Sequence record: CP025712.1
DNA: 46,701 nucleotides
Origin: Escherichia phage YDC107_1
Reading direction: 5' to 3' (one strand)
Part shown: positions 1-46,701 of the stretch, in pieces
Layout of the letters: every line of letters begins with the position of its first letter
Position numbering within the stretch: the first letter of the stretch is position 1
Notes under the pieces: generated by a model
Seen by the model: only the letters and a program-made list of their open reading frames with translations
Told to the model about the DNA's origin: nothing
Database searches by the model: none
Position numbers and translations under genes: made by a program

Positions 1-1804
1 CCCGTTATCCACGATGGCTCTTTCTCCGGCACATGCTGCACGGCAGTGATGGCATACGTGCCGTCGTCGTTCTCACGGATACTCACGCAGCGGAACAGGC
101 GCTGGCGCAGCGTCGGCAGCTTAAGCCCCCACACGCTGTATTCAGCAACACCGTCAGGAACCCGGCTCACTTTTACCTTCACGCCGTCGGTGACGGACTG
201 AACCTCCACGCTGACCGGACTCCCCTGCCCGTCAACCAGGCTTATCAGCGTGGTGCCGGAGGCTGGCAGCGTGATTTCACGGTCGAGCGTCAGTGTCCGC
301 GTCTGGCTGTTCACCGCCAGCACGCGCCCGCCGGTGCTGATGCCCGCATAGTCATCATCGCAGATTTCAATGACATCGCCCGGTACATGGCGAAGCCTTC
401 TGCGCCCACGCTGAAGTCCACGGTCTGCGTTTCCAGCAGTTCCGTTTTAATCAGCCACAGCCCGGCTCGGTGTGCCTGCCCCCGACTGGTACAACCAAAG
501 GCATCCATCTTCGTGACGTTACGACCGTAACGGGCAATGGCCTGCGTGTCCTCCACAAGCTCTGTCGCCGTCTCCCAGCCGTTATCCGGGTCAATCCAGT
601 TCACCTCAACGGCATTATGGCGGTCCTTCAGGGCGCTGAAGCTGTAGCGGAACGGCGCGCCATCATCCGGCATCACCACATTACTGCGGTTATAGGTCCA
701 CACCTTATCCGACGGTCGGTCCTGCACGAACGTCAGCGTCTGCCCGTTCCATACCGGCATACAGCGCATCGCCGAGCAGAAATCACTGAGCACATCCCAC
801 GCCTTGCGCTGTGTGGTCAGGTACGCATTACAGGTGATGCGCGGCTCCGTGCCGCCAAAGCCGTCCGGCACTGACTGGTCGCAGTACTGGCCGATGACAT
901 ACAGCGCCCATTTATCCACATCCGCCGCACCAAGACGTTTCCCCATGCCGTAGCGCGGATGGGTCAGCATATCCCACAGACACCAGGCCATGTTGTTGCT
1001 GTATGCCGGTTTAAACGTTCCGTCCCAGATACCGCTGTATTGCCGCGTCTGCGGGTTATAGTTCGACGGCACCTGCAGAATGCGCCCGCGCAGATGATAA
1101 TTACGGCTCACCTGCTGGCTGCCGAACTGCTCCGAATCCACCTGCACGCCGACCAGTGCCGTGTTCGGGTAGCCCTGTTTCACATCGATGATTTCGGTGT
1201 ATGACGACCAGAGCGTTTTGTTCTGCAGCTGGTCTGTGGTGCTGTCCGGCGTCATCCTGCGCATCCGGATATTGAACGGGCGCGGCGGCAGGTTACCCAC
1301 CACCACCGAGGCCAGATACTGCGAGGTGGTTTTGCCCTTAATGGTGATGTCTTTTTCCGTCACCCAGCCACCGTTACGTTGTATCTGAACCAGCAGGCGG
1401 ACTTCCGACGGATTCCGGTCACCCTTTGAGGTGGTTTCCACCAGTGCCTGCACACCGAAGGTAAAGCGCAGTCGGTCAATGTTTGCCGACGTGATGGTCC
1501 GGGTGATCGGCGTGTCGTATTTCACTTCCGTACCCAGCACCGTCTCGGAGCCGGAGGATTCAAATCCCTCCGGCGGTGACTGCTCCTGCTCACCGGCCCG
1601 GAACACCACCGTGACGCCGGATATATTGGTATTCCCCTCACTGTCCAGCACCGGCGTACTGTTCAGCAGCACGCTTTTTAATCCATCCACCGGACCTTCA
1701 ACCGGCCCTTCGCTGATGGCATCGATCACACTCAGCAGCTGCGTGGACTTCAGGTTATCTTTCGCTTCGCGCGGGGTATGCCCCTTACTGCCGCCTTTAC
1801 CCAT
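1..1804 (-). CDS. J: Tail tip host-specificity protein J, N-terminal part; gene runs off the window start; apparent frameshift near 397
   Basis: ORF 311..1804 starts MGKGGSKGHTPREAKDNLKSTQLL and follows lambda J as I recall it. Near 397 the frame breaks (CC where lambda has CCC); the remaining J sequence (…VAEYSVWGLKLPTLRQRLFRCVSIRENDDGTYAITAVQHVPEKEAIVDNG) continues in another frame to position 1. Confidence 0.85.
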
Positions 1805-1864
1805 TCGTCATGCTCCATAAACGATAAAACCGCCCGGAGGCGGTTTCACATAAAACATTTTGCA

Positions 1865-2536
1865 TCAGCGACCAATCACCACAACCTGACCACCGTCCCC
1901 TTCGTCTGCCGTGCTGATCTCCTGAGAAACCACGCGTGACCCCACGCGCATTTCACCGTACAGAACCGGCAGAACATTGCCCTGGGCAACCATGTTATCC
2001 AGTGAGGAGAAATAGGTGTTCTGTTTGCCGTTATCCGTTGTCTGTGTACGGGGAGTTCTGGCTTTCGGTGCCAGCATCTGCGCCACACCACCGAGCACCA
2101 TACTGGCACCGAGAGAAAACAGGATGCCGGTCATACCACCGGCCCCAATGGCTGCCCCCCATGCTGCAAGGGTGGCTCCGGCGGTAAAGAATGATCCGGC
2201 AATGGCGGCAGCCCCCAGGACAATCTGGAATACGCCACCTGACTTGGCCCCGGCGACTCTGGGAACAATATGAATCACAGCGCCATCAGGCAGAGTCTCA
2301 TGTAACTGCGCCGTTAACCCGGACGTGCTGACGTCCCGCCCGGCAATCCGTACCTGATACCAGCCGTCGCTCAGTTTCTGACGAAACACCGGGAGCTGTG
2401 TGGCCAGTGCGCGGATGGCTTCAGCCCCCGTTTTCACACGAAGGTCGATGCGGCGGCCAAATCGTTGCAAATCCCCGTAAAGGCAGATGCGCGCCATGCC
2501 CGGTGACGCCAGAGGGAGTGTGTGCGTCGCTGCCAT
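1865..2536 (-). CDS. I: Tail assembly protein I
   Basis: 223 aa, same length as lambda I; 60-bp gap to J and 103-bp overlap with K as in lambda. Confidence 0.9.
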   Translation of the reverse strand: MAATHTLPLASPGMARICLYGDLQRFGRRIDLRVKTGAEAIRALATQLPVFRQKLSDGWYQVRIAGRDVSTSGLTAQLHETLPDGAVIHIVPRVAGAKSGGVFQIVLGAAAIAGSFFTAGATLAAWGAAIGAGGMTGILFSLGASMVLGGVAQMLAPKARTPRTQTTDNGKQNTYFSSLDNMVAQGNVLPVLYGEMRVGSRVVSQEISTADEGDGGQVVVIGR

Positions 2537-3177
2537 TTGTCGGTATACCTCTCTCGTTTGCTCAGTTGTTCAGGAATATGGTGCAGCAGCTCGCCATCAC
2601 CACAGTAAATGGCGGCATGATTCGGCACCGATGAACCAAAACAGCACAGCAGCACATCGCCCGGTTGTGCTGATGACAACGGCACCTGATACAGCCCTGT
2701 GGCCTCCAGATTATCCAGATAGAGATTCTGACCGTGACGCCACCAGTCATCCTCGCGATGAAAATCCGGCATATCAATCCCCGCCAGATGGTAAGCATCC
2801 CGGAACAGCGTGTAACAGTCCGTCACTCCGTGCTCAAAGCGCCGCCCGGTGAGATACGGCACACAGCGGAATTTATGAATCTCCCCACGGCAGACCAGCC
2901 ACCACGGCAAATCACTCTGCACCTGCAGCCGCCGGTCGGCCTCACTCAGCCAGGGCAGACCACCGGGGTGGCTGTGGACCAGTGCCACAATCTCACCCTG
3001 CATTTCTGCCTGCAGCCAGTCCTCCGGCGACATACGGAAATACGCCTCCGGCTCACCGGAGATATTCACGCAGGGGAAATATCTTTCCCCCTCCGGCGTG
3101 CTTACCACGAAGCCGCACGACTCCGCTGGCGCACATCGCCGGGCGTGCGCCAGAATCGCTGATTCTGTCTGTGTCAT
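2434..3177 (-). CDS. K: Tail assembly protein K (JAB/MPN plus NlpC/P60 domains)
   Basis: HSHPGGLPWLSEAD metal-binding motif and a C-terminal cysteine peptidase-like region. The longest ORF starts at 3177; the lambda-annotated 199-aa form would start at the internal Met near 3033. Confidence 0.85.
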   Translation of the reverse strand: MTQTESAILAHARRCAPAESCGFVVSTPEGERYFPCVNISGEPEAYFRMSPEDWLQAEMQGEIVALVHSHPGGLPWLSEADRRLQVQSDLPWWLVCRGEIHKFRCVPYLTGRRFEHGVTDCYTLFRDAYHLAGIDMPDFHREDDWWRHGQNLYLDNLEATGLYQVPLSSAQPGDVLLCCFGSSVPNHAAIYCGDGELLHHIPEQLSKRERYTDKWQRRTHSLWRHRAWRASAFTGICNDLAAASTFV

Positions 3178-3182
3178 GGGAT

Positions 3183-3881
3183 TTACTGCGAAAGTTTGTT
3201 AATGGAAAGGAAGCCGCCAAAGTTGCCGACGTTATTGCGGAACTTACAACCGCTCAGGCATTTGCTGCATTTATCCTTCGTGATATCGGACGTTGGCTGG
3301 TCATATTCATCCGCGACTGCCGGACCGTGATAACCGCACTCATCACCGCGATAGGTCCAGGTGCAGGTGTTGGCCAGCATGATACGTCCCGGAAAAACGG
3401 CACCGTCCGTTTCCGTCGGCGTGGACAGTACAAAAGAGGCACTCACCGCGCTCAGTTCGCTGCACTGCTCAATGCGCCAGCGGCTGATCACCTCCTGCTC
3501 CGGATCGGCGCCACTGTTTCCGTTGACGAAGTTCACCGCATCCAGAAAACGGGCGTAAACCTTACGCCGGACCACCGTTCCACCGACCAGACTCTGCAGA
3601 TCTTCCGCCATCCCGGTGACCATACCGTACAGGTTAGAAACCGTCAGTGTGGGGCGCGTACTGGTGCCTTTGCCATTCAGTTCAAAACCACTCCCCTGAA
3701 TGGGATACGGCTGATACTGTCGCCCCTGCCAGGTGACCGGCTCACCTTTTTCGTTCTGCTCATTACAGAAAAAATAACGTTCTCCACCGACCTCTGTCAG
3801 GTCGATTTCCCAGAGCACCACGCTGGCCGACTGCTCCGCACGGGTGCATTCATTCAGTGTTTCCTGCCGGATATCCTGCAT
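3183..3881 (-). CDS. L: Tail tip protein L
   Basis: 232 aa, collinear with lambda L; stop overlaps M. Confidence 0.9.
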   Translation of the reverse strand: MQDIRQETLNECTRAEQSASVVLWEIDLTEVGGERYFFCNEQNEKGEPVTWQGRQYQPYPIQGSGFELNGKGTSTRPTLTVSNLYGMVTGMAEDLQSLVGGTVVRRKVYARFLDAVNFVNGNSGADPEQEVISRWRIEQCSELSAVSASFVLSTPTETDGAVFPGRIMLANTCTWTYRGDECGYHGPAVADEYDQPTSDITKDKCSKCLSGCKFRNNVGNFGGFLSINKLSQ

Positions 3882-4210
3882 CAGTTCACCACCTGTTCAA
3901 ACTCTGCGCTGAACTCAACACGCAGCATACTGACCCGCGACGACCATTTTGCGCAGGTCACCTTTATCTGCCGCCACTCATAAGGCGGCGTCCACAGAAA
4001 GGCTTTCCAGCCCCCGTGCTCAGCCAGAAACGACTCCAGCGCCGTGGCCTCCCAACGGGGAACAGAAAGCGTCACGCTGTACGTTTTCAGGTCGGCATTC
4101 AGCCCGGCAGGCGCTCGCTGGGAATAGCCATCACCAAAGCGCACCTTTCTTACAGAAGGGGCCGAAGCCACATCCATACCGGGTTTCACTTTCCAGCGGA
4201 AGGTTTTCAT
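3881..4210 (-). CDS. M: Tail tip assembly protein M
   Basis: 109 aa, MKTFRWKVKPGMDV…, lambda M position between H and L. Confidence 0.9.
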   Translation of the reverse strand: MKTFRWKVKPGMDVASAPSVRKVRFGDGYSQRAPAGLNADLKTYSVTLSVPRWEATALESFLAEHGGWKAFLWTPPYEWRQIKVTCAKWSSRVSMLRVEFSAEFEQVVN

Positions 4211-6786
4211 CGTCCACCTCCGGAGAACAGGCCACCATCACGCATCTGTGTCTGAATTTCATCACGGGCACCCTTGCGGGCCATGTCATACACTGCCTTC
4301 ATCATCTGTGGACCTGGCAGACCATTCGTACCGTCGTTCTGAATCACCACGTTGTTGTTCTGCTCAAACCTGATACCCTCTGAACGCCGCATTTGCGCCG
4401 GACTTCCGGTGCCACCGACATAACCGCCGGTGGCATAGCCGCGCATCAGCCGGTAGAGATTTCCCACGCCAATCCGGCTGGTTGCCTCCTTCGTGAAGAC
4501 AAATTCACCACGGTGAACAATCCCCGCTGGCTCATATTTGCCGCCGGTTCCCGTAAATCCTCCGGTTGCAAAATGGAATTTCGCCGCAGCGGCCTGAATG
4601 GCTGTACCGCCTGACGCGGATGCGCCGCCACCAACAGCCCCGCCAATGGCGCTGCCGATACTCCCGACAATCCCCACCATTGCCTGCTTAAGCAGAATTT
4701 CTGTCATCATGGACAGCACGGAGCGGGTGAAGCTGCGCCAGTTCTGCTCACTGCCGGTCAGCATCGCCGCCATATTCTGTGCAATACCATCAAAGGTCTG
4801 CGTGGCTGCACTTTTTACCTGCGACATACTGTCCGTGGCGCTCTCTTCCCACTCACTCCAGCCGGACTTCAGGCCTGCCATCCAGCTCCCGCGAAGCTGG
4901 TCTTCAGCCGCCCAGGTCTTTTTCTGCTCTGACATGACGTTATTCAGCGCCAGCGGATTATCGCCATACTGTTCCTTCAGGCGCTGTTCCGTGGCTTCCC
5001 GTTCTGCCTGCCGGTCAGTCAGCCCCCGGCTTTTCGCATCAATGGCGGCCCGTTTTGCCCGTTGCTGCTGTGCGAATTTATCCGCCTGCTGCGCCAGCGC
5101 GTTCAGGCGCTCCTGATACGTAACCTTGTCGCCAAGTGCAGCCAGCTGGCGTTTGTACTCCATCGTCTCATCTTTATGCGCCAGCAGGGATTTCTCCTGT
5201 GCGGACAGCTGGCGACGTTGTGCCGCCTCCTCCAGTACCGCGAACTGACTTTCTGCCTTCCACAAATCCCGGCGCTGCTGGCTGATTTTCTCATTTGCTC
5301 CGGCATGCTTCTCCAGCGTCCGGAGTTCAGCCTGAAGCGTCAGCAGGGCAGCATGAGCACTGTCTTCCTGACGATCGCCCGCAGACACCTTCACGCCGGA
5401 CTGTTTCGGCTTTTTCAGCGTCGCTTCATAATCCTTTTTCGCCGCCGCCATCAGCGTGTTGTAATCCGCCTGCAGGATTTTCCCGTCTTTCAGTGCCTTA
5501 TTCAGTTCTTCCTGACGGGCGGTATATTTCTCCAGCGGCGTCTGCAGGCGTTCGTAAGCCTTCTGCGCCTCTTCGGTATATTTCAGCCGTGATGCCTCAG
5601 ACTCGACCCAGTCCTTTGCTGCCATCTCTCTGGCCTTTTCAAGATCGGCCTGCAACGTGGCGGCTGAAAGCCCAAGTTGCGCATTCGCTCTGTCCTCCCA
5701 TGCTCCCCGGAGATTGGCAAGAAATGCTGAGGTTTTACCGCGCCGGTGGCTCCGGCTCTGATACCACTGCCATTTTTTGTCCGCCTCATCAAAAGCCTTT
5801 TCTGCTTTCTCCAGCATTCCCTGGGCAGTGTCCGGGCGACCAATATCCAGCACCGAATCCCACATGGATTTGAATGCCCGTGCTGTCCTGTCTGCCCAGG
5901 TCTCCAGCGTGCCCATGTTCTCTTTCAGGCGGCGGGTCTGGTCATCAAACCCTTTCGTTGCGGCCTCGTTCGCCGCCTGCAATGCCCCGGCTTCATCTCC
6001 GGAACGCTGCAACTGAGCAACATACGCAATCTGCTCCGCCGTCACGTTATGGAACTGACGTGCCATCGCTGTCAGTCCCGACGTCGGGTCTGTGGTCAGC
6101 TTCCCGAAGGCTTCAGCGACCTTGTCCACCTCCACGCCGGATGCAGAGGAGAAACGCGCCACACTCTGGCTGATCGCCTCAAACTGCTCACCACCACGCA
6201 CACCTGCATTCACCAGCGCCGTCAGTGACTCGCTGGTCTGGTTAAACGTCAGCCCTGCCGCCTGCCCGGCTCTGGACAGGACCAGCATACGATCTGCCGT
6301 CAGTCCCGCCTGATTGCCGGAAAGGACCAGCGTTTTGTTGAAATCGGACAGGGTTGAGTCCCCCTGATACCAGGCATACGCCAGCGCACCGGTCGCCACC
6401 GCCAGCGAGGTGGCCCCGACCATCGGCAGGGTGATCGCACCGGCAAGCCCCCTGAACATGGGGATCATCCCGCCGAAGGAGTCCTTAACCTGACCACCCT
6501 GTTGCAGCAGGATCAGCCACGGACTTTGCCCGCCTGCAAGCTGCGTGGCCACGTCGGTGAACTGTGCAGGCAGCATACGCATGGCAGCTTTATACTGCCC
6601 GACGGAAATCCCCGCTTTCTGTGCAGCCAGTGCCTGTCGGCTCAGCGACTGTTCAACGACTGCCGCTGTTTTTTTCGCATCACTTTCCGTACCGGAAAAA
6701 TGACGCCTGACTCTGGCCATCTGCTCGTCAAATCTGGCCGCATCCAGACTCAAATCAACGACCAGATCGCCTACCGGTTCAGCCAT
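4207..6786 (-). CDS. H: Tail tape measure protein H
   Basis: 859 aa, lambda H-like along its length, Ala/Gln-rich coiled-coil middle, Gly-rich C-terminus. Confidence 0.92.
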   Translation of the reverse strand: MAEPVGDLVVDLSLDAARFDEQMARVRRHFSGTESDAKKTAAVVEQSLSRQALAAQKAGISVGQYKAAMRMLPAQFTDVATQLAGGQSPWLILLQQGGQVKDSFGGMIPMFRGLAGAITLPMVGATSLAVATGALAYAWYQGDSTLSDFNKTLVLSGNQAGLTADRMLVLSRAGQAAGLTFNQTSESLTALVNAGVRGGEQFEAISQSVARFSSASGVEVDKVAEAFGKLTTDPTSGLTAMARQFHNVTAEQIAYVAQLQRSGDEAGALQAANEAATKGFDDQTRRLKENMGTLETWADRTARAFKSMWDSVLDIGRPDTAQGMLEKAEKAFDEADKKWQWYQSRSHRRGKTSAFLANLRGAWEDRANAQLGLSAATLQADLEKAREMAAKDWVESEASRLKYTEEAQKAYERLQTPLEKYTARQEELNKALKDGKILQADYNTLMAAAKKDYEATLKKPKQSGVKVSAGDRQEDSAHAALLTLQAELRTLEKHAGANEKISQQRRDLWKAESQFAVLEEAAQRRQLSAQEKSLLAHKDETMEYKRQLAALGDKVTYQERLNALAQQADKFAQQQRAKRAAIDAKSRGLTDRQAEREATEQRLKEQYGDNPLALNNVMSEQKKTWAAEDQLRGSWMAGLKSGWSEWEESATDSMSQVKSAATQTFDGIAQNMAAMLTGSEQNWRSFTRSVLSMMTEILLKQAMVGIVGSIGSAIGGAVGGGASASGGTAIQAAAAKFHFATGGFTGTGGKYEPAGIVHRGEFVFTKEATSRIGVGNLYRLMRGYATGGYVGGTGSPAQMRRSEGIRFEQNNNVVIQNDGTNGLPGPQMMKAVYDMARKGARDEIQTQMRDGGLFSGGGR

Positions 6787-7608
6787 ACCGGACTCCTCCT
6801 GCGATCCCTTCTGATACTGTCATCAGCATTACGTCATCCTCCGTCATGTCCGCCACATCCGGGGAAGCGGGGATAACTTCATTCCCGTCCGGGCCAAAAC
6901 GAACGCCTCCGGCAAGCCCTGCCGCTTTCTGCATCAGCACATCATCTTCAGGCTCTTCGTCAGCCTCGCGCCGGTTCAGCAGACTGAAATCCAGCGGATG
7001 CATCTCCGGATCGCTGAAAAACAGGCTGAGCACGGTGTACGTCAGCCCGGAAAAGTGCATATCCAGCAGAACATCATGAAAATAATGGGTACTGTAAAAG
7101 CGGTGCCAGTCGGCATACTCCGTGGATGACATCCCGGCAAGCATGGCGCGCCAGTCGGGTCGCCCCATCTCACGCGCCAGTTTCAGGGCAAAACTCAGCT
7201 CACCGTCGAACACTTTCCCGCAGAAACAGGCTCTGCAGGCCCGGCGTCCTCTGCCTGTTCAGGAGCATTATTCACCACAAACTCATACATACCGGACAGC
7301 CGGTACACCACGTTTTCAGCATGAGAAATTGCCTCTGTGGGCCAGGTGGTAAGCACTTCCTGCTCAATCTGTTTAACGGCTTCATTCATGGAAGGCAGCT
7401 TTGTCTTCTTCGGATGGTTATGCCACAGGGACATCGCCACCAGAAACGCGCCGGTTCTGATGGCGTCTTCCACAGTAAACTTCCGGTTGCTGTCGGATTC
7501 TGCCTGCTGTTTCATCAGAGCGAGATGCTCAATACGCTGCAGGGCTGACAGTTCAGAAAGCGTGACGGTCACGCCGTTATATTCAAATGATTCGGTTTTC
7601 AGGAACAT
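6779..7608 (-). CDS. GT: Tail assembly chaperone GT, made by programmed -1 frameshift from G into the T frame
   Basis: T-frame ORF 6779..7213 overlaps the G 3' end; slippery heptamer GGGAAAG on the minus strand at 7213-7219. Confidence 0.8.
7195..7608 (-). CDS. G: Tail assembly chaperone G
   Basis: 137 aa lambda G-like; ends just past the slippery site. Confidence 0.9.
   Translation of the reverse strand: MFLKTESFEYNGVTVTLSELSALQRIEHLALMKQQAESDSNRKFTVEDAIRTGAFLVAMSLWHNHPKKTKLPSMNEAVKQIEQEVLTTWPTEAISHAENVVYRLSGMYEFVVNNAPEQAEDAGPAEPVSAGKCSTVS
7213..7219 (-). promoter_or_regulatory. Slippery heptanucleotide G GGA AAG for the G/GT -1 ribosomal frameshift
   Basis: Plus-strand CTTTCCC at 7213-7219 is GGGAAAG on the coding strand, inside the last G codons. 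Confidence 0.7.
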
Positions 7609-7623
7609 CGCTGACTCTCCGGA

Positions 7624-8364
7624 TTAACTGGCGGTGACGGTGATTTCTGCAACCGCAGCAAACTCACCATTACCGGATACGACCGGAATGTTGACCTTGC
7701 CTGCAGCAACGCCGTTCACGGTGATGGTCATACCACTGACCGACACGGTGGCTTTTGTTTTATCCGAAGACACCGCACGGAAGCTCTTGTCGGTTACGCC
7801 TTCCGGCTGGAAGGCCACGGTCAGCGTGGTGCTCTGTCCTTTCACTACGGACGCACTGGCTGGCGTTACCGTCATGCCGGTTGCCGCCGTCACCGTACTG
7901 CGATCTTCAGCCATCGACGGGCGTCCCACATTGGTGACCTTCACCGTGCGGGTGATCACTTCCTTCGCCGTCACCGCTTTACCGATACTGCTGACCCAGC
8001 CACGGAACACATCGACCGTGCCGTTAGGAAAGCGGATTTTATAGGCACGGGTATCACCTTCATTAAACCACGCCAGCAGCGCCTGCTGCCCCTGCTCTCC
8101 GGGCATCCACGCCAGCGTGAAGCTGGTATCTCCGGCAGATTTCTGCCCCTGCCCGGTCGCAGTCCAGTCCGCATCTTCATCATCGAGATAGCTGTCGTCA
8201 TAGGACTCAGCGGTCAGTTCGCCGGGCGTCAGGTCTTTAACTTTTGCCAGACGCGACCAGTCAACGTCTGAAAGCGGGTTCGCATAAGGGTCACCGTTCC
8301 CCTTATAAACCCACAGTGTGGTCCCGGCACCTTTCACCGGCATTGTTGGATTTGGTACAGGCAT
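7624..8364 (-). CDS. V: Major tail tube protein V
   Basis: Lambda V-like from [16 protein letters not shown] (246 aa); the ORF-track start at 8394 is an upstream in-frame Met; C-terminal Ig-like domain. Confidence 0.9.
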
Positions 8365-8371
8365 AGCGTCC

Positions 8372-8767
8372 TCACATTTCATAGGTAATGACATAAGTCA
8401 GATCGGCTGAACTCCACAGGCCCGCATCATCGTCGCGCCGGTAGTCATAGCCACTGGCCACCATACTGGTGATCAAATCTGACAGTGCCGGGATATCGCT
8501 CATCACCGGATAAATCCGGGACTCCATCCACGAATCCAGCTCTGAATCCGGCACCTGAGCAGGCAGGAAAACTTCAATATGCAGCTCCGCCTGCCAGGTA
8601 TCGCTGTCCAGCTCTTCGCCCGTGTATTCAGCGCCGGTGAGATAAACGGCAATTGCCGGAAAATCTTCCTCATCAAAAACAGCGGGGCGACCATCAAAAA
8701 GCGTCGCCCCGGTGTCATGCTTCTCCAGTGCATCCAGTACGGCTGCACGGAGTTCAGTATGTTTCAT
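8372..8767 (-). CDS. U: Tail terminator protein U
   Basis: 131 aa, lambda U-like, 7-bp gap to V. Confidence 0.9.
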
Positions 8768-9342
8768 CGCTTTATTACCATTCTCAGTTGATGCTGCAGC
8801 GCATAGCCCAGCTCTTTCGGAAGACGCTCACGCCGTATCCGCTCAATATTCTGTTTAAACGCCGTGGTCAGCGGCACCGCCATCGGGATTTTCACCACAT
8901 CAATGGGGTAACGGTTTTTCCCGGCCACACGCTGCATGACATGCCACCGGCCATTTTTCAGTTGCTGAATAAACGCGCCGGGAATACGACGGTTACCCAC
9001 CACAAGCACGCTGCCGCCACCTTTCAGGGATGAACGCTGCCCTTTTTTACGACGCCTGCGGCGGGACAGGACAACCCGCGCATTACCCAGCTTGATTACG
9101 GGCAAATCCCCCCGGTTAACTTTGATTCTGGCCTGCGGATTTTTGACCGTGGCCCTTTTCAGCCTGGCCCTTTCCTTTACCAGTTTCCGGCGTACCTTTG
9201 TCTCACGGGCAACCTGTGACGCCGACTGCGATATCGCGGATGAAGCAACGCGGTTAATGGCCATTGCGGCGGCACCAGGCACCGCCGTTTTGCTGATACG
9301 GCTGAGGTTTTCAACGGCCTGCTCAAGACCTTTTATGGCCAT
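8764..9342 (-). CDS. Z: Tail completion protein Z
   Basis: 192 aa lambda Z-like; 4-bp overlap with U. Confidence 0.9.
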   Translation of the reverse strand: MAIKGLEQAVENLSRISKTAVPGAAAMAINRVASSAISQSASQVARETKVRRKLVKERARLKRATVKNPQARIKVNRGDLPVIKLGNARVVLSRRRRRKKGQRSSLKGGGSVLVVGNRRIPGAFIQQLKNGRWHVMQRVAGKNRYPIDVVKIPMAVPLTTAFKQNIERIRRERLPKELGYALQHQLRMVIKR

Positions 9343-9353
9343 ACATCCCCCTT

Positions 9354-9707
9354 TCAGCGACGACGGTTAACGGCAGGCGGCACACCACGCCCAAGCCAGA
9401 GATGACAACTTCCGCCATCATCCGGCGAAATCCGGTCTATCCAGAAGTTTTCCTCACCGATGGTCAGCGTGTCGCCGCGCCGCAGCTGCCGCACATCATC
9501 AGTCCGGACAAACAGGGACGGGCTGGAGCCTTCAACGCGCACGCCCTGTCCGGCATAGCTGATATTTTCAGGGTCATCAAAAACACCACGTATCACCGCA
9601 CCGGACTGCTCACCGGATGTCATGGTGGCTGACGTTCCCATGTACCCGCGTATTGTTTCATCGGCGCGGGCAATGGCAGCATCGAACAGGTTATCGAAAT
9701 CAGCCAC
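9354..9707 (-). CDS. FII: Head-tail joining protein FII
   Basis: 117 aa lambda FII-like. Confidence 0.9.
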   Translation of the reverse strand: MADFDNLFDAAIARADETIRGYMGTSATMTSGEQSGAVIRGVFDDPENISYAGQGVRVEGSSPSLFVRTDDVRQLRRGDTLTIGEENFWIDRISPDDGGSCHLWLGRGVPPAVNRRR

Positions 9708-9718
9708 AGCGCCTCCCG

Positions 9719-10117
9719 TTATTGCATTCTGGCCAGGCCACGTTCTGTCATTTCGGCTGCCACACCGGCAGAGACACGGAACGCCGTTCCCGGCAGCACA
9801 AATGCCACAGGTTCATCCCGCGTGGCGTGAAGTGCATCGGTATGCAGCGTCACCAGTGCCACTACCGTGACCAGTTCAGCCGTATCATGAATCACGGTAT
9901 CCGGCTGCGCTGATACCACCTCATTTTCATGCCCGGTCAGCACATTTTCCGGGCTGAGAGATGTGTCCTGACCGGCAGCGTCATCCGTGTCATCAAGCTC
10001 CTCTTCCAGCTCTGCCACACGGAGTGCCAGTTCTTCTTTCGTCCCCGTCAGGCTGACATCACGGTTCAGTTGCTCACCCAGCACCTGAAGACGGGCAATC
10101 AGTTCATCTTTCGTCAT
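9719..10117 (-). CDS. FI: DNA packaging protein FI
   Basis: Lambda FI-like from MTKDELIARLQ (132 aa); ORF-track start at 10156 is an upstream in-frame codon. Confidence 0.85.
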   Translation of the reverse strand: MTKDELIARLQVLGEQLNRDVSLTGTKEELALRVAELEEELDDTDDAAGQDTSLSPENVLTGHENEVVSAQPDTVIHDTAELVTVVALVTLHTDALHATRDEPVAFVLPGTAFRVSAGVAAEMTERGLARMQ

Positions 10118-10158
10118 GGACTCCTCCACAGAGAGAAAATGGCCCCGAAGGGCCATGA

Positions 10159-11184
10159 TTACGCCAGTTGTACAGACACGAATTCATCAGGGTCAGCCAG
10201 CAGCATCAGCGGTGCTGACTGAATCATAGTGAACTCACGCGCCGGATCGCCGGTGGTCACCCAGTTTTTCGGGTAACGGGCAGAGGCGTTAATGCCTTCG
10301 CGCTGTGCGTCCGCATCCTGAATGCAGCCATAGGTGCGCAGACCGCGTGCCTGAGTGTTCCCCAGCACCATCGTGTTGTCCGGCAGGAAGTTCTTTTTGA
10401 TGCCGTTTTCCACGTACTGTCCGGAATACACGACGATGGCCACATCGCCATACATTCCCTTATAGGACACCGCTTTGCCCAGGTCTTTCACCGCTGTCTC
10501 CAGCTCGGAATGAGAGCCGCGACGGGTATCCAGCTTATCCTTGACGGCCTTGAAGGAACGGAACAGCGCCCAGCCTTTCGGATCAAACACGATGATATTC
10601 ACCACACCGCTGGCGTTCAGCGCGTAGGCTTCGATATCGTCGGTCGGGTCATACGTGGACTTGTCACGCTGGCTCCACTGCGTGCCGCCGGACTGCGTGA
10701 TGTTATTCGCCGCACTGCGGCCCATATCCACTTCAACCGGATCGAAGGCTTCACCGGTCATGGTGTATTTGCCCTTAAGCACGGCAGAAACGGCCTGCAT
10801 CTCTTCGACCTGGGCAATGGCCAGCTCTTCATCACGCATGTTCTGCATGATGATGCGACGGCGGCGGTAAGCCGGGTCCGCCAGATTCTGCGGATCTTCA
10901 TCCGGCAGGCGACGCAGGGTCATCTGCGGATTCACCTCATGCTTGGGTTTGACATATCCCGGCGTAAATTCAGAGGTGGAGCCGCCACGGGAACGGATAA
11001 CCTCACCGGAAACAATCGGCGAAACGTACAGCGCCATGTTTACCAGTCCCGGAATTTGTGAGAGATAGACTTTCTCCGTGGTGAAGGGATAGCTCTCACG
11101 GAAAAAGAGACGCAGAAACAGCGGATCAAACTTAAATTTCTGCTCATTTGCCGCCAGCAGCTGGGCGGTTGTGTACATCGACAT
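10159..11184 (-). CDS. E: Major capsid protein E
   Basis: Lambda E-like from MSMYTTAQLLAANEQKF (341 aa). Confidence 0.92.
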   Translation of the reverse strand: MSMYTTAQLLAANEQKFKFDPLFLRLFFRESYPFTTEKVYLSQIPGLVNMALYVSPIVSGEVIRSRGGSTSEFTPGYVKPKHEVNPQMTLRRLPDEDPQNLADPAYRRRRIIMQNMRDEELAIAQVEEMQAVSAVLKGKYTMTGEAFDPVEVDMGRSAANNITQSGGTQWSQRDKSTYDPTDDIEAYALNASGVVNIIVFDPKGWALFRSFKAVKDKLDTRRGSHSELETAVKDLGKAVSYKGMYGDVAIVVYSGQYVENGIKKNFLPDNTMVLGNTQARGLRTYGCIQDADAQREGINASARYPKNWVTTGDPAREFTMIQSAPLMLLADPDEFVSVQLA

Positions 11185-11239
11185 AAAAAAATCCCGTAAA
11201 AAAAGCCGCACAGGCGGCCTTTAGTGATGAAGGGTCAGG

Positions 11240-11572
11240 TTAAACGATGCTGATTGCCGTTCCGGCAAACGCGGTCCGTTTTTTCGTCTCATCGCTGGCA
11301 GCCTCCGGCCAGAGCACATCCTCATAACGGAACGTGCCGGACTTGTAGAACGTCAGCGTGGTGCTGGTCTGGTCAGCAGCAACCGCAAGAATGCCAACGG
11401 CAGCACCGTCGGTGGTGCCATCCCACGCAACCAGCTTACGGGTGGAGGTGTCCAGCATCAGCGGGGTCATTGCAGGCGCTTTCGCACTCAATCCGCCGGG
11501 CGCGGTTGCGGTATGAGCCGGGTCACTGTTGCCCAGCGGCTGGTAATGGGTAAAGGTTTCTTTGCTCGTCAT
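11240..11572 (-). CDS. D: Head decoration protein D
   Basis: Lambda D-like from [12 protein letters not shown] (110 aa). Confidence 0.9.
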
Positions 11573-11581
11573 AAACATCCC

Positions 11582-12187
11582 TTACACTGGTGTATTCAGC
11601 AAATCGTTAACGGCATCAGATGCCGGGTTACCTGCAGCCAGCGGTGCCGGTGCACCCTGCATCAGACGATCCAGCGCAGTATCACTGCGCGCCTGTGCAC
11701 TCTGTGGTGCTGCGGCCAGAATGCGGCGGGCCGTTTCCACGGTCATTCCGGGGGTTTCTGCCAGAACGCGCGCCTGTTCTTCGCGTCCGTGAGCCTCATC
11801 ACAGTTGAGGATCCCCATAATGCGGCTGTTTTCTGCCGCAACCGCTGCGGTGATCTGCGCGTTCACGTCCGGCTGCGCCGCGCTGGCGTTTTCGCCCTCC
11901 GTCGCTTGCACCACGTCAGTAACGTCAGCCTGCGAAGCGGTGGCTGAAACAGTTGTTGATTGAGTCTCTTTGGTCATTCGCCCTCCTGAGAGACGGGATT
12001 TACGTGCATCCAGTGCATCACGCATGACGGTGATCGCATCGGTGCTGTTAACAAGTTCATCAGCCAGTCCGGCATCAATGGCCTCCTGACCGCTGTACAC
12101 TGCAGCCTCGGTATCCAGCACAGTCTGCACGGACAGGCCGGTATATGCCGACACCTTCTGCGCAAACATCTGGCGGGTTGCATCCAT
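11582..12187 (-). CDS. nu3: Scaffolding protein Nu3 (in-frame internal start within C)
   Basis: Internal Met MDATRQMFAQ gives the 201-aa C-terminal product, as for lambda Nu3. Confidence 0.7.
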   Translation of the reverse strand: MDATRQMFAQKVSAYTGLSVQTVLDTEAAVYSGQEAIDAGLADELVNSTDAITVMRDALDARKSRLSGGRMTKETQSTTVSATASQADVTDVVQATEGENASAAQPDVNAQITAAVAAENSRIMGILNCDEAHGREEQARVLAETPGMTVETARRILAAAPQSAQARSDTALDRLMQGAPAPLAAGNPASDAVNDLLNTPV

Positions 12188-12881
12188 CCGGGACTGCAGT
12201 GTCTCCCGGACGTCATCCGGAAGATGGCTGTAGGGGTTGCCATCCACCTTATGGCTGCCGCTGTAAATCAGCGTGATTTCCACGCCCTGTTTCTCCAGCG
12301 CAGCACCGTAATTACTGTGAGCCATCATGACGCCGATGGAGCCTGTCCGGGCGGTCTGCGTGACCAGACGCCGGGAGGCGGCGCTGGCAAGCAGCTGACC
12401 TGCACTGCAGTTCATGTCGTTGGCCAGCGCCCATACAGGTTTTATGTCACGCACGCGGGCGATGATGTCAGCGCAGTCAAATGCCCCCGCCACCATCCCG
12501 CCGGGCGTGTCCATATCGAGCAGAATGCCGTCCACCATCGGGTCGCTGGCAGCCTGTTGCAGACGGGCGATAATGCCGTTGTAACCGGTCATCCCCGAAT
12601 ACGGCTGCAGCGCCCGCGTCCGGCTGACCAGCGTGCCGGAAACCGGCAGCACGGCGATGCCGTTCATGACCTGATAACTGCGGGCCTGTCGTGGTCCGTC
12701 ATCATCACCGGATAACGCCAGCGTCGCGGGTGCCTCCGGGGCAGTCAGGCTGTCACCGGACACCGCATCTGTCAGGCGGCTGATCCCAAGCTGGCCTGCA
12801 AGCGCACAAAAGAAAACCCGCGCATAGGCGGGTTCAAGCATCAGCGGCTCATTAAAGGCCATGCTGGCAATATGCGGGAGA

Positions 12882-12901
<20 letters not shown>
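11582..12901 (-). CDS. C: Capsid assembly protease C
   Basis: Lambda C-like from a GTG start (V)TAELRNLPHIASMAF, 439 aa; ClpP/S49-like fold. Confidence 0.88.
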
Positions 12902-16582
<3,681 letters not shown>

Positions 16583-16608
<26 letters not shown>

Positions 16609-17128
16609 TCAGCAACCCCGGTATCAGTTCATCCAGCGCGGCTGCTTTGTTCATGGCTTTGATGATATCCCGTTTCAGGAAATCAATGTGCCGGTTATCC
16701 AGCTCAGGAAAACGTCGCTGCACCGACAGAGGAATACCGTCGAGAATACTGGATATTTCCCTTGCTATACGCGACAGCACGAAAGTACAGAATGCGGTTT
16801 CCACCACTTCAGCCGATTCTTTGGCATTTTTCAGTTCCTGCGCCGTCGCCTGAGCACGAGTCAGGCGATGGCGCTCAAATTCAAGTGTTCCGGGGTGAAG
16901 ATCTGCCTCGCTGGCCAGCCGTAATTCTTCAACCTCCCGGCGCAGCTTTTCGTTCTCAATTTCAGCATCCCTTTCGGCATACCATTTTATGACGGCGGCA
17001 GAGTCATAAAGCACCTCATTACCCTTGCCACCGCCTCGCAGAACGGGCATTCCCTGCTCCTGCCAGTTCTGAATGGTACGGATACTCGCACCGAAAATGT
17101 CAGCCAGCTGCTTTTTGTTGACTTCCAT
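16583..17128 (-). CDS. nu1: Terminase small subunit Nu1
   Basis: 181 aa lambda Nu1-like with N-terminal HTH (MEVNKKQLADIFGASIRTIQNWQEQGMPV); 26-bp overlap with A. Confidence 0.9.
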
Positions 17129-17312
17129 TGTTCATTCCACGGACAAAAACAGAGAAAGGAAACGACAGAGGCCAAAAGGCCTGTTTTCAGCACCTGTCGT
17201 TTCCTTTCTTTTCAGGGGGTGTTTTAAATAAAAACATTAAGTTACGGAGAAGAAGAACGGAAACGCCTTAAACCGGAAAATTTTCATAAATAGCGAAAAC
17301 CCGCGCGCCTTC
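17129..17312 (-). other. cos site (cosB upstream of Nu1 plus cosN)
   Basis: Reverse complement of 17129-17290 matches the lambda left-end cosB sequence as I recall it. Cohesive-end equivalent at 17296-17307 reads GGGCGGAAGGCG on the minus strand versus lambda GGGCGGCGACCT. Confidence 0.75.
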
Positions 17313-17390
17313 CGCCCCGTAGCCTGCCGGATCGCCGGAAAGGACCCGCAAAGGTGAGAATAATTATCACTTGCATTAATATCCAGCTTC

Positions 17391-17559
17391 TTCCACCATC
17401 GCACCGGACGGGCGACTATGAGGGACAAAACCGCGCACCATAAACGCGGTAAAAACCCGGTGTGCATCGTTTTTGATTATTTCCGCACACTCGCGCAGAA
17501 GGAATTCCCCGTCGGGCTACGGTCATGGTTAATGCGGAAATACGGCGACGATGCAGCGC
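17391..17559. repeat. Direct repeat copy A (about 169 bp), partner at 18341..18509
   Basis: Shared …CATGAGGGACAAA…CGGTAAAAACCCGGTGTGCATCGTTTTTGATTATTTCCGCACACTCGCGCAGA…TTCCCCGTCGGGCTACGGTCATGGTTAATGCGGAAATACGGCGACGATGCAGCGC with a few mismatches. Confidence 0.85.
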
Positions 17560-17679
17560 ATGATGTGTCAGGCTTGAATACCTTTATCCGTTAAAAGGGA
17601 TATCAGTTAAGTTATCCCGTGCAGGGTATAAGCCATTATCAAAGCCACTCAGTAGCGAATGGCTTTTGTAATGGACTAT

Positions 17680-18276
17680 TTAATTAGTGATGCTGCGTGG
17701 CTTCATACAAATTTCAGAAATATGATTCTTTTCGTCCAAATGATGCTGGACATCATTTTTATCATCACTCAACAACTCTGCTGTTAATACAATCCCTGCT
17801 GTCTCAGATTTCCAGGAAATGCTGATATCCTGATCATCTGCATCAACATCATATTTTATCGAGTAAGGACTAAAGCTACGTCCAACGAACGCATCATTTA
17901 CCAGTACACGCCCACCCTGTCTGACCTGAAAGTCAACGCGCCCTGAAAGCTGATTTGCTGTTACAAGCAATGCCTTTTTTCTTTTTGTTTTATTGCTCAT
18001 TGCCACCAACTGTTCAGCCATCTCTCTTGTCACACTACCAGAAACTCTTTCTTGAATTTTCACAGAAAATTTTCTGGATGTAGTAGCATCGACATTAAAA
18101 AATCTGGATGTCATCAGGCAGTTATTAACAATTGGCATCAGCTCACTTACGATTGTAAAAAATTCCCGGTAAAGCTCATTTTGCTTTTCAACACACAGCT
18201 TTCCACAATCGTCCAGCTTACGCTCAAGAGCACTTAATCTTTCCATTATTGAATTAATTTTTTGCAACTCTTTCAT
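17680..18276 (-). CDS. Hypothetical protein (AT-rich moron between lysis genes and cos)
   Basis: 198 aa from MKELQKINSIMERLSALERK with a strong SD (GGAGG) upstream. The ORF-track start at 18537 (MRPWSH…) is a GTG inside a palindrome and probably not used. No family recognised. Confidence 0.6.
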   Translation of the reverse strand: MKELQKINSIMERLSALERKLDDCGKLCVEKQNELYREFFTIVSELMPIVNNCLMTSRFFNVDATTSRKFSVKIQERVSGSVTREMAEQLVAMSNKTKRKKALLVTANQLSGRVDFQVRQGGRVLVNDAFVGRSFSPYSIKYDVDADDQDISISWKSETAGIVLTAELLSDDKNDVQHHLDEKNHISEICMKPRSITN

Positions 18277-18299
18277 CAAAACCTCCTGACAAAGATACC

Positions 18300-18317
18300 G
18301 TGCGACCACGGTCGCAC
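18300..18317. repeat. 18-bp palindrome GTGCGACCACGGTCGCAC (candidate SopB-type centromere or protein-binding site), copy 1
   Basis: Perfect palindrome just upstream of the moron gene start. Confidence 0.6.
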
Positions 18318-18340
18318 GCTCCTGAATACATGCCCTGTTT

Positions 18341-18509
18341 CTTCCACCCTCGCACAGGACTGGCGAGCATGAGGGACAAACCCGCGAATCATTAGCGCGG
18401 TAAAAACCCGGTGTGCATCGTTTTTGATTATTTCCGCACACTCGCGCAGAGGAGTTCCCCGTCGGGCTACGGTCATGGTTAATGCGGAAATACGGCGACG
18501 ATGCAGCGC
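18341..18509. repeat. Direct repeat copy B (partner of 17391..17559)
   Basis: See copy A; together they bracket the 17680..18276 gene. Confidence 0.85.
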
Positions 18510-18519
18510 GGTATTTAAT

Positions 18520-18537
18520 GTGCGACCACGGTCGCAC
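18520..18537. repeat. 18-bp palindrome GTGCGACCACGGTCGCAC, copy 2
   Basis: Intergenic, between the DUF4406-like gene and direct repeat B. Confidence 0.6.
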
Positions 18538-18556
18538 ACGAGAAACAAAGAGATTT

Positions 18557-18868
18557 TTATGCTACAGAGGAACAAGCTGGCGGGTAATTCAGCGTAGTGA
18601 ATACCGGCATCTCCATCTTGTATGCGTAATGATACTCAGCAGTTGCTCCAGCAGACGCTTTCCAGCCAGGAAGCATCAAAATAGCATCAGCACAACGAAG
18701 CATTGCAAAGCAAATATCCATGTATTCACGTTGTGTCAGACCATTAGGCAAAGTGGCTGGATTCAAGACAGAGTGACCATGTCGTGACAAACGATCTGCC
18801 TCTTTATTAAAGGCGTCACGATTAAAGTTCTCATATCCAGTCATTGGCCCGGCAATATAAATTTTCAT
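18557..18868 (-). CDS. DUF4406-like small protein (nucleoside deoxyribosyltransferase-like fold)
   Basis: 103 aa, MKIYIAGPMTGYENFNRDAF… N-terminus typical of that family as I recall; function unknown. Confidence 0.5.
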   Translation of the reverse strand: MKIYIAGPMTGYENFNRDAFNKEADRLSRHGHSVLNPATLPNGLTQREYMDICFAMLRCADAILMLPGWKASAGATAEYHYAYKMEMPVFTTLNYPPACSSVA

Positions 18869-18909
18869 TCACTATCCAACAAATTGAGTTCGTTTTTGAT
18901 ACAGAGGGA

Positions 18910-19377
18910 TTAATTCGGGCATTGCGTCTTGATGTATTCCTGAAGCGTTCTCAGTGCTGTCTGGTCTCTGATGATTCCGTCCCGGATACCGAGAACGTTT
19001 CGTCCAGCAACTGGAGAGAGTTCGACGGTGGCATCATTGCCCATGCCGGAGGCGCTGGAGGTTTCGGCTGAGGATGGCACAGAGCATTTTCCTTTGACGA
19101 GCACCCGACCACCATTATCAAGCTTGCGCCGAAGAGCATCATTTTCAGCTTTCGCATCAGCCAACTCCTTCGTGTATTTTGCATCGAGCGCAGCAACATC
19201 ACGCTGACGCTGCTGCATGTCAGCGATGGTGGCGGTCGCCTGCTTCAGCTCACTGACTTTTTTATCACGCTGTTCTTTGTAGGCGATGGCGTTATCACGG
19301 TAATGATTAACAGCCCACGACAGGCAGACGATGATGCAGATAACCAGTGCGGAGATAATTGCGGTTACTCTGCTCAT
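18910..19377 (-). CDS. Rz: Spanin inner-membrane subunit Rz
   Basis: Lambda Rz-like N-terminus [30 protein letters not shown], coiled-coil periplasmic domain. Confidence 0.85.
18951..19157 (-). CDS. Rz1: Spanin outer-membrane lipoprotein Rz1 (embedded in Rz, +1 frame)
   Basis: [21 protein letters not shown] lipobox followed by a Pro-rich segment. Confidence 0.7.
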
Positions 19378-19874
19378 TGCTGCCCCCACAAACAGACTTC
19401 ACGCTCAATCTCACGGCGAGTCATCAGCCCTTTCCATTGCTTACCGCCAGCATATGTCCAGCGACGTAGTTGATCACATGCACCTTTGATATCGCCCTGG
19501 TTGATTTTGCGAAGAAGTGTCGATGTTCTGAAATTGCCTGCACCCACGTTGTAAACGAACGAGTAAAGAGCACCACGCGTTGTTTCCGGTATATCGACTT
19601 TGATGTACGGGTTAATTTGTCTGGCGACAGTAGCAAGGTCTTTATTCAGGAGAGCTTTGCATTCTGCTTCGGTATACGTTTTACCGAGCATAATGTCTTT
19701 TCCTGTATGCCCGTAACATACAGTCCATACACCAACGATGTCTTTGTAGGGGTTATGTCTCACACCTTCCAGACCATCGTTGCCGCTCGGACCAGAGATG
19801 AGCACAGATGCTATGGCAATAGCCCCGCCACCAATAGCAGTTGCGACAGCTTTGCGTAATGATGACTGCATCAT
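19374..19874 (-). CDS. R: SAR endolysin (T4-type lysozyme, phage 21 R-like)
   Basis: 166 aa; N-terminal SAR segment [16 protein letters not shown] then lysozyme domain; close to P21 R as I recall. Confidence 0.88.
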
Positions 19875-20143
19875 ATTTCCTTCGGTGCTCTCTTTCCCAA
19901 TTCACCAATAACCATCGCCGTGGCGGAAATATTATTGGCATCAGTTTTATCCAATATGTCCTGCAATATCTTCGTGCGCTTCATCTGCTCGCGTTTATTG
20001 AGCCGGTATGTAAGTACACCGAGGATAATGCTGAACGCGACACCGATAATGAAGCCCCAATCCTGCAATGACAGGCTGGCAAAGAACGCAGTAAGACCAG
20101 CACTACCATAAGATGCGCTGCTGTATCGTTCATCCATCTTCAT
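19871..20143 (-). CDS. S: Holin, probably pinholin-type
   Basis: 90 aa; MKM dual-start motif; weakly hydrophobic TMD1 and TMD2 [18 protein letters not shown]; immediately upstream of a SAR endolysin. Confidence 0.65.
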
Positions 20144-20238
20144 ATCTCTTACCTCGCAATAGTTGCTGAGGTTTCGGCTTGGAAACTATACGGCGAGAAA
20201 TAACCCCATCAAAAACGGCAGGGGAATATATTCTTCAG

Positions 20239-21315
20239 TTACTCAAATAACTTTTTCACTTCATCAACTGTCTGAAGATAACGTTCACCCTCAATCTCAA
20301 TACCGATTGCCTGACGACCTAACTTCAGCGCGGCTTTAATAGTAGAGCCTGATCCCATAAAGAAATCGGCAACGATATCTCCGGGGCGGGAACTACTTTT
20401 TATAATATGTTCCATCATCGCTGCAGGTTTTTCACATGGGTGCTTGCCAGGATAATATTGCACAGGAGGAAACTCCCATACATCGGTATAAGGTACATCA
20501 GCAGTAACATGAAATGGGCGGCGCAAATTTTCATACTGAGCCTTCAAATCATCATACTGCTTCTTTACTTCCTCATAACGCAATTTCAGATCGCTATAAC
20601 GCTTTTCATGTTCTGAATAATCAACATTAAAAGGATATGGACACGGGACACCGAGTGAATCTGCCTTCCTGCGAAATAATTCGCATAGTTTATTAAAATC
20701 ACTTAATGATGGAAGCCGCCACTGCGAATAAGAAAACCAGTGCGAACACATCTGCTTTCCTGTTGCTGAATTAATGTCTGCGGCTGATATATCTAACTGA
20801 CGGCGAGCCAGCGAAAAAGCATCAATTAGTGGAGAAAAAATATTTTTTCTTAAATCTGCACATTTTGAAGCATAACCTGACTGACCTTTAGCATAACCTG
20901 ACGCGCCGTAATGCTCTGCAAATAATATTCTTTCAGTGGCAGGAAAATAAGCCCTTAAACTTTCTTTATGACAACCGCGCCACATACCACTGGGTTTAGC
21001 CCAAATGATATGGTTCAGAACATTGAAACGGTCGCGAGTTAATAATTCAATTTTTGACGCAAGGCGAGAGCCGGTAAACATATACAGGCTGCCATTAGGG
21101 GCCAATATCCGCCAAAATTCTGCCAAAAATTCATCAATCCACCCCAAAAAGTCAGCATCGCTATCCCACTGGTTATCCCATGCGTTAGCCTTTACGCCGA
21201 AGTATGGTGGGTCTGTTGCAATCAAATTGACCGAGTTATCAGGGATGGTTTTGATAAATTGCAGAGAATCTGCGCAAACGAGTTGCGCGCCATGAATATT
21301 AGTGGTTTTGAACAT
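20239..21315 (-). CDS. DNA methyltransferase (DPPY-type, N6-adenine or N4-cytosine)
   Basis: Motif IV LIATDPPYF near the N-terminus and motif I FFMGSGST near the C-terminus; likely start MFKTTNIHGAQ at 21315 (ORF-track start 21360). Confidence 0.8.
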   Translation of the reverse strand: MFKTTNIHGAQLVCADSLQFIKTIPDNSVNLIATDPPYFGVKANAWDNQWDSDADFLGWIDEFLAEFWRILAPNGSLYMFTGSRLASKIELLTRDRFNVLNHIIWAKPSGMWRGCHKESLRAYFPATERILFAEHYGASGYAKGQSGYASKCADLRKNIFSPLIDAFSLARRQLDISAADINSATGKQMCSHWFSYSQWRLPSLSDFNKLCELFRRKADSLGVPCPYPFNVDYSEHEKRYSDLKLRYEEVKKQYDDLKAQYENLRRPFHVTADVPYTDVWEFPPVQYYPGKHPCEKPAAMMEHIIKSSSRPGDIVADFFMGSGSTIKAALKLGRQAIGIEIEGERYLQTVDEVKKLFE

Positions 21316-21450
21316 AGCTATTATTTTTTTGCCTGGGTAAGCTAACCCGGCGATGCGCATCGCGGGTGGGCTTTAGGTTCAGCCTATAGCTCTGGCATGG
21401 GTTGACCGCAGGACAAGCTGCAACTTGTCCTGCGCCCACTTTTCAGGCAC

Positions 21451-21472
21451 AAAAAAACCGCCATAAAGGCGG
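21451..21472 (-). terminator. Rho-independent terminator on the late (minus) strand upstream of the methylase/lysis block, tR'-like position
   Basis: Minus-strand CCGCC-TTTAT-GGCGG followed by seven T. Confidence 0.5.
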
Positions 21473-21559
21473 CTTGTTGGCTGTTGGGTACAAAAAACCC
21501 AACTTAACAAAACAATAACTAAAAACCGTAATTTTGCCAAGCTTTTTCGTTTTTGTGCT

Positions 21560-21577
21560 GTGCGACCGTGGTCGCAC
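21560..21577. repeat. 18-bp palindrome GTGCGACCGTGGTCGCAC, copy 3 (opposite orientation of the central dinucleotide)
   Basis: Intergenic, in the late regulatory region. Confidence 0.6.
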
Positions 21578-21582
21578 AGTTT

Positions 21583-21810
21583 TTAGAAAGTTGCCTGCTT
21601 ATATTCATCGGTCAAAGAATATCGACCAGACCCGCTACGCTTTGCAACCCCAAAACAGATCATCTGTTCGATGATAAATTCAACGGCAGCTTGACTCAAA
21701 AAACAGGCTTCGCTTAACTCTTTCAGGGAAATGCGTGGGTATCCACGCATAACACATTCCACACTCAGGGCCGCTTCAGTCATATTTCCACGAATTTCAT
21801 TAATATTCAT
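21583..21810 (-). CDS. Hypothetical small protein
   Basis: 75-aa ORF just upstream of the terminator region; no family recognised. Confidence 0.45.
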   Translation of the reverse strand: MNINEIRGNMTEAALSVECVMRGYPRISLKELSEACFLSQAAVEFIIEQMICFGVAKRSGSGRYSLTDEYKQATF

Positions 21811-21823
21811 AACGCCTCTCTAA

Positions 21824-22063
21824 TCAATCTTGAAACTGGAAATCAACATCAGCCATAAAGCGGTTCAACTCAGCCAGTTTTGGCCCCATAGTCCCAACTA
21901 AGCGACCAGCCAGTCGGTCTGCCAGGTTGGTACTGTTGAAACCATATTCCTTTTCGAAACGTTCAACCTTCTGCCACAACTCATACAGTTCGTTAGCTAT
22001 CTCCGCAACGTCGTCGCGCATTTTTTCGTTACCTTGATAATTCATAATATCCTCCAAATTCAT
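21824..22063 (-). CDS. Hypothetical small protein
   Basis: 79-aa ORF; no family recognised. Confidence 0.45.
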   Translation of the reverse strand: MNLEDIMNYQGNEKMRDDVAEIANELYELWQKVERFEKEYGFNSTNLADRLAGRLVGTMGPKLAELNRFMADVDFQFQD

Positions 22064-22210
22064 ATAGTTAGTGGGTTATTGCCCCTCAATGACACGAACT
22101 GTAACTCTGCCAAACGAACACATCCAGTGTTATTTTTCACTTTTTAGTGAAATTTTTAATTTGCGCTTTTTTCTTGTTTTGGTGTATTTTATGGCTATGG
22201 AGGCTATAAT

Positions 22211-22522
22211 ATGTTTAACGTGATAACCCACCCTGCAGCACTGGATGAACTGCTTGAACTACCAGATGATTTGCGAGGTCGCATGACCAGATTAATTGAG
22301 CGACTGGAGAAGGAAGGCAACAAACTGAAGATGCCCCATAGCCGTGTAATAGGTGGAGGGCTTTTTGAACTACGAGTAGGGGATAAAAACATCGCAAGAA
22401 CGCTGTACGCCTACGCGACTGGTAACGAAATTTATCTATTGCATGCATTTGTAAAAAAGACACAGAAAACACCGGTGAAGGCTATCGAAATCGCCAGAAC
22501 TCGCCTGAAGGAGATGAACTGA
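22211..22522 (+). CDS. Type II toxin, HigB / Gp49-like (RelE/ParE superfamily)
   Basis: 103 aa with …GGGLFELRVGDKNIARTLYAYATGNEIYLLHAFVKKTQKTP… typical of Gp49/HigB; SD GGAGG; upstream palindrome TTTCACTTTTTAGTGAAA at 22135-22152 is a candidate operator. Confidence 0.8.
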   Translation: MFNVITHPAALDELLELPDDLRGRMTRLIERLEKEGNKLKMPHSRVIGGGLFELRVGDKNIARTLYAYATGNEIYLLHAFVKKTQKTPVKAIEIARTRLKEMN

Positions 22523-22809
22523 TGAAAGCGAAAGGCATCCCGTTTAACGAAGTAAAAGAAAAACTTCTCAACACTCCAGAAGCCATCAAAGGATATGAAG
22601 AGGCCGATAAAGAGCTGGAGATGGTCGAAATGTTATACGAAATGAGGGAAAGAGCAGGTTTAACGAAATCAGCTCTGGCTGAACGAATGGGGTTGCGACC
22701 GTCAGCCATCAGCCGCCTGGAAAGCAATCCTTTAGGGGCAAGTATGAAAACTTTGGCTAAATATGCTCATGCCTGCGGCGCAACCATCGATATTCGCGCT
22801 GTTTATTAA
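22522..22809 (+). CDS. HigA-like HTH (XRE family) antitoxin
   Basis: 95 aa, HTH LTKSALAERMGLRPSAISRLE; start overlaps toxin stop (ATGA). Confidence 0.8.
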   Translation: MKAKGIPFNEVKEKLLNTPEAIKGYEEADKELEMVEMLYEMRERAGLTKSALAERMGLRPSAISRLESNPLGASMKTLAKYAHACGATIDIRAVY

Positions 22810-22851
22810 TTAGACTCTTTTACTACCCCGTCCAGAAGGGCGGGGTGTGCA

Positions 22852-23055
22852 TCAATGATGTGAACGCTCAACAGCGATAGTTTTCTGACAATGCTGGGCA
22901 ATCTCTCGCGACATGTTGATGAGTCGTGAAACCTCACCAATATGTAGGCTGGCTTCTGGAGAAGCCAGGGTGACGCTAACCAGATCCAGAACGGCGTCAA
23001 TATCTCTCAAATTTGAATCGAGTTGTTCAAGAGTTGATACGGCTGCTTCAGACAT
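22852..23055 (-). CDS. Hypothetical small protein
   Basis: 67-aa ORF, weak RBS. Confidence 0.3.
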   Translation of the reverse strand: MSEAAVSTLEQLDSNLRDIDAVLDLVSVTLASPEASLHIGEVSRLINMSREIAQHCQKTIAVERSHH

Positions 23056-23137
23056 TAAATCTCATACCATTTAACTAAAAAAGGTTTTTTATACTGTATA
23101 AAATTACAGGATAAAACTCAAACTTTACGGTCAATTT

Positions 23138-23380
23138 TCAATGAATTAACTGCGTAAACTGCTGTGTGACCCGATACTTATGCTCTCTCCCTATGCCACG
23201 ATCAACTTTCTCAAGAAGTCCAGTACGGACAGCAGAATCAAGCATCCTTTTAACAATTCTGCTATTTAACCCAACATCAAAAGCAAGCATCGAAGCGAAA
23301 ACAAACCCATCACCACCATCAGAAAAGCTCTTTTCGCTCCGTTTTCGTATCATTTCAAAAAGCAATGCCTTTTTATCCAT
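23138..23380 (-). CDS. Hypothetical small protein
   Basis: 80-aa ORF; no family recognised. Confidence 0.45.
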   Translation of the reverse strand: MDKKALLFEMIRKRSEKSFSDGGDGFVFASMLAFDVGLNSRIVKRMLDSAVRTGLLEKVDRGIGREHKYRVTQQFTQLIH

Positions 23381-23398
23381 TTATCCCTCCGTGACCAG

Positions 23399-23725
23399 TC
23401 ACACTTTGAGCGCAAGTTTCAGCCTCGTGGTTGTAAGGTGGCATGACCCTTCGCCATCAAAAATGCATTCTGAAACAGGCATTTTTTGACCACATCGCGG
23501 GCAAGTAGTAGATAGCTGCTTCTGCAGCTCCTTATAGTTTTTCCTGATCAGCAAACCAATGACTTCGTTCTCCGAATATGGAACTCGCCCTGGTCTACGC
23601 AATACACAAATTTCCCCCAACATACGTAACTCGTCAGGTTCTAGAATCCAGTCCCGTCTTGATGTGCCTTCCTTCTTCAACCGTTCCCTGCGTCTCCTTT
23701 GCCGTTCTGCCGGTGTCAGCGCCAT
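23399..23725 (-). CDS. Hypothetical protein with C-terminal zinc-ribbon-like cysteines
   Basis: 108 aa; basic N-terminus; CPRCG…C…C. Confidence 0.45.
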   Translation of the reverse strand: MALTPAERQRRRRERLKKEGTSRRDWILEPDELRMLGEICVLRRPGRVPYSENEVIGLLIRKNYKELQKQLSTTCPRCGQKMPVSECIFDGEGSCHLTTTRLKLALKV

Positions 23726-23740
23726 AAATCCTCCTGAAAA

Positions 23741-24400
23741 TTACTTAACCCAACTAACTACACCGCCAGCGGCCACAACCGCCCTTTCACAATCACGCTC
23801 ATATCTCAAAGGTTGAAATACACCATCAATAAAATATTTATCTCCACCAAACGCTGCAGGAAGTGAAACAGAAAACTGAACATGACCATCCGGAGTTACC
23901 GGAGAGTTGCCAGCCTCATACGCGACCCTTATCCAGTGCATAAACATTTCAGTACTTACACATCCACAATCAACATCAATTTTGTCATGCTGCTGTTCCA
24001 GCCATTGCTCAAAAGTTAACTTGTAAGTTTGGCTTACAGGTTTGGCTTCCAGTTCTGCTACGCGCTGTTTTGCAGCATCCAGTTCAATCGACAATTTTTC
24101 CAACTGCTCTTTATGCTTCTTGTATTCCTGATATGCGTGCCAGGACTGACCTTTGCGCACACTATCAGTAATATCAGTAATCTGTTCTGGTGTTAGCGTG
24201 GTCAGTGGCTGTGCTGGGAAAATCAGCACTTTCCCGGAATCCCAATCAAAACCAGCGTGAATTGACTGAACCTCAACTGAGGGTGTTGAACCAATGCTGC
24301 CAGGCGAATGAATAACGATTGTTACATCCATATCGCGACGATGGCTGTGGTTGTTGGACAAAATACGATTCACCAACTCAGAAAATTTGGAAAATTTCAT
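23741..24400 (-). CDS. Hypothetical protein
   Basis: 219-aa ORF, translationally coupled to the next gene; no family recognised. Confidence 0.5.
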   Translation of the reverse strand: MKFSKFSELVNRILSNNHSHRRDMDVTIVIHSPGSIGSTPSVEVQSIHAGFDWDSGKVLIFPAQPLTTLTPEQITDITDSVRKGQSWHAYQEYKKHKEQLEKLSIELDAAKQRVAELEAKPVSQTYKLTFEQWLEQQHDKIDVDCGCVSTEMFMHWIRVAYEAGNSPVTPDGHVQFSVSLPAAFGGDKYFIDGVFQPLRYERDCERAVVAAGGVVSWVK

Positions 24401-24687
24401 GCTGATTCCCCTTTATCTGCTCTCTCCTGTCGGAACATCACTATCATCAGGTCGCCTTTTGTCGCTATCTTGGCTGTTGTGCCTGGCTCAATGCGGCTAA
24501 GTTCAAATGCGTCATAGAACGCCTCTAACACTTTCTGGCGTCTTTCCTGTTTGCGGTGCTTTCCCCACTGCTTTAGAAAAACAGAGGCCGCCCACTTCCC
24601 CGCACTGAACATGATGTAAAACCAACCGAGAAGTGCCAGACCGATATTTAGGGCCGTATCGATCGTTATCGTGGTGTCGATATTCAC
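24397..24687 (-). CDS. Hypothetical membrane protein
   Basis: 96 aa with one predicted TM segment LNIGLALLGWFYIMF. Confidence 0.45.
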   Translation of the reverse strand: MNIDTTITIDTALNIGLALLGWFYIMFSAGKWAASVFLKQWGKHRKQERRQKVLEAFYDAFELSRIEPGTTAKIATKGDLMIVMFRQERADKGESA

Positions 24688-25106
24688 TACGCCACCTCCT
24701 GTAAATTTCCCTGATAAAAAGCCAGCACACGCTGCATAACTTCACTTTTCCGGCAATCGTGACAAATCATGTTCAAGCGCCTGTCGTAACGACGTATTTC
24801 TCCGTCAGGTAATGACCAGATAAGGTCTGGATCAACCACTACCGATGTCTTCGGCTTTACTCTTGATAGTTTTTTACGGGCGTTTTGCCAGTCCTTGCGT
24901 GCTTGTGCAGACAGAAATATCCCGGAGCCAGAGATATACAAATCACCACTGGCAGCAAGCTCTCTTGATAAACGACTAACAGCACACCGGCTAATACCAG
25001 TTTCATCCGCAAGTTGCCTAACCGTTCCTCGTCCATTCAGGCGCACGAGTTCCACAATTTGTTTATTCAGTTCTTCCCTCTGTTCTGGTGTAAAAGCCTT
25101 TGCCAT
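24687..25106 (-). CDS. Putative HTH DNA-binding protein
   Basis: 139 aa; HTH-like RQLADETGISRCAVSRLSREL. Confidence 0.5.
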   Translation of the reverse strand: MAKAFTPEQREELNKQIVELVRLNGRGTVRQLADETGISRCAVSRLSRELAASGDLYISGSGIFLSAQARKDWQNARKKLSRVKPKTSVVVDPDLIWSLPDGEIRRYDRRLNMICHDCRKSEVMQRVLAFYQGNLQEVA

Positions 25107-25705
25107 TACGATTCTCCTTGCCCTTTTACAAGACGGGAGAAAATTGCGGATACATACTTAGCCTGATGAATAGCATCAGCCAGGGCATTGTGTCGTTCAC
25201 CATCAAATGGCATATCTTTTTTAGGATTGAAACCAATAAACTGACCAAGATTAACGATTGTTCGAACATCCTGATCATTAAAATATTCCCACGGACAGGC
25301 TAAGCCAACGCGCTCATAAGCACCGCGTAAAATTACATTGTCGAATGTTGCTCCATTTCCCCATACTTTCAATTTTTTTAAATTACATGCATGGCAAGTA
25401 ATAAAGTGTGATAATTCAAAAAGTGCATCCTTAATATTAAGGGCATCATTAGTACAAATTGCGGCTCTGGCTTCCTTGCTCTGTTTCAACCACCATAAAA
25501 TGGTATCACCATCGGCGACACCACCATTCAACATCGAGCTTCTGAGATTCACTGGCACATAAAAAGTAGGACCTAATTCCTCACCTTCTGGAGAAAAAAA
25601 CACTGCCCCGATAGAAACAATTGGAGCACATGTGTTAGTACCCATTGTTTCAAGGTCAATCATTACATCAGACCGTTTCCTGTCGTAAATAATCTGATTA
25701 GTCAC
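25106..25705 (-). CDS. DEDDh-type 3'-5' exonuclease (DnaQ-like)
   Basis: Exo I motif MIDLETMG and Exo III H-x4-D (HNALADA). Confidence 0.75.
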   Translation of the reverse strand: MTNQIIYDRKRSDVMIDLETMGTNTCAPIVSIGAVFFSPEGEELGPTFYVPVNLRSSMLNGGVADGDTILWWLKQSKEARAAICTNDALNIKDALFELSHFITCHACNLKKLKVWGNGATFDNVILRGAYERVGLACPWEYFNDQDVRTIVNLGQFIGFNPKKDMPFDGERHNALADAIHQAKYVSAIFSRLVKGQGES

Positions 25706-25728
25706 GAATAATTCTCCTCAACGTTTAT

Positions 25729-25932
25729 CTATACCCAAATTTTCTGTTGATATGTTCTGGATGGTTTTGGTGTTCTTTCTGATTCAGGTAAATGAACATA
25801 AACGCAATATCCATCACCTAAAAAATCAGAACGAACAACCAGAACTTTCTTACCACGCCGCCGATAAGTATCTGAAAGACGCTCTGCTTCATCATGCGTC
25901 ATCGGCCCCTGTTTAAATGGCGTTATTTTCAT
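25729..25932 (-). CDS. Hypothetical small protein
   Basis: Starts at MKITPFKQGPM; the ORF-track start at 25956 is a GTG inside the palindrome. Confidence 0.35.
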   Translation of the reverse strand: MKITPFKQGPMTHDEAERLSDTYRRRGKKVLVVRSDFLGDGYCVYVHLPESERTPKPSRTYQQKIWV

Positions 25933-26233
25933 TTTCTTGTGCGACCACGGTCGCACCCTCTCTGATTTCCAAGTAACGCTTAATCCAAAGATTTTCTATA
26001 TGCTTATTACCTGGCTGATTTGATAAATACCAATCGGCAATTACAGACTGCTTATTACTATCTGGTCGTGTCCTGTAACCACAAGTTGGACACCAAATAA
26101 CATATTCATTTCTTACCCCCGAATACCTTAATTCTGGCTTCGACGGTTTCCTGAACATAACTTGTTTACAAAGGCAGAATGGCACTTCCTGCCCGATGGC
26201 GTTTGATGATTTCACTGCGCTTCTCCGCCGCAT
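25913..26233 (-). CDS. Hypothetical protein with CxxC zinc-ribbon motif
   Basis: 106-aa ORF with CPTCG; start uncertain. Confidence 0.4.
   Translation of the reverse strand: MRRRSAVKSSNAIGQEVPFCLCKQVMFRKPSKPELRYSGVRNEYVIWCPTCGYRTRPDSNKQSVIADWYLSNQPGNKHIENLWIKRYLEIREGATVVAQENENNAI
25939..25956. repeat. 18-bp palindrome GTGCGACCACGGTCGCAC, copy 4
   Basis: At the junction of two small early genes. Confidence 0.6.
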
Positions 26234-26876
26234 TTAATAATGCGGTTCGATTTAAGCTCAGACATCGCGACTTAATTAAAAGCCAGCGTTCTTTATAATC
26301 TTGTCTCCAGCTATCAATAGATATATTCAGTAGAAAACTCAGATGCCTGTCCTGTTCTCTCTCATCAACTGCCTCAGCACACGTAAGTTCTGATTTAACC
26401 TGTTGTGCCGCGTAATAAATCAATTTCCGCATGGCTTTTTTCGTGGAGGCCTTCATTTTTTTAAAGCCGCCCCCCGAATGAGCAACCAGAAAATCAAGCC
26501 ATAACCACTGACAAACAATCACATCATTGTTGTAATCAGGCTTGCATCCGTAGCAATAATAAAGCCAGGCTGATTCCTCGTTATTCAACTGACCAATAGC
26601 CCTGCGCCAGCTGGCGCTCTGAAAATCAATATCAGTGAGCAACATTGATGATTGTTTAAATGTTTTCCCCTGATGGAATCTAACCGGCTCAGCAGGAACG
26701 GACACTTCGTATGAGTTATCATCCCCCACACTGATTGACCGGACTGGTTTATTGTTAAACCGTCCTGATCTACCGAGACGCATCTGCTCAAGCTGGACCT
26801 CCAGAATGCCACGCTGGCGATAATGAACATCAGCCAATGCCGTAGAGACGCAGCTGCGTATATACTCAAGCTCCAC
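26166..26876 (-). CDS. Hypothetical early protein directly downstream of cro (regulator or Q-like candidate)
   Basis: 236 aa from a GTG start with SD AAGGAG; contains CYGC…C cysteines; family not recognised. Confidence 0.5.
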   Translation of the reverse strand: MELEYIRSCVSTALADVHYRQRGILEVQLEQMRLGRSGRFNNKPVRSISVGDDNSYEVSVPAEPVRFHQGKTFKQSSMLLTDIDFQSASWRRAIGQLNNEESAWLYYCYGCKPDYNNDVIVCQWLWLDFLVAHSGGGFKKMKASTKKAMRKLIYYAAQQVKSELTCAEAVDEREQDRHLSFLLNISIDSWRQDYKERWLLIKSRCLSLNRTALLNAAEKRSEIIKRHRAGSAILPL

Positions 26877-27087
26877 GCTTACGACTCTCCTTAATCGACT
26901 GCTTTACCCGCCGAGTTGTAAAGTCACTCTTCAGCTTATAAGCAGTACGAACTTCAATATCGCTTTGCCGCAATGAAGGAATCTCTCCAGCGGTTAACCA
27001 TTGGTAAACAGCTCCGGGTGTTACACCTACCCCTGCCGCTGCTTTTTCTACACTGCCAAAATGGCGAATAAGTTCTTCTGGTTTCAT
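26866..27087 (-). CDS. cro: Cro-like HTH repressor
   Basis: 73 aa from MKPEELIRHFGSVEKAAAGVGVTPGAVYQWL; divergent from the repressor gene. Confidence 0.7.
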   Translation of the reverse strand: MKPEELIRHFGSVEKAAAGVGVTPGAVYQWLTAGEIPSLRQSDIEVRTAYKLKSDFTTRRVKQSIKESRKRGA

Positions 27088-27118
27088 GTTGTTATTATAA
27101 ACAATAAACAACAATTAA

Positions 27119-27156
27119 AGCCAGCTATAATAAATAAATTTTATAGCCAGCTATAA
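27119..27156. promoter_or_regulatory. Operator region between cro and cB: two AGCCAGCTATAA repeats
   Basis: Repeats at 27119-27130 and 27145-27156; the second lies in the near-palindrome TTATAGCCAGCTATAA; AT-rich promoter context. Confidence 0.5.
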
Positions 27157-27178
27157 GAAGATCATTTATGATTACAGT

Positions 27179-27775
27179 ATGAAAACACGAGGCGAACGAC
27201 TGAAAGCACGCCGTTTAGAGATGAAGCTGACGTTGCGAGAAGTTGCTGAGGCTGTCGATATCTCTATAGCAGGCGTCCAAAACTTAGAACGTGGCGACGT
27301 AATGCCGTCACTGGAGATAGGTATTGCCCTGGCTAAGTGCTTACGCAAGCCAGTGCATTGGGTGCTATATGGGACAGAATATGACCCTGATCGCATTCCT
27401 GTTATTGGCACAACTGAAAGTGGGCCGGATGAAGAGTGGAAGCCGGGACAGGTTCCAAATACTGAGCGATTCCTGCCATTCATCAGCCAGCGCAATACTG
27501 TGTATGCGTTAACTATCAGCAATCTTACGCAGGGAAACTATCAGCCAGGCGATTTTCTCCTGGTCGATTCTGCGCTGGAACTGGTCCCCGGCGAGGATGT
27601 TCTGGTTCGTGATACTGCAGGAAATATCACTATCCAGCGCCTGGCCCGTTTTGATGATGAAAATTACTATCTGGATGGAACAAACTCACAACGCGCCATC
27701 TTCAGGAAAAGCGATCTTGAATTTGTTCACCAAATAGTCGGAACGATCAAATCATTCATGGTTGAGGGTAGATGA
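27179..27775 (+). CDS. cB: Prophage repressor (N15 CB / lambda CI analogue): HTH plus degenerate LexA-like C-terminal domain
   Basis: 198 aa; N-terminal HTH LTLREVAEAVDISIAGVQNLERG. Confidence 0.8.
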   Translation: MKTRGERLKARRLEMKLTLREVAEAVDISIAGVQNLERGDVMPSLEIGIALAKCLRKPVHWVLYGTEYDPDRIPVIGTTESGPDEEWKPGQVPNTERFLPFISQRNTVYALTISNLTQGNYQPGDFLLVDSALELVPGEDVLVRDTAGNITIQRLARFDDENYYLDGTNSQRAIFRKSDLEFVHQIVGTIKSFMVEGR

Positions 27776-27869
27776 CTTAATACGGGGTTTATTGTTTGCT
27801 GTAAATCTGGTTTAATGCAGGGCATATGTTCTGTGGGTTGACTCAGGTTACAGCAGCAGAAAAAAGACG

Positions 27870-27905
27870 AAAAAAAACCCGAGTCGGCAAACTCGGGTCC
27901 TTTTC
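27870..27905. terminator. Bidirectional rho-independent terminator after the repressor gene
   Basis: A-run, CCCGAGT-CGGCAAA-ACTCGGG, then T-run. Confidence 0.5.
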
Positions 27906-28020
27906 AGGAAGCAGCCACAACAACGCGACAGATTCCGTCAATTCAAGATGCGTTTATTGTGGCTGCTCCTGCGGATTTTTTCAACCCGAAAAAACATAAT
28001 TCGCATGGAATGGCTAAAAA

Positions 28021-31000
28021 ATGACATTAAACGATTTCTATGCGGATCGCTTTGGCAGCGATCCGTTCTCGCTAATTGAAGCAGCACGGGATGAACTAAC
28101 CGAGCTGGCACAGATGGCTGGTATCAACTGGCCTGCCTGTTCCGACAACATCCAACTCAACCCTCGCGGGGGGGTTGAGCGTTACTCTTCATACAATAAA
28201 ACATCTCCAGAAGCTCTCGAAAAGAGCCTGAAAGGACGCGTAGAAATTTACTCCAGGCTGGAACACAGCAAAGGGATTGATTACCCGTTCATTAACTTCG
28301 TCCATAAAGGCAGCGATGCTGGCTCATGGAGCGGTTTCTCCTTCCTGTTTTCTGAATATCGCCGTGAGCAACAACGGAATAATGCGACCGTGGTCGCACA
28401 ACCGGAAGAAGAACGGGAAAGAATAGAACGTCAGGCCGAAGCACGTCGTCGCCGTGAAGAACAAAAACGAATTAATGACCTGAAAAACAACCAAATGGAC
28501 CATGAACGTTTGCTGGGATGGCTGGCATTCCACAGCGCGTGGGAACATGCTCAGGCTGAAGACGGCTCATGGCCATATGCGATTAAAAAAGGTATTCGTG
28601 ACGTTTTTAGTTCATGTGATGTGCGTCGCGTGACCAGTCACGACAGTGCGAAATGGAGCCGGGGGCCAACCACATATATGGCTATCCCTCTGGCTCACCT
28701 GGACGGTCGTTATGATGGTCGTATTGTGGGTTGGCAGCGAATCGACAAACAAGGTGGGAAATACCAGACCAGCGCAGTAACCAGCGGCGATTTCGTCGGT
28801 GCCTGCTTTGTTATCGGTGAGCTGAAAGGGGCGCAAAACATCGCTGTTACAGAAGGTTTTGCTACTGGTGCATCCATCTGGCTTGCCACGAAAAAAGATA
28901 AACGCTTTGACGCGGTGGTTGTCGCTGTATCCGCTAACAACATGGTTCATGTTGTGGAACAACTGGTAAACATGTACCCGGCGGCAAAAATCACCTGCGC
29001 ACTGGATAATGACCGGAAATCTGCCACAGAAGGAAAAGGGAATACCGGCCTGCGGACTGGCTATGAAATCTTATCGAAATTCAACGATGTCCGCTGCGTC
29101 TACCCAACTTTTGAAGACGATCCGCAAATGGAGTGCAGTGACTTCAACGACCTGCACAAACTACGTGGACTTCGTGAAACAGCACGTCAACTATTTGCAA
29201 CAGCAAACCGCCTGAAAACCGGCACTGATTTGCTATCTCTGACGCTCAACCGCCTGAAGACAATTAAGCGGGATAACCGTCGTACTTTTGCCAAAGAGCT
29301 GCTGAGAGCGGTGGATATTGGCATGCTAACCTGTCCGGTTCCTAACAGTCCGTCAGATTTGTTTAACATGTTCTGTATCGTTCTGCGTGAAATGGGGCTG
29401 GAAAATATCTATCGCGCTACGGTAAAAGACCACATTGCCCGTCGCCTGAATAAAAAATGCCGTATTGCCCAGGCTCCGCGCTCTTTCAGCGAACGCATAA
29501 CTGATCCCAATAAACGCCCTCAACATATCACCTATAAGCGTTTTGAAACTTCGGTAATGACCTATGACGTCCTGAAGTACGTGCAATCACTACAGGGGAT
29601 CGTCATCGTTCGTGCTGGTATGGGTTCCGGCAAATCTACTGGATTGTTACGACCGTTAATGCATAGCTCAGAACGCGGTATCTCTGTAGCTCACCGTGTT
29701 TCCCTTATTGGTGGCCTGTGGGAAATGATGACTGAAGGAAAAGGTGTAAAAGCCGATATCCTGCACTATCAGGACCCTGGCTATCAGGAAATGGCTCCAT
29801 ACGCCAGTAAACTGACCATCTGCATAAACTCGATTGTTAAAAACTGCTGGCAACCGTTGATGCGCCAGCACGACTATTTTGGCTTTGACGAGGCCACACA
29901 AGGGCTACGTGCCGTTCTTTCCGGTCGGGCTATGGAAAACCCAGTGGCTGTATTCAATACGCTAATTGACGCGCTGGCCAGAACGGAACAACACCCAATA
30001 ATGGTGGATGCTGATGCGAACGATCTGCTGGTTGACCTGGCTGAACTGGCTATGAAACGCCGTGAAGAACTAGGTTTACCGGCATGGCTGCAGATCCACG
30101 TAATTGAATTACCTGTTGATGTTCGCAACCGCGAAACAGGTGAGCCAATCCGGGTTTTTTATACAGAAAAAGATCGCATCATGACCGAGGTGGTGAAAGC
30201 TGTATCGGATGGCGAAAAAATCATGTTGGCCACCGACAGCTCCACCTTTGCAGAAGATGTGACCGCCACCCTGAGAATGCATTTTCCTGGTAAGAAATTT
30301 CTGTGCGTAAACCAGAAAAGCAAACAGGATGAAGAAGTCGATGCTTTTACCAACCAGCCAAAAGTAATGGTGATGAAATACGATGGACTGATCTACAGCC
30401 CGTCGATTTCCTCCGGGGTGTCATTTGAGAAAAAACATTTTGACCGTCATTTCGGCATGTTCTGCGGTGAAGTTGTGCCCAGCGACGCAGTGCAAATGCT
30501 ACGCCGCGACCGTACAGCAAAAGAATTTATTATCGGCTTTGATAAAGCTCGTGCAAAACGCGAGACTGATCCGCAAAAAATAGAACGTGCATTCGCCCAG
30601 GCATTACTTGCTACCGCAGGCATGAACGGTGAACTGACGGATGTCGTTTTCGATGGCGACCGTATATCAATGGGGGTGGCCAATACCGACTTTACCAGGA
30701 TGAAAATTAAAGCTGCCGCTATTGAAGCGTCTGCGCGTAACGACTACGCCAGCAACATGATCTGCATCATGCACAGCGACGGTTATAAGGTATCGCCATT
30801 AGCTACTGATTATGCCGCAAATGATTTTGGTAAAGAGCTGCGCAAAGAAGCGCGGGATATTGTGTGGGAACAGACGCTGGATCTGCACCTCAATACAGAG
30901 ACACCAGAAGAATCAGAGCGTGAAGAACTACTAAAAAAACGTGCGCTAACGCTTGAAGAACAGGCAAAACTTGTCCGCTGGGATATTGAGAACGAACTGA

Positions 31001-32004
31001 AACTACCGGTTGAAGAAGGCACGCTGAAATTCTATTTCGATGGTGCTCGAGACAAAATTCGCCGTTATGAAACGATGCTGCTTGATGAAGTCACAGCCCG
31101 TCGTTATGACCGTGAAGAAGCGGCTATCAATTTTACATACGCATACCGCCAGACCGGACAGTGGCAATATTTTGTGGTGACCGCGATGACACGCGAGCAG
31201 GCTGATGATGTATTCAAAGCGAAATTTCCGGGAATAATCGACTACAAGGTAAAAGCCACCCCAGCTGTTGAGGTCGGCATGCGCGGATTCTATGCGCTTA
31301 AATCAGCAACTCTCCGGCAGTATTTTATCGACTGCGGTATCGACCCTGAAACTATGACTGGCGAAGCGACGCAGGAACGCCTTAAGTTCGCTCGAGATAA
31401 TCTCATGACAGCAGAACGCCGTGACCTGTTGAATAACGTTCTGCGCATTGGTGGTTTTATGACACCAAAAGGGAAGCCTAAAGTGCCGGAAGCACTGTTT
31501 AAAAACATCTGCGACTCTCTCGGCCTAAAAACAGGAAAACGTCGCGGCAGAGATGGCGATAAGCGCCCGACATTGCGTTTTGTTGAGCCTGAGTCTGTAG
31601 CATTTATGCTTGATATTCTTACGCAACGTCAGGAGGACGGTATGACGTTGAAAGCTCGCAAGGCAGAAAAATCAACGACCGAAGTGGATCGCGATTTGTC
31701 ATTAAATATATATATGAATGGTGAAACGCGATCCACAAACACGGAGGAACAGGATCCCCCTCGTTCAGCTATATCACAGGCTTTGGCTGTATTGCCGGTG
31801 GCTGTTCCTGAGTCCTGGGCGATGAGTGCTCTGCCATCAGCCGAACTGGAATCTATCAGGGGGTGGTCAGTTGACAGCATCGCATACACGTTTGCAGCCC
31901 TTTATATGACTGAGTTTATGGATTTGCTGTCCGGTCATGAGATTAAGTTGCTGAAGGCTTTTATAGGCCCACGACATGCCAGCGATGAGTTTTGTGTAGT
32001 TTAG
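28021..32004 (+). CDS. repA: Replication protein: Toprim primase fused to a helicase/NTPase (N15 RepA / P4 alpha-like)
   Basis: 1327 aa; Toprim motifs (VTEGFATGASIW, ALDNDRKSATEGKG); Walker A GMGSGKST; Walker B-like FDEATQ. Confidence 0.9.
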   Translation: MTLNDFYADRFGSDPFSLIEAARDELTELAQMAGINWPACSDNIQLNPRGGVERYSSYNKTSPEALEKSLKGRVEIYSRLEHSKGIDYPFINFVHKGSDAGSWSGFSFLFSEYRREQQRNNATVVAQPEEERERIERQAEARRRREEQKRINDLKNNQMDHERLLGWLAFHSAWEHAQAEDGSWPYAIKKGIRDVFSSCDVRRVTSHDSAKWSRGPTTYMAIPLAHLDGRYDGRIVGWQRIDKQGGKYQTSAVTSGDFVGACFVIGELKGAQNIAVTEGFATGASIWLATKKDKRFDAVVVAVSANNMVHVVEQLVNMYPAAKITCALDNDRKSATEGKGNTGLRTGYEILSKFNDVRCVYPTFEDDPQMECSDFNDLHKLRGLRETARQLFATANRLKTGTDLLSLTLNRLKTIKRDNRRTFAKELLRAVDIGMLTCPVPNSPSDLFNMFCIVLREMGLENIYRATVKDHIARRLNKKCRIAQAPRSFSERITDPNKRPQHITYKRFETSVMTYDVLKYVQSLQGIVIVRAGMGSGKSTGLLRPLMHSSERGISVAHRVSLIGGLWEMMTEGKGVKADILHYQDPGYQEMAPYASKLTICINSIVKNCWQPLMRQHDYFGFDEATQGLRAVLSGRAMENPVAVFNTLIDALARTEQHPIMVDADANDLLVDLAELAMKRREELGLPAWLQIHVIELPVDVRNRETGEPIRVFYTEKDRIMTEVVKAVSDGEKIMLATDSSTFAEDVTATLRMHFPGKKFLCVNQKSKQDEEVDAFTNQPKVMVMKYDGLIYSPSISSGVSFEKKHFDRHFGMFCGEVVPSDAVQMLRRDRTAKEFIIGFDKARAKRETDPQKIERAFAQALLATAGMNGELTDVVFDGDRISMGVANTDFTRMKIKAAAIEASARNDYASNMICIMHSDGYKVSPLATDYAANDFGKELRKEARDIVWEQTLDLHLNTETPEESEREELLKKRALTLEEQAKLVRWDIENELKLPVEEGTLKFYFDGARDKIRRYETMLLDEVTARRYDREEAAINFTYAYRQTGQWQYFVVTAMTREQADDVFKAKFPGIIDYKVKATPAVEVGMRGFYALKSATLRQYFIDCGIDPETMTGEATQERLKFARDNLMTAERRDLLNNVLRIGGFMTPKGKPKVPEALFKNICDSLGLKTGKRRGRDGDKRPTLRFVEPESVAFMLDILTQRQEDGMTLKARKAEKSTTEVDRDLSLNIYMNGETRSTNTEEQDPPRSAISQALAVLPVAVPESWAMSALPSAELESIRGWSVDSIAYTFAALYMTEFMDLLSGHEIKLLKAFIGPRHASDEFCVV
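28383..28398. repeat. 16-bp core TGCGACCGTGGTCGCA, copy 5, inside repA
   Basis: Outer bases not complementary (16 of 18); mirrored copy at 45080-45097. Confidence 0.5.
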
Positions 32005-32021
32005 AGGGTAGAAGCGTGGGA

Positions 32022-32288
32022 ATGATGCAAGAGTGCCTCGTTTTGATTGAAGGGTATGATCCGTATGTTGTTAACGTCAGCAGAATGGATACTGGCTATA
32101 GCGACTACAAAACTGGTCGTGAACTGCCGTTCACCATCATCAGGATGAATAGCTTTGGCGATGATGATGCTGTTTATTGCTGTATAGCCAGCGATAAAAA
32201 CATGGAAGACCGGACAGATGAAGCCCGTATGCTATTGAGGAAATATAAGGTAAAGCCGTTATCAGAGAATAACGCTGAGAGGGGTTAA
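32022..32288 (+). CDS. Hypothetical protein
   Basis: From ATG MMQECLVLIEGYDP (ORF-track start 31992 is TTG). Confidence 0.45.
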   Translation: MMQECLVLIEGYDPYVVNVSRMDTGYSDYKTGRELPFTIIRMNSFGDDDAVYCCIASDKNMEDRTDEARMLLRKYKVKPLSENNAERG

Positions 32289-32290
32289 AA

Positions 32291-32686
32291 ATGGCAGTTC
32301 AATCATACAAATACGAATCCCCTTTGGATAAGGGATACATTCGTATCAAGTTAAGTCGTTCTCAGCATAAGGCTATTTTTAAGGTAAGGAAAATTCGCAT
32401 ATTGGATGCGTATGCGTATTACTACAACGGTGAAAATGTTGTTGTTGAACACTTTCTTGCACGATGGTTTGTAGCTCTGATTTTTGTCCCTCTCCTGTTA
32501 ATTGGTACTTTTGTGGATGGTTTTCCTAGTACATGGCGGGAGATAAAGAAAGGCCTATTCCCGCGTAAGTACGGCAGATTTTCGCAAGATAGCTGGCGAG
32601 TTATACCTGGTAAACATTCTGTGGATGAGCAGCCGATTGTTGATTACTGGTTGAAGCATATGGCTGATGCTAAAAAAGTTGATTGA
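32291..32686 (+). CDS. Hypothetical membrane protein
   Basis: 131 aa with SD GAGAGGGG; TM segment WFVALIFVPLLLIGTFV. Confidence 0.5.
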   Translation: MAVQSYKYESPLDKGYIRIKLSRSQHKAIFKVRKIRILDAYAYYYNGENVVVEHFLARWFVALIFVPLLLIGTFVDGFPSTWREIKKGLFPRKYGRFSQDSWRVIPGKHSVDEQPIVDYWLKHMADAKKVD

Positions 32687-32704
32687 GTTGTGGAAGGAGT
32701 ATTT

Positions 32705-32929
32705 ATGAACTGTAACAAAAATGAAGAAACTCGCCTGGTTTGGACGGTAGTAATCGGAGATAAAGAGGGCGGTGAAGAGCCTCATTTTGATTATTCTGTG
32801 GCTTTGCAGGCTCTCATCCTTGAAGCGCAGAGATACCAACAAGAGATGCAGAAGAACCCTCAACTGGAACCTCGACCAATTGGCCTATTCTGCGAGCGAG
32901 TATCAGCGGCGGAACTCCCTGATATCTGA
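32705..32929 (+). CDS. Hypothetical small acidic protein
   Basis: MNCNKNEETRLVWTVVIG…; SD GGAAGGA. Confidence 0.45.
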   Translation: MNCNKNEETRLVWTVVIGDKEGGEEPHFDYSVALQALILEAQRYQQEMQKNPQLEPRPIGLFCERVSAAELPDI

Positions 32930-33120
32930 TGCCCTCCAACAGCTGATCAGGTTCTGATCAGTTAGTAAAGCAAACTATAAAAACACCTGTCCCCGTGACT
33001 GGTCACGGGGTAAAATGTCTTTGCAAATTATTGACGTGTGCGTCGTTTTGACGGTAAAGTTACTTCGCTGCGGTAAATCCCGTAGCCGGGACTCTCAACC
33101 CCGAAATCCGAACGACGCAC

Positions 33121-33143
33121 AACACGCGCCAGCGTGTTTTTTT
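33121..33143 (+). terminator. Rho-independent terminator ending a short untranslated transcript upstream of the anti-repressor operon
   Basis: AACACGC-GCCA-GCGTGTT followed by a T-run. Confidence 0.45.
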
Positions 33144-33309
33144 GTGTGTATGAGCCTGCGCATATCCGAATTATGGTGGCTCAGGTGGGGCAGCCGAAAG
33201 GCTGGCCGGTGTCGTTTGGGCCGGTGTTGAGAACCCCGCTTGGGCTACCACCCCATAGAGATTCTCAACTCTGGTGGTAGCACTGTTTTACCAAACAAGA
33301 GTGCATACC

Positions 33310-33474
33310 ATGTTCAAATTCAAATTTGCGGCAGTCGTTCGCACAGACAAAAAGTCACACATCCATCATCTTTCCACCATCGCGTCATCTGAACGGGAAG
33401 CTCGTCGCCAGTTCGCCAGCCGGTTTGTCCTGGTATTGTCTGCCCGTATTCCGGTGCGCGAGGTGGCTGCATGA
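33310..33474 (+). CDS. Small protein, first gene of the anti-repressor operon (Icd-like position)
   Basis: 54 aa from MFKFKFAAVVRTDKK. Confidence 0.35.
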   Translation: MFKFKFAAVVRTDKKSHIHHLSTIASSEREARRQFASRFVLVLSARIPVREVAA

Positions 33475-33704
33475 ATCAGGTAAAAATGAACACTGTTGGC
33501 CTGCTGGAATCGTTGGATGAACGTCTGGCTCAGGTCTATGCGCTTGTGTCATCAGCCCATCGTACAGTCTCCAGTTGTGAGGCGTCGATTTATCTCTCAG
33601 AAGCCGGGAAGCTCCTTCAAATCGCGTGTGAGTTGACACACAAAGCACAGGGGTATTCAGCATCTCTCTCGTCGCAATTGCAGCACAATAAGGAGGCCAA
33701 ATGA
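33471..33704 (+). CDS. Hypothetical protein (anti-repressor operon)
   Basis: 77 aa, SD GAGGTGG, ATGA-coupled to neighbours. Confidence 0.45.
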   Translation: MNQVKMNTVGLLESLDERLAQVYALVSSAHRTVSSCEASIYLSEAGKLLQIACELTHKAQGYSASLSSQLQHNKEAK

Positions 33705-34477
33705 GCGCGTTAGCTGTATTTTCGTTTCAGGAAGAGCATCAGGTTCGTGTAGTGATGATTGATAGCGATCCGTGGTTTGTTGCATCTGATGTGTGTATGG
33801 CGGCGGGTATTGATTCTACGGCCATTAGAAAGTTGGATGAGGACGAAAAGGGTCTGCATTTAATGCAGACCCCTGGCGGATACCAGAATGTTTCAATCAT
33901 CAAGGAGTCAGGTCTATACACCCTAATCCTCCGCTGCCGTGACGCGGTGAAGCAAGGCACAACAGCTTGGCGGTTTCGCAAATGGGTAACGAACGAAGTC
34001 TTGCCCTCTATTCGCAAAAATGGAGAGTACGTTTACGTTGAGCCAGAGCCAATGCGAGCAGCAGAGCCGTTGAACTGGAGGCAGAAAGAGTATCTGCGAG
34101 GGCTGATTAACGATATTGCACAAAGTTTTCAATACCGAAATGCCTGGATTAGCGGTGTATGGTTGGCTTTGCGTCGGGCGTGTCGTAATCCATCCCCGAA
34201 CCCCATAACTGTTGATGATTTGCCAGCAATAACGGCAGAACTGCGACGGATTTTGACGGCTGCTGAGTCGGCATTGGGGAACATGCGCACGTATGAACGA
34301 GAGTTGTTGCGTGATGTTGTTCGTGGTGGTAGGCGGAGTATGTCGTGTGGTGATTTGCCCATCACCGATATCAACTCTGATCTGGAAAAGGCGTTACCCG
34401 CGCATTTTGAACTGGCAGTTCAAAAACTTGAGCAGTTGTCCGCGCAGCTAAAGCCAGCAGAAATCACCAATAAATAG
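33701..34477 (+). CDS. ant: Anti-repressor with Bro-N domain
   Basis: 258 aa; N-terminus FSFQEEHQVRVVMIDSDPWFVASDVCMAAGI… typical of Bro-N/Ant; SD AGGAGG. Confidence 0.75.
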   Translation: MSALAVFSFQEEHQVRVVMIDSDPWFVASDVCMAAGIDSTAIRKLDEDEKGLHLMQTPGGYQNVSIIKESGLYTLILRCRDAVKQGTTAWRFRKWVTNEVLPSIRKNGEYVYVEPEPMRAAEPLNWRQKEYLRGLINDIAQSFQYRNAWISGVWLALRRACRNPSPNPITVDDLPAITAELRRILTAAESALGNMRTYERELLRDVVRGGRRSMSCGDLPITDINSDLEKALPAHFELAVQKLEQLSAQLKPAEITNK

Positions 34478-34649
34478 GGTTGGCCAGCCCGAATTGATGC
34501 CCTTCTTAGTGAGGGGAAGCCTCGCAGTCTGGGCGGTGATGTCTGTGGTTGCAGCCGCGTTTCCTCCGTTACTTCTGCCCTTTGCAGGGGGCAGGCGAGG
34601 CAGGCCACATAACAAGGCACCGATTAATTCGGTGCCTTTAACGTATGCT

Positions 34650-36551
34650 TTAGCCGAAATATGTCAGCCATGCTAACTGCATTGCTGACATGGGGCTGTT
34701 TGCACTGCCTGACCACGCATAATTCTGGCCATTATAATGAAACTCAACAACGTATGAGCCATCACCAATATTTCTCACAGGCTTAAATACCGGCTTAGAT
34801 ACAGGTGAAGAAGGCGCGGGCGGTTGCTGTTCTTCTACGCTCTCTTCCTCTTCCTCTTCCTCTTCCTCTATCTCAATTTCGTCGTCATCCAGATCGTCAT
34901 CCTCTGATAATTCATCCGTCTGTTCAGGTATTGCTTCCAGCTCTTCTTCGTCAGGCATAACGATTTCTGGAGAATCTATTTTCAGCTGCCATTGTCCATT
35001 TTCGCCAACAAATTGCCCCAGAGCATCAGCAGCAAATTCCAGGTATCGACTAATCATTGTAGGGCTAAATTTGAATGCTCTTAGAGTGCTGTTCGTGATT
35101 TTTATAGAGGGGTCATGCTCTACCAGCTGCTTAACTGTGTTATGCAGACGAACCCCGGCATCTCCTCTGGCGAATCCTGGCATTTCGTCATCAAGCTGCT
35201 GCAATGCTTCCAGCCTGGTATTTTCGTTTCCAGTATTTGGCCTCCATGTCTTTGAGAAGTTGGCCAGCTTGAATTGCTTATAGTGTAATTGAGTGTTTTC
35301 ATCGTCATGGCCTAAAATTTCCATAAAGAAAACATCCTCATCTACGTTTTTCCAACGAGGATCTACGCGGAAAAACATTTCATACGCAATACGGGCATAA
35401 ATAGCACGACTATCTTTATAAACACGGCGGTCATCTTTGAAAAATGATTTAACCCACGGGTTAAAAGCCTTTGCTAATATGGCATTAATCCGTCCGTTTT
35501 CAGAGCGTGTGTCGTTATCTCCATAACCTTTAACGACATCATCAAAATCAGATGCTGCCGGGCATGAGCGAAGTACATTTATTAAATAAACAAATGTTTT
35601 TGCTTCGCATAATGTATATATTTTTCTGGTTATATCATCAGAAGTTCTTTTTTTTGCTTGGCCTAAAAAATCAACGGTATACTTACCAGAAACAGTAAAT
35701 GTACCTTGATACATAATCTCAATCATTCGTCTTCCTGACAATGCAGCAAGTGCAAATGCCAAAGGAGCCATACCTGAACGAGTGTTTAGATTATTTAATG
35801 TAGCAGGGCTATTTATAATATCGTAAATAGCTTGCATATATTTAGGGTAATCAATGACCACCACGTTACGTTTCTTATTGTGCAGAACGTCTGCCCATCG
35901 TTGCTGGATAGATGCGCGTTCGGCAGGGCTTAGTTGAAGATGATAGAGAATCTCATGGTTAACTTTTAGCTGATTCAACTCCTCAAGCAAGGCAGATCCT
36001 TGCTGTAGTAATTTATATAAATAATCGCGCTTATCTTTCCAGTTATCGCTAGTTAAATCAGAAATGGCGAATTGCCACTCTTTATATTTATTTGATAATT
36101 TTAATAACTTATTATGACTTTTGTTATCACCAATTCTGATATTAGATAAATCTTCTGATAAAGGGAGAATTAATTTTAATTTTGCCTGTAAAGCTGACAT
36201 TCTCTGGCGAATATCGGCAGCAGGTAGAGAAAGCCATGACAATAGCTCCTCATTATATAAAGGATACTTTTCAGATAGGCGATGTATATTTTTTTCAAAG
36301 CTATGATGAAGTTTATCATCAAACCGTTTTCTGGCCCTGCTCATATAGGTATTGAATGTGTTGGCTGTAATTCTTTTTTCTAATCCTTTCCCCCTAAACT
36401 TTCGCTTGTCATTAAATAATGCATTTTTAAACTTTAATGCAACAGCCTTTATTTTTTTTGTTTTCTCCCCTTGAGGACGGTCAGAGTTATCTATTGACTC
36501 AACATCGCTAACAAGTGAGTTTATTAATTCACCGATTTTTACTTTGCTCAT
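34650..36551 (-). CDS. telN: Protelomerase (TelN-like telomere resolvase)
   Basis: 633 aa; N-terminus MSKVKIGELINSLVSDVESIDNSDRPQGEKTKKIK… and length resemble N15 TelN as I recall; acidic C-terminal stretch; start 190 bp from the telRL-like palindrome. Confidence 0.88.
   Translation of the reverse strand: MSKVKIGELINSLVSDVESIDNSDRPQGEKTKKIKAVALKFKNALFNDKRKFRGKGLEKRITANTFNTYMSRARKRFDDKLHHSFEKNIHRLSEKYPLYNEELLSWLSLPAADIRQRMSALQAKLKLILPLSEDLSNIRIGDNKSHNKLLKLSNKYKEWQFAISDLTSDNWKDKRDYLYKLLQQGSALLEELNQLKVNHEILYHLQLSPAERASIQQRWADVLHNKKRNVVVIDYPKYMQAIYDIINSPATLNNLNTRSGMAPLAFALAALSGRRMIEIMYQGTFTVSGKYTVDFLGQAKKRTSDDITRKIYTLCEAKTFVYLINVLRSCPAASDFDDVVKGYGDNDTRSENGRINAILAKAFNPWVKSFFKDDRRVYKDSRAIYARIAYEMFFRVDPRWKNVDEDVFFMEILGHDDENTQLHYKQFKLANFSKTWRPNTGNENTRLEALQQLDDEMPGFARGDAGVRLHNTVKQLVEHDPSIKITNSTLRAFKFSPTMISRYLEFAADALGQFVGENGQWQLKIDSPEIVMPDEEELEAIPEQTDELSEDDDLDDDEIEIEEEEEEEEESVEEQQPPAPSSPVSKPVFKPVRNIGDGSYVVEFHYNGQNYAWSGSANSPMSAMQLAWLTYFG
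34842..34868. repeat. (CTCTTC)n hexanucleotide repeat inside telN, encoding a poly-Glu tract
   Basis: Four and a half tandem CTCTTC units; mirrored at about 38616-38642. Confidence 0.6.
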
Positions 36552-36714
36552 CTTTCCTCTCCTGATTATCCGCTCGGATTATCGTAACACAATTTGAGAA
36601 TAAGATAACTAATAACGCGTTAACTTAGGCACAAACTAACAGAACACAATAACGGATAATAAATAAAAACACAATATCGGAACGTTAAAATTTGTTCCTT
36701 GACTTTGTTCTGAA

Positions 36715-36770
36715 AATCAGCACATAATTTCCCATTATACGCGCGTATAATGGGAAATTATGTGCTGATT
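36715..36770. other. telRL-like telomere resolution site; centre of dyad symmetry between 36742 and 36743
   Basis: AATCAGCACATAATTT-CCCATTATACGCGCGTATAATGGG-AAATTATGTGCTGATT, same architecture as N15 telRL as I recall. Confidence 0.8.
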
Positions 36771-36933
36771 TTCAGAACAAAGTCAAGGAACAAATTTTAA
36801 CGTTCCGATATTGTGTTTTTATTTATTATCCGTTATTGTGTTCTGTTAGTTTGTGCCTAAGTTAACGCGTTATTAGTTATCTTATTCTCAAATTGTGTTA
36901 CGATAATCCGAGCGGATAATCAGGAGAGGAAAG

Positions 36934-38833
36934 ATGAGCAAAGTAAAAATCGGTGAATTAATAAACTCACTTGTTAGCGATGTTGAGTCAATAGATAACT
37001 CTGACCGTCCTCAAGGGGAGAAAACAAAAAAAATAAAGGCTGTTGCATTAAAGTTTAAAAATGCATTATTTAATGACAAGCGAAAGTTTAGGGGGAAAGG
37101 ATTAGAAAAAGAATTACAGCCAACACATTCAATACCTATATGAGCAGGGCCAGAAAACGGTTTGATGATAAACTTCATCATAGCTTTGAAAAAAATATAC
37201 ATCGCCTATCTGAAAAGTATCCTTTATATAATGAGGAGCTATTGTCATGGCTTTCTCTACCTGCTGCCGATATTCGCCAGAGAATGTCAGCTTTACAGGC
37301 AAAATTAAAATTAATTCTCCCTTTATCAGAAGATTTATCTAATATCAGAATTGGTGATAACAAAAGTCATAATAAGTTATTAAAATTATCAATAAATATA
37401 AAGAGTGGCAATTCGCCATTTCTGATTTAACTAGCGATAACTGGAAAGATAAGCGCGATTATTTATATAAATTACTACAGCAAGGATCTGCCTTGCTTGA
37501 GGAGTTGAATCAGCTAAAAGTTAACCATGAGATTCTCTATCATCTTCAACTAAGCCCTGCCGAACGCGCATCTATCCAGCAACGATGGGCAGACGTTCTG
37601 CACAATAAGAAACGTAACGTGGTGGTCATTGATTACCCTAAATATATGCAAGCTATTTACGATATTATAAATAGCCCTGCTACATTAAATAATCTAAACA
37701 CTCGTTCAGGTATGGCTCCTTTGGCATTTGCACTTGCTGCATTGTCAGGAAGACGAATGATTGAGATTATGTATCAAGGTACATTTACTGTTTCTGGTAA
37801 GTATACCGTTGATTTTTTAGGCCAAGCAAAAAAAAGAACTTCTGATGATATAACCAGAAAAATATATACATTATGCGAAGCAAAAACATTTGTTTATTTA
37901 ATAAATGTACTTCGCTCATGCCCGGCAGCATCTGATTTTGATGATGTCGTTAAAGGTTATGGAGATAACGACACACGCTCTGAAAACGGACGGATTAATG
38001 CCATATTAGCAAAGGCTTTTAACCCGTGGGTTAAATCATTTTTCAAAGATGACCGCCGTGTTTATAAAGATAGTCGTGCTATTTATGCCCGTATTGCGTA
38101 TGAAATGTTTTTCCGCGTAGATCCTCGTTGGAAAAACGTAGATGAGGATGTTTTCTTTATGGAAATTTTAGGCCATGACGATGAAAACACTCAATTACAC
38201 TATAAGCAATTCAAGCTGGCCAACTTCTCAAAGACATGGAGGCCAAATACTGGAAACGAAAATACCAGGCTGGAAGCATTGCAGCAGCTTGATGACGAAA
38301 TGCCAGGATTCGCCAGAGGAGATGCCGGGGTTCGTCTGCATAACACAGTTAAGCAGCTGGTAGAGCATGACCCCTCTATAAAAATCACGAACAGCACTCT
38401 AAGAGCATTCAAATTTAGCCCTACAATGATTAGTCGATACCTGGAATTTGCTGCTGATGCTCTGGGGCAATTTGTTGGCGAAAATGGACAATGGCAGCTG
38501 AAAATAGATTCTCCAGAAATCGTTATGCCTGACGAAGAAGAGCTGGAAGCAATACCTGAACAGACGGATGAATTATCAGAGGATGACGATCTGGATGACG
38601 ACGAAATTGAGATAGAGGAAGAGGAAGAGGAAGAGGAAGAGAGCGTAGAAGAACAGCAACCGCCCGCGCCTTCTTCACCTGTATCTAAGCCGGTATTTAA
38701 GCCTGTGAGAAATATTGGTGATGGCTCATACGTTGTTGAGTTTCATTATAATGGCCAGAATTATGCGTGGTCAGGCAGTGCAAACAGCCCCATGTCAGCA
38801 ATGCAGTTAGCATGGCTGACATATTTCGGCTAA
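36934..38833 (+). pseudogene. Mirror copy of telN, broken by two 1-bp homopolymer contractions
   Basis: ORF fragments 36934..37143, 37140..37430 and 37493..38833; first break is A6 to A5 at about 37107. Confidence 0.7.
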
Positions 38834-39005
38834 AGCATACGTTAAAGGCACCGAATTAATCGGTGCCTTGTTATGTGGCCTGCCTCGCCTGCCCCCTGCA
38901 AAGGGCAGAAGTAACGGAGGAAACGCGGCTGCAACCACAGACATCACCGCCCAGACTGCGAGGCTTCCCCTCACTAAGAAGGGCATCAATTCGGGCTGGC
39001 CAACC

Positions 39006-39782
39006 CTATTTATTGGTGATTTCTGCTGGCTTTAGCTGCGCGGACAACTGCTCAAGTTTTTGAACTGCCAGTTCAAAATGCGCGGGTAACGCCTTTTCCA
39101 GATCAGAGTTGATATCGGTGATGGGCAAATCACCACACGACATACTCCGCCTACCACCACGAACAACATCACGCAACAACTCTCGTTCATACGTGCGCAT
39201 GTTCCCCAATGCCGACTCAGCAGCCGTCAAAATCCGTCGCAGTTCTGCCGTTATTGCTGGCAAATCATCAACAGTTATGGGGTTCGGGGATGGATTACGA
39301 CACGCCCGACGCAAAGCCAACCATACACCGCTAATCCAGGCATTTCGGTATTGAAAACTTTGTGCAATATCGTTAATCAGCCCTCGCAGATACTCTTTCT
39401 GCCTCCAGTTCAACGGCTCTGCTGCTCGCATTGGCTCTGGCTCAACGTAAACGTACTCTCCATTTTTGCGAATAGAGGGCAAGACTTCGTTCGTTACCCA
39501 TTTGCGAAACCGCCAAGCTGTTGTGCCTTGCTTCACCGCGTCACGGCAGCGGAGGATTAGGGTGTATAGACCTGACTCCTTGATGATTGAAACATTCTGG
39601 TATCCGCCAGGGGTCTGCATTAAATGCAGACCCTTTTCGTCCTCATCCAACTTTCTAATGGCCGTAGAATCAATACCCGCCGCCATACACACATCAGATG
39701 CAACAAACCACGGATCGCTATCAATCATCACTACACGAACCTGATGCTCTTCCTGAAACGAAAATACAGCTAACGCGCTCAT
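39006..39782 (-). CDS. Mirror copy of the Bro-N anti-repressor gene (intact)
   Basis: Identical 258-aa translation to 33701..34477. Confidence 0.5.
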   Translation of the reverse strand: MSALAVFSFQEEHQVRVVMIDSDPWFVASDVCMAAGIDSTAIRKLDEDEKGLHLMQTPGGYQNVSIIKESGLYTLILRCRDAVKQGTTAWRFRKWVTNEVLPSIRKNGEYVYVEPEPMRAAEPLNWRQKEYLRGLINDIAQSFQYRNAWISGVWLALRRACRNPSPNPITVDDLPAITAELRRILTAAESALGNMRTYERELLRDVVRGGRRSMSCGDLPITDINSDLEKALPAHFELAVQKLEQLSAQLKPAEITNK

Positions 39783-40012
39783 TTGGCCTCCTTATTGTGC
39801 TGCAATTGCGACGAGAGAGATGCTGAATACCCCTGTGCTTTGTGTGTCAACTCACACGCGATTTGAAGGAGCTTCCCGGCTTCTGAGAGATAAATCGACG
39901 CCTCACAACTGGAGACTGTACGATGGGCTGATGACACAAGCGCATAGACCTGAGCCAGACGTTCATCCAACGATTCCAGCAGGCCAACAGTGTTCATTTT
40001 TACCTGATTCAT
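39779..40012 (-). CDS. Mirror copy of the 77-aa anti-repressor-operon gene
   Basis: Identical translation to 33471..33704. Confidence 0.4.
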   Translation of the reverse strand: MNQVKMNTVGLLESLDERLAQVYALVSSAHRTVSSCEASIYLSEAGKLLQIACELTHKAQGYSASLSSQLQHNKEAK

Positions 40013-40173
40013 GCAGCCACCTCGCGCACCGGAATACGGGCAGACAATACCAGGACAAACCGGCTGGCGAACTGGCGACGAGCTTCCCGTTCAGATGACG
40101 CGATGGTGGAAAGATGATGGATGTGTGACTTTTTGTCTGTGCGAACGACTGCCGCAAATTTGAATTTGAACAT
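40009..40173 (-). CDS. Mirror copy of the Icd-position small gene
   Basis: Identical translation to 33310..33474. Confidence 0.3.
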   Translation of the reverse strand: MFKFKFAAVVRTDKKSHIHHLSTIASSEREARRQFASRFVLVLSARIPVREVAA

Positions 40174-40553
40174 GGTATGCACTCTTGTTTGGTAAAACAG
40201 TGCTACCACCAGAGTTGAGAATCTCTATGGGGTGGTAGCCCAAGCGGGGTTCTCAACACCGGCCCAAACGACACCGGCCAGCCTTTCGGCTGCCCCACCT
40301 GAGCCACCATAATTCGGATATGCGCAGGCTCATACACACAAAAAAACACGCTGGCGCGTGTTGTGCGTCGTTCGGATTTCGGGGTTGAGAGTCCCGGCTA
40401 CGGGATTTACCGCAGCGAAGTAACTTTACCGTCAAAACGACGCACACGTCAATAATTTGCAAAGACATTTTACCCCGTGACCAGTCACGGGGACAGGTGT
40501 TTTTATAGTTTGCTTTACTAACTGATCAGAACCTGATCAGCTGTTGGAGGGCA

Positions 40554-40778
40554 TCAGATATCAGGGAGTTCCGCCGCTGATACTCGCTCGCAGAATAGGC
40601 CAATTGGTCGAGGTTCCAGTTGAGGGTTCTTCTGCATCTCTTGTTGGTATCTCTGCGCTTCAAGGATGAGAGCCTGCAAAGCCACAGAATAATCAAAATG
40701 AGGCTCTTCACCGCCCTCTTTATCTCCGATTACTACCGTCCAAACCAGGCGAGTTTCTTCATTTTTGTTACAGTTCAT
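40554..40778 (-). CDS. Mirror copy of the small acidic protein gene
   Basis: Identical translation to 32705..32929. Confidence 0.35.
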   Translation of the reverse strand: MNCNKNEETRLVWTVVIGDKEGGEEPHFDYSVALQALILEAQRYQQEMQKNPQLEPRPIGLFCERVSAAELPDI

Positions 40779-40796
40779 AAATACTCCTTCCACAAC

Positions 40797-41191
40797 TCAA
40801 TCAACTTTTTTAGCATCAGCCATATGCTTCAACCAGTAATCAACAATCGGCTGCTCATCCACAGAATGTTTACCAGGTATAACTCGCCAGCTATCTTGCG
40901 AAAATCTGCCGTACTTACGCGGGAATAGGCCTTTCTTTATCTCCCGCCATGTACTAGGAAAACCATCCACAAAAGTACCAATTAACAGGAGAGGGACAAA
41001 ATCAGAGCTACAAACCATCGTGCAAGAAAGTGTTCAACAACAACATTTTCACCGTTGTAGTAATACGCATACGCATCCAATATGCGAATTTTCCTTACCT
41101 TAAAAATAGCCTTATGCTGAGAACGACTTAACTTGATACGAATGTATCCCTTATCCAAAGGGGATTCGTATTTGTATGATTGAACTGCCAT
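40797..41191 (-). pseudogene. Mirror copy of the membrane-protein gene, frameshifted
   Basis: T5 to T4 contraction splits it into ORFs 40797..41018 and 40982..41191. Confidence 0.6.
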
Positions 41192-41193
41192 TT

Positions 41194-41460
41194 TTAACCC
41201 CTCTCAGCGTTATTCTCTGATAACGGCTTTACCTTATATTTCCTCAATAGCATACGGGCTTCATCTGTCCGGTCTTCCATGTTTTTATCGCTGGCTATAC
41301 AGCAATAAACAGCATCATCATCGCCAAAGCTATTCATCCTGATGATGGTGAACGGCAGTTCACGACCAGTTTTGTAGTCGCTATAGCCAGTATCCATTCT
41401 GCTGACGTTAACAACATACGGATCATACCCTTCAATCAAAACGAGGCACTCTTGCATCAT
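41194..41460 (-). CDS. Mirror copy of the hypothetical gene 32022..32288
   Basis: Identical translation. Confidence 0.35.
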   Translation of the reverse strand: MMQECLVLIEGYDPYVVNVSRMDTGYSDYKTGRELPFTIIRMNSFGDDDAVYCCIASDKNMEDRTDEARMLLRKYKVKPLSENNAERG

Positions 41461-41477
41461 TCCCACGCTTCTACCCT

Positions 41478-44400
41478 CTAAACTACACAAAACTCATCGC
41501 TGGCATGTCGTGGGCCTATAAAAGCCTTCAGCAACTTAATCTCATGACCGGACAGCAAATCCATAAACTCAGTCATATAAAGGGCTGCAAACGTGTATGC
41601 GATGCTGTCAACTGACCACCCCCTGATAGATTCCAGTTCGGCTGATGGCAGAGCACTCATCGCCCAGGACTCAGGAACAGCCACCGGCAATACAGCCAAA
41701 GCCTGTGATATAGCTGAACGAGGGGGATCCTGTTCCTCCGTGTTTGTGGATCGCGTTTCACCATTCATATATATATTTAATGACAAATCGCGATCCACTT
41801 CGGTCGTTGATTTTTCTGCCTTGCGAGCTTTCAACGTCATACCGTCCTCCTGACGTTGCGTAAGAATATCAAGCATAATGCTACAGACTCAGGCTCAACA
41901 AAACGCAATGTCGGGCGCTTATCGCCATCTCTGCCGCGACGTTTTCCTGTTTTTAGGCCGAGAGAGTCGCAGATGTTTTTAAACAGTGCTTCCGGCACTT
42001 TAGGCTTCCCTTTTGGTGTCATAAAACCACCAATGCGCAGAACGTTATTCAACAGGTCACGGCGTTCTGCTGTCATGAGATTATCTCGAGCGAACTTAAG
42101 GCGTTCCTGCGTCGCTTCGCCAGTCATAGTTTCAGGGTCGATACCGCAGTCGATAAAATACTGCCGGAGAGTTGCTGATTTAAGCGCATAGAATCCGCGC
42201 ATGCCGACCTCAACAGCTGGGGTGGCTTTTACCTTGTAGTCGATTATTCCCGGAAATTTCGCTTTGAATACATCATCAGCCTGCTCGCGTGTCATCGCGG
42301 TCACCACAAAATATTGCCACTGTCCGGTCTGGCGGTATGCGTATGTAAAATTGATAGCCGCTTCTTCACGGTCATAACGACGGGCTGTGACTTCATCAAG
42401 CAGCATCGTTTCATAACGGCGAATTTTGTCTCGAGCACCATCGAAATAGAATTTCAGCGTGCCTTCTTCAACCGGTAGTTTCAGTTCGTTCTCAATATCC
42501 CAGCGGACAAGTTTTGCCTGTTCTTCAAGCGTTAGCGCACGTTTTTTTAGTAGTTCTTCACGCTCTGATTCTTCTGGTGTCTCTGTATTGAGGTGCAGAT
42601 CCAGCGTCTGTTCCCACACAATATCCCGCGCTTCTTTGCGCAGCTCTTTACCAAAATCATTTGCGGCATAATCAGTAGCTAATGGCGATACCTTATAACC
42701 GTCGCTGTGCATGATGCAGATCATGTTGCTGGCGTAGTCGTTACGCGCAGACGCTTCAATAGCGGCAGCTTTAATTTTCATCCTGGTAAAGTCGGTATTG
42801 GCCACCCCCATTGATATACGGTCGCCATCGAAAACGACATCCGTCAGTTCACCGTTCATGCCTGCGGTAGCAAGTAATGCCTGGGCGAATGCACGTTCTA
42901 TTTTTTGCGGATCAGTCTCGCGTTTTGCACGAGCTTTATCAAAGCCGATAATAAATTCTTTTGCTGTACGGTCGCGGCGTAGCATTTGCACTGCGTCGCT
43001 GGGCACAACTTCACCGCAGAACATGCCGAAATGACGGTCAAAATGTTTTTTCTCAAATGACACCCCGGAGGAAATCGACGGGCTGTAGATCAGTCCATCG
43101 TATTTCATCACCATTACTTTTGGCTGGTTGGTAAAAGCATCGACTTCTTCATCCTGTTTGCTTTTCTGGTTTACGCACAGAAATTTCTTACCAGGAAAAT
43201 GCATTCTCAGGGTGGCGGTCACATCTTCTGCAAAGGTGGAGCTGTCGGTGGCCAACATGATTTTTTCGCCATCCGATACAGCTTTCACCACCTCGGTCAT
43301 GATGCGATCTTTTTCTGTATAAAAAACCCGGATTGGCTCACCTGTTTCGCGGTTGCGAACATCAACAGGTAATTCAATTACGTGGATCTGCAGCCATGCC
43401 GGTAAACCTAGTTCTTCACGGCGTTTCATAGCCAGTTCAGCCAGGTCAACCAGCAGATCGTTCGCATCAGCATCCACCATTATTGGGTGTTGTTCCGTTC
43501 TGGCCAGCGCGTCAATTAGCGTATTGAATACAGCCACTGGGTTTTCCATAGCCCGACCGGAAAGAACGGCACGTAGCCCTTGTGTGGCCTCGTCAAAGCC
43601 AAAATAGTCGTGCTGGCGCATCAACGGTTGCCAGCAGTTTTTAACAATCGAGTTTATGCAGATGGTCAGTTTACTGGCGTATGGAGCCATTTCCTGATAG
43701 CCAGGGTCCTGATAGTGCAGGATATCGGCTTTTACACCTTTTCCTTCAGTCATCATTTCCCACAGGCCACCAATAAGGGAAACACGGTGAGCTACAGAGA
43801 TACCGCGTTCTGAGCTATGCATTAACGGTCGTAACAATCCAGTAGATTTGCCGGAACCCATACCAGCACGAACGATGACGATCCCCTGTAGTGATTGCAC
43901 GTACTTCAGGACGTCATAGGTCATTACCGAAGTTTCAAAACGCTTATAGGTGATATGTTGAGGGCGTTTATTGGGATCAGTTATGCGTTCGCTGAAAGAG
44001 CGCGGAGCCTGGGCAATACGGCATTTTTTATTCAGGCGACGGGCAATGTGGTCTTTTACCGTAGCGCGATAGATATTTTCCAGCCCCATTTCACGCAGAA
44101 CGATACAGAACATGTTAAACAAATCTGACGGACTGTTAGGAACCGGACAGGTTAGCATGCCAATATCCACCGCTCTCAGCAGCTCTTTGGCAAAAGTACG
44201 ACGGTTATCCCGCTTAATTGTCTTCAGGCGGTTGAGCGTCAGAGATAGCAAATCAGTGCCGGTTTTCAGGCGGTTTGCTGTTGCAAATAGTTGACGTGCT
44301 GTTTCACGAAGTCCACGTAGTTTGTGCAGGTCGTTGAAGTCACTGCACTCCATTTGCGGATCGTCTTCAAAAGTTGGGTAGACGCAGCGGACATCGTTGA

Positions 44401-45458
44401 ATTTCGATAAGATTTCATAGCCAGTCCGCAGGCCGGTATTCCCTTTTCCTTCTGTGGCAGATTTCCGGTCATTATCCAGTGCGCAGGTGATTTTTGCCGC
44501 CGGGTACATGTTTACCAGTTGTTCCACAACATGAACCATGTTGTTAGCGGATACAGCGACAACCACCGCGTCAAAGCGTTTATCTTTTTTCGTGGCAAGC
44601 CAGATGGATGCACCAGTAGCAAAACCTTCTGTAACAGCGATGTTTTGCGCCCCTTTCAGCTCACCGATAACAAAGCAGGCACCGACGAAATCGCCGCTGG
44701 TTACTGCGCTGGTCTGGTATTTCCCACCTTGTTGTCGATTCGCTGCCAACCCACAATACGACCATCATAACGACCGTCCAGGTGAGCCAGAGGATAGCCA
44801 TATATGTGGTTGGCCCCCGGCTCCATTTCGCACTGTCGTGACTGGTCACGCGACGCACATCACATGAACTAAAAACGTCACGAATACCTTTTTTAATCGC
44901 ATATGGCCATGAGCCGTCTTCAGCCTGAGCATGTTCCCACGCGCTGTGGAATGCCAGCCATCCCAGCAAACGTTCATGGTCCATTTGGTTGTTTTTCAGG
45001 TCATTAATTCGTTTTTGTTCTTCACGGCGACGACGTGCTTCGGCCTGACGTTCTATTCTTTCCCGTTCTTCTTCCGGTTGTGCGACCACGGTCGCATTAT
45101 TCCGTTGTTGCTCACGGCGATATTCAGAAAACAGGAAGGAGAAACCGCTCCATGAGCCAGCATCGCTGCCTTTATGGACGAAGTTAATGAACGGGTAATC
45201 AATCCCTTTGCTGTGTTCCAGCCTGGAGTAAATTTCTACGCGTCCTTTCAGGCTCTTTTCGAGAGCTTCTGGAGATGTTTTATTGTATGAAGAGTAACGC
45301 TCAACCCCCCCGCGAGGGTTGAGTTGGATGTTGTCGGAACAGGCAGGCCAGTTGATACCAGCCATCTGTGCCAGCTCGGTTAGTTCATCCCGTGCTGCTT
45401 CAATTAGCGAGAACGGATCGCTGCCAAAGCGATCCGCATAGAAATCGTTTAATGTCAT
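41478..45458 (-). pseudogene. Mirror copy of repA, broken by at least three 1-bp contractions
   Basis: Fragments 41478..41876, 41837..44749 and 44661..45458; contractions TTT to TT, AAA to AA and CCC to CC checked by eye. Confidence 0.7.
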
Positions 45459-45703
45459 TTTTTAGCCATTCCATGCGAATTATGTTTTTTCGGGTTGAAA
45501 AAATCCGCAGGAGCAGCCACAATAAACGCATCTTGAATTGACGGAATCTGTCGCGTTGTTGTGGCTGCTTCCTGAAAAGGACCCGAGTTTGCCGACTCGG
45601 GTTTTTTTTCGTCTTTTTTCTGCTGCTGTAACCTGAGTCAACCCACAGAACATATGCCCTGCATTAAACCAGATTTACAGCAAACAATAAACCCCGTATT
45701 AAG

Positions 45704-46299
45704 TCATCTACCCTCAACCATGAATGATTTGATCGTTCCGACTATTTGGTGAACAAATTCAAGATCGCTTTTCCTGAAGATGGCGCGTTGTGAGTTTGTT
45801 CCATCCAGATAGTAATTTTCATCATCAAAACGGGCCAGGCGCTGGATAGTGATATTTCCTGCAGTATCACGAACCAGAACATCCTCGCCGGGGACCAGTT
45901 CCAGCGCAGAATCGACCAGGAGAAAATCGCCTGGCTGATAGTTTCCCTGCGTAAGATTGCTGATAGTTAACGCATACACAGTATTGCGCTGGCTGATGAA
46001 TGGCAGGAATCGCTCAGTATTTGGAACCTGTCCCGGCTTCCACTCTTCATCCGGCCCACTTTCAGTTGTGCCAATAACAGGAATGCGATCAGGGTCATAT
46101 TCTGTCCATATAGCACCCAATGCACTGGCTTGCGTAAGCACTTAGCCAGGGCAATACCTATCTCCAGTGACGGCATTACGTCGCCACGTTCTAAGTTTTG
46201 GACGCCTGCTATAGAGATATCGACAGCCTCAGCAACTTCTCGCAACGTCAGCTTCATCTCTAAACGGCGTGCTTTCAGTCGTTCGCCTCGTGTTTTCAT
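45704..46299 (-). pseudogene. Mirror copy of the cB repressor gene, frameshifted
   Basis: GGG to GG contraction; fragments 45704..46141 and 45967..46299. Confidence 0.65.
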
Positions 46300-46389
46300 A
46301 CTGTAATCATAAATGATCTTCTTATAGCTGGCTATAAAATTTATTTATTATAGCTGGCTTTAATTGTTGTTTATTGTTTATAATAACAA

Positions 46390-46611
46390 CATGAACCAGA
46401 AGAACTTATTCGCCATTTTGGCAGTGTAGAAAAAGCAGCGGCAGGGGTAGGTGTAACACCCGGAGCTGTTTACCAATGGTTAACCGCTGGAGAGATTCCT
46501 TCATTGCGGCAAAGCGATATTGAAGTTCGTACTGCTTATAAGCTGAAGAGTGACTTTACAACTCGGCGGGTAAAGCAGTCGATTAAGGAGAGTCGTAAGC
46601 GTGGAGCTTGA
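46390..46611 (+). pseudogene. Mirror copy of cro, frameshifted in the fourth codon
   Basis: ATGAAACCAG becomes ATGAACCAG, giving a stop after 12 codons. Confidence 0.6.
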
Positions 46612-46701
46612 GTATATACGCAGCTGCGTCTCTACGGCATTGGCTGATGTTCATTATCGCCAGCGTGGCATTCTGGAGGTCCAGCTTGAGCAGATGCGTC
46701 T
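46601..46701 (+). CDS. Mirror copy of the 236-aa early gene, partial (runs off the window end)
   Basis: GTG-started VELEYIRSCVSTALADVHYRQRGILEVQLEQMR matches the N-terminus of 26166..26876. Confidence 0.35.
   Translation, partial: MELEYIRSCVSTALADVHYRQRGILEVQLEQMR

Follow-up and report, generated by a model that had tools for sequence, protein, structure and literature searches.

What is a pair of small genes doing on the + strand of a phage-plasmid at a point where all neighbouring long open reading frames lie on the − strand? The window analysed here, the whole stretch of 46,701 nucleotides, belongs to the N15-like linear phage-plasmids: it carries a Q antiterminator, a replication gene of the N15 type, a protelomerase of the four-domain TelK/TelN type and an N15-like telomere (tel) palindrome; judged by these genes and sites, the carrier of the pair is a non-integrating linear plasmid-prophage. 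The pair has the early-right genes on one flank and the gp50/gp51-late region on the other, and its transcription runs counter to that of the phage genes. Synteny with N15 is identical, orthologues of gp51 and gp50 flanking the pair at one end and those of gp47 and gp46 at the other, each of them on the strand opposite to the pair, and the intergenic region between the pair and the divergent gp50 orthologue is conserved. At this locus Escherichia phage PhiR46_1 (PV340565) is 99.8% identical to the window. The features on which the argument depends are these:

22135–22152, no strand: perfect inverted repeat TTTCACT-tttt-AGTGAAA, candidate operator, starting 76 nt upstream of the toxin ATG
22161–22190, + strand: putative sigma-70 promoter, proposed from sequence, with −35 TTGCGC at 22161–66 and −10 TATTTT at 22185–90 or TGTATT at 22183–88
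22199–22203, + strand: Shine-Dalgarno GGAGG for the toxin, 7 nt before its ATG, invariant in 7 loci
22211–22522, + strand: toxin gene, 103 aa, orthologue of N15 gp49 (by Pfam PF05973 and identity to N15 gp49)
22509–22513, + strand: Shine-Dalgarno AGGAG for the antitoxin, within the 3′ end of the toxin gene, conserved in all loci
22522–22809, + strand: antitoxin gene, 95 aa, orthologue of N15 gp48 (by HTH_3 and identity to N15 gp48)
22821–22849, no strand: GC-rich stem-loop, from RNA folding, in the 42 nt that separate the antitoxin stop from that of the convergent gene
22852–23055, − strand: convergent gene downstream of the antitoxin, its stop 42 nt from the antitoxin stop

The pair is very probably the gp49-gp48 (tad-ata, Gp49-type HigBA) type II toxin-antitoxin cassette, stabilising the N15-like linear phage-plasmid that carries it; no result of the analysis contradicts this reading. 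The module is already known and published, with the N15 locus as its archetype, and is not a new find. Its first product matches the Pfam Gp49 model PF05973 over the whole profile (positions 1–90 of 90) with an E-value of 2.5e-29 and a score of 101.6 bits, where the cut-off is 23.9, and is 92% identical to N15 gp49 over its full length and 91% identical to phiKO2 Gp49. On this sequence evidence it is a member of the Gp49/Tad/HigB family within the RelE/ParE superfamily. At E-values up to 0.01 PF05973 is its only Pfam match, the classical HigB models PF05015 (HigB-like) and PF09907 (HigB) giving none, so that "HigB-like" describes the architecture and superfamily of the toxin and not membership of the HigB Pfam families. 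No NCBIfam model matches it, and its RefSeq product name is already "type II toxin-antitoxin system RelE/ParE family toxin". The second product matches Pfam HTH_3 (PF01381) at residues 38–90 (E 1.6e-12, 47.7 bits against a cut-off of 23), which places an XRE-type helix-turn-helix at residues ~36–92, and the N-terminal ~35 residues presumably bind the toxin. It is 86% identical to N15 gp48 over its full length and 81% identical to phiKO2 Gp48, resembles the solved HigA2 (7ewc) and Streptococcus pneumoniae HigA (6af3_B, E 7.9e-3), and in the NCBIfam search found only generic HTH families with scores below the cut-off.

The initial annotation had proposed a toxin-first pair, on the strand opposite to its neighbours, of a Gp49/HigB-like toxin and an XRE-HTH antitoxin, and had suggested a Pfam search for PF05973 plus an HTH model; the two open reading frames lie as it described them, both models match, and the first protein does fall in a toxin family. 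Its "1-bp ATGA overlap" was half right. The toxin stop TGA (22520–22522) and the antitoxin ATG (22522–24) share exactly one base, in the sequence cTGATGa, and the motif is thus TGATG and not ATGA; the four-base ATGA form of the overlap is present in phiKO2 and in a Salmonella relative. The order is toxin-first and bicistronic, each gene having its own Shine-Dalgarno sequence. The initial annotation did not recognise the pair as the archetype N15 locus.

It is therefore informative to set the window beside N15 (NC_001901, genes 49 and 48). The two share gene order, sizes (103 and 95 aa), the one-base overlap, flanking genes, strand arrangement, the distance of the upstream palindrome and the setting of a linear plasmid-prophage with a protelomerase. 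They differ by 8 substitutions in the toxin and 13 in the antitoxin, in the toxin stop codon (TGA in the window, TAA in N15) and in the spacer downstream of the antitoxin (42 nt against about 380 nt). At the toxin gene dS between them is about 1.5, with synonymous sites close to saturation, and N15 is absent from a megablast search of the cassette region because DNA identity is too low. Full-length identity and synteny mark the pair as orthologous to a system of this group that has been validated by experiment. Passages that cite Dziewit et al. 2007 describe N15 gp49-gp48 as a plasmid-stabilising toxin-antitoxin system (PMC2701414, PMC3581621, PMC5906591, PMC4553209), one of them treating the module as validated (PMC5906591), and the title of that paper itself (J Bacteriol 189:1983; PMC1855756) states the stabilisation role of the N15 cassette. 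The N15 pair is one of the tad-ata-type cassettes tested in that study, and N15 gp49 is the source of the name of Pfam PF05973.

By homology, the toxin would act as a ribosome-dependent mRNA endonuclease, cleaving at codons that occupy the A site of the ribosome. The PF_gp49 family is listed among ribosome-dependent mRNases with toxin-first gene order (PMC11980606), and A-site mRNA cleavage on translating ribosomes has been shown for Mycobacterium tuberculosis HigB(TAC) (PMC9098466). With residue numbering from the latter source, 8 of the 9 proposed catalytic-pocket positions of HigB(TAC) are identical or conservative in the toxin in a HMMER alignment: R45, E53, R55 and N60 align with K58, E66, R68 and N73, and F80, K82, Q85 and K86 with F93, K95, Q98 and K99. 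The ninth, R77, is the exception: the toxin has T64 there, and its closest arginine (R63) is one column off. Likewise, E53, R55, F80 and K82 align with E66, R68, F90 and K92 of S. pneumoniae HigB (numbering from PMC7984235). The toxin shares with S. pneumoniae HigBA and with the ribosome-bound M. tuberculosis HigB(TAC) (7NBU) the motifs ELR and F-x-K-x-x-Q-K-T-P, which carry proposed catalytic residues. A single-sequence AlphaFold2 model of the toxin is poor (mean pLDDT 45.3) and too uncertain for a fold search; its order of elements, H-H-E-E-E-E-H, agrees with the RelE-like fold described for Gp49-like toxins, in which N-terminal helices are followed by a four-stranded antiparallel sheet and a long C-terminal helix (PMC9098466), and such a long C-terminal helix is predicted, at low confidence, in the window toxin. 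Indirect support for a RelE-like fold comes from similarity to solved HigB chains, namely S. pneumoniae HigB (6af3_A, E 5.5e-5) and M. tuberculosis HigB1 (7nbu). Both window proteins match the two chains of 6AF3 (S. pneumoniae HigBA, 6AF3/6AF4), although sequence similarity to the solved Gp49-type HigBA systems is low and those systems lie on chromosomes, whereas the window cassette is on a phage-plasmid. The M. tuberculosis TAC module furthermore has a SecB-like chaperone; neither a gene of this kind nor another sensor gene was found adjoining the window pair in the ORF list and Pfam search.

Upstream of the toxin, the perfect inverted repeat at 22135–22152 extends to 10-nt arms with one mismatch over 22132–22155. 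Its core, TTTCAC-N6-GTGAAA, is the sole match in the window at up to 1 mismatch, where about 0.16 matches are expected by chance in the whole window, and a chance match inside the ~150-nt leader is therefore very unlikely. The form TTTCAY-N6-RTGAAA occurs once per locus, 76–78 nt upstream of the toxin ATG, in 8/8 fetched loci with an intact toxin, and in the copies on IncF plasmids both arms change symmetrically (C>T and G>A, turning TTTCAC/GTGAAA into TTTCAT/ATGAAA). HigA antitoxins from this family recognise palindromic sites within the promoters of their own operons (PMC7984235). The palindrome is a putative operator, to be bound by the antitoxin either alone or in complex with the toxin, much as the initial annotation had suggested; the 22135 at which that annotation starts its region is the first base of the repeat, which proves perfect and conserved across loci. 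The case for a sigma-70 promoter at 22161–22190 is a weak one. Seven loci retain the TTG of its −35 as well as a T(A/G)TATTT box, and a degenerate second copy of the operator box (22168–22190; direct repeat D1, 74% identical to the palindrome box) overlaps it. Over the 150 nt that precede the toxin the standard promoter scan returned nothing, the only relaxed-scan match being an alternative promoter with an extended −10, TGtTATTTT (22128–22136), that overlaps the left arm of the palindrome; neither scan found a promoter of consensus quality. A standard-scan promoter at 22041–22068 (TTCATA-16-TATAGT) was set aside, as it overlaps the start of the gp50 orthologue and lies outside the cassette shared with IncF plasmids. 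No internal promoter for the antitoxin was detected in a relaxed scan of 22060–22530; Dziewit and colleagues reportedly found one in 2007.

Within this framework, the antitoxin would bind and neutralise the toxin through its N-terminal part, and the HTH domains of an antitoxin dimer would bind the TTTCAC-N6-GTGAAA dyad next to the promoter and so repress the operon, both steps being modelled on homologous systems. On the model published for the N15 orthologue, the antitoxin is presumably the shorter-lived of the two proteins, so that cells that lose the low-copy, non-integrated linear prophage would be left with free toxin and would be killed or arrested; such post-segregational killing would stabilise the plasmid-prophage alongside its partition system. 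The initial annotation had raised plasmid-prophage maintenance on a non-integrated element: the element is indeed a linear plasmid-prophage with a protelomerase and a tel palindrome, and the maintenance role has been published for the 92%- and 86%-identical N15 proteins, from which it may be carried over by analogy. Among 5,426 complete E. coli genomes there were 16 matches to the cassette, all on plasmids and none chromosomal, which gives indirect support to plasmid stabilisation. A related cassette of SXT, s044/s045, stabilised a test plasmid, but its deletion did not raise SXT loss (PMC2654960), and maintenance of the native prophage by the cassette is for this reason not guaranteed.

The selective history of the two genes and the chemistry of the toxin bear on whether the pair is a working mRNase-based module at all. 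With N15, phiKO2, Enterobacter and IncF copies as the comparison set, and dS above 0.9, dN/dS is 0.02–0.04 for the toxin gene and about 0.05–0.06 for the antitoxin gene; the Salmonella copy was left out, since indels make the ungapped comparison invalid. Both genes are, by this measure, under strong purifying selection. Such ratios, with synonymous sites near saturation and both open reading frames intact, make it very unlikely that the pair is a non-toxic or decayed relic in which the HTH protein would be no more than a transcription regulator, with the Gp49 protein for co-repressor; N15 gp49, 92% identical to the window toxin, was moreover reported by Dziewit and colleagues in 2007 to be toxic in E. 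coli and to be neutralised by its cognate antitoxin. Such a state has been proposed for HigB2 and HigB3 of M. tuberculosis, Gp49-family proteins of the same Pfam family that are not toxic and are without key residues (PMC9098466), and decay does occur in this lineage, where many IncF plasmids have a truncated antitoxin fragment beside an IS30 element. However, the window toxin has the residues that HigB2 and HigB3 lack: R45, N60, F80 and K86 stand at the positions equivalent to K58, N73, F93 and K99. There is an equally slight probability that the toxin poisons DNA gyrase in the manner of ParE, or has some other non-ribosomal target, a reading favoured by the generic RefSeq name "RelE/ParE family toxin" and by the lack, as far as we know, of a biochemically determined target for N15 gp49. 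The superfamily does include gyrase poisons (PMC11980606), yet the Pfam match is to PF05973 and not to ParE (PF05016), the closest solved relatives are HigB mRNases, the basic and aromatic residues of the RNase pocket are conserved (numbering from PMC9098466 and PMC7984235), and PF_gp49 toxins are listed as ribosome-dependent mRNases (PMC11980606). The palindrome has its own rival interpretation, namely an RNA hairpin or terminator, or part of the promoter architecture, instead of an operator. In the N15 GenBank record this site bears the label "putative rho-indep. transcription terminator", its RNA has a folding energy of −8.5 kcal/mol (z −3.3) with a U-rich tract directly behind it, and the symmetric arm change would preserve an RNA stem as well as a dyad for protein binding. 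Nonetheless, the stem has only 7 pairs, mostly A-U with 2 G-C, and the terminator scan did not call it; the repeat keeps to a fixed 76–78 nt ahead of the toxin gene, on its strand, and travels with the cassette into IncF plasmids of unrelated upstream context; a terminator directly ahead of the operon's own RBS and promoter would have no obvious function; and binding to dyads of this kind is documented for HigA-type antitoxins (PMC7984235, PMC11980606). We therefore give the hairpin only a small chance.

A different question is whether a working module serves mainly for addiction. There is a small but appreciable chance that its main role is anti-phage defence, by abortive infection or superinfection exclusion, in which infection would deplete or displace the antitoxin and free the mRNase. 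A Gp49-family HigB in an E. coli toxin-antitoxin-chaperone module triggers abortive infection on sensing a lambda tail protein (PMC11980606), and, like many defence genes, the cassette is exchanged as one block, here between phage-plasmids and IncF plasmids. PADLOC returned weak, partial matches, of toxin residues 43–95 to NsnC (E 2.6e-7) and of the antitoxin HTH to several defence HTH models, but no complete system, and these matches involve generic domains only (for NsnC, profile positions 229–282 of 293). Against defence there also stand the want of a SecB-like chaperone or sensor gene beside the pair, the documentation of the N15 orthologue as a stabilisation system and the plasmid location of all E. 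coli copies, which fits addiction. The two roles are compatible with each other. Because of its position, its counter-flow transcription and the divergent intergenic region that it shares with the gp50 orthologue, the cassette might also be a switch or defence element, releasing toxin in superinfection or failed induction, or co-regulating the divergent gp50-gp51 through the dyad. The single occurrence of the operator motif in the window and the missing sensor or chaperone gene count against this, and we think it unlikely; if true, it would mean that the cassette does more than addiction in N15-like phage-plasmids.

As a probable stabilisation cassette, the pair has several well-described counterparts. 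The tad-ata pair of Paracoccus aminophilus pAMI2, the Tad-Ata archetype (a COG4679/DUF891 toxin with a COG5606/COG1396 XRE antitoxin), has the same architecture, protein families and toxin-first order (PMC2701414, PMC3832669); it is distant from the window pair and is likened to it here by published description, and validated Gp49-domain toxins of different subgroups show only about 20% identity (PMC5906591). The classical HigBA systems (Rts1, Vibrio cholerae HigBA-1 and E. coli K-12) have toxins of PF05015 and PF09907, unlike the window toxin, and share with the window pair the toxin-first order, an XRE-HTH antitoxin, a RelE-fold mRNase (predicted in the window), plasmid stabilisation and autoregulation through promoter palindromes (both putative in the window) (PMC11980606). 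In the passages that describe it (PMC12977533, PMC4553209), phd-doc of P1 is likewise an addiction module of a non-integrating plasmid-prophage, although its proteins are unrelated (a Fic/Doc kinase toxin), its antitoxin comes first and its mechanism is different.

The cassette is common to N15-like phage-plasmids of Escherichia, Klebsiella, Enterobacter and Salmonella and to IncF conjugative plasmids. In the IncF cassettes homology is confined to the stretch from the palindrome through the antitoxin stop, the BLAST match beginning at 22134, and this marks the boundaries of a portable module, delimited as the 18-bp dyad to the antitoxin stop; many IncF plasmids retain only a truncated antitoxin fragment adjoining an IS30 element. 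This sharing is a tidy example of the exchange of maintenance modules between phage-plasmids and plasmids. As a discovery the locus is of small interest, given the 2007 publication and a RefSeq label that already reads type II toxin-antitoxin.

Two minor features flank the genes. The RNA of 22805–22860 folds at −19.8 kcal/mol (z −3.4), and the stem-loop within it at 22821–22849, missed by the terminator scan, has no U-run and so does not qualify as a canonical intrinsic terminator; its possible roles are to impede transcription or to stabilise an RNA end. On the other side, a 45-aa open reading frame of PhiR46_1 (window ~22089–22223, + strand), upstream of and overlapping the toxin start, was rejected as a gene because it spans the operator and promoter leader and because its frame is interrupted by single-base indels in the comparison with N15 and phiKO2. 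In the same PhiR46_1 record (PV340565) both cassette genes are still labelled "hypothetical protein", and a practical use of the present assignment is that these labels can be corrected.

The two genes examined here are the gp49–gp48 toxin-antitoxin module of phage N15, already known and characterised, in a close relative of N15. Two plus-strand ORFs lie between 22064 and 22851, and all neighbouring long ORFs lie on the minus strand, so that the initial annotation was right to place a two-ORF pair opposite to its neighbours:

22199–22203, plus strand, ribosome-binding site GGAGG of ORF1, a good match
22211–22522, plus strand, ORF1, the toxin gene (103 aa)
22509–22513, plus strand, ribosome-binding site AGGAG of ORF2, a good match
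22522–22809, plus strand, ORF2, the antitoxin gene (95 aa)

The toxin stop TGA (22520–22522) and the antitoxin ATG (22522–22524) have one base in common, in the context cTGATGa. Hence the 1-bp overlap described earlier stands, but not ATGA as its motif; a 4-base ATGA junction is present in the phiKO2 and Salmonella relatives.

ORF1 matches Pfam PF05973 (Gp49, DUF891) end to end (E 2.5e-29; 101.6 bits, cut-off 23.9), and ORF2 matches HTH_3 (E 1.6e-12) as well as further XRE-type HTH models. N15 gp49 is the namesake of the Pfam "Gp49" family. The Pfam matches agree with the proposal of a Gp49/HigB-like toxin with an XRE-HTH antitoxin, which is confirmed as an observation, and its interpretation in terms of plasmid-prophage maintenance is supported. 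The PHROGs families are phrog_2523 (ORF1) and phrog_1373 (ORF2); an NCBIfam search of both proteins found nothing specific, and PADLOC models gave only partial, domain-level matches to them. The nearest solved structures to the toxin are Streptococcus pneumoniae HigB (6af3_A, E 5.5e-5) and Mycobacterium tuberculosis HigB1, the HigB(TAC) of a toxin-antitoxin-chaperone module (7nbu, 7awk), while the antitoxin matches HipB, HigA2 (7ewc) and 6af3_B, the partner chain of 6af3_A.

By the features that it carries, the window is an N15-type linear plasmid-prophage, and it also encodes a CI/CB-like HTH repressor and a Q antiterminator:

28021–32004, large replication gene, with a DNA match to N15/phiKO2 regions annotated 'replication' (N15 gene 37)
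34650–36551, minus strand, four-domain protelomerase of the TelK/TelN type, an N15-type feature
axis between 36742 and 36743, N15 telO-like palindrome, CCCATTATACGCG meeting CGCGTATAATGGG

Over a 2-kb region, DNA identity is 99.8% to Escherichia phage PhiR46_1 and 75.6% to Klebsiella phage phiKO2. ORF1 shares 92% of its residues with N15 gp49 and 91% with phiKO2 Gp49; for ORF2, identity to the respective gp48 proteins is 86% and 81%. The window shares its gene arrangement about the pair, strands included, with N15, phiKO2 and PhiR46_1: the pair is flanked on one side by gp51 and gp50 orthologues, on the other by those of gp47 and gp46, and all of these run opposite to it. The RefSeq product for the N15, phiKO2 and E. 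coli plasmid copies of the toxin is "type II toxin-antitoxin system RelE/ParE family toxin"; in the PhiR46_1 record both genes are still labelled "hypothetical protein". The literature names "the gp49-gp48 locus of the E. coli N15 prophage", with the toxin 5′ of an HTH-Xre antitoxin (PMC3581621), lists N15 with temperate phages bearing toxin-antitoxin systems (PMC4553209), and, for the validated GP49-domain modules, which include the Tad toxins, gives a toxin-first order throughout (PMC5906591).

Both genes are under purifying selection. Synonymous sites have diverged strongly from those of N15, phiKO2, one Enterobacter phage-plasmid and two IncF plasmid copies (dS 0.9 to >2, saturated in several comparisons), non-synonymous divergence is just 0.03–0.12, and dN/dS, where computable, is 0.02–0.06 for both genes. 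The catalytic residues are likewise conserved. In a HMMER alignment read with the residue numbering of PMC9098466, the proposed catalytic and mRNA-contact residues K58, E66, R68, N73, F93, K95, Q98 and K99 of HigB(TAC) correspond to R45, E53, R55, N60, F80, K82, Q85 and K86, respectively, of the window toxin, and R77 to T64 (R63 is adjacent); E66, R68, F90 and K92 of S. pneumoniae HigB (PMC7984235) fall on E53, R55, F80 and K82. The non-toxic HigB2 and HigB3 are without K58, N73, F93 and K99 (PMC9098466), all of which have counterparts here. In a very uncertain single-sequence AlphaFold2 model of the toxin (pLDDT 45), the order of helices and strands fits the description of a Gp49-like HigB.

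The purifying selection and the intact catalytic residues make it unlikely that the pair is a non-toxic relic. A ParE-like gyrase poison is also unlikely in view of the toxin's Pfam family and of the solved structures nearest to it. The PF_gp49 family (PF05973; gp49, tad, HigB1, HigB3) comprises ribosome-dependent mRNA-degrading toxins of toxin-first modules (Gerdes 2025 survey, PMC11980606), and by analogy with its homologues the toxin would cleave A-site mRNA in a ribosome-dependent manner, the N-terminal region of the antitoxin would neutralise it, and the operon would be autorepressed at the upstream dyad. An anti-phage role by abortive infection is possible and compatible with addiction: a Gp49-family HigB of a toxin-antitoxin-chaperone module works in this way (PMC11980606), although no chaperone or sensor gene is present here and the PADLOC search gave no system match. 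For addiction itself, the N15 literature and what is generally known of type II systems suggest that cells losing the prophage would be killed or arrested because the antitoxin is probably less stable than the toxin. The key paper on the N15 cassette is that of Dziewit et al., cited by Makarova et al. and in PMC3581621, PMC5906591, PMC4553209 and PMC11980606. That study is reported to have found that the N15 cassette made heterologous replicons stable, that its toxin had a bactericidal effect on E. coli, and that a second promoter, internal to the cassettes, served the antitoxin. A caution for the maintenance role comes from the related s044/s045 cassette of SXT, which made a test plasmid stable, yet whose deletion did not increase SXT loss (PMC2654960).

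The distribution of the pair fits a role in killing or arrest upon plasmid loss: a search of 5,426 complete E. coli genomes gave 16 matches, all on plasmid records of ~36–75 kb and none chromosomal. Related sequence is present on 608 PLSDB plasmids, some of them non-mobilisable and N15-like, others conjugative and of IncF type. Homology to the IncF cassettes (BLAST, 82–83% identity) runs from 22134 to 22807–22811, a span that opens with the palindrome and closes at the antitoxin stop, and the flanks are unrelated to the window (IS elements in one plasmid; IncFII repA on one side and def on the other in a second), which makes the dyad part of the portable unit. Many large IncF plasmids (for example NZ_CP022731.1) hold just a fragment, 82.7% identical to window 22502–22732, in which the toxin gene is lost, IS30 is found upstream and the frame of the antitoxin diverges beyond '...LESNP'. 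Such cassettes have decayed, each leaving an orphan truncated antitoxin beside the tsh virulence gene.

The feature reported by the initial annotation starts at 22135, where a perfect inverted repeat, TTTCACT-tttt-AGTGAAA (22135–22152), also begins; this repeat matches its upstream palindromic operator candidate. The 46.7-kb window has no second TTTCAC-N6-GTGAAA site with one mismatch allowed (~0.16 expected by chance window-wide). The dyad is conserved: TTTCAY-N6-RTGAAA occurs once per locus, always 76–78 nt 5′ of the toxin ATG, in 8/8 fetched loci with an intact cassette, and was not found in the single fetched locus with only an antitoxin remnant. The arms are TTTCAC/GTGAAA in the phage-plasmids and TTTCAT/ATGAAA in two IncF plasmids, a symmetric change in both arms. 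The N15 GenBank record annotates this site as a putative rho-independent terminator; however, its short stem is rich in A-U pairs (−8.5 kcal/mol), a terminator scan made no call, and the placement directly 5′ of an operon would be odd. A candidate operator for the dimeric HTH antitoxin appears to be the better reading, such binding having been shown for S. pneumoniae HigA/HigBA and E. coli HigA (PMC7984235, PMC11980606). The box recurs in degenerate form at 22168–22190 (74% identical), where it overlaps the likeliest −10 region. The operon promoter is uncertain, with two candidates:

22161–22190, TTGCGC-N16/18-T(G)TATTT, conserved in 7/7 aligned loci
22128–22136, extended −10 TGtTATTTT, reaching into the dyad's left arm

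Between the palindrome and the start of the minus-strand gp50 orthologue lie two blocks, CACGAACTGTAACTCTG and CACATCCAG (22090–22130), kept in N15, phiKO2 and the Enterobacter element and absent from the IncF cassettes. As the genes on either side are read divergently (gp50/gp51 to the left, toxin-antitoxin to the right), the blocks may be part of a gp50–gp51 promoter or regulatory site; no convincing sigma-70 match was found. A 45-aa 'hypothetical protein' of PhiR46_1 (XSB42763.1; window 22089–22223, plus strand) overlaps the leader and the toxin start and is probably a spurious call, because single-base indels in N15 and phiKO2 disrupt its frame.

The structural module (tail, head, terminase; 1–19864) shares 96–97% identity with numerous integrating lambdoid phages of Escherichia, including Kati, PhiR70_1 and mEp332, and N15-like elements are the sole matches (about 75%) to the replication/telomere arm; the element is therefore a mosaic of lambda-like virion and N15-like plasmid modules. 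The last ~9.96 kb (36743–46701) are an inverted copy of 26776–36742, 98–100% identical, about an axis exactly at the centre of the telO-like palindrome. The mirrored protelomerase (37493–38833) is shortened to 446 aa from 633 aa, and the register between the copies slips by single bases. This looks like a fold-back artefact of long-read assembly reading round a covalently closed hairpin telomere, a head-to-head replication intermediate being less likely; in the case of such an artefact, unique content would be only 1–36742 and the distal tail/sop arm would be missing.

In the 42-nt gap between the antitoxin gene and the convergent gp47-like gene (22852–23055, minus strand) there is a GC-rich hairpin at 22821–22849 (fold of 22805–22860: −19.8 kcal/mol, z −3.4; U-run on neither strand), a possible brake on antisense transcription running out of the early operon into the toxin-antitoxin genes. 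The 67-aa gp47-like protein matches phrog_6301, of unknown function, and more weakly the 'anti-repressor' PHROG phrog_10889 (E 6e-8).

Follow-up and report, generated by a model that had tools for sequence, protein, structure and literature searches.

An accessory early gene block with a predicted DEDDh exonuclease in an N15-type telomere phage-plasmid

The nin region of lambda is flanked by the genes P and Q. Pfam family PF16473, whose founder, Rv2179c of Mycobacterium tuberculosis, is an RNase, also includes T4 DexA, and the two proteins share a common DEDDh fold family. Leaky expression of an Escherichia coli DexA homologue is already enough for protection against T4, and the defensive DexA homologues of the HREX type are defined by the loss of DexA D90 (PMC12153337). 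The exo-xis genes of lambda and Stx phages act in the lysis-lysogeny decision (PMC7093339, PMC10834534), and AntC of the phage N15 is SOS-regulated (cited in PMC4488713).

Here, we analyzed the gene block at positions 23138-26233 of a 46,701-nt stretch of DNA (the window). The Escherichia phage PhiR46_1 and 17 linear E. coli plasmids of about 46 kb in RefSeq share 99% identity with the window, and this element and its 99% relatives are N15-type telomere phage-plasmids.

Gene content, transcription signals and boundaries

The original prediction described the block as an early operon segment of nine or so tightly packed, partly overlapping minus-strand genes, ending in a DEDDh exonuclease and with none of the proteins assignable by eye. 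The packing, overlap and strand were as stated, while the interval held eight ORFs. The Zn-ribbon, helix-turn-helix, small membrane, exonuclease and 219-aa proteins were all present, and the early operon assignment was supported, the phage being of the N15-like kind. The exonuclease is the third block gene along transcription, and the operon end therefore lies elsewhere. In a PHROG profile search, all eight ORFs matched PHROG families (E 1.8e-25 to 5.2e-81), whereas eight alternative-frame or opposite-strand ORFs had no matches. Every block gene thus proved assignable to a catalogued PHROG or Pfam family, namely PF16473, DUF977, DUF4752 and PHROGs 6795, 1212, 536, 13995, 6026 and 368. The features are as follows.

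26866-27114, minus strand: cro, operon start, upstream of Q
26166-26876, minus strand: Q-type antiterminator gene (PF06323, E 4e-84; 67% identity to N15 gp40)
25913-26233, minus strand: four-cysteine zinc ribbon, 106 aa (PHROG 6795, E 1.5e-45)
25939-25956, no strand: SopB centromere-type 18-bp palindrome GTGCGACC-NN-GGTCGCAC (exact match, N15 IR2 equivalent)
25729-25956, minus strand: small protein, 75 aa (PHROG 1212, E 1.8e-25, residues 9-74)
25106-25705, minus strand: predicted DEDDh exonuclease, 199 aa (PF16473, E 7.4e-68)
24687-25106, minus strand: DUF977 winged helix, 139 aa (PF06163, E 3.7e-29)
24397-24687, minus strand: DUF4752 protein, 96 aa, with a single hydrophobic helix (PF15944, E 1.3e-38)
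23741-24400, minus strand: modular 219-aa protein (PHROGs 6026 and 368)
23726-25895, minus strand: swapped cassette without N15 DNA homology (blastn and gene content, 43 sequences)
23399-23725, minus strand: Cys-rich N15 gp46 homologue, 108 aa (PHROG 536, E 4.7e-32)
23138-23380, minus strand: N15 gp47 homologue, 80 aa, last block gene (PHROG 13995, E 1.9e-47)
22852-23109, minus strand: downstream boundary of the block (LexA box, promoter-like site and antC-like gene)
23094-23109, minus strand: LexA box CTGT-N8-ACAG (LexA-box search)
22852-23055, minus strand: AntC/AntA-like anti-repressor gene, 67 aa (homology to N15 and PY54)

Sequence inspection revealed start/stop couplings at the exonuclease/DUF977 (TAATG), DUF977/DUF4752 (TAGTG) and DUF4752/219-aa (ATGA) junctions, and the 3' end of Q is overlapped by 50-68 nt by the zinc-ribbon gene. 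Consensus scans of the minus strand from 27114 to 23138 gave no convincing promoter or terminator, with one weak terminator-like match within the exonuclease ORF, and a promoter and terminator pair was found at 21540-21455, the place of the annotated late promoter in N15 and phiKO2. From these scans and the analogy with N15, we infer that the block makes up the promoter-distal stretch of an early cro-Q operon. At the downstream boundary, the LexA box overlaps a promoter-like TTGAGT-17-TACAGT; the same box is found ahead of the homologous ORF in N15, which lies between genes 47 and 48 and whose product was 56% identical to the antC-like protein. The latter was also 42% identical to antA, an anti-repressor as annotated in the PY54 record.

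The block had been placed where lambda has its nin genes. It is, however, located downstream of Q and upstream of the 21540-21455 pair, like N15 genes 41-47, and therefore not in the lambda nin position. Families of the NinB, NinG or RusA type were not found in the block by Pfam, PHROG and NCBIfam profile searches, which likewise returned no well-characterised nin protein among the block genes. For content, though not for position, the analogy with nin is half right, through shared DUF977, DUF4752 and DUF551 families; in a chromosomal lambdoid prophage, genes of these three families lie between the replication genes and RusA. PADLOC gave nothing significant on the block, nor was there a match to known anti-defence genes. 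The observation is real but ordinary, consisting of small early genes of already catalogued, mostly uncharacterised phage families; since every gene belongs to such a family, there is nothing new in kind.

A conserved gene order interrupted by a swapped cassette

The common order was cro, Q, zinc ribbon, small ORF, exonuclease, variable genes, gp46 and gp47, followed downstream by the antC-like gene, a toxin-antitoxin pair, gp50, gp51 and the late promoter. In a 43-sequence comparison, this full order from cro to the late promoter was kept in N15, phiKO2, PY54 and 39 further loci. The comparison with the N15 genes, which the original prediction had proposed, gave synteny with conserved flanks upstream and downstream of the variable part. 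In this region, blastn of the whole window against N15 aligned 25896-27400 and 20250-23725 only (73%), placing the breakpoints in DNA homology at 25895/25896 and 23725/23726. The 2.2-kb cassette between them (23726-25895) carries the diverged 67-75-aa gene, the exonuclease, DUF977, DUF4752 and the 219-aa gene. Downstream of the exonuclease, the cassette varies freely between near-identical plasmids, and other genes stand in for the 219-aa gene or DUF4752 in related plasmids, a pattern to be expected of dispensable cargo. At the nucleotide level, DUF4752 and the start of the 219-aa gene were 92-96% identical to P1-like phages and phage-plasmids, while DUF977-DUF4752 was about 92% identical to a chromosomal lambdoid prophage. 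Judged by sequence, DUF977, DUF4752 and the Ea22/DUF551-like proteins are families common to N15-type, lambdoid and P1-like elements.

The DUF977 protein has a predicted N-terminal winged helix-turn-helix (AlphaFold2 pLDDT 83-92 for residues 11-70) and a poorly modelled C-terminal part. Foldseek with this model returned no match at E<=0.001, the matches being generic IclR/MarR/DtxR winged helices alone. All of its 745 homologues are named DUF977, and its family, PHROG 142, is labelled 'Ren-like exclusion protein'. The DUF4752 protein has an N-terminal hydrophobic helix at about residues 12-38. The 219-aa protein is probably a composite, with PHROG 6026 matching residues 1-113 and other PHROGs 128-219; weak coiled-coil or scaffold matches at 69-136 suggest a possible coiled-coil-like middle part. 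Lambda Ea22 is built of an N-terminal domain, a coiled coil and a C-terminal domain. In relatives of the 219-aa protein, residues 1-182 are shared and DUF551 follows, and the C-terminal part is divergent here. It had 1684 homologues, and the exact sequence was present on 713 contigs. Database labels for this protein are 'Ea22' or 'DUF551'. It gave no Pfam or NCBIfam match above threshold, including the NCBIfam ead/Ea22 models, and nothing in the PDB at E<=0.1 (best E 0.18, an unrelated hypothetical protein). BLASTP against lambda Ea22 gave an E of 0.36, and the 'Ea22' label was rejected; with no detectable similarity to lambda Ea22, transfer of its pro-lysogenic role is weak.

The two genes after Q are part of the conserved order. 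The zinc-ribbon gene, in which the cysteines are C20, C22, C48 and C51, probably starts at GTG 26215, giving 100 aa; a GGAG lies 7 nt ahead of this codon, and the upstream ATG is ACG in phiKO2. Its product was 79% identical to an ORF unannotated in N15, and the CLC and CPxC motifs were invariant among distant relatives. The gene is unannotated in PV340565, NC_001901 and the RefSeq PGAP annotation. PHROG 6795 carries a 'Lar-like' restriction alleviation label, but the protein scored below both curated cut-offs (21.1 versus 28.6 bits for Pfam PF14354; 19 versus 39.6 for TIGR03655). Among 24 family representatives, two touched the Lar model (E<0.01) and none passed the cut-off, and when 8 family members were compared by hhalign with the Lar domains of PY54 ORF52 and N15 gp41-type proteins, the probability was 1.6% over 10 columns. 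The label was rejected on the cut-offs and the hhalign result. This zinc-ribbon family is very small (27 clusters out of 1.84 billion representatives).

The zinc-ribbon ORF contains the SopB-type palindrome in its 3' end, and the ORF that follows contains it in its 5' end. This palindrome occurs in six copies in the whole window versus 0.01 expected, and it is annotated as a partition site in phiKO2. Its position was identical in 35 of 35 N15-, phiKO2- and window-type sequences, in which the central dinucleotide alone varies. By sequence and position, 25939-25956 is an N15 IR2-type (IR1-4) putative SopB site (IR2 oligo sequence: PMC7205306, Table 4). The gene that begins there likely starts at ATG 25932, giving 67 aa, and PGAP annotates this 67-aa version of the PHROG 1212 gene. 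Its product was 54% identical to an ORF unannotated in N15, and in most N15-like loci the gene stands immediately before the exonuclease.

On the other side of the cassette, the 23399-23725 protein was 79% identical to N15 gp46, with a basic N-terminal helix and a C-terminal cluster of invariant cysteines (C75, C78, C87 and C95). PHROG 536 is labelled 'transcriptional regulator'; the structure model was unusable (pLDDT 52). The last block protein was 68% identical to N15 gp47 and is a putative small winged-helix protein, with weak matches to winged-helix-type Pfam models.

The exonuclease and possible roles of the block

The 199-aa protein matched PF16473 with 228 bits (cut-off 27) over profile positions 2-176 of 177. 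The Exo I (D17, E19) and Exo III (H180, D185) motifs noted in the original prediction were present together with D122 of Exo II, so that the five catalytic residues are complete, and D17, E19, D122 and H180 were invariant in an alignment with T4 DexA and N15 gp41. The protein is a predicted DexA/Rv2179c-type DEDDh 3'-5' exonuclease. The gene has a GTG start with a GAGGAG Shine-Dalgarno sequence, whereas PGAP starts it at ATG 25663 (185 aa); homologues were found in 699 phage records. D93 aligned with the DexA tetramerisation residue D90 in both HMMER and MAFFT alignments, and HREX-type membership was rejected on this residue.

A DEDDh exonuclease, of the PF16473 or the RNase_T type, was present in 42 of 43 N15-like sequences, which argues that it is at least not mere dispensable cargo. 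N15 and phiKO2 have a DnaQ-like (RNase_T) enzyme in this slot. N15 gp41 combines an RNase_T exonuclease and a bona fide Lar_restr_allev domain (E 2e-12) in one fusion protein, and in PY54 the gene after ORF51, a PF16473 exonuclease, is ORF52, which encodes a Lar-type zinc ribbon as a protein of its own (E 6e-25 to the gp41 C terminus); exonuclease and Lar-type domains have therefore been linked repeatedly in the N15-like region. It is tempting to speculate, though we consider it doubtful, that selection has kept a DEDDh exonuclease as an almost universal early function of N15-type telomere phages, usually right after the 67-aa gene and downstream of the zinc ribbon that overlaps Q, with non-orthologous replacement (RNase_T versus DexA/Rv2179c type) and repeated fusion or adjacency to Lar-type zinc ribbons, forming an uncharacterised anti-restriction or inter-phage-competition module and not random cargo.

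We consider it probable that the block represents the accessory half, distal to the promoter, of a repressor-controlled early operon (cro, Q and the block) of an N15-type telomere phage-plasmid, with gene functions that we infer. DNA damage would take LexA off the neighbouring antC-like gene, the anti-repressor would inactivate the CB repressor, and transcription from the cro promoter would then run through Q and all eight genes, with no convincing terminator between, the eight being translated as a coupled chain. The sequence comparison shows two layers: the zinc ribbon overlapping Q, with its SopB site, the 67-aa gene, the DEDDh slot and the gp46- and gp47-like small DNA-binding proteins form a backbone that all N15-like phages keep, and the 2.2-kb swapped cassette (exonuclease, DUF977, DUF4752 and Ea22/DUF551-like gene) a second layer. 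By analogy with DexA, the exonuclease, the sole enzyme of the block, may trim or degrade 3'-ended DNA of the host or a competitor during early lytic growth, and the likeliest role of the other small proteins is to modulate, dispensably, host physiology and the lysis-lysogeny decision, as the exo-xis genes of lambda and Stx phages do.

Three other roles were weighed. For anti-restriction or anti-defence, which we find unlikely, the zinc ribbon would act like Lar or Ral against type I restriction, and the exonuclease would cooperate or destroy a defence signal or nucleic acid, shielding early phage DNA. The PHROG 6795 label, the weak Pfam and TIGRFAM Lar matches, the gp41 fusion, the ORF51-ORF52 pair and the presumed early expression of the block genes are consistent with this, but the Lar scores under cut-off (none of the 24 representatives passing), the hhalign value, the tiny family and the lack of a PADLOC or known anti-defence match argue against it, and the exonuclease here has no adjoining bona fide Lar domain. 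A set of replication or recombination helpers, analogous to lambda nin/red, is a still weaker candidate; the exonuclease would process 3' ends in the lytic switch of the linear hairpin plasmid or in recombination, assisted by the DNA-binding proteins. Near-universal retention of the exonuclease despite family swapping fits this idea, as do the DnaQ-like enzymes of N15 and phiKO2, an RdgC-like gene in the same region of PY54 and relatives, and DUF977 and DUF4752 in nin-like regions of lambdoid prophages. However, Pfam and PHROG searches found no annealing protein, resolvase, NinB/NinG or RusA in the block, the cassette past the exonuclease varies freely among near-identical plasmids, and repA is sufficient for a minimal N15 replicon.

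We regard as improbable a role in lysogen defence or superinfection exclusion, in which the exonuclease, like EcD ('HREX'), would degrade the hydroxymethylcytosine DNA of T-even phages, with DUF977 and DUF4752 adding exclusion. The T4-protective E. coli DexA homologue and the 199-aa protein do belong to the same broad family, and PHROG 142 has its Ren-like label. Yet the lytic operon that contains the block is repressed, the consensus scan gave no separate promoter for the block, and PADLOC gave no match. DexA D90 is kept as D93, and the columns of the DexA residues implicated in 5hmC recognition, W152 and D169, are F and F (MAFFT), in a poorly aligned half where the HMMER alignment had ended at residue 126. 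EcD is also a different protein, the EcD primers giving a start of MIDTET and an end of HS.

The comparison shows that the accessory early region of N15-like phage-plasmids swaps cassettes with lambdoid and P1-like prophages. Two conserved genes, for the zinc ribbon that overlaps Q and for the 67-aa protein, are unannotated or truncated in the examined N15, PhiR46_1 and RefSeq records. The practical value is limited; the exonuclease slot is the one component worth experiment, for restriction alleviation, host-DNA scavenging and anti-T-even activity. If the exonuclease were truly an anti-defence or exclusion factor, a widespread family would join the catalogue of defence and counter-defence.

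Comparison with known systems

T4 DexA (exonuclease A, 8KEL) aligned with the exonuclease over the N-terminal 114 residues (E 1.4e-7, about 24% overall identity) and has extra loops that the 199-aa protein is missing. Given this N-terminal-only similarity and the RNase activity of Rv2179c, the substrate could therefore be RNA. Lar of the Rac prophage is likewise a small four-cysteine zinc ribbon with early temperate-phage expression, in which a CPxCG knuckle is followed by a conserved Trp; its first knuckle is CPFC, whereas that of the block protein, from a separate narrow family, is CLC.

In the exo-xis and nin-type regions of lambdoid and Stx prophages, DUF977, DUF4752, Ea22/DUF551-type proteins and PF16473 exonucleases are typical cargo, and the P1-like phage-plasmids D6 and Ro157c2YLVW have an equivalent region with the same cargo families. 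Those lambdoid genes lie between exo and xis or P and Q, whereas in the linear plasmid-phage analyzed here they come after Q. The block matches N15 genes 40-47 in position and order, as well as the corresponding phiKO2 and PY54 regions. The N15 counterparts of cro, Q, the zinc ribbon, the small ORF, gp46, gp47 and the antC-like gene were 54-81% identical at the protein level, a range that also holds for the toxin-antitoxin pair, gp50 and gp51. The differences from N15 are that gp42-45.1 are replaced by DUF977, DUF4752 and the Ea22/DUF551-like protein, and that the RNase_T-Lar fusion gp41 has its place taken by an exonuclease of the PF16473/DexA type.

Gene content and setting of the block

The block of small minus-strand genes at 23138-26233 is ordinary. 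It forms the accessory early region of a phage whose type is known, its genes fall into families that are already catalogued, and near-identical copies have been deposited before. Region 22800-27200 matched Escherichia phage PhiR46_1 (PV340565, host ECOR13) along its whole length at 99% identity, and matched 17 E. coli plasmids of RefSeq, mostly of about 46 kb, at 95-99%. Judged by the genes around the block, the element is an N15-type telomere phage-plasmid, those genes being the following.

26166-26876, Q-type antiterminator (PF06323, E 4e-84)
26866-27114, cro
27179-27775, CB/cI repressor, LexA-family
28021-32004, RepA, 1327 aa

The block falls in the unique part of the window, outside a large inverted duplication. 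The last ~9.96 kb (36743-46701) repeats 26776-36742 in inverted orientation. The centre lies at 36742/36743, which is ~190 nt upstream of where telN starts, and the two arms are 100% complementary, save for a few indels of 1 nt and a single stretch of 302 nt at 98%. This palindrome doubles cro, cI, repA, the anti-repressor region and telN, with the second copies of repA and telN frameshifted, and reflects either assembly read-through at the hairpin telomere or the junction of a head-to-head replicative dimer. Rfam matches to C4 antisense RNA and isrK, two each with equal scores, at 33067-33255 (plus) and 40228-40416 (minus), are mirror images arising from the palindrome and, therefore, really one locus, a P1 c4-like anti-repressor control region. 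No RNA family was matched within the block.

Eight minus-strand ORFs fill 23138-26233, and all eight had a PHROG family match (E 1.8e-25 to 5.2e-81). The original prediction had correctly spotted a real, tightly packed gene block, although it counted nine or so genes, took them to be unassignable by eye, and had the operon ending in the exonuclease, whose gene comes third in the order of transcription. An NCBIfam search of the block proteins added nothing. Eight further ORFs on the opposite strand or in alternative frames had no family matches and were therefore rejected as genes. Five of the block genes are the following.

25913-26233, minus, zinc ribbon, 106 aa (PHROG label "Lar-like")
25106-25705, minus, exonuclease, 199 aa (PF16473, Rv2179c-like, E 7.4e-68)
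24687-25106, minus, DUF977 protein, 139 aa
24397-24687, minus, DUF4752 protein, 96 aa, one hydrophobic helix
23741-24400, minus, 219-aa protein

In addition, a 108-aa protein is a homologue of N15 gp46 (79%) and an 80-aa protein of N15 gp47 (68%). Coupled junctions (TAATG, TAGTG, and ATGA) occur in the block, and most starts are preceded by strong Shine-Dalgarno motifs. Start codons need adjustment in three genes. For the zinc ribbon, the start is most likely GTG 26215, with GGAG 7 nt upstream, which would shorten the product to 100 aa and leave 50 nt shared with Q; phiKO2 has ACG at the upstream ATG. For a 75-aa ORF, ATG 25932 is the probable start (67 aa): its PHROG match begins at residue 9, and the GTG upstream is just the opening triplet of a centromere palindrome. 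The exonuclease start at GTG 25705 is preceded by GAGGAG, while PGAP instead takes ATG 25663.

A cassette exchanged relative to N15

Comparison with N15 showed that the flanks are shared, with 54-81% identity for the proteins from cro to the small ORF next to the zinc ribbon and for those from gp46 to gp51. DNA homology to N15 was limited to 25896-27400 and 20250-23725, and the mosaic breakpoints thus delimit a swapped cassette, 23726-25895. At this place N15 carries gp41-gp45.1, while phiKO2 and PY54 have other sets of genes.

The DUF4752 gene and the first half of the 219-aa gene showed 92-96% nucleotide identity to P1-like phages and phage-plasmids. The DUF977-DUF4752 segment had a match of ~92% identity in a chromosomal lambdoid prophage, where its place, with the replication genes on one side and RusA on the other, is nin-like. 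In Salmonella phage ST64B, xis and int are the neighbors of a homologous exonuclease gene, and an Ead/Ea22-like gene is close by. Near-identical plasmids diverge exactly at the cassette; in some, a DUF551 gene and further genes take the place of the 219-aa gene, and DUF4752 is missing from some.

The 219-aa protein had 1684 homologues, and its exact sequence was present on 713 contigs. Its NCBI name, DUF551, is accounted for by relatives that share residues 1-182 and then continue into a DUF551 domain. The label "Ea22" (PV340565) was rejected (BLASTP against lambda Ea22, E 0.36), and BLASTP against PDB sequences was negative, giving no Ea22 support. An AlphaFold2 model of the DUF977 protein contained a confident winged helix only at residues 7-81, with a poor C-terminal part, and Foldseek against the PDB returned only generic winged-helix regulators, none at E≤0.001. 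The model of the gp46-like protein (with 11 homologues) had a pLDDT of 52 and was unusable.

Control signals and the downstream boundary

An 18-bp palindrome inside the block, missed in the original prediction, belongs to a set of SopB centromere palindromes (GTGCGACC-NN-GGTCGCAC), of which the window holds six, with 0.01 expected by chance. These and the other control features are as follows.

25939-25956, palindrome GTGCGACCGTGGTCGCAC (coding, minus strand)
18300, 18520, 21560, 25939, 28382, and 45080, SopB palindrome copies
23094-23109, perfect LexA box CTGTATAAAATTACAG, directly downstream of the block
22852-23109, LexA box and 67-aa antC-like gene, the box overlapping a promoter-like element upstream of the gene
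22211-22809, plus, RelE/ParE-type toxin (103 aa) and HTH HigA-type antitoxin (95 aa), homologues of N15 gp49 and gp48
21560-21577, SopB site
21540-21512, promoter-like TTGGCA-17-TATTGT
21475-21455, intrinsic terminator

By its sequence, the palindrome at 25939-25956 corresponds to N15 IR2, a functional SopB centromere site for which the oligo sequence is given (PMC7205306), and to an annotated phiKO2 partition site. It was found at the same exact place in 35/35 N15/phiKO2/window-type sequences, which differed there only in the central dinucleotide, and was absent from PY54-like relatives. The other copies lie just upstream of the late promoter, in repA and its mirror copy, and at 18.3-18.5 kb (two).

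A scan of the minus strand from cro to 23138 found no sigma-70-like promoter, and the sole terminator-like match in this interval was a weak one inside the exonuclease ORF. The 67-aa gene at the downstream boundary is homologous to an N15 ORF between genes 47 and 48, which carries the same LexA box, and to a PY54 gene that carries the annotation antA (anti-repressor). Given this homology, the LexA box, and a passage of PMC4488713 that cites N15 AntC as an SOS-regulated anti-repressor, the gene probably encodes AntC. The toxin-antitoxin pair converges on the block, and a GC-rich stem-loop (~22815-22845) lies between the two transcription units. Further downstream, the arrangement at 21455-21577, upstream of the methylase and lysis genes, resembles lambda pR'-tR', and its promoter/terminator pair (21540-21455) is the counterpart of the late promoter that has been annotated in N15 and phiKO2; it is likely the target of Q. 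The block sits between Q and this presumed target. The lack of a promoter after cro, the antC-like boundary, and the late-promoter pair further downstream place it in the CB-repressed early operon, which would be a single operon under SOS, AntC, and CB control.

The exonuclease and its zinc-ribbon neighbors

The prediction of a DEDDh exonuclease with clear motifs held, the catalytic residues being D17, E19, D122, H180, and D185. Homologues were found in 699 phage records, and the only solved relative found by sequence was T4 DexA (8KEL, E 1.4e-7), by analogy with which the enzyme may degrade DNA 3' ends. A defensive role of the "HREX" type, described for an E. coli DexA homologue, EcD (PMC12153337), is unlikely: the aspartate whose loss defines that type is kept (D93), the 5hmC-recognition positions, in a poorly aligned half of the protein, do not appear to be conserved, and the gene lies within a presumably repressed lytic operon. 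PADLOC also gave no defense-system match. Identity with EcD itself was rejected, as the EcD primers, the only sequence given, show a different protein. Searches of the literature on Rv2179c in phages and on phage DEDDh enzymes in defense returned nothing relevant besides the DexA/HREX paper, and a 2025 telomere-phage survey does not mention the block region.

Synteny was compared in 43 sequences (the window, N15, phiKO2, PY54, 38 IMG/VR loci, and one genome locus), and a DEDDh exonuclease was present in this region in 42. Its type varied, with PF16473 in the window lineage and PY54, and RNase_T in N15, phiKO2, and others. The zinc ribbon and the small ORF are conserved in N15, phiKO2, and PY54. 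Both are unannotated in the N15 record, as is the antC-like ORF (unannotated N15 stretches, 11654-12158 and 15593-15832); the zinc ribbon is likewise unannotated in PV340565 and in RefSeq PGAP plasmid annotations, and annotated only in PY54.

Despite its label, the zinc ribbon does not appear to be a true member of Lar, the restriction-alleviation family. It scored under the Pfam and TIGRFAM Lar cut-offs, hhalign against genuine Lar domains gave 1.6% probability, a full-library phmmer search of 1.84 billion cluster representatives found just 27, and in a Pfam scan the Lar model was touched by only 2 of 24 family representatives. Together, these results define a separate, narrow family, for which a scan of genome contigs yielded a single locus.

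Just one lead has some value: the exonuclease slot, which is conserved while its enzyme family is swapped, along with its zinc-ribbon neighbors. Here the recurring link of exonuclease and zinc ribbon is of most interest. Although a genuine Lar domain is absent from the window, N15 gp41 (12161-13075 of its record) joins RNase_T and a true Lar_restr_allev domain (E 2e-12) in one fusion protein. In PY54, ORF51/52 (7043-7979 of its record) encode a PF16473 exonuclease and then a separate Lar-type protein, homologous to the gp41 Lar domain (E 6e-25). The fused arrangement in N15 and the split one in PY54 hint that Lar-type ribbons may work with DEDDh exonucleases.

Follow-up and report, generated by a model that had tools for sequence, protein, structure and literature searches.

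The window, i.e., the whole stretch of 46,701 nt analysed here (Escherichia phage YDC107_1, CP025712.1), is very probably, as judged from its sequence, a long-read-type assembly that has read through the telL hairpin of an N15-like E. coli linear plasmid-prophage ("telomere phage"). The true molecule is predicted to end at 36742, and the right arm of the window to be redundant, i.e., not a second gene set. The underlying biology is already known and so is, in general, the artefact.

When gaps are allowed, positions 26776-36742 (9,967 nt) pair with the reverse complement of 36743-46701 (9,959 nt) at 99.92% identity, with no substitution and eight single-base gaps. A chance match is ruled out for such a 10-kb pairing free of substitutions. 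No spacer separates the two arms: the axis is flanked by C36742 and G36743, the two central bases of TATACGC/GCGTATA. An earlier note had described a spacer-less, perfect palindrome with arms 26784-36742 and 36743 to the window end. The duplication, its right arm and the absence of a spacer are retained, while the left boundary is corrected to 26776; the palindrome is perfect as to substitutions only, since eight one-base gaps interrupt it and ungapped perfection is limited to 2 x 368 nt. An ungapped palindrome over 26784-46701 was also tried and failed past 368 nt: complementarity is perfect for 368 nt on either side of 36742/36743 and at random level farther out, which is explained by the eight one-base indels of the gapped alignment. 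As the window stops where the right arm stops, how far the duplication extends outwards is dictated by where the data end; the limit 26776 is not a biological boundary, because it is located within the gene for the Q antiterminator. A protein-capped linear plasmid with terminal inverted repeats was excluded as a candidate (no unique DNA between the arms, protelomerase present). The features of the window are collected in Table 1.

Table 1. Position of the features of the window (counted from its first base), with the eight differences between the arms.
Feature	Position	Strand	Remarks
Lambda-J-like host-specificity gene	1-1804	-	Left end of the window inside the gene; ORF truncated at 311
Q antiterminator gene	26166-26876	-	Phage_antiter_Q, E = 4e-84; contains the duplication limit 26776
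Left arm, genuine telL-proximal 9,967 bp of the linear plasmid-prophage	26776-36742	+	Ends at the telomere
cB/CI-like prophage repressor	27179-27775	+	HTH_3 above cut-off; Peptidase_S24 weak, below Pfam cut-off
repA, N15-type primase/helicase replication protein	28021-32004	+	1,327 aa, intact; Herpes_ori_bp above cut-off; Toprim_3 weak, below Pfam cut-off
Bro-N domain protein, antirepressor-like	33701-34477	+	Pfam domain
telN, protelomerase	34650-36551	-	633 aa, intact; Pfam domains, 77% identity to N15 TelN
Sole perfect ungapped palindrome	36375-37110		2 x 368 nt
56-bp tel core, telL then its own complement (telL-telL' / "telLL")	36715-36770	.	48/56 identical to N15 telRL
22-bp telO-like centre CCATTATACGCGCGTATAATGG	36732-36753	.	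22/22 vs. N15 and vs. related E. coli plasmid
Right arm, fold-back copy	36743-46701	-	9,959 nt, complementary strand of the left arm; reaches the last base of the window
telN mirror copy, broken	37140-38833	+	ORFs 37140-37430 and 37493-38833
repA mirror copy, broken	41478-45458	-	ORFs 44661-45458, 41837-44749 and 41478-41876
Contraction T6 to 5	~37110		Left-arm counterpart 36374
Contraction T3 to 2	~37392		Left-arm counterpart 36091
Contraction T5 to 4	~41001		Left-arm counterpart 32481
Contraction T3 to 2	~41878		Left-arm counterpart 31603
Contraction A3 to 2	~44733		Left-arm counterpart 28747
Contraction C3 to 2	~44793		Left-arm counterpart 28686
Contraction G3 to 2	~46107		Left-arm counterpart 27371
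Contraction T3 to 2	~46395		Left-arm counterpart 27082

The axis of this spacer-less inverted repeat falls exactly on the cleavage centre of the resolvase: in a gap-free alignment, it coincides with the centre of N15 telRL, annotated "cut at 24802/3". It is localized 191 bp upstream of the start codon of telN, so that a palindromic tel target with a telO centre adjoins the protelomerase gene. The core of 56 bp is self-complementary at 56/56 positions in the window, vs. 52/56 in native N15 telRL and 48/56 in native telRL of CP148365. The claim of the earlier note that the axis is in a tel core is borne out by the identity with N15 telRL (48/56, central 22/22) and by the adjoining intact TelN gene. 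The hairpin tip, which is the true end of the molecule as predicted from these features, lies between 36742 and 36743.

In the left arm, which contains part of Q, the genes of the cB-like repressor, RepA, the Bro-N protein and TelN, and small ORFs, no ORF is broken. The four domains of TelN (TelK_N, TelK_muzzle, ResT-TelK_cat and TelK_stirrup) all exceed the Pfam cut-off (E = 1e-25 to 1e-50), and Y424 aligns with the catalytic Y425 of N15, i.e., the catalytic tyrosine is conserved in the alignment. A protelomerase of the TelN/TelK type with its catalytic tyrosine is thus predicted; the exact protein is present on at least 23 NCBI contigs. The telL arm also has the RepA-type primase/helicase and phage repressor module of N15-type replicons. 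The homologues of repA are annotated "plasmid replication protein, CyRepA1 family" (relatives have the same 1,327-aa product), that of the repressor cI or XRE.

At the other side, the window begins inside gene J, the ORF of which is cut at 311 by the loss of single nucleotides at two isolated sites (about 19-20 and 398). sopAB, which adjoins tel in close relatives, is absent from the window. Roughly 9-11 kb are missing at the telR end, namely the remainder of J together with lom, the tail fibres, sopB and sopA. It must be noticed that this missing segment is about as long as the fold-back arm (9.96 kb), making the contig about one genome long; this is treated as a coincidence. Because the telR end is missing, the replicon is to be treated as linear and incomplete.

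The eight differences between the arms (8/8) are homopolymer contractions, all of them in the right arm (positions ~37110-46395). At each of the eight sites the run length of the left arm is that of 12/12 relatives, i.e., two relatives and ten independent, near-identical NCBI assemblies. Compared with these ten contigs, the left arm has 3-93 mismatches and no gap in 7/10, and the right arm always has exactly eight gaps more than the left arm. The differences are thus errors of the consensus type rather than evolutionary divergence. The copies of telN and repA in the right arm are frameshifted because of these homopolymer deletions, and the larger fragment of the telN mirror copy is devoid of the TelK_N and muzzle domains. 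That the ORFs of the right arm are redundant, as had been proposed, is upheld by the eight private homopolymer deletions, which are its only differences, and by the ten independent assemblies, which side with the left arm. Different consensus errors in the two arms suggest that these were called independently, which would be unexpected from a de Bruijn assembly. We infer an origin from long reads and a consensus assembler, with a lower or ambiguous read support of the right arm. Classic homopolymer errors are usually met in runs longer than 3 bases, although a low-coverage consensus does yield such deletions. p13TMH22-2 (CP019258) was dropped as a reference for error calling, this record being itself full of single-base indels.

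Taken at face value, two copies of which one is frameshifted could also be a heritable duplex inverted duplication (2 x 10 kb), the right arm of which decays to pseudogenes. This reading is hardly credible: true divergence would bring substitutions, and in both arms, whereas there are no substitutions and the contractions (8/8) are in one arm. Moreover, its outer boundary would be the end of the window, in the middle of the Q gene, and independent assemblies of the element stop at the axis. In E. coli, SbcCD is known to cleave long perfect palindromes, and such a duplication would be prone to this cleavage (Eykelenboom et al. 2008, as listed among the references of PMC12624138). A duplex telLL is also a substrate of TelN and would be resolved (PMC12624138).

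Independent assemblies of the replicon terminate at the axis. Among ten independent NCBI contigs encoding the identical TelN, nine stop between -22 and +63 nt from the axis, and the overshoots past it (23, 38 and 63 nt) are 100% palindromic; the tenth has a native telR/telL junction. Short-read contigs of the same replicon also end or turn back at the axis, and five RefSeq records end at it or at most 93 bp from it. The end of the molecule at 36742, put forward in the earlier note, is supported by the stops of the nine contigs and by their palindromic overshoots.

The presence of a tel core with telN adjoining, as in N15 telRL, would also be expected if the axis were the native telRL of the phage in its circular or virion form, with neighbouring phage DNA at its right side. 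The other flank should then be telR and sopA. However, the native telR/telL junctions of relatives continue into the sopA/sopB side and not into a mirror copy, and their match to the window ends 21-27 nt beyond the axis. Native cores are, moreover, imperfect palindromes (48-52 of 56), whereas that of the window is 56/56 and is followed by 10 kb of further mirror symmetry. The native telRL reading has practically no probability and was rejected as refuted by the flanks of the relatives and by the symmetry of the core. The same junctions, running to the sopA side with no mirror copy, agree with the earlier view that the palindrome is not native duplex DNA.

The fold-back is also found in public records. 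The 5,426 complete E. coli genomes surveyed (RefSeq) include 17 related telL-bearing records, and 6/17 have a telL fold-back with two mirror protelomerase genes: pG749_3 (CP014491), RL465 plasmid III (LT906558), p13TMH22-2 (CP019258), pAMSC3 (CP031108), APEC E123 (CP126957) and LR883007. The arms were measured in four of them (CP014491, LT906558, CP019258 and CP031108): they are 7.6-13.6 kb long, each reaches the end of the record and their differences are almost only indels. The mirror arm of the window likewise continues up to its last base, 46701, with no biological outer boundary. Where inner and outer arms are distinct (CP014491, LT906558 and CP019258), RepA or TelN is fragmented in the outer copies; CP031108 is a palindrome throughout, and RepA is fragmented in one of its two mirror copies. 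Fold-backs at telR were also observed, in CP014491 (positions 1-13175) and in pEC21Z151-14K (CP101203), which is entirely a fold-back.

The public fold-back records belong to the same replicon family as the window: they share its axis and are 95-99% identical around tel. Their annotation includes both mirror protelomerase genes, and RepA or TelN is fragmented in one of the mirror copies. They differ from the window by their arms (6.6-13.6 kb), and some of them fold back at both telomeres; two are a palindrome only. Among the five fold-back records that were opened, four are labelled circular and LT906558 linear. No record identical to the window was found in PLSDB (the best matches are 95-99% identical), and the listing for complete E. 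coli genomes has none in which high coverage goes with an identity of 99% or more, four records of at least 99% aside. An error-bearing 60-mer of the window had no match among viral contigs, and the 80-nt telLL junction none in GTDB genome contigs or JGI metagenome contigs.

Long-read data are known to contain fold-back chimeras as one class of artefact. A chimera of the library or of the sequencing (template switching or strand invasion), unrelated to a hairpin telomere, would be in line with the error-rich right arm but is very improbable. Arbitrary positions would be expected for it, whereas the axis is base-exact at the centre of tel (a chance of ~1 in 36,742 positions) and recurs in six other public assemblies, with an equivalent one at telR; short-read contigs of the replicon also halt or turn at it. 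Three mechanisms had been left side by side in the earlier note. Of these, hairpin read-through has much the strongest support, and an axis that is both base-exact and recurrent all but excludes a random fold-back chimera.

The course of hairpin read-through may be described as follows: (i) in the cell, the replicon would be a linear duplex, the ends of which are closed by TelN as covalent hairpins; (ii) the end fragment would thus be a single continuous strand, and a read would follow its top strand to telL; (iii) the read would turn at the hairpin tip (36742/36743) and return along the bottom strand; (iv) the assembler would write this walk as a duplex, genuine up to 36742 and then reverse complement until it stops at 46701; (v) the right arm would have the poorer consensus support, with eight homopolymer under-calls.

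A hairpin read-through and a strand of a duplex telLL junction have identical base sequences and are inseparable by sequence. Such a junction belongs to the N15-type replication intermediate, in which the daughters, once bidirectional replication has gone past the hairpin, stay head-to-head until TelN resolves them, and its expected sequence (telL, then its complement, no spacer) is the observed one; telLL and telRR sites processed by TelN are indeed part of N15 biology (PMC12624138). This origin is nevertheless unlikely. The junction is transient, the TelN gene is intact and every resting molecule has hairpins, so that hairpin reads should far outnumber it. The mirror copy ends after 9,959 nt instead of being genome-wide, an argument limited by the end of the window, and consensus errors on one side only suggest that this arm has thin support. 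The 6/17 unrelated assemblies with arms at the ends of the records fit a systematic effect of reads or assembly better than a rare intermediate. It is also improbable that, besides hairpin read-through, unresolved duplex telL-telL head-to-head junctions were unusually abundant in the strain (e.g., by replication outrunning TelN). If it were so, long-read assembly would have caught N15-type replication intermediates in vivo, and the public fold-backs would carry quantitative information on the resolution of telomeres.

Under the hairpin read-through reading the biology is little changed: the contig is confirmed as an N15-like telomere phage-plasmid with its left telomere at 36742. The right 9,959 bases are to be trimmed, and the broken "telN" and "repA" ORFs must not count as pseudogenes or duplications. 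The artefact is uncorrected in RefSeq and PLSDB: it concerns 6/17 related "complete" E. coli plasmids, most of them labelled circular and up to 75 kb in size, and two "plasmids" (14.5 and 27.2 kb) are a telomere fold-back alone. Because of such records, plasmid sizes and gene counts are overestimated and the circular/linear statistics of telomere phages are distorted. A spacer-less palindrome at the end of a contig, adjoining a protelomerase gene, pinpoints the hairpin tip to a single base.

In the literature examined, no published account of this artefact was found specifically for N15-like E. coli plasmids; the general phenomenon is described for Rhizobiaceae. Long reads pass through the covalently closed hairpin ends of linear plasmids and chromids in that family, and are classed as "hairpin" by assembly_topology.py, the recommended fix being trimming at the loop (PMC13293297). 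The passage of reads beyond the physical end onto the opposite strand is the one proposed for the window, and a spacer-less inverted repeat at the contig end and an encoded protelomerase are found there too. On the contrary, the reads were seen and the records trimmed by the authors in that case, whereas an untrimmed contig alone, of an enterobacterial N15-like phage-plasmid, is considered here. The telLL/telRR intermediates of N15, which are TelN substrates (PMC12624138), should have the same junction sequence as the window; however, they are transient duplexes in a head-to-head dimer and are not required by anything in the window, the mirror copy of which is short and error-rich.

N15 itself (Ravinvirus N15) is like the window in several respects: (i) the two TelN proteins are 77% identical and share the four domains and the catalytic Tyr; (ii) the 22 bp of telO are identical and the 56-bp core is so at 48/56; (iii) telN adjoins telL, and is followed by the repressor and the RepA primase/helicase gene, with lambda-like structural genes beyond. 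It differs by its native telR/telL junction, telL being joined to its own complement in the window. The lineage of the window is nevertheless distinct from N15 (~75-78% DNA identity across only 30% of the arm), and its nearest relatives are E. coli phage PhiR46_1 and a set of plasmids from E. coli, Shigella and E. fergusonii, with 95-98% identity.

The gapped self-alignment of the window pairs 26776-36742 (left arm) with the reverse complement of 36743-46701 (right arm) at 99.92% identity, with no substitution and eight single-base gaps, and there is no spacer between the arms. The spacer-less inverted duplication described in the earlier note for 26784-36742 and 36743 to the end is thus real, except that its left limit is at 26776. 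Its description as a perfect palindrome over the whole length has to be abandoned: eight single-base gaps are present, and without gaps the two sides of the axis (36742/36743) are perfectly complementary over no more than 368 nt each (36375-37110), beyond which the pairing is random. The right arm runs to the final base of the window (46701) and the left limit is within the gene of the Q antiterminator (26166-26876); thus the extent of the duplication is set by the end of the data and not by a biological boundary.

The sequence context of the axis is TATACGC/GCGTATA. In a gap-free alignment the axis is the exact centre of the annotated N15 telRL repeat (24775-24830, «cut at 24802/3»), i.e., it does lie, as had been proposed, at the centre of a telRL-like core. 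The central 22 bp are identical to those of N15 (22/22) and the 56-bp core to a lesser extent (48/56). The core of the window is entirely self-complementary (56/56), as expected for telL joined to its own complement, whereas the native telRL cores of N15 (52/56) and CP148365 (48/56) are imperfect palindromes because their L and R halves differ. A native telRL site at the axis is refuted by the flanks. The tel core is polymorphic among elements with identical TelN, at 36730-36733 and 36752-36755 of the window (~10-13 nt from the axis): GGGAAATT in the window, GGTGAATT in several NCBI contigs and GGGGAATT in others. This polymorphism suggests that TelN would tolerate variation in the bases just outside the 22-bp centre.

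The TelN of the window has 77% identity to that of N15 and conserves the tyrosine that aligns with N15 Y425. The remainder of the left arm encodes a cB/CI-like repressor, a 1,327-aa RepA primase/helicase, small ORFs and a Bro-N protein, i.e., a typical early/plasmid module of N15-type elements. Leftward are found lysis, methylase, toxin-antitoxin and lambda-like head and tail genes. The GC content changes in a sharp step, from 55-60% in the lambda-like head/tail module (~1-16000) to 43-50% in the N15-type early/plasmid module (~17000-36742), which fits a mosaic origin of the two halves of the window; it falls to 34-37% around the telomere. The early region also contains, at 22211-22809 (+), a Gp49-like (RelE/HigB-type) toxin and an HTH antitoxin, annotated in relatives as a type II toxin-antitoxin system and probably a plasmid-maintenance addiction module. 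A direct repeat of 172 bp (93% identity; 17388-17559 and 18339-18509) flanks and overlaps an ORF of 285 aa (17680-18537, -) which has no Pfam match; both have the small terminase gene on one side and the lysis module on the other, close to the expected position of cos.

All eight differences between the arms are in the right arm, where homopolymers are one base shorter (six from 3 to 2, one from 5 to 4 and one from 6 to 5). Most closely related are E. coli phage PhiR46_1, the record of which terminates at an annotated «telL site», and plasmids of E. coli, Shigella and E. fergusonii (95-98% identity). At the eight sites, the run lengths of PhiR46_1 and pG749_3 are those of the left arm. The exact TelN protein is present on at least 23 NCBI contigs, and ten of these, which span the whole arm, were compared with the window (3-93 substitutions each). 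Seven of them align to the left arm without gaps, and the right arm has, relative to the left, exactly eight extra gaps against all ten. Relatives consistently match the left arm, thus the deletions are private to the right arm of this assembly. They split the right-arm copy of telN into two ORFs (the larger without the TelK_N and muzzle domains) and that of repA into three, while the left-arm genes are intact and equal in length to those of relatives. Zero substitutions with one-sided homopolymer indels are the signature of consensus error, not of evolutionary divergence. The right-arm ORFs are redundant copies of the left-arm genes, as was anticipated, and should not be annotated. Since the arms differ in their errors, they were consensus-called separately, which, we infer, is more in line with an overlap/consensus (long-read) assembler than with a de Bruijn assembly; the read technology is likewise presumed, as is a weaker support of the right arm. 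It must be added that, with respect to three relatives, the window lacks a single nucleotide at each of two isolated sites of its left end (~19-20 and 398), probably a consensus error at a thinly covered contig end; the deletion at 398 frameshifts the lambda-J-like host-specificity gene (311-1804, -), whose ORF stops at 311.

Independent assemblies also stop at the axis. Six of the ten contigs end 11-22 nt before it. Three run past it by 23, 38 and 63 nt, and these overshoots, which are 100% reverse complement, are miniature versions of the fold-back of the window. The last has a native junction, the opposite flank being telR DNA. The proposal that the true molecule ends at 36742 is thus borne out by nine contigs out of ten, which end close to the axis, and by the palindromic nature of the overshoots. 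That the two arms coexist as a genuine, stable inverted duplication is very improbable: substitutions are absent, errors are in one arm only, TelN acts on such a site and independent assemblies terminate at the axis. Moreover, long palindromes are cleaved via SbcCD in E. coli.

A 1,200-nt query centred on the axis was compared with 5,426 complete E. coli genomes and matched 18 plasmid records. One of them, CP101203, matches the tel core only (telR fold-back), leaving 17 records with telL: (i) five with a match ending 21-27 nt beyond the axis, among which NZ_CP148365.1, upon inspection, proceeds into sopA/sopB (native telRL), and the other four are, to judge from the end of the match, presumably native junctions as well; (ii) five whose end coincides with the axis or is at most 93 nt away; (iii) six with the full palindrome and two mirror protelomerase genes; (iv) L004 (NZ_CP165740.1, 46,703 bp), in which the telL flank is joined to the telR flank at ~23550-23577 and the ~50-bp core is absent, as if the assembly had joined two ends that each lacked the terminal ~25 nt.

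The six fold-back records are NZ_CP014491.1, NZ_LT906558.1, NZ_CP019258.1, NZ_CP031108.1, NZ_CP126957.1 and NZ_LR883007.1 (loci L006-L010). Arms were measured in the first four, with counts of differences halved, as the self-alignment of a palindrome registers each difference twice.

Protelomerase gene of the window and fold-back arms of public records
Feature	Record length	Position or extent	Strand	Remarks
telN, 633 aa		34650-36551	-	all four protelomerase Pfam domains; start codon 191 bp inside the axis
pAMSC3 (CP031108)	27,197 bp	entire record one telL palindrome		2 mismatches, 6 indels
RL465 plasmid III (LT906558)	61,544 bp	9,239-nt arm from record start		0 mismatches, 6 indels
p13TMH22-2 (CP019258)	75,007 bp	13,278-nt arm to record end		0 mismatches, 18 indels
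pG749_3 (CP014491), telL arm	62,572 bp	7,606 nt, one record end		1 mismatch, 2 indels
pG749_3 (CP014491), telR arm	62,572 bp	6,587 nt, other record end		1 mismatch, 11 indels

In all measured records the arm reaches the record end, and pG749_3 is folded back at both telomeres. As in the window, mirror copies of RepA and TelN are fragmented: in CP014491, LT906558 and CP019258, where an inner and an outer arm can be distinguished, it is the outer copy that has fragmented RepA and/or TelN annotations, and one of the two mirror RepA copies of pAMSC3 is fragmented. Three of these four records (27-75 kb) are labelled circular and one linear. The «circular plasmid» pEC21Z151-14K (CP101203, L003) is, from 1 to 14498, a perfect telR-telR palindrome of 14,498 bp with two copies each of sopA, sopB and the tail fibre genes; the same strain also yields a 46-kb record starting near telL. 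Two deposited «circular plasmids», CP101203 (14,498 bp) and CP031108 (27,197 bp), are thus entirely telomere palindrome and do not represent replicons of their own. In PLSDB, several records (77-81 kb, e.g., CP088738 and CP088810) look similar and are candidate fold-backs. The recurrence at both telomeres fits a property of the way hairpin-ended molecules are read and assembled. A random fold-back chimera would not give an axis that is base-exact and recurrent, and is very improbable.

The fold-back is thus very probably a long-read assembly artefact due to read-through of the telL hairpin, one of the interpretations already put forward from the sequence and now supported by the tel-centred axis, the one-sided errors, the independent ends and the public recurrence. 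A linear duplex with hairpins at both ends is, topologically, one circular strand. On a fragment with one open and one hairpin end, a read proceeds from the open end to the tip and then back along the complement, the natural telomere serving like a hairpin adapter; written as duplex, such a walk gives the spacer-less palindrome observed. [quoted passage not shown] An identical base sequence is expected in reads that come from the duplex telLL junction of a replication intermediate of the N15 type, and TelN processes telLL and telRR sites (PMC12624138). With an intact telN this junction is expected to be a minority source, and it leaves unaccounted for that arms are error-rich and always stop at contig ends; it is therefore an unlikely origin.

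The true sequence is 1-36742, with telL at its right end. Base 1 maps within the J gene of complete relatives (position 14476 of L004, whose telR is near 23,551), thus ~9-11 kb of the telR-proximal end is missing; by comparison with these relatives, this part would comprise the rest of J, lom, tail fibres, sopB, sopA and telR. The full replicon is expected to be ~46-48 kb, with a telR flank like AGCTATAAATATTACACCAATAGAGAACACTAATCAAGAACATATCAGCAC. The closest relative found, L011 (DAPRER010000016.1, 47,853 bp), has 3 mismatches over the 10-kb arm. At positions 1-313 this draft contig contains a native telR/telL junction, to be explained either by circular or lytic forms in that culture or by the assembler having linked the two ends via their common core.

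What is mildly new concerns database curation only: of the related «complete» E. coli plasmids in RefSeq, a third have an uncorrected fold-back, mostly under a circular label, and two records consist solely of fold-back. The hairpin telomere biology of N15-type elements and the rounding of a hairpin by long reads are both already known.

Follow-up and report, generated by a model that had tools for sequence, protein, structure and literature searches.

The cB-cro immunity locus of the N15-like plasmid-prophage YDC107_1 and its probable route of induction

Escherichia phage YDC107_1 (CP025712.1) carries a repressor gene and a cro-like gene in divergent orientation around a short spacer with repeated sequence, and an earlier note, made from the letters alone, doubted that this repressor can cleave itself. 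How, then, would DNA damage throw the switch? We addressed this question in the window, by which we mean the whole stretch of 46,701 nucleotides that was analyzed. We conclude with high confidence that the switch belongs to an N15-like linear plasmid-prophage of E. coli, in which it forms the primary immunity locus (immB), and that the CB repressor is silenced via a LexA-controlled, antC-like route. The lysis/lysogeny switch itself (cB, cro, Q, and operators) is of the ordinary, already well-studied N15 type, and the importance of the locus beyond annotation is little. RefSeq labels the regulators of this E. coli phage-plasmid lineage only as "XRE family" or "Cro/CI family," and the anti-repressor genes as "hypothetical protein"; transferring what is known of N15 and phiKO2 supplies operator coordinates, the start codons that are probably the real ones, and an induction pathway that can be tested, running from LexA through AntC to CB.

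Gene order and operators of the switch

The nearest database records are N15-type phages (97% DNA identity to PhiR46_1, 76 to 79% to N15 and phiKO2), and the E. coli RefSeq matches all lie on plasmids (21 of 21). Synteny with N15 holds gene by gene for Q, Cro, CB, RepA, Icd, AntA, AntB, TelN, and AntC, and repA, telN, and a telomere palindrome supply the context of a linear-plasmid prophage. Open reading frames, Pfam matches, and identity to N15 gp38, gp39, and gp40 place cB and cro in divergent orientation with Q directly downstream of cro, overlapping its end by 11 nt, so the immunity switch proposed in the earlier note stands, with a P22_Cro protein on the minus strand and an HTH_3 protein on the plus strand.

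26166..26876, minus strand: Q late-gene antiterminator (Pfam Phage_antiter_Q, 4e-84; 67% identity to N15 gp40)
26866..27087, minus strand: cro, 73 aa (Pfam P22_Cro, 1.7e-22; 87% identity to N15 gp39)
27092..27107: operator OR1, TTATTATAAACAATAA, at the aligned position of N15 OR1, TTATTATAATCAATAA, with 1 mismatch
27115..27130: operator OR2, TTAAAGCCAGCTATAA, first 12-mer copy, aligned with N15 OR2, TTAAAGCTAGGTATAA, and phiKO2 OR2, TTAAAGCCAGGTATAA
27141..27156: operator OR3, TTATAGCCAGCTATAA, second 12-mer copy, identical to the annotated N15 OR3
27167..27172, plus strand: TATGAT, -10-like hexamer (promoter scan), at the position of the -10 annotated in N15 U45242
27179..27775, plus strand: cB prophage repressor, 198 aa (78% identity to N15 CB; HTH_3, 3.3e-11)
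27789..27804: operator OL2, TTATTGTTTGCTGTAA, upstream of repA, aligned with the annotated N15 site TTATTGCTGACTATAA
27812..27827: operator OL1, TTAATGCAGGGCATAT, aligned with the annotated N15 OL1, TTAATCCGATCTATAC
27870..27905: conserved hairpin terminator in the repA leader (terminator scan; invariant alignment block)
28021..32004, plus strand: repA primase/helicase, ORF of 1327 aa (76% identity to N15 gp37)
34650..36551, minus strand: telN protelomerase (77% identity to N15 TelN)
36719..36766: telomere palindrome, centre 36742/36743, CCCATTATACGCGCGTATAATGGG
45704..46611: inverted second copy of the whole switch, within a 9,959-nt fold-back

In the second copy of the switch, cro and cB contain homopolymer deletions of 1 nt. 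The fold-back is probably read-through of the hairpin at 36742/36743. The terminator in the repA leader is annotated as bidirectional in the N15 and phiKO2 records. One locus, Kpn74 L007, was left out of the alignments on account of an apparent rearrangement.

The start of cro sets the size of the spacer. The first in-frame start, TTG 27114, would give a protein of 82 aa; positions 27088-27114 are not alignable in frame among relatives, and Cro matches the N15 Cro structure 2HIN (2.2e-32) from residue 1 of the shorter form (MKPEEL...). By this comparison ATG 27087 is most likely the cro start, and TTG 27114 is probably not used. The intergenic region is then 91 bp (27088-27178) when measured from the conserved ATG, and the 64 bp given in the earlier note, which presupposed the TTG, has to be replaced. 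On the other side, the upstream ATG annotated for cB in N15 is not in frame in this sequence, and CB accordingly begins with MKTRGE. The cro and cB transcripts are predicted to be leaderless, starting at 27087 and 27179.

The spacer contains two plus-strand copies of the 12-mer AGCCAGCTATAA (27119-27130 and 27145-27156), 26 bp apart from start to start, as first noticed from the letters, and the second copy lies in the 16-bp near-palindrome TTATAGCCAGCTATAA, also as first described. Each 12-mer forms the right-hand portion of a 16-bp operator, the first of OR2 and the second of OR3; in OR3, two 7-bp arms of perfect complementarity flank a 2-bp centre. With OR1, this makes three 16-bp OR operators (TA-N10-TA) between cB and cro, aligned with the annotated N15 OR1-3, and all five operators fall exactly on protein_bind features of U45242 with the same spacings (23/26/23 bp), the OL2-OL1 distance of 23 bp included. 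The suggestion that the repeats are repressor operators is thus upheld by the match to the N15 and phiKO2 sites; the count was too low, OR1, OL2, and OL1 having been overlooked. The operator motif is strongly over-represented (11 matches against 1.46 expected; 10 against 0.22), and the search recovered OL2 with 3 mismatches. Operator-like 16-mers also occur at 32182-32197 and 32965-32980, the latter just upstream of the immA promoter.

Could the 12-mer be repeated by chance duplication, or because overlapping promoters are rich in AT, rather than as a protein-binding site? The spacer is indeed AT-rich and holds promoter-like hexamers: a TATAAT on the plus strand (27126-27131) overlaps OR2, and a perfect TATAAT on the minus strand (27099-27094) lies inside OR1, 6 nt before the cro ATG. 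Against this reading, the window contains four copies of the 12-mer where 0.02 are expected by chance, the remaining two belonging to the inverted duplicate of the switch region, and experiments in N15 and phiKO2 have mapped operators at these same sites. Moreover, OR3 is invariant in six relatives while its flanks vary, and the half-site TATAGC persists in the operators of a relative with 42% identity. We regard a nonbinding origin of the repeat as so improbable as to be negligible.

The operators therefore remain the preferred reading of the repeat. In phiKO2, CB binds OR1-3 and OL1-2, and Cro binds OR3 only (PMC4997575). By analogy, CB dimers in the lysogen would bind OR1-OR3 (TTA-N10-TAA type, 16 bp) in the 91-bp spacer, turning off the leftward cro-Q transcript and regulating cB itself, and CB on OL2 and OL1 before repA, the replication gene that it would control through OL, would hold plasmid copy number down. 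The TATGAT hexamer, 6 nt before the cB ATG, has a -35 partner (TAGCCA) inside OR3 and would function as the cB -10 element.

The C-terminal domain of CB

A direct PDB sequence search with CB returned only HTH domains and marginal UmuD matches, and a fold search was therefore needed to place its C-terminal domain. The AF2 model of CB (pLDDT 86.5) matched 186 CI, lambda CI, LexA, and UmuD' in Foldseek, with 186 CI as the best structural match and a Foldseek probability of 1.00 for lambda CI, LexA, and UmuD'. Profile comparison of the domain with LexA/UmuD/CI gave an hhalign probability of 86.6%, and the Pfam Peptidase_S24 match was sub-threshold (21.3 bits against a cut-off of 23.3). The LexA/S24-like outline seen by eye in the sequence is borne out by these matches. 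The domain is about 74% identical to that of N15 CB (hand count from the alignment).

The catalytic residues were then compared by alignment. In hhalign, LexA K156 (CI K192) pairs with CB Gln153, and this column is Q, Y, F, M, L, or G in 22 of 23 homologues, with K in one distant member only. No G-x-S-M serine nucleophile was found in CB in the alignments, which included the family of 23 homologues, and there was no conserved Ser column among those 23. Which CB residue stands at the Ser position depends on the alignment (N115, L116, or T117): hhalign and the family alignment set LexA S119 opposite T117, Asn115 is the residue implied by the UmuD' match in phmmer, and a four-sequence MAFFT alignment places Ser119 opposite Thr107. 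Because of this variation, the argument about the dyad rests on the unambiguous replacement of Lys by Gln and on the lack of a conserved Ser column. At the scissile site, LexA A84-G85 pairs with CB Ser81-Gly82 (hhalign); of the 23 homologues, 20 have Ser/Thr-Gly there, and the distant homologue P0054 alone has Ala-Gly.

CB thus keeps the C-terminal fold of LexA and lambda CI, but the Ser nucleophile, the Lys base, and the Ala-Gly site are gone, and with all three absent, RecA-stimulated self-cleavage is not expected. The dyad that could not be found by eye is missing by alignment as well, and the doubt about autocleavage raised in the earlier note proved well founded, the more so as ciprofloxacin did not lead to proteolysis of the N15 repressor (PMC10432266). 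The CB proteins of N15 and phiKO2 are likewise described as having neither the RecA cleavage site nor the Ser/Lys residues (PMC4997575).

Routes of induction

The repressor would accordingly have to be silenced by another protein, and two loci in the window encode candidate anti-repressors.

22852..23055, minus strand: antC-like small anti-repressor, 67 aa (56% identity to the unannotated N15 ORF 39619-39807)
23094..23109: LexA box, CTGTATAAAATTACAG, an exact CTGT-N8-ACAG 38 nt upstream of the antC-like ATG
33067-33142, plus strand: isrK-like RNA in the immA leader (Rfam RF01394, 54.9 bits, above the gathering score)
33169-33255, plus strand: C4-type antisense RNA, equivalent of N15 cA (Rfam RF01695, 71.8 bits, above the gathering score)
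33310-33474, plus strand: icd-like ORF, from its ATG (94% identity to N15 gp32)
33471-33704, plus strand: antA (62% identity to N15 gp31; PHROG anti-repressor family)
33701-34477, plus strand: antB (74% identity to N15 gp30; Bro-N, 1.2e-16; PHROG anti-repressor family)

The antC-like gene and the telomere lie on opposite sides of the switch, the gene at a distance of 4 kb from it. Its product belongs to PHROG 6301 (1.8e-35) and matches PHROG 10889, "anti-repressor" (6e-08); the database clusters of this protein, the N15 ORF, and antA are all named "hypothetical protein." From its position, LexA box, and PHROG family, we infer that the ORF is antC. Exact CTGT-N8-ACAG occurs only twice in the window, at 4701 and 23094, and is not rare by itself (0.63 expected per window). 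The LexA box and the small ORF are conserved in five relatives, and the box keeps its position in N15, KpLi5, and MStein and, with 1 mismatch, in phiKO2. A simple promoter scan found no sigma-70 promoter before the ORF.

In three papers, N15 AntC is described as a LexA-controlled anti-repressor (PMC3121763, PMC4488713, PMC11652158), and in two of these, LexA control of AntC and the inactivation of CB by AntC are attributed there to Mardanov & Ravin 2007 (PMC3121763, PMC4488713). CB here is, by analogy, most likely switched off in the same manner. After DNA damage, host LexA would leave the box before the antC-like gene (22852-23055), and the antC-like product would bind and inactivate CB, which is itself not expected to be cleaved during SOS. 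Cro on OR3 would then turn cB off, and Q would antiterminate late transcription. This account assumes that CB and AntC are specific partners here, with CB 78% and AntC only 56% identical to their N15 counterparts; more generally, we take it that the binding, non-cleavage, and AntC properties of N15 and phiKO2 would carry over to a 78%-identical relative.

Two other routes of induction can be set against this one. CB might still self-cleave on RecA* through non-canonical residues, with Thr117 or Ser114, for example, acting as nucleophile and some other residue as base: both its S24 fold and the strand that corresponds to the cleavage-site region of LexA (PVIGTTxSGP) are well conserved, hhalign places Thr117 opposite LexA Ser119, and P0054 has a complete Ser-Lys dyad. 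Yet N15-type CBs carry Ile or Val at residue 117, the Lys position is variable across the family as well as Gln in CB, Ser/Thr-Gly replaces Ala-Gly, the S24 score is under the Pfam cut-off, and the N15 repressor was shown to be unproteolysed under SOS (PMC10432266), all of which makes such cleavage very improbable. The earlier note had proposed that induction depends on the anti-repressor operon near the telomere (icd-antA-antB, 33274-34477). An anti-repressor is indeed likely, and several observations speak for this operon: both ant genes belong to anti-repressor families of PHROG, a Bro-N domain is present in antB, AntA shares PHROG 6301 with the antC-like protein and so probably acts on CB too, and N15 immA has been described as an anti-immunity system (PMC4488713). 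However, neither exact LexA box of the window is near the immA promoter, the C4-type and isrK-like RNAs that precede the genes point to RNA control in the style of P1 immI, and the N15 literature assigns SOS induction to the separate gene antC (PMC3121763, PMC4488713, PMC11652158). The operon is an improbable route of DNA-damage induction, if somewhat less so than self-cleavage, and the antC-like gene at 22852-23055 remains the better candidate.

The telomere-proximal operon (33067-34477; leader 33067..33255, genes 33274..34477) is instead a separate anti-immunity system (C4-RNA/icd/antA/antB) under RNA control, in which antA would be a second anti-repressor controlled by the C4-type antisense RNA. 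AntA and the antC-like protein did not align in BLASTP; each has a match to PHROG 6301 at about 1e-35, and 52 aa of the two can be aligned locally without gaps. We treat them as probable distant paralogues.

Relation to known switches

Compared with N15 immB (GenBank U45242; Lobocka et al. 1996), gene order, orientation, the five 16-bp operators with their spacings, OR3, the repA-leader terminator, and the telomere-phage context (repA, telN, palindrome) are alike, and CB, Cro, and Q are 78, 87, and 67% identical. The operators differ from those of N15 at 2 positions in OR2, 1 in OR1, 6 in OL1, and 4 in OL2. OR2 here is 1 mismatch from OR3, and the exact 12-mer repeat arises from this. The phiKO2 switch (Hammerl et al. 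2016, PMC4997575) has the same layout, an identical OR3, and a CB that also lacks Ser/Lys and the RecA site; it differs in overall sequence (about 79% DNA identity) and in OR2 (GGTATAA there, GCTATAA here).

Lambda CI/Cro is similar in that the repressor and cro genes diverge from a spacer with three operators, Q lies downstream, and the repressor has an HTH and an S24-fold C-terminal domain. In contrast to lambda, the operators are 16 rather than 17 bp, Cro is of the P22_Cro family, and CB lacks the catalytic Ser, Lys, and Ala-Gly site of the S24 self-cleavers. The combination of an uncleavable repressor with a small LexA-box anti-repressor outside the immunity region, apparently the arrangement here, is known from N15 AntC, 186 Tum, and Gifsy GfoA/GftA (PMC3121763); in the searches run, the antC-like protein had no detectable similarity to Tum or GfoA. 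The immA operon resembles P1 immI and N15 immA in its order of C4 RNA (RF01695), icd-like ORF, and anti-repressor genes; it is a neighboring system outside the switch coordinates and adjoins telN and the hairpin telomere.

Within one repressor family, the 42%-identical relative has the Ala-Gly/Ser/Lys set, and the N15 clade has LexA-controlled anti-repressors without the set; the CB family thus illustrates the replacement of self-cleavage induction by anti-repression. For the dyad-intact relative (locus L011), tblastn for AntA and AntC and a search for a LexA box found neither in the 10.7 kb covered of its 17.9-kb contig.

In a lambda-type switch, the same three operators are contested by CI and Cro, each filling them in the reverse order of the other, whereas the Cro of phiKO2 binds a single one. 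With OR2 here only one base away from OR3, it is conceivable, though unlikely, that Cro occupies both OR2 and OR3, repressing its own promoter, and that CB binds the 16-mers at 32182-32197 and 32965-32980. If true, the former would make the switch more lambda-like than that of N15 or phiKO2, and the latter could tie CB directly to the anti-immunity operon.

Gene content and identity of the switch

We identified the switch region (26866-27775) as the immB locus, that is, the primary immunity locus (cB-cro-Q), of an N15-like linear plasmid-prophage. The earlier note had read it as an immunity switch with divergent cro-like and cB-like genes, and both the Pfam families and the synteny with N15 immB bear this out. 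The main features, with protein identities to N15, are as follows.

cro, 26866-27775 region, minus strand: Pfam P22_Cro (1.7e-22), 87% identity
cB, 26866-27775 region, plus strand: 198-aa repressor CB, N-terminal HTH_3 (3.3e-11), Peptidase_S24 sub-threshold (21.3 bits against the Pfam cut-off of 23.3), 78% identity
Q, directly downstream of cro with an 11-nt overlap: lambda-Q-type antiterminator (Pfam 4e-84), 67% identity
Telomere palindrome CCCATTATACGCGCGTATAATGGG, centre 36742/36743

In a gene-by-gene comparison, synteny with N15 was complete; RepA, the Icd-like protein, AntB, and the protelomerase TelN are 76%, 94%, 74%, and 77% identical to their N15 counterparts, respectively. Among phage records, Escherichia phage PhiR46_1 comes closest (97% across 1.5 kb); matches at 76-79% were to N15, phiKO2, and several relatives from Klebsiella and Enterobacter. 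The 910-bp region was found in 18 of 5,426 complete E. coli genomes, plasmid-borne every time, and five of these copies are 100% identical. Switches of this type are well characterised, and RefSeq already contains identical copies. Inside cB, on the minus strand, is an antisense ORF of 116 aa (27172-27522). U45242, the N15 record, lists the equivalent ORF as "unknown", and nothing indicates that the window ORF is a genuine gene.

The window folds back at the telomere palindrome: 36743-46701 (9,959 nt) is the reverse complement of 26776-36742 (9,967 nt), and the only differences between the arms are eight single-base deletions, each falling in a homopolymer run of the second arm. An inverted second copy of the switch, in which cro and cB are frameshifted, therefore appears at 45704-46611. 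The fold-back is most likely an assembly artefact, produced by error-prone long-read read-through of a hairpin telomere, rather than biology. Among the 15 E. coli plasmid records listed, three contain the immunity region twice.

Operators, start codons, and promoters

The 12-mer AGCCAGCTATAA occurs at 27119-27130 and 27145-27156, 26 bp apart, as the earlier note described. Because these positions were confirmed and the window holds four copies (two of them in the inverted duplicate of the region) against 0.02 expected, the repeat is real and far beyond chance. The first copy lies within TTAAAGCCAGCTATAA and the second within TTATAGCCAGCTATAA, the 16-bp near-palindrome already noticed, which has 7-bp perfect arms and a 2-bp centre. 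Our reference annotation was GenBank U45242 (N15 immB), which places three of its CB-binding operators in the cro-cB spacer and the other two before repA. In an alignment of six relatives, the window sites fall exactly on these operators; the two repeats seen by eye stand as OR2 and OR3, but the count is five, with OR1, OL2, and OL1 having been missed.

OR1, 27092-27107: TTATTATAAACAATAA, one change relative to N15
OR2, 27115-27130: TTAAAGCCAGCTATAA, two changes relative to N15
OR3, 27141-27156: TTATAGCCAGCTATAA, identical to N15 and invariant in all six relatives
OL2, 27789-27804: TTATTGTTTGCTGTAA, aligned with the annotated N15 site, four changes
OL1, 27812-27827: TTAATGCAGGGCATAT, aligned with the annotated N15 site, six changes

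Operator spacings (23, 26, and 23 bp) are the same in N15 and the window, and the TA-N10-TA frame described for this operator family is kept in all five window operators. OR2 reads GCTATAA in this element but GGTATAA in N15 and phiKO2; the exact 12-mer repeat, as judged from this difference, is therefore a feature of this lineage.

N15 and phiKO2 each have five 16-bp operators; N15 CB binds all five, phiKO2 CB binds OR1-3, OL1-2, and even the N15 operators, and phiKO2 Cro binds OR3 only (PMC4997575). Given the conserved operators and a nearly unchanged CB recognition helix (GVQNLERG), we infer that CB binds likewise here. CB on OR1-3 and OL1-2 would repress cro-Q, regulate cB, and limit repA, as shown in N15 and phiKO2, and Cro on OR3 would turn cB off, as has been shown in phiKO2.

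The 64-bp spacer proposed previously depends on the first in-frame TTG (27114) and probably does not hold. Since the N15 Cro crystal structure matches the ATG-27087 product from its first residue (2.2e-32) and the 27 nt at 27088-27114 bear an indel in the alignment of relatives, cro most likely starts at 27087, giving a spacer of 91 bp. In the N15 annotation, cB begins at an ATG farther upstream (MIKGMKTRGE). The corresponding ATG in the window, at 27168, lies out of frame and reaches a stop; the conserved cB start is therefore MKTRGE, at 27179. Six nucleotides ahead of the cro ATG, inside OR1, the minus strand carries a perfect TATAAT (TATAAT-AACAAC-ATG). The plus strand has a -10-like TATGAT at the same distance from the cB ATG (TATGAT-TACAGT-ATG), with a -35 partner, TAGCCA, in OR3. 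Both -10 positions match putative promoter signals of the N15 record, and these hexamers suggest that the cro and cB transcripts are leaderless or nearly so.

Two additional operator-like sites were observed. The 16-mer GTATAGCCAGCGATAA (32182-32197), within a gp36-like ORF just past repA, has two mismatches to OR3; by chance, the unique 36.7 kb should contain about 0.02 such matches, and N15 lacks the site. The non-coding stretch at 32940-33020, upstream of the immA promoter, is sharply conserved and holds two CTGATCAG palindromes, each with GATC, together with the operator-like GTAAAGCAAACTATAA (32965-32980) and the hairpin CCCCGTGACTGGTCACGGGG. N15, phiKO2, and KpLi5 share this block with little or no change between diverged flanks, and GTAAAGCAAACTATAA has diverged in phage 48ST307. 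The two operator-like sites may be functional, and the OR3-like OR2 may alter Cro occupancy.

The C-terminal domain of CB

We set a profile built from 19 homologues of CB against LexA, UmuD, and lambda CI. CB residues 73-191 align to LexA 76-197 (probability 86.6%), and the AlphaFold model of CB (mean pLDDT 86.5) matches phage 186 CI, lambda CI, LexA, and UmuD' with a Foldseek probability of 1.00. The S24 fold is present. The catalytic Ser-Lys dyad, which could not be found by eye, is indeed missing: Gln153 stands opposite LexA Lys156 and CI Lys192 in every alignment made, and there is no conserved Ser column, the LexA Ser119 position falling on Thr117, Leu116, or Asn115 depending on gap placement. 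CB Ser81-Gly82 lies opposite the scissile Ala84-Gly85 of LexA.

Among 23 homologues, the Lys column holds Q, Y, F, M, L, or G, save in the distant P0054 (42% identical), and the candidate Ser columns vary (N15-type CBs have Ile or Val at 117). P0054 is the only member with Ala-Gly, GDSM, and VKRL. Because these columns are unconserved and only this distant relative is intact, the dyad has been lost throughout the N15 clade, and the pattern suggests that self-cleavage was lost there from a cleaving ancestor. P0054 is encoded at 10001-10606 of its locus (L011) in the same cB/cro/Q layout, and the intergenic region is 9918-10000; the operators of this locus, GTATAGCTAGCTATAC and GTATAGTTTACTATAA, are built on the TATAGC half-site, as in the window. 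We found no AntA/AntC homologue or LexA box near P0054 in the 10.7 kb examined.

These results agree with Hammerl et al. 2016 (PMC4997575), according to whom the essential Ser and Lys residues, and likewise a RecA cleavage site, "were not detected in CB of phiKO2 and N15". In-gel labelling found the N15 repressor to be non-proteolytic under ciprofloxacin (Silpe et al. 2023, PMC10432266). With the same residues absent, the CB encoded here would be unable to cleave itself.

SOS induction and the anti-repressor genes

The earlier note had looked to the anti-repressor operon near the telomere for induction. That operon is the counterpart of N15 immA, an RNA-controlled anti-immunity system, and is not the SOS link: exact CTGT-N8-ACAG searches returned only two matches in the window and none at this operon. 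The control RNAs are followed by an icd-like ORF, antA, and antB (a Bro-N protein), in that order.

isrK-like leader, 33067-33142: Rfam isrK, 54.9 bits
C4-type antisense RNA, 33169-33255: Rfam, 71.8 bits

RNA control of this secondary immunity locus resembles that of P1 immI. The immA operon probably also acts on CB, and by homology it would provide a second, RNA-gated source of anti-repressor.

Published work ascribes N15 induction to AntC, an anti-repressor that is under LexA control and is encoded apart from immA and immB (PMC3121763, PMC4488713, PMC11652158). The window has a candidate counterpart.

antC-like ORF, 22852-23055, minus strand: 67 aa
Predicted LexA box CTGTATAAAATTACAG, 23094-23109: 38 nt upstream of this ORF

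The ORF shares 56% identity with an N15 ORF that lacks annotation (39619-39807) and is preceded by CTGTGTTTATATACAG; box and ORF are kept in phiKO2 (one box mismatch), KpLi5, and MStein. The product of the antC-like ORF falls in PHROG 6301 and the "anti-repressor" PHROG 10889. The same two families take in the 77-aa protein of the antA homologue (33471-33704); despite the shared PHROG 6301, the two proteins show no BLASTP similarity. We call the ORF antC-like because of its LexA box, N15 counterpart, and PHROG family. As reported for N15, SOS would release LexA from the antC box and AntC would inactivate CB; box and ORF point to the same route here, and antC, not the telomere-proximal operon, is the likely SOS link.

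The antC-like and AntA proteins (56% and 62% identical to N15) are among the least conserved, and CB is about 74% identical to N15 in its C-terminal domain against about 85% in its HTH domain. This pattern is compatible with co-evolution of the repressor and its anti-repressors. Directly adjoining the antC-like gene, on the opposite strand, is a toxin-antitoxin-like two-gene module (22211-22809; Gp49/DUF891, HigB-like, plus HTH_3) in the position of N15 genes 49 and 48.

Follow-up and report, generated by a model that had tools for sequence, protein, structure and literature searches.

Among the closest described systems is the replication region of phage N15 (GenBank U45242, U63085 and AF064539; Lobocka et al. 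1996; Mardanov & Ravin 2006), for which record U45242 already annotates the CB operators OL1/OL2, the promoter PL, a double or bidirectional terminator, Pinc (with a putative antisense RNA) and a ribosome-binding site (RBS). CB–OL binding has been shown in N15 and phiKO2 (PMC4997575), and CB on OL reduces repA transcription and copy number (PMC4997575, PMC4488713). Replication of N15 starts inside repA, where its centromere is found too (PMC2847241). The RepA proteins of N15 and PY54 are classed, with experimental support, as superfamily-2 (SF2) helicases fused to a DnaG primase (PMC4889955). Throughout this work CB binding at OL, RepA sufficiency and the location of the origin within repA are taken from the literature. 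For PY54, Ziegelin et al. 2005 are said to have located the origin in 212 bp of the 3′ part of repA and to have found that this gene by itself drives a circular replicon.

The window analysed here is the whole 46,701-nucleotide stretch of Escherichia phage YDC107_1 (CP025712.1), in which positions 27906–32004 very probably represent the replication module of an N15-family telomere phage (a linear plasmid-prophage), with leader control and an embedded origin. The module is an ordinary and already well studied one, with nothing new in kind; homology, domains, motifs, the conservation pattern and an embedded constrained element were all observed directly. Gene order (Q, cro, cB, repA) is that of N15, and every leader element annotated in U45242 is retained with the same order and spacing, from OL2/OL1 and PL through the bidirectional terminator to Pinc and the RBS; positions 27948–28023 are almost base-for-base identical to N15. 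Nucleotide identity is 94.7% to PhiR46_1 (over 27700–31832) and 74–79% to Klebsiella telomere phages, phiKO2 and N15, although the helicase and C-terminal DNA of N15 is too diverged for megablast. pS142-3 (OY754439), of the E. coli/E. albertii phage-plasmid type, matches a 721-nt leader query at 100%, and 214 PLSDB plasmids have the leader in common.

The repA ORF (28021–32004, plus strand) encodes 1327 residues and contains all of the Toprim and Walker A/B motifs ascribed to it in the initial annotation: Toprim signatures at E278 (TEGFATG) and D329/D331 (LDNDR), Walker A GMGSGKST at 533–540 and Walker B FDEAT at 622–626. These catalytic motifs are unchanged in relatives out to PY54. The domain search proposed at that stage matched Toprim_3 (aa 274–383, E 1.6e-4) and primase PHROGs in a primase region at aa 106–399 (nt 28336–29217), Pfam Herpes_ori_bp (28.9 bits, cut-off 20), and NCBIfam CyRepA1 (255 bits, cut-off 200) across a helicase domain at aa 525–1034 (nt 29593–31122), while PHROG 4913 ‘replication’ is matched over the full length. 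At 76% amino acid identity to N15 gp37 (tblastn) the protein is the N15 RepA orthologue; identity is 94.8% to PhiR46_1 and 49% to PY54 RepA, the latter over the full length. The RepA helicase belongs to superfamily 2 and is UL9-like (Pfam Herpes_ori_bp; PMC4889955). Its core has motif I GxGKS/T, motif II DExx, DAxAN and QxxxRxR in common with UL9 and CyRepA1, but the PDB-level sequence match is marginal (E 0.07) and is lost with a family profile, and UL9, unlike RepA, is without a primase domain. RepA would act as a single initiator, with a DnaG/Toprim-type primase in its N-terminal third and the UL9-like superfamily-2 helicase in the middle. P4 alpha likewise unites Toprim-type primase, helicase and origin recognition in one polypeptide, but its helicase is of SF3 rather than the SF2 (UL9-like) type, and a tblastn search of 50,697 phage records with RepA (E ≤ 1e-5) returned no P4 record. 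The ‘N15 RepA / P4 alpha design’ first suggested therefore stands for N15, whereas for P4 alpha it is an architectural analogy only.

Upstream, the prophage repressor gene cB (27179–27775, plus strand), which controls repA transcription, encodes a 198-residue protein with an HTH_3 and a weak Peptidase_S24 match, 78% identical to N15 CB. The operators OL2 (27789–27804, TTATTGTTTGCTGTAA) and OL1 (27812–27827, TTAATGCAGGGCATAT), located within 27788–27827 (plus strand) by positional homology to the annotated N15 OL/PL, differ from those of N15 in their inner sequences and retain the T-A-N10-T-A motif; OL2 matches the reverse complement of one OR-region site at 12 of 16 positions. They lie over the putative repA promoter PL (−35 TTTATT, 27788–27793; −10 TTTAAT, 27811–27816), which is under threshold in a consensus promoter scan. 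As a first level of repA control, CB would bind OL2/OL1 over this weak promoter, just downstream of cB, and at a second level transcripts would have to pass the leaky sense orientation of the bidirectional intrinsic terminator T1 (27860–27905; stem CCCGAGT/ACTCGGG, 27878–27897). The T1 hairpin (27870–27905) was matched on the minus strand in a terminator scan, and 42 of the 46 columns of T1 as a whole (27860–27905) are invariant across 32 leaders; the A8 tract on the plus strand (U8 for a minus-strand RNA) does not vary, the sense U-tract on the plus strand being shorter and variable (4 to 6). Annotation of N15 has the T1 equivalent ending both leader and antisense RNA, and that of phiKO2 terms it ‘bidirectional’. 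The inverted repeat considered below was first described as lying between the repressor terminator and the repA start; the position is correct, but the terminator follows the CB operators as part of the repA leader and is more than the repressor’s own.

That 11-bp repeat, reported at 27910–27967, was confirmed: AGCAGCCACAA (27910–27920) and TTGTGGCTGCT (27957–27967) are perfectly complementary, the match lengthens to 14 nt at 93%, and a perfect inverted repeat of at least 11 bp with a loop of at most 60 nt arose in 0.3% of 2000 shuffles of the 245-nt cB–repA spacer (p ~0.003). Around this core a longer, interrupted hairpin of ~23 pairs, H2, spans 27905–27971 of the leader (plus strand), followed on the same strand (27972–28020) by a folded hairpin, H3 (~27972–28004), and the repA ribosome-binding region (28004–28016, by N15 homology). 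The leader fold has a z-score of −4.8, and although the 5′ arm has collected substitutions and indels, H2 keeps 23–27 pairs and an MFE of −27 to −40 kcal/mol in 19 of 19 sequence variants. This persistence, the chance probability of the core and the presence of an equivalent long hairpin of different sequence in two distant lineages, PY54 and a Salmonella plasmid, make it hardly credible that the repeat is functionless, its 5′ arm a chance or drifting partial copy of Pinc and control left to CB and the terminator only, even though such a view would fit the absence of covariation and a thermodynamic model of the antisense-bound leader in which RBS access is unchanged in N15-type leaders.

The two arms of H2 have evolved very differently. 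Diversity is 0.026 in T1, 0.315 in the H2 5′ arm, 0.390 in the apex, 0.018 in the 3′ arm and 0.048 from H3 to the ATG; among 32 distinct leaders T1 and the Pinc-to-ATG block are nearly invariant (27948–28023 almost entirely so), and variation is confined to the 42 nt at 27906–27947. It is likewise in the 5′ arm and apex that N15 differs from the window. Complementarity is kept via bulges and G·U pairs; since one arm does not vary, the N15 family shows no double-sided compensatory changes in the hairpin. Invariance of the 3′ arm, the missing covariation and the roughly equal stability of the H2 fold on both strands in most variants would also suit a DNA-level site, either an operator for a dimeric protein (e.g. 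RepA autoregulation) or a cruciform, in place of an RNA hairpin or antisense-control element. We consider this very unlikely, as the arms diverge so unequally in diversity (0.315 against 0.018) and stand 30–36 nt apart, the 5′ arm has bulges of 0–3 nt at differing positions that a symmetric operator would not tolerate, and the overlapping Pinc −10 and start region already explain the invariant 3′ arm. In addition, both N15-type arm differences are G·U-compatible on the sense strand only (−31.8 vs −23.1 kcal/mol), the strand asymmetry in fold energy being clear in N15-type variants only.

The reading of H2 as an RNA hairpin under antisense control is bound up with Pinc. The initial annotation’s ‘regulatory or antisense-RNA site’ gains support from N15 U45242, which annotates Pinc at the homologous place, where a promoter scan of the window found the same minus-strand promoter-like site (27956–27984; −35 TTGAAA, 27984–27979; 17-nt spacer; −10 CACAAT, 27961–27956), with an AT-rich tract extending upstream to ~28003. 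The −10 falls inside the 3′ arm of the H2 inverted repeat. A scanned minus-strand promoter in the Salmonella plasmid similarly has its −10 in or at the 3′ arm of the long hairpin; the PY54 equivalent (TGCGCA-17-TACAAT) was read by eye from the sequence and is absent from the promoter scan. As a third level of control, Pinc, constitutive and lying between T1 and the RBS, would direct an antisense RNA of ~88 nt ending at T1 (27862–27949, minus strand, as predicted from promoter and terminator) and complementary to the T1 hairpin and to the 5′ arm and apex of H2. The predicted RNA folds with −32.8 kcal/mol (z −4.2), its 5′ 42 nt (27906–27947) are the sole variable leader block, and an Rfam search found no family matching it. 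The 3′ arm of H2 would never vary because it doubles as Pinc −10 and start region, and the 5′ arm would vary because it is target and template of the antisense RNA body; this 5′-arm variation probably sets incompatibility specificity. In being short, constitutive and inside a rep leader, and in varying in its body, which would determine incompatibility, while promoter and terminator are conserved, the predicted RNA resembles R1 CopA/CopT, ColE2 RNAI and the pT181/pIP501 countertranscripts, from which it differs in showing no sequence or Rfam relationship, in having a bidirectional terminator common to RNA and leader, and in its action being putative.

We infer that the putative antisense RNA exists and represses repA, most likely by a translation block or leader decay rather than attenuation. 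Were H2 a pT181/pIP501-type transcription attenuator, antisense binding would refold the nascent leader to create a terminator just before repA, and a U6 run does begin 4 nt past H2 (27976–27981). The PY54 leader cannot be aligned with that of the window, but PY54 and the Salmonella plasmid retain its three-hairpin layout (terminator, long hairpin, third hairpin) in different sequence; in both, a U-run directly follows the third, which scores as an intrinsic terminator immediately ahead of the RBS. In the N15 family, however, CGGA stands between the stem and the U-run, and no U-tail follows the third hairpin; a scan finds no plus-strand terminator in 27906–28020, and modelling of the leader found no alternative preemptor pairing. 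The antisense RNA also overlaps T1 farther upstream, and pairing at that point could prevent termination but not bring it about. Attenuation is thus unlikely, and translation block or leader decay is the preferred mode.

Within the 5′ coding region of repA, the palindrome TGCGACCGTGGTCGCA (28383–28398, codons 121–126), correctly placed there as ‘copy 5’ from the outset, is the known partition (SopB-type, centromere-like) site. The window has 6 matches against 0.17 expected, the sixth, at 45081, being the mirror image of copy 5 through the fold-back described below. N15 carries the partition palindrome at the same codons, the phiKO2 annotation has a ‘putative plasmid partitioning site’ at the same place, and 38 of 39 unique repA genes have an identical core. 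In PY54 and Salmonella, TGGGACCACGGTCCCA occupies a similar position in repA, the sopC-like PY54 palindrome differing as TGGGACC..GGTCCCA. A second conserved palindrome inside repA, CGTGACCAGTCACG (28629–28642), coincides with a synonymous-constraint dip (z −2.9), is invariant in 39/39 repA genes and occurs in 3 unique copies in the window where 0.09 would be expected.

A scan of synonymous sites in 39 repA genes has a single extreme minimum, the strongest constraint anywhere in the gene, at 31666–31779, which supports the proposed 3′ location of the origin in repA. Synonymous diversity there is 0.006–0.08 against a gene mean of 0.38, and 300 permutations never went below 0.165, whereas the 25-codon minimum is 0.038. 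Iterons or AT-rich features had been suggested as something to seek in the 3′ third, and an AT-centred, 20-nt imperfect inverted repeat coincides with the constraint minimum. This GATC-flanked palindrome is likely the origin core, which we would place at 31684–31736, with GGATC-containing arms (GTGGATCGCG...CGCGATCCAC) around an (AT)n centre (TTAAATATATATATGAAT). The corresponding part of N15 repA is a GATC/AT-rich cluster for which record U63085 annotates 11-bp repeats, and the 3′ end of PY54 repA has a homologous GATC-rich, AT-centred cluster. By analogy with N15 and PY54, the origin on which RepA acts would lie within the 3′ end of repA itself. Two of the 4 GATC motifs common in most relatives are lost from the core in the window, and this core has 2 GGATC motifs vs 3–4 in N15.

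The C-terminal tail of RepA (aa 1201–1327) is mosaic, with only 53–58% identity to N15. PhiR46_1 (PV340565), otherwise closely like the window, and phage-plasmids such as pS142-3 have a different allele of the last ~125 repA codons and origin core (45–71% amino acid identity), whereas an IMG/VR locus (L017) carries the window’s tail allele, at 98–99% over the tail and 99% overall.

Positions 26776–46701 of the window are a 19.9-kb fold-back through the hairpin telomere, and repA therefore appears twice. The self-match of 26776–46701 with 46701–26776 is 99.92% with 16 gaps, centred on the tel-site palindrome at ~36738. The mirror-image copy of cB, leader and repA at 41475–46300 (minus strand), with single-base indels and broken ORFs, is this fold-back and not a second replicon.

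The nucleotide sequence of the repA region is 94.7% identical to that of Escherichia phage PhiR46_1 and 74–79% identical to those of Klebsiella telomere phages, phiKO2 and N15, and the 1327-residue product of repA (28021..32004, + strand) shares 76% of its amino acids with N15 gp37 (over residues 1–1320), 49% with PY54 RepA (residues 1–1312) and ~30% with its counterparts in VP882 and phiHAP-1. A 721-nt leader query matches 214 PLSDB plasmids, E. coli pS142-3 being the single 100% match. Because of these nucleotide and leader matches and the RepA identities to N15 and PY54, the window is, by sequence comparison, an N15-like linear plasmid-prophage. Its gene context is that of a telomere phage: upstream of repA lie cB (27179–27775, + strand), which encodes a 198-aa HTH/S24-like repressor, and, on the opposite strand, genes identified by domain matches as P22-Cro-like and Q antiterminator, while a tel-like palindrome and a 633-aa candidate protelomerase ORF (34650–36551, − strand), recognised from its size and expected position, are found nearby. 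The initial annotation was right in both its observation and its interpretation, and the replication system is already known; new here are an origin core defined from conservation, the division of the leader into blocks and a caveat concerning a fold-back in the assembly. The value is mainly that of annotation: in an N15-like phage-plasmid of E. coli, the control elements of repA, its internal partition site and a sharply bounded candidate origin core now have coordinates at base level. Such phage-plasmids are frequent in clinical Klebsiella and Escherichia, the leader being common to the 214 PLSDB records, and linear cloning vectors (pJAZZ) have been built on N15 replicons.

The proposal that a single protein combines a Toprim primase with a Walker A/B NTPase is borne out by a domain search, which returned matches to both. 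PHROG 4913 (‘replication’) covers RepA residues 1–1315, and three primase PHROG families match residues 106–399 (2e-35, 8e-22 and 1e-11); Toprim_3 of Pfam matches residues 274–383 with an E-value of 1.6e-4, its 22.5 bits lying under the Pfam cut-off of 27.2. Herpes_ori_bp of Pfam (residues 500–674, 28.9 bits, cut-off 20) and CyRepA1 of NCBIfam (residues 525–1034, 255 bits, cut-off 200) both score above their thresholds. The Toprim residues E278, D329 and D331, Walker A (GMGSGKST, 533–540) and Walker B (FDEAT, 622–626) are unchanged in relatives as distant as PY54 and the Salmonella plasmid pAR-0403. RepA has full-length homology to the N15 family, an N-terminal Toprim/DnaG-type primase and an SF2 helicase core; in the classification of Kazlauskas et al. 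(PMC4889955), N15 and PY54 RepA each join a DnaG-type primase to an SF2 helicase whose function has been confirmed by experiment. A PDB sequence search with RepA gave only a marginal match to UL9 (E 0.07), and a seven-sequence RepA family profile found nothing in the PDB at E≤1. The P4 alpha helicase belongs to superfamily SF3. The initial annotation had compared RepA to both N15 RepA and P4 alpha, and here only the first comparison extends to orthology (76% amino-acid identity): the helicase region matches SF2 UL9-type models instead of SF3, and no P4 record is among the 29 tblastn matches of RepA at E≤1e-5, so the likeness to P4 alpha is architectural only.

The origin had been expected inside the 3′ part of repA, and it is there that we find a cis element conserved beyond the protein’s need, a candidate origin. 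Third-position diversity at conserved residues was calculated from a codon alignment of 39 distinct repA genes. Synonymous diversity in 12-codon windows has a gene-wide mean of 0.384 (sd 0.093) and reaches its minimum of 0.006 at 31705–31740 (z −4.1), with low values (0.006–0.08) across 31666–31779; the 25-codon minimum is 0.038, whereas none of 300 permutations fell below 0.165. Since amino-acid diversity is high across 31666–31779, the constraint is on the DNA. Origin features in the 3′ third are likewise present in the form of a palindrome with an AT-rich centre: the imperfect inverted repeat GTGGATCGCGATTTGTCATT / AATGGTGAAACGCGATCCAC (31684–31703 / 31717–31736) has 20-nt arms that are 80% complementary and flank TTAAATATATATATGAAT, with no broad dip in GC content around it at 100-nt resolution (0.42–0.46). 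GGATC motifs in the candidate origin number four in most relatives, three in N15 and two in the window allele, and three 11-bp repeats are annotated at the homologous position in the N15 record U63085. Near the 3′ end of PY54 repA, the corresponding position contains ATATAGATATAA with four GATC sites around it. Mapping reportedly confined the PY54 origin to a 212-bp segment of the 3′ part of repA. For N15, PMC2847241 places the start of replication within repA, and PMC10612081 and PMC2847241 cite reports that repA and the origin it contains suffice for replication in N15 and PY54. The synonymous minimum, the inverted repeat, the comparisons with N15 and PY54 and initiation within N15 repA together make 31684–31736 the probable origin core.

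The last ~125 residues of RepA are mosaic, being 45–71% identical to the PhiR46_1 group compared to 95–99% for the rest of the protein. This tail is a separate allele (31603–32004, residues 1195–1327) common only to one IMG/VR locus (L017), and its last 57 residues are closer to N15 (58%) than to the PhiR46_1 group. The tail allele points to a possible recombination boundary close to the origin inside repA. The window’s origin allele, with two GGATC motifs rather than four, could together with the distinct C-terminal tail represent a new N15-family group in replicon specificity (incompatibility).

The spacer between cB and repA contains the 11-bp perfect inverted repeat previously described, in which AGCAGCCACAA (27910–27920) pairs exactly with TTGTGGCTGCT (27957–27967). 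The repeat can be extended to 14 nt at 93%, and one of its kind arises in 0.3% of 2000 shuffles of the 245-nt spacer. Around it a longer hairpin with interruptions (27905–27971, 23–27 pairs) is predicted, with folding energies of −27 to −40 kcal/mol in 19/19 collected sequence variants. In the N15 immB region (U45242) the annotation between cB and repA comprises operators OL2 and OL1 overlapping promoter PL, a repA-leader terminator, an antisense-RNA terminator, Pinc and the repA RBS, and the window leader aligns to every one of these elements in equal order and spacing. The operator motif is preserved in the window’s OL2, which is also similar to a site in the window’s cB-cro region; CB is known to bind OL and to affect repA transcription and copy number in N15 and phiKO2 (PMC4997575, PMC4488713). 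The suggestion that the inverted repeat marks a regulatory or antisense-RNA site agrees well with its homologous position in N15, which is annotated as Pinc, the promoter of a putative antisense RNA. In the window, a promoter scan finds an invariant sigma-70 promoter-like site homologous to Pinc (TTGAAA-17-CACAAT, 27984–27956, − strand), whose −10 element (27961–27956) falls within the 3′ arm of the long hairpin, and an invariant terminator-like hairpin (27870–27905) with a 16-pair stem and, for a minus-strand RNA, a U8 run. A leader peptide was considered and rejected, as the frame of the 57-aa ORF at 27826–27999 is not conserved among relatives because indels change their leader lengths. Two Rfam scans, one of 27000–32500 at E≤1 and one of the loci from PY54 and Salmonella at the gathering threshold, returned only sub-threshold chance matches (NsiR1, mir-354) or nothing. 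One collected locus, from a contig of Limoniibacter endophyticus (NZ_BMZO01000013.1, ~1400–1520), has the 3′ part of a cB-like gene fused to repA at about codon 10, the junction being devoid of operators, terminator, hairpin and RBS; the host is an alphaproteobacterium, odd for an enterobacterial element, and the locus may be a deletion derivative or contamination.

Comparison of 32 distinct leaders from 55 loci highlights the uneven distribution of variation. Nucleotide diversity is 0.026 in the terminator and A-tract (27860–27905), rises to 0.315 in the 5′ arm and 0.390 in the apex of the long hairpin, and falls to 0.018 in its 3′ arm and 0.048 from there to the repA ATG. The leader therefore has a sole variable block of 42 nt (27906–27947), which would be the 5′ body of the antisense RNA, and the invariant blocks are exactly those a minus-strand RNA needs: a promoter, located between the terminator and the repA RBS, and a minus-strand intrinsic terminator. 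The AT-rich tract upstream of Pinc reaches the repA Shine-Dalgarno, and the A8 tract of the terminator would become the U8 tail of the predicted RNA; on the sense strand the U-tract is 4 to 6 residues long, depending on the leader. From the promoter and terminator positions, an RNA started at Pinc would run from 27949 to 27862 (− strand, ~88 nt) and end at the terminator upstream of the long hairpin (T1), with the variable body setting specificity. Such a diversity pattern is expected of a countertranscript with a specificity-setting body, and constitutes good indirect evidence that the antisense RNA exists. The RNA is termed ‘putative’ in U45242, and our literature search found no transcript data on an N15-type antisense RNA in accessible papers. 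The 42-nt block may be a diversifying specificity determinant of this putative RNA, in which case co-resident telomere phage-plasmids would escape each other’s copy-number control, and a variable RNA body between an invariant promoter and an invariant terminator yields a cheap, testable incompatibility prediction for N15-like elements. Taken together, such an escape and a new incompatibility group defined by the origin allele and RepA tail are a proposal we consider rather doubtful.

RNAalifold was applied to MAFFT alignments of the sense hairpin and the antisense 5′ stem-loop. Within the N15 family one arm is constant, and for that reason no double-sided compensatory changes were detected on these alignments, which misplace bulges. 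Even so, the 5′ arm keeps its complementarity by way of 0–3 nt bulges and G·U pairs, and in N15-type variants two arm differences are G·U-compatible on the sense strand only (−31.8 vs −23.1 kcal/mol). The cB-repA leaders of PY54, P840 and Salmonella pAR-0403 are unalignable with that of the window, yet have an equal series of folds (terminator, long hairpin and third hairpin). In pAR-0403 a scanned minus-strand promoter has its −10 at the 3′ arm of the long hairpin; the equivalent promoter in PY54 was read from the sequence by eye and has no scan match. As for the inhibitory step, attenuation at T1 is unlikely because antisense pairing there could only prevent termination. In PY54 (L056 1465–1489) and pAR-0403 (L058 4407–4438) the third hairpin, just ahead of the repA RBS, has a U-run after it and scores as an intrinsic terminator, whereas the third hairpin of the N15 family has no U-run. 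Control of repA may therefore work by attenuation in the lineages of PY54 and the Salmonella plasmid and in another way in the N15 family. Modelling the antisense-bound leader by forcing 27862–27949 to be unpaired left predicted access to the Shine-Dalgarno and AUG unchanged in N15-type leaders (0.54 vs 0.53).

The dispersed palindrome TGCGACCGTGGTCGCA (16 bp, with 7-bp arms and a 2-bp spacer) was indeed located in the 5′ coding region of repA, at 28383–28398, and has six matches in the window (five unique) compared to 0.17 expected. Its core GCGACCGTGGTCGC is invariant in 38/39 unique repA genes, the exception having CA for GT in the spacer. The homologous site of phiKO2 is annotated as a putative partitioning site, the N15 centromere is within repA (PMC2847241), and PY54 and the Salmonella plasmid have an F-sopC-like TGGGACCACGGTCCCA at about the equal place in repA, so that 28383–28398 is a predicted partition site with the anatomy of a SopB/ParB-type centromere, as in N15 and F sopC. 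A second family, CGTGACCAGTCACG, has three unique window copies (28629–28642, 32994–33007 and 23390–23403) compared to 0.09 expected, with mirror copies at 44837 and 40476. The copy in repA (28629–28642) is invariant in 39 relatives and coincides with the second-deepest dip in synonymous diversity; at the homologous position PY54 and the Salmonella plasmid have TGGGACCGTGGTCACA. Elsewhere in the window, a 172-nt direct repeat (17388–17559 and 18339–18509, 93% identity) has its second copy between partition palindromes at 18301 and 18521.

Minus-strand self-megablast reveals that the right part of the window (26776–46701, 19.9 kb) is its own reverse complement at 99.92% identity with 16 gaps. 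The centre of this self-match (~36738/36739) is a tel-site-like palindrome (CCCATTATACGCGCGTATAATGGG; TTTCCCATTATACGCGCGTATAATGGGAAA) adjoining the protelomerase-sized ORF, and it follows that the window folds back through a hairpin telomere, which looks like read-through of the telomere in a long-read assembly. As a result cB, the leader and repA are repeated as a mirror copy (~41475–46300) in which indels break the ORFs, and the sixth match to the partition palindrome, at 45081, is the mirror image of the copy in repA. This serves as a warning against treating such assemblies as complete or circular. Two repA leaders in opposite orientation are also present in the IMG/VR pairs L023/L034, L026/L037, L015/L039, L046/L049 and L038/L052, and PLSDB matches H20, H23, H48, H55 and H60 also contain two, the doubled-leader ‘plasmids’ being 75–80 kb, which suggests that databases often contain hairpin-ended phage-plasmids assembled as fold-backs or dimers.

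Follow-up and report, generated by a model that had tools for sequence, protein, structure and literature searches.

Between the replication gene repA and the anti-repressor locus, N15 and phiKO2 carry four genes each (36-33 and 34-31, respectively), which are tightly spaced, share one orientation and are followed by a conserved block made of a palindrome and the Pa promoter. Our search of the literature on N15 gp33-36 returned no function. [quoted passage not shown] In Klebsiella telomere phages, the interval between RepA and protelomerase is a cargo site occupied by telocin:immunity cassettes such as NAR688 TelA-ImmA, which are expressed in lysogens (PMC12042878). Telocins are bacteriocin-type toxins, either pore-forming or peptidoglycan-degrading, and ImmA displays four hydrophobic helices. 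Two further comparisons are useful. The nin region of lambdoid phages lies directly behind the replication genes in a repressor-controlled early operon and consists of small non-essential ORFs swapped as single-gene modules. T4 Imm, T4 Spackle and HK97 gp15 are membrane or periplasmic superinfection-exclusion proteins, small, stand-alone and accessory.

The DNA analysed here (the window) is the whole stretch of 46,701 nucleotides from Escherichia phage YDC107_1 (CP025712.1). Protelomerase domains, an HTH repressor with a weak Peptidase_S24 (LexA-like) domain, Bro-N antB and C4 RNA, together with a gene order matching exactly that of N15 and phiKO2, show that it is an N15-type (Ravinvirus-like) linear plasmid-prophage. 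The repA product contains the Pfam domain Herpes_ori_bp and a weak, sub-threshold Toprim_3, and is 99.4% identical to the CyRepA1 protein of an E. albertii plasmid. The operon opens with repA and has the three ORFs considered here at its tail; downstream are the C4-RNA, icd, antA and Bro-N antB locus and then the protelomerase gene, flanks which the preliminary description of the region had correctly named (Table 1).

Table 1. Features of the interval between repA and the anti-repressor locus, with positions in the window.
Feature	Position	Strand	Remarks
repA	28021..32004	+	1327 aa primase/helicase/origin-binding replication protein
ORF1	32016..32288 (preliminary description: 32022..32288)	+	phrog_18790
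ORF2	32291..32686	+	phrog_15458
ORF3	32705..32929	+	phrog_21657
Right conserved anchor of the variable interval	32945..33060	+	Palindrome and Pa-like promoter
Palindrome CCCCGTGAC-TG-GTCACGGGG	32990-33011		Within right anchor
Pa-like promoter TTGACG-18-TAAAGT	33031-33060	+	Consensus scan
Start of anti-repressor (immA-type) locus	33067..33255	+	Downstream limit of the three-ORF block
isrK-like leader	33067-33142		Rfam 54.9 bits (gathering score 50)
Terminator-like hairpin	33121-33138		Within isrK-like leader; T run follows
C4-type antisense RNA	33169-33255		Rfam 71.8 bits (gathering score 45)
Mirror of ORF3, ORF2 (frameshifted) and ORF1	40554..41466	-	Within the folded-back copy of the 10 kb next to the telomere; an artefact of assembly is most likely

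The end of the record has to be read with care. In a self-BLAST, 26776-46701 aligned with its own reverse complement at 99.92% identity with 0 mismatches: the last 10 kb of the window is a copy folded back through the hairpin telomere. Positions 36739-46701 repeat 26776-36738 in reverse complement, so that the three ORFs reappear there as mirror images. The right arm is short of 8 single bases, each beside at least one identical base, and one of them falls at 32481 in ORF2. Most likely the mirror copy does not represent a second locus. An assembly error at the hairpin end is the most likely cause, and gene counts or 'second copies' drawn from its last 10 kb are not to be trusted.

The three ORFs had been described as co-oriented, tightly spaced and preceded by good Shine-Dalgarno (SD) sites, and this holds. 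The spacing is 11 nt between repA and ORF1, 2 nt between ORF1 and ORF2, and 18 nt between ORF2 and ORF3; GAGAGGGG lies 6 nt 5′ of the ORF2 ATG and GGAAGGAG 5 nt 5′ of that of ORF3. For ORF1, the start is probably the GTG at 32016 (90 aa) and not the ATG at 32022 (88 aa) chosen before, because its homologues begin with MGKQRE or MGMMQE in our family alignment, an AGGG sits 7 nt upstream, and gene callers on public contigs select the same 90 aa start. These independent calls keep the order RepA(1327)-90-131-74 aa, and the three-gene set was called on 11 public contigs. Purifying selection is shown for all three. Against N15 and phiKO2, ORF1 displays pN of 0.18-0.21 and pS of 0.77-0.85 (0.18 and 0.85 with N15), while dN/dS is 0.27 for ORF2 against an 84% identical homologue and about 0.09 for ORF3 against phiKO2. 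With ratios well below 1, or synonymous sites saturated at a pN of about 0.2, these are genuine protein-coding genes.

Families could be found for the three products, none of which had been assigned to one before; all are families with no assigned function, and we found no role for them in the literature. ORF1 encodes an acidic protein (pI 4.7), which is 75.9% identical to N15 gp36 over residues 2-80 (tblastn, E=6e-36) and 69% identical to phiKO2 Gp34, and matches phrog_18790 at positions 3-82 of 82 (E=7e-54). The family alignment retains 33 invariant columns. Moreover, the distance from the repA stop to the gene of this family on the same strand is 11 nt both here and in N15, and 12 nt in phiKO2. 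A profile scan of genome contigs with this family gave one spurious locus and nothing else. ORF3 encodes 74 aa, also acidic (pI 4.6), with 72.9% identity to phiKO2 Gp31 over residues 2-71 (E=4e-28) and a match to phrog_21657 over its full length (1-74 of 74, E=1.1e-52). Judged by these alignments, ORF1 is a homologue of gp36/Gp34 and ORF3 of Gp31, so that both are counterparts of long-known but unnamed N15 and phiKO2 genes. ORF3 is possibly also a short distant paralogue of N15 gp35 (phrog_10878): hmmscan (E=0.018), BLASTP (E=1e-4, 27% identity over 48 aa) and hhalign (E=0.002, with a probability of 13.6%) all align one same region, none being decisive alone.

The ORF2 product (131 aa) is basic (pI 9.75) and matches phrog_15458 from end to end (1-131 of 131, E=1.6e-91), as do 77 of the 77 aligned relatives. 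They share the motifs Y-x-Y..P...GY, H26, EYY, LFP and KYG-F, with Y8, G15, H26, Y43, G77 and G95 near-invariant. These profile matches place ORF2 in a broad phage family, so far uncharacterised, with 163 or more clusters at 50% identity. Its members occupy diverse sites: downstream of a gene for DNA polymerase or of DnaC-like plus RdgC genes, in the gap separating terminase from portal genes, close to genes for ribonucleotide reductase, and on viral contigs of 308 and 501 kb. A viral-contig scan with an ORF2 sub-alignment recovered 5 loci. In the P22-like Proteus phage Brookers, the family member gp56 occupies a nin-region site with the replication genes on one side and ninB on the other. Other N15-like plasmid-phages, MStein-2023a for example, are the only places where a relative of ORF1 or ORF3 adjoins one of ORF2; in the unrelated phages this never occurs.

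The locus thus shares its slot with N15 genes 36-33 and phiKO2 genes 34-31, as shown by position, orientation, spacing and flanking blocks. The content differs: three genes are present here, four there. Neither gp35 proper nor the DUF5448/Eaf-like gene nor the gp33/Gp32 family (phrog_21746) is represented in the element, which carries instead a phrog_15458 gene, absent from both N15 and phiKO2.

That the genes are accessory and not housekeeping is borne out by their distribution. Among the 225 RepA-bearing plasmids of PLSDB, the families of ORF1, ORF2 and ORF3 were detected in 21, 47 and 34 respectively, counts to be taken as minima given the short queries and the E<=1e-5 threshold. With such counts, none of the three appears as a core gene of N15-like phages with a housekeeping role. 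In close relatives ORF2 is interrupted or deleted: two of them (L029 and L030) carry an IS200/IS605 element inside it, the rest being 99.3% identical, and it is split by an IS in many Shigella and E. coli isolates. In L019 and in an E. albertii plasmid, ORF1 is cut down to 22 codons and ORF2 is absent. PhiR46_1 shares just 32276-32692 and the sequence from 32945 on, the point at which homology with L019 also restarts; in the ORF3 slot, PhiR46_1-type plasmids and L019 have an unrelated 95-aa ORF with a signal peptide. From the repA stop to the antA start, the distance ranges from 965 to 3077 bp among relatives and accommodates many different ORF families. These comparisons show a slot in which single-gene cassettes are swapped or lost or take IS insertions, the junctions lying at the boundaries of genes, and which behaves as a recombination hotspot flanked by conserved anchors, one being the 3′ end of repA and the other the block with the palindrome and the Pa promoter. 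A three-gene system of toxin-antitoxin or toxin-immunity type was dropped since the genes assort independently.

The right anchor has a near-identical counterpart in N15, between genes 33 and 32. We considered its palindrome as an N15 SopB centromere and rejected it: the inverted repeats published for N15 read TGCGACC-NN-GGTCGCA (PMC7205306) and sit elsewhere in the window. It was also discarded as an operon terminator, having no + strand T run and not appearing in the terminator scan, and two of its apparent 'four dispersed copies' are mirror images from the fold-back.

Taken together, we are inclined, if only slightly, to read the three ORFs as nin-like early accessory genes, each acting independently. 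On the + strand, a simple consensus scan of 32004-32929 showed no promoter-like or terminator-like site, the next promoter-like site being at 33031. These missing signals and the short gaps between the genes suggest that the three would be co-transcribed with repA from a repressor-controlled early promoter, with expression presumably low in the lysogen and strong after infection or induction. Each gene would work alone and not as part of a three-gene system. The parallel with the lambdoid nin region includes the location directly behind replication genes in such an operon, the small exchangeable ORFs and the placement of Brookers gp56 before ninB. Unlike in that region, NinB, NinG and other named Nin proteins are absent here and the N15-type antiterminator gene is located elsewhere; by this comparison, the likeness is one of position and evolutionary behaviour, not of homology of the whole region. 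ORF1 and ORF3 would be small acidic cytoplasmic proteins, most likely acting by binding another protein, whose identity could be a host factor, a component of host defence or, for ORF1, RepA. A role in early host modulation or counter-defence, aiding propagation of the phage or plasmid rather than protecting the lysogen, is weakly suggested. As functional homologues were not found, size, charge, position and distribution are the basis of these proposed roles. Pfam and NCBIfam scans of the three proteins gave no match, and PDB searches with single sequences and family profiles gave none either (best E-values 0.17-1.3).

ORF2 had been called a small membrane protein, a label derived from hydropathy alone. 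Its hydrophobic segment is indeed long and hydrophobic enough to span a bilayer (Kyte-Doolittle 19-residue maximum of 2.27 at residues 60-78; family median 2.08), and no signal peptide was predicted. The evidence on its contacts argues against a single-pass topology. Using 77 diverse sequences from an exhaustive profile search, AF2 yielded a model with pLDDT 94.2 and pTM 0.81 (pLDDT 36.6 with just 4 close sequences). The predicted order is an N-terminal beta-rich domain, a hydrophobic helix (58-76), an amphipathic helix (78-94), a strand (98-103) and a C-terminal helix; the two central helices would pair antiparallel and the strand would go back to the N-terminal sheet, an arrangement with which the order of secondary structures is compatible. 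The top couplings of an independent mfDCA analysis connect the N-terminal part with the strand after the helix (6-97, 33-100, 49-103, 50-102) and support the helix hairpin (65-89, 69-82). Since co-evolution and model place both halves on the same side of the hydrophobic helix, a simple membrane-spanning protein is probably not what ORF2 encodes. It could nevertheless span the membrane, for example following a conformational change, the helix being hydrophobic enough for insertion. For this fold, Foldseek against the PDB found no neighbour at E<=1e-3, and BFVD returned uncharacterised relatives only. We propose that ORF2 would be a basic alpha+beta protein whose hydrophobic helix packs back on the domain, leaving one greasy face exposed for peripheral (monotopic) membrane attachment or self-association and not for a transmembrane span. 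A more daring version, in which it is an amphitropic early protein of a new kind, soluble or peripheral at rest and inserting or oligomerising at the membrane, seems to us rather doubtful; if true, it might be used in host takeover, exclusion or anchoring of replicating DNA.

The preliminary description had viewed the region as a typical place for exclusion or defence cargo. The location as a cargo site is confirmed by the Klebsiella telocin:immunity cassettes, which show that this interval tolerates cargo expressed in the lysogen and make a lysogen-benefiting role a real alternative. At least one gene would then act in superinfection exclusion or anti-phage defence from the prophage, for instance ORF2 at the inner membrane by stopping DNA entry. 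Like T4 Imm, Spackle and HK97 gp15, ORF2 is small and stand-alone; it has one strongly hydrophobic helix, and in L012, a relative, the interval contains an ORF with a weak, sub-threshold resemblance to Colicin_im. The secreted 95-aa protein of the PhiR46_1-type ORF3 slot, annotated as Spackle by its depositors, points in the same direction, but we dropped this label since it has neither a PDB sequence match nor a named PHROG. No sequence or fold similarity to superinfection-exclusion proteins emerged in the searches run, and the three ORFs are set apart from telocins and their immunity proteins by description, with no bacteriocin or immunity domain (no Pfam match) and with one hydrophobic segment in ORF2 and none in ORF1 and ORF3 against the four helices of ImmA. 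The suggested search with a defence-system library was run: PADLOC-DB v2 (dating from 2023, with newer systems outside its coverage) matched 0 families at E<=1 for the three proteins. Moreover, ORF1 and ORF3 have no signal segment either, the predicted mutual contact of the ORF2 halves argues against a bitopic protein, and protection of a lysogen seems unlikely for relatives placed between terminase and portal genes or on contigs of 308-501 kb. The frequent disruption of ORF2 by IS in Shigella and E. coli speaks in the same sense. Defence or exclusion cargo was thus not corroborated for these genes and we consider it unlikely.

Alternatively, ORF1 especially, and possibly ORF2, could help replication or maintenance, by modulating RepA or replisome assembly, the number of copies, or the way in which the linear DNA is attached to the membrane while it replicates. 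ORF1 always follows repA by 11-12 nt and, compared with N15, is no less conserved than the RepA C-terminus (76% versus 63% identity), and the different RepA C-terminal tail of the PhiR46_1 type goes with a different first downstream gene. ORF2 is very basic and its relatives are often behind replication genes, as in the DNA polymerase, DnaC-like/RdgC and P22-like contexts. However, replication is sustained without these genes in the minimal linear and circular replicons, the ORF1 family was detected in just 21 of the 225 RepA-bearing plasmids (a lower bound), plasmids with a 22-codon ORF1 or an IS-split ORF2 persist in nature, and ORF2 relatives are in structural-gene regions too. Such a role is quite unlikely. 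Lastly, that chance ORFs or decaying remnants fill a non-functional spacer, as their short length, their lack of assigned function and the deletions and IS insertions in the interval might suggest, is already contradicted by the strong purifying selection, the full length kept across Escherichia, Klebsiella, Enterobacter and Yersinia elements, the well positioned SD sites and the confident fold obtained from co-evolution across the ORF2 family, and has hardly any chance of being correct.

For annotation, ORF1 can be described as gp36-like, ORF2 as a phrog_15458 protein and ORF3 as Gp31-like, that is, as dispensable and individually exchangeable cargo of the repA operon, in place of defence-system or core-gene labels. 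The segment from the repA stop to the palindrome/Pa block is now defined as a single-gene cassette hotspot of telomere phages; as the interval also houses the Klebsiella telocins, it is where new cargo should be sought. The sole wider point of the locus concerns ORF2, whose family is large, found in diverse contexts and endowed with a confidently predicted orphan fold, yet so far unstudied. ORF2 would merit a test at the bench should it turn out to have a general early function.

The window is an N15-type linear plasmid-prophage, in which the order HTH repressor, repA, small ORFs, anti-repressor (ant) locus and protelomerase gene (telN) is the same as in N15 and phiKO2. The three small + strand genes, ORF1 to ORF3, lie exactly where the preliminary description had placed them, separated by gaps of 2 and 18 nt, with good Shine-Dalgarno sequences for ORF2 and ORF3. 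For ORF1, GTG 32016 is the more probable start, giving 90 aa, since homologues begin with MGKQRE or MGMMQE, an AGGG is located 7 nt 5′ of this codon and independent gene callers choose it. Judged from their sequences, all three are real genes. Compared with N15, phiKO2 and the related locus L014, ORF1 displays pN of 0.18-0.21 while its synonymous sites are saturated (pS 0.77-0.85); dN/dS is 0.27 for ORF2 (against an E. coli plasmid copy, 84% identical) and about 0.09 for ORF3 (against phiKO2). The identical RepA-90-131-74 aa arrangement is found on 11 public contigs. Directly after the three ORFs starts a P1/N15-type RNA-controlled anti-repressor locus (33067-33255).

Features of the region, of its mirror copy and of the ORF2 model (nt of the window unless residues are stated)
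Feature	Position	Strand	Remark
HTH repressor	27179-27775		weak Peptidase_S24 match (LexA-like)
repA	28021-32004	+	1327 aa
ORF1	32016 (or 32022)-32288	+
ORF2	32291-32686	+
ORF3	32705-32929	+
Pa-like promoter	33031-33060	+
c4-a1b1 target	33054-33107		Rfam, weak match
isrK-like leader RNA	33067-33142		Rfam 54.9 bits, above gathering score; ends in terminator hairpin
C4-type antisense RNA	33169-33255		Rfam 71.8 bits, above gathering score
Small icd/antA-like ORFs and Bro-N antB-like gene	33701-34477
Protelomerase gene	34650-36551		convergent
Mirror ORF3	40554-40778	-	identical to original
Mirror ORF2	40797-41191	-	frameshifted; one T lost from T5 run at 32477-32481
Mirror ORF1	41194-41466	-	identical to original
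ORF2 model, strands	residues 17-19, 39-45, 49-56
ORF2 model, hydrophobic helix	residues 58-76
ORF2 model, helices	residues 78-89, 91-94
ORF2 model, strand	residues 98-103
ORF2 model, helix	residues 111-130

Positions 36739-46701 (~9.96 kb) are the reverse complement of 26776-36738, the centre (about 36738-36747) being the N15-type telomere palindrome CCCATTATACGCGCGTATAATGGG. The arms show 0 mismatches, and the right one is without 8 single bases, each adjoining one or more identical bases. From its sequence, this fold-back looks like an assembly reading through a covalently closed hairpin end. It mirrors repA (broken), the three ORFs, the ant locus and telN; homologues indicate that the left-arm version of ORF2 is the correct one, not its frameshifted mirror.

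Contrary to the initial view that no family could be assigned, ORF1 is a homologue of N15 gp36 (76% identity) and phiKO2 Gp34 (69%) within phrog_18790, ORF3 a homologue of phiKO2 Gp31 (73%) within phrog_21657, and ORF2 matches phrog_15458 end to end (E=1.6e-91). ORF3 may also be related to N15 gp35 (phrog_10878) as a short, distant paralogue; the similarities that point this way are weak but mutually consistent (hmmscan E=0.018, BLASTP E=1e-4, hhalign E=0.002 with a probability of only 14%). Pfam, NCBIfam, PADLOC and PDB sequence searches gave zero matches for the three proteins. The published N15 and phiKO2 genomes had already shown counterparts of ORF1 and ORF3 as ORFs without names, ORF2 falls in an existing PHROG, and the exact three-gene arrangement is already present in public assemblies.

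The genes occupy a slot anchored on the left by the repA 3′ end and on the right by a block nearly identical in N15, which holds a palindrome and Pa, the promoter ahead of the ant locus. Across relatives, 965 to 3077 bp separate the repA stop from the antA start, with many unrelated ORF families inside, and cassette junctions coincide with gene boundaries. Relatives of ORF1, ORF2 and ORF3 are present in 21, 47 and 34, respectively, of 225 PLSDB plasmids carrying a RepA homologue; with such short queries, these counts are minima. The closest relatives, Shigella sonnei and E. coli contigs (L029/L030) 99.3% identical over 27016-32535, carry the same three genes, but with ORF2 interrupted. PhiR46_1-type plasmids match the window here only over 32276-32692 (ORF2) and again from 32945 on; a 63-aa ORF and a gp35-like gene take the place of ORF1. 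The ORF3 slot is occupied in PhiR46_1 (L001 5439-5726), L019 (6094-6405) and L034 (3424-3711) by an unrelated protein of 95 aa, which has four cysteines and an evident signal peptide (MKSFILVLCFAFSAAVYA/QE). It is labelled ‘Spackle exclusion protein’ in PhiR46_1, matches only the unannotated family phrog_26765 and gave no match in a PDB sequence search. L019 and an E. albertii plasmid retain 22 ORF1 codons and have lost ORF2, and in the Shigella sonnei/E. coli contigs L029/L030 a 1.8-kb IS200/IS605 element (TnpB and Y1 TnpA; 5521-7335) splits ORF2 at window ~32533-32535. L029 also carries a second TnpB gene (8765-9973) in place of most of the antB-like gene.

ORF2 relatives occur in very diverse phage contexts. 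A PY54-like Yersinia phage has one in its repA operon, a Proteus Gorganvirus right after its DNA polymerase gene, and a P22-like Proteus phage in its nin region. In Swiduovirus-type genomes the relative is flanked by the terminase and portal genes; others follow DnaC-like and RdgC genes, lie close to genes for ribonucleotide reductase, or are carried by large viral contigs (308 and 501 kb). In all unrelated phage contexts examined, ORF1 and ORF3 relatives are absent beside them; they are found together only in other N15-like plasmid-phages, e.g. Enterobacter phage MStein-2023a. The three genes are thus independent cassettes rather than a system.

The initial proposal of a typical cargo site is borne out by Klebsiella telomere phages, where telocin:immunity cassettes expressed in lysogens share the same RepA-to-protelomerase interval (PMC12042878), and by L012, whose 181-aa ORF (6645-7190) weakly matches Colicin_im (E=4e-4, under the Pfam cut-off). 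This ORF and one of 272 aa in L014 (7001-7819), not assigned to a family, are larger cargo of the same interval and may be telocin/immunity-type cassettes of that kind.

The palindrome of the right anchor, CCCCGTGAC-TG-GTCACGGGG (32990-33011), sits between the ORF3 stop, 60 nt before it, and the Pa -35, about 20 nt after it, with no T run on the + strand. A second unique copy of its core, CGTGAC-NN-GTCACG, is located inside the 5′ part of repA (28627-28644); both are kept in N15 and most relatives, and have mirror copies at 40472-40493 and 44835-44852. From sequence, it is probably a protein-binding site. It differs from the N15 SopB centromere repeat, TGCGACC-NN-GGTCGCA (PMC7205306), of which the window contains five unique perfect copies (18301, 18521, 21561, 25940 and, inside repA, 28383; mirror 45081) for a chance expectation of about 0.17; N15 is described with four (IR1-4). 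Close to two of these sites is a 172-bp direct repeat (17388-17559 and 18339-18509, 93% identity).

The exhaustive profile search gathered 163 representative clusters of the ORF2 family at 50% identity, mostly of 110-130 aa and matching positions 5-101, while a word-indexed search returned only 7. All 77 aligned relatives match phrog_15458, and a Pfam scan of them found no meaningful family. The label of small membrane protein needs correcting. Hydropathy does flag residues 60-78 (19-residue Kyte-Doolittle mean 2.27), a hydrophobic segment kept in the family (median 2.08), but the AlphaFold model built from 77 diverse sequences is a compact single domain (pLDDT 94.2, pTM 0.81). Independent mean-field DCA on 145 members gave top couplings 65-89 and 69-82, packing the hydrophobic helix antiparallel to the following amphipathic helix, and 6-97, 33-100, 49-103 and 50-102, by which the strand after this hairpin touches the N-terminal domain. 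The two halves would therefore share one side of the hydrophobic helix, an arrangement incompatible with a single-pass topology, and ORF2 is unlikely to be a simple membrane-spanning protein. Contacts involve one face of this helix (residues 61, 62, 65, 66, 69, 73 and 74); the other face of the modelled helix, also hydrophobic, could bind lipid (monotopic) or another subunit.

The three ORFs end the repA gene string, and a scan found no + strand promoter- or terminator-like site before 33031. They would be transcribed together with repA, from the early promoter under repressor control, at a level presumably low in the lysogen and high upon infection or induction, by analogy with lambdoid nin genes. 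ORF1 and ORF3 (pI 4.7 and 4.6) would be small soluble acidic proteins most likely acting through binding of other proteins, and ORF2 (pI 9.75) most likely a peripheral membrane or self-associating protein. We lean slightly towards an early role benefiting the phage, host modulation or counter-defence, over protection of the lysogen. Exclusion or defence had been suggested from the location; evidence was sought in PADLOC and none found for the three proteins, the ORF2 family occurs where lysogen protection is unlikely, and natural isolates tolerate ORF2 loss. A replication helper is the other alternative; repA by itself is enough for circular replication according to the telomere-phage literature. 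On the whole, the accessory region had been correctly spotted and sensibly interpreted, apart from family assignments and membrane label, and is ordinary. The sole item of wider interest is the ORF2 family, large and unstudied, with a confident orphan fold.
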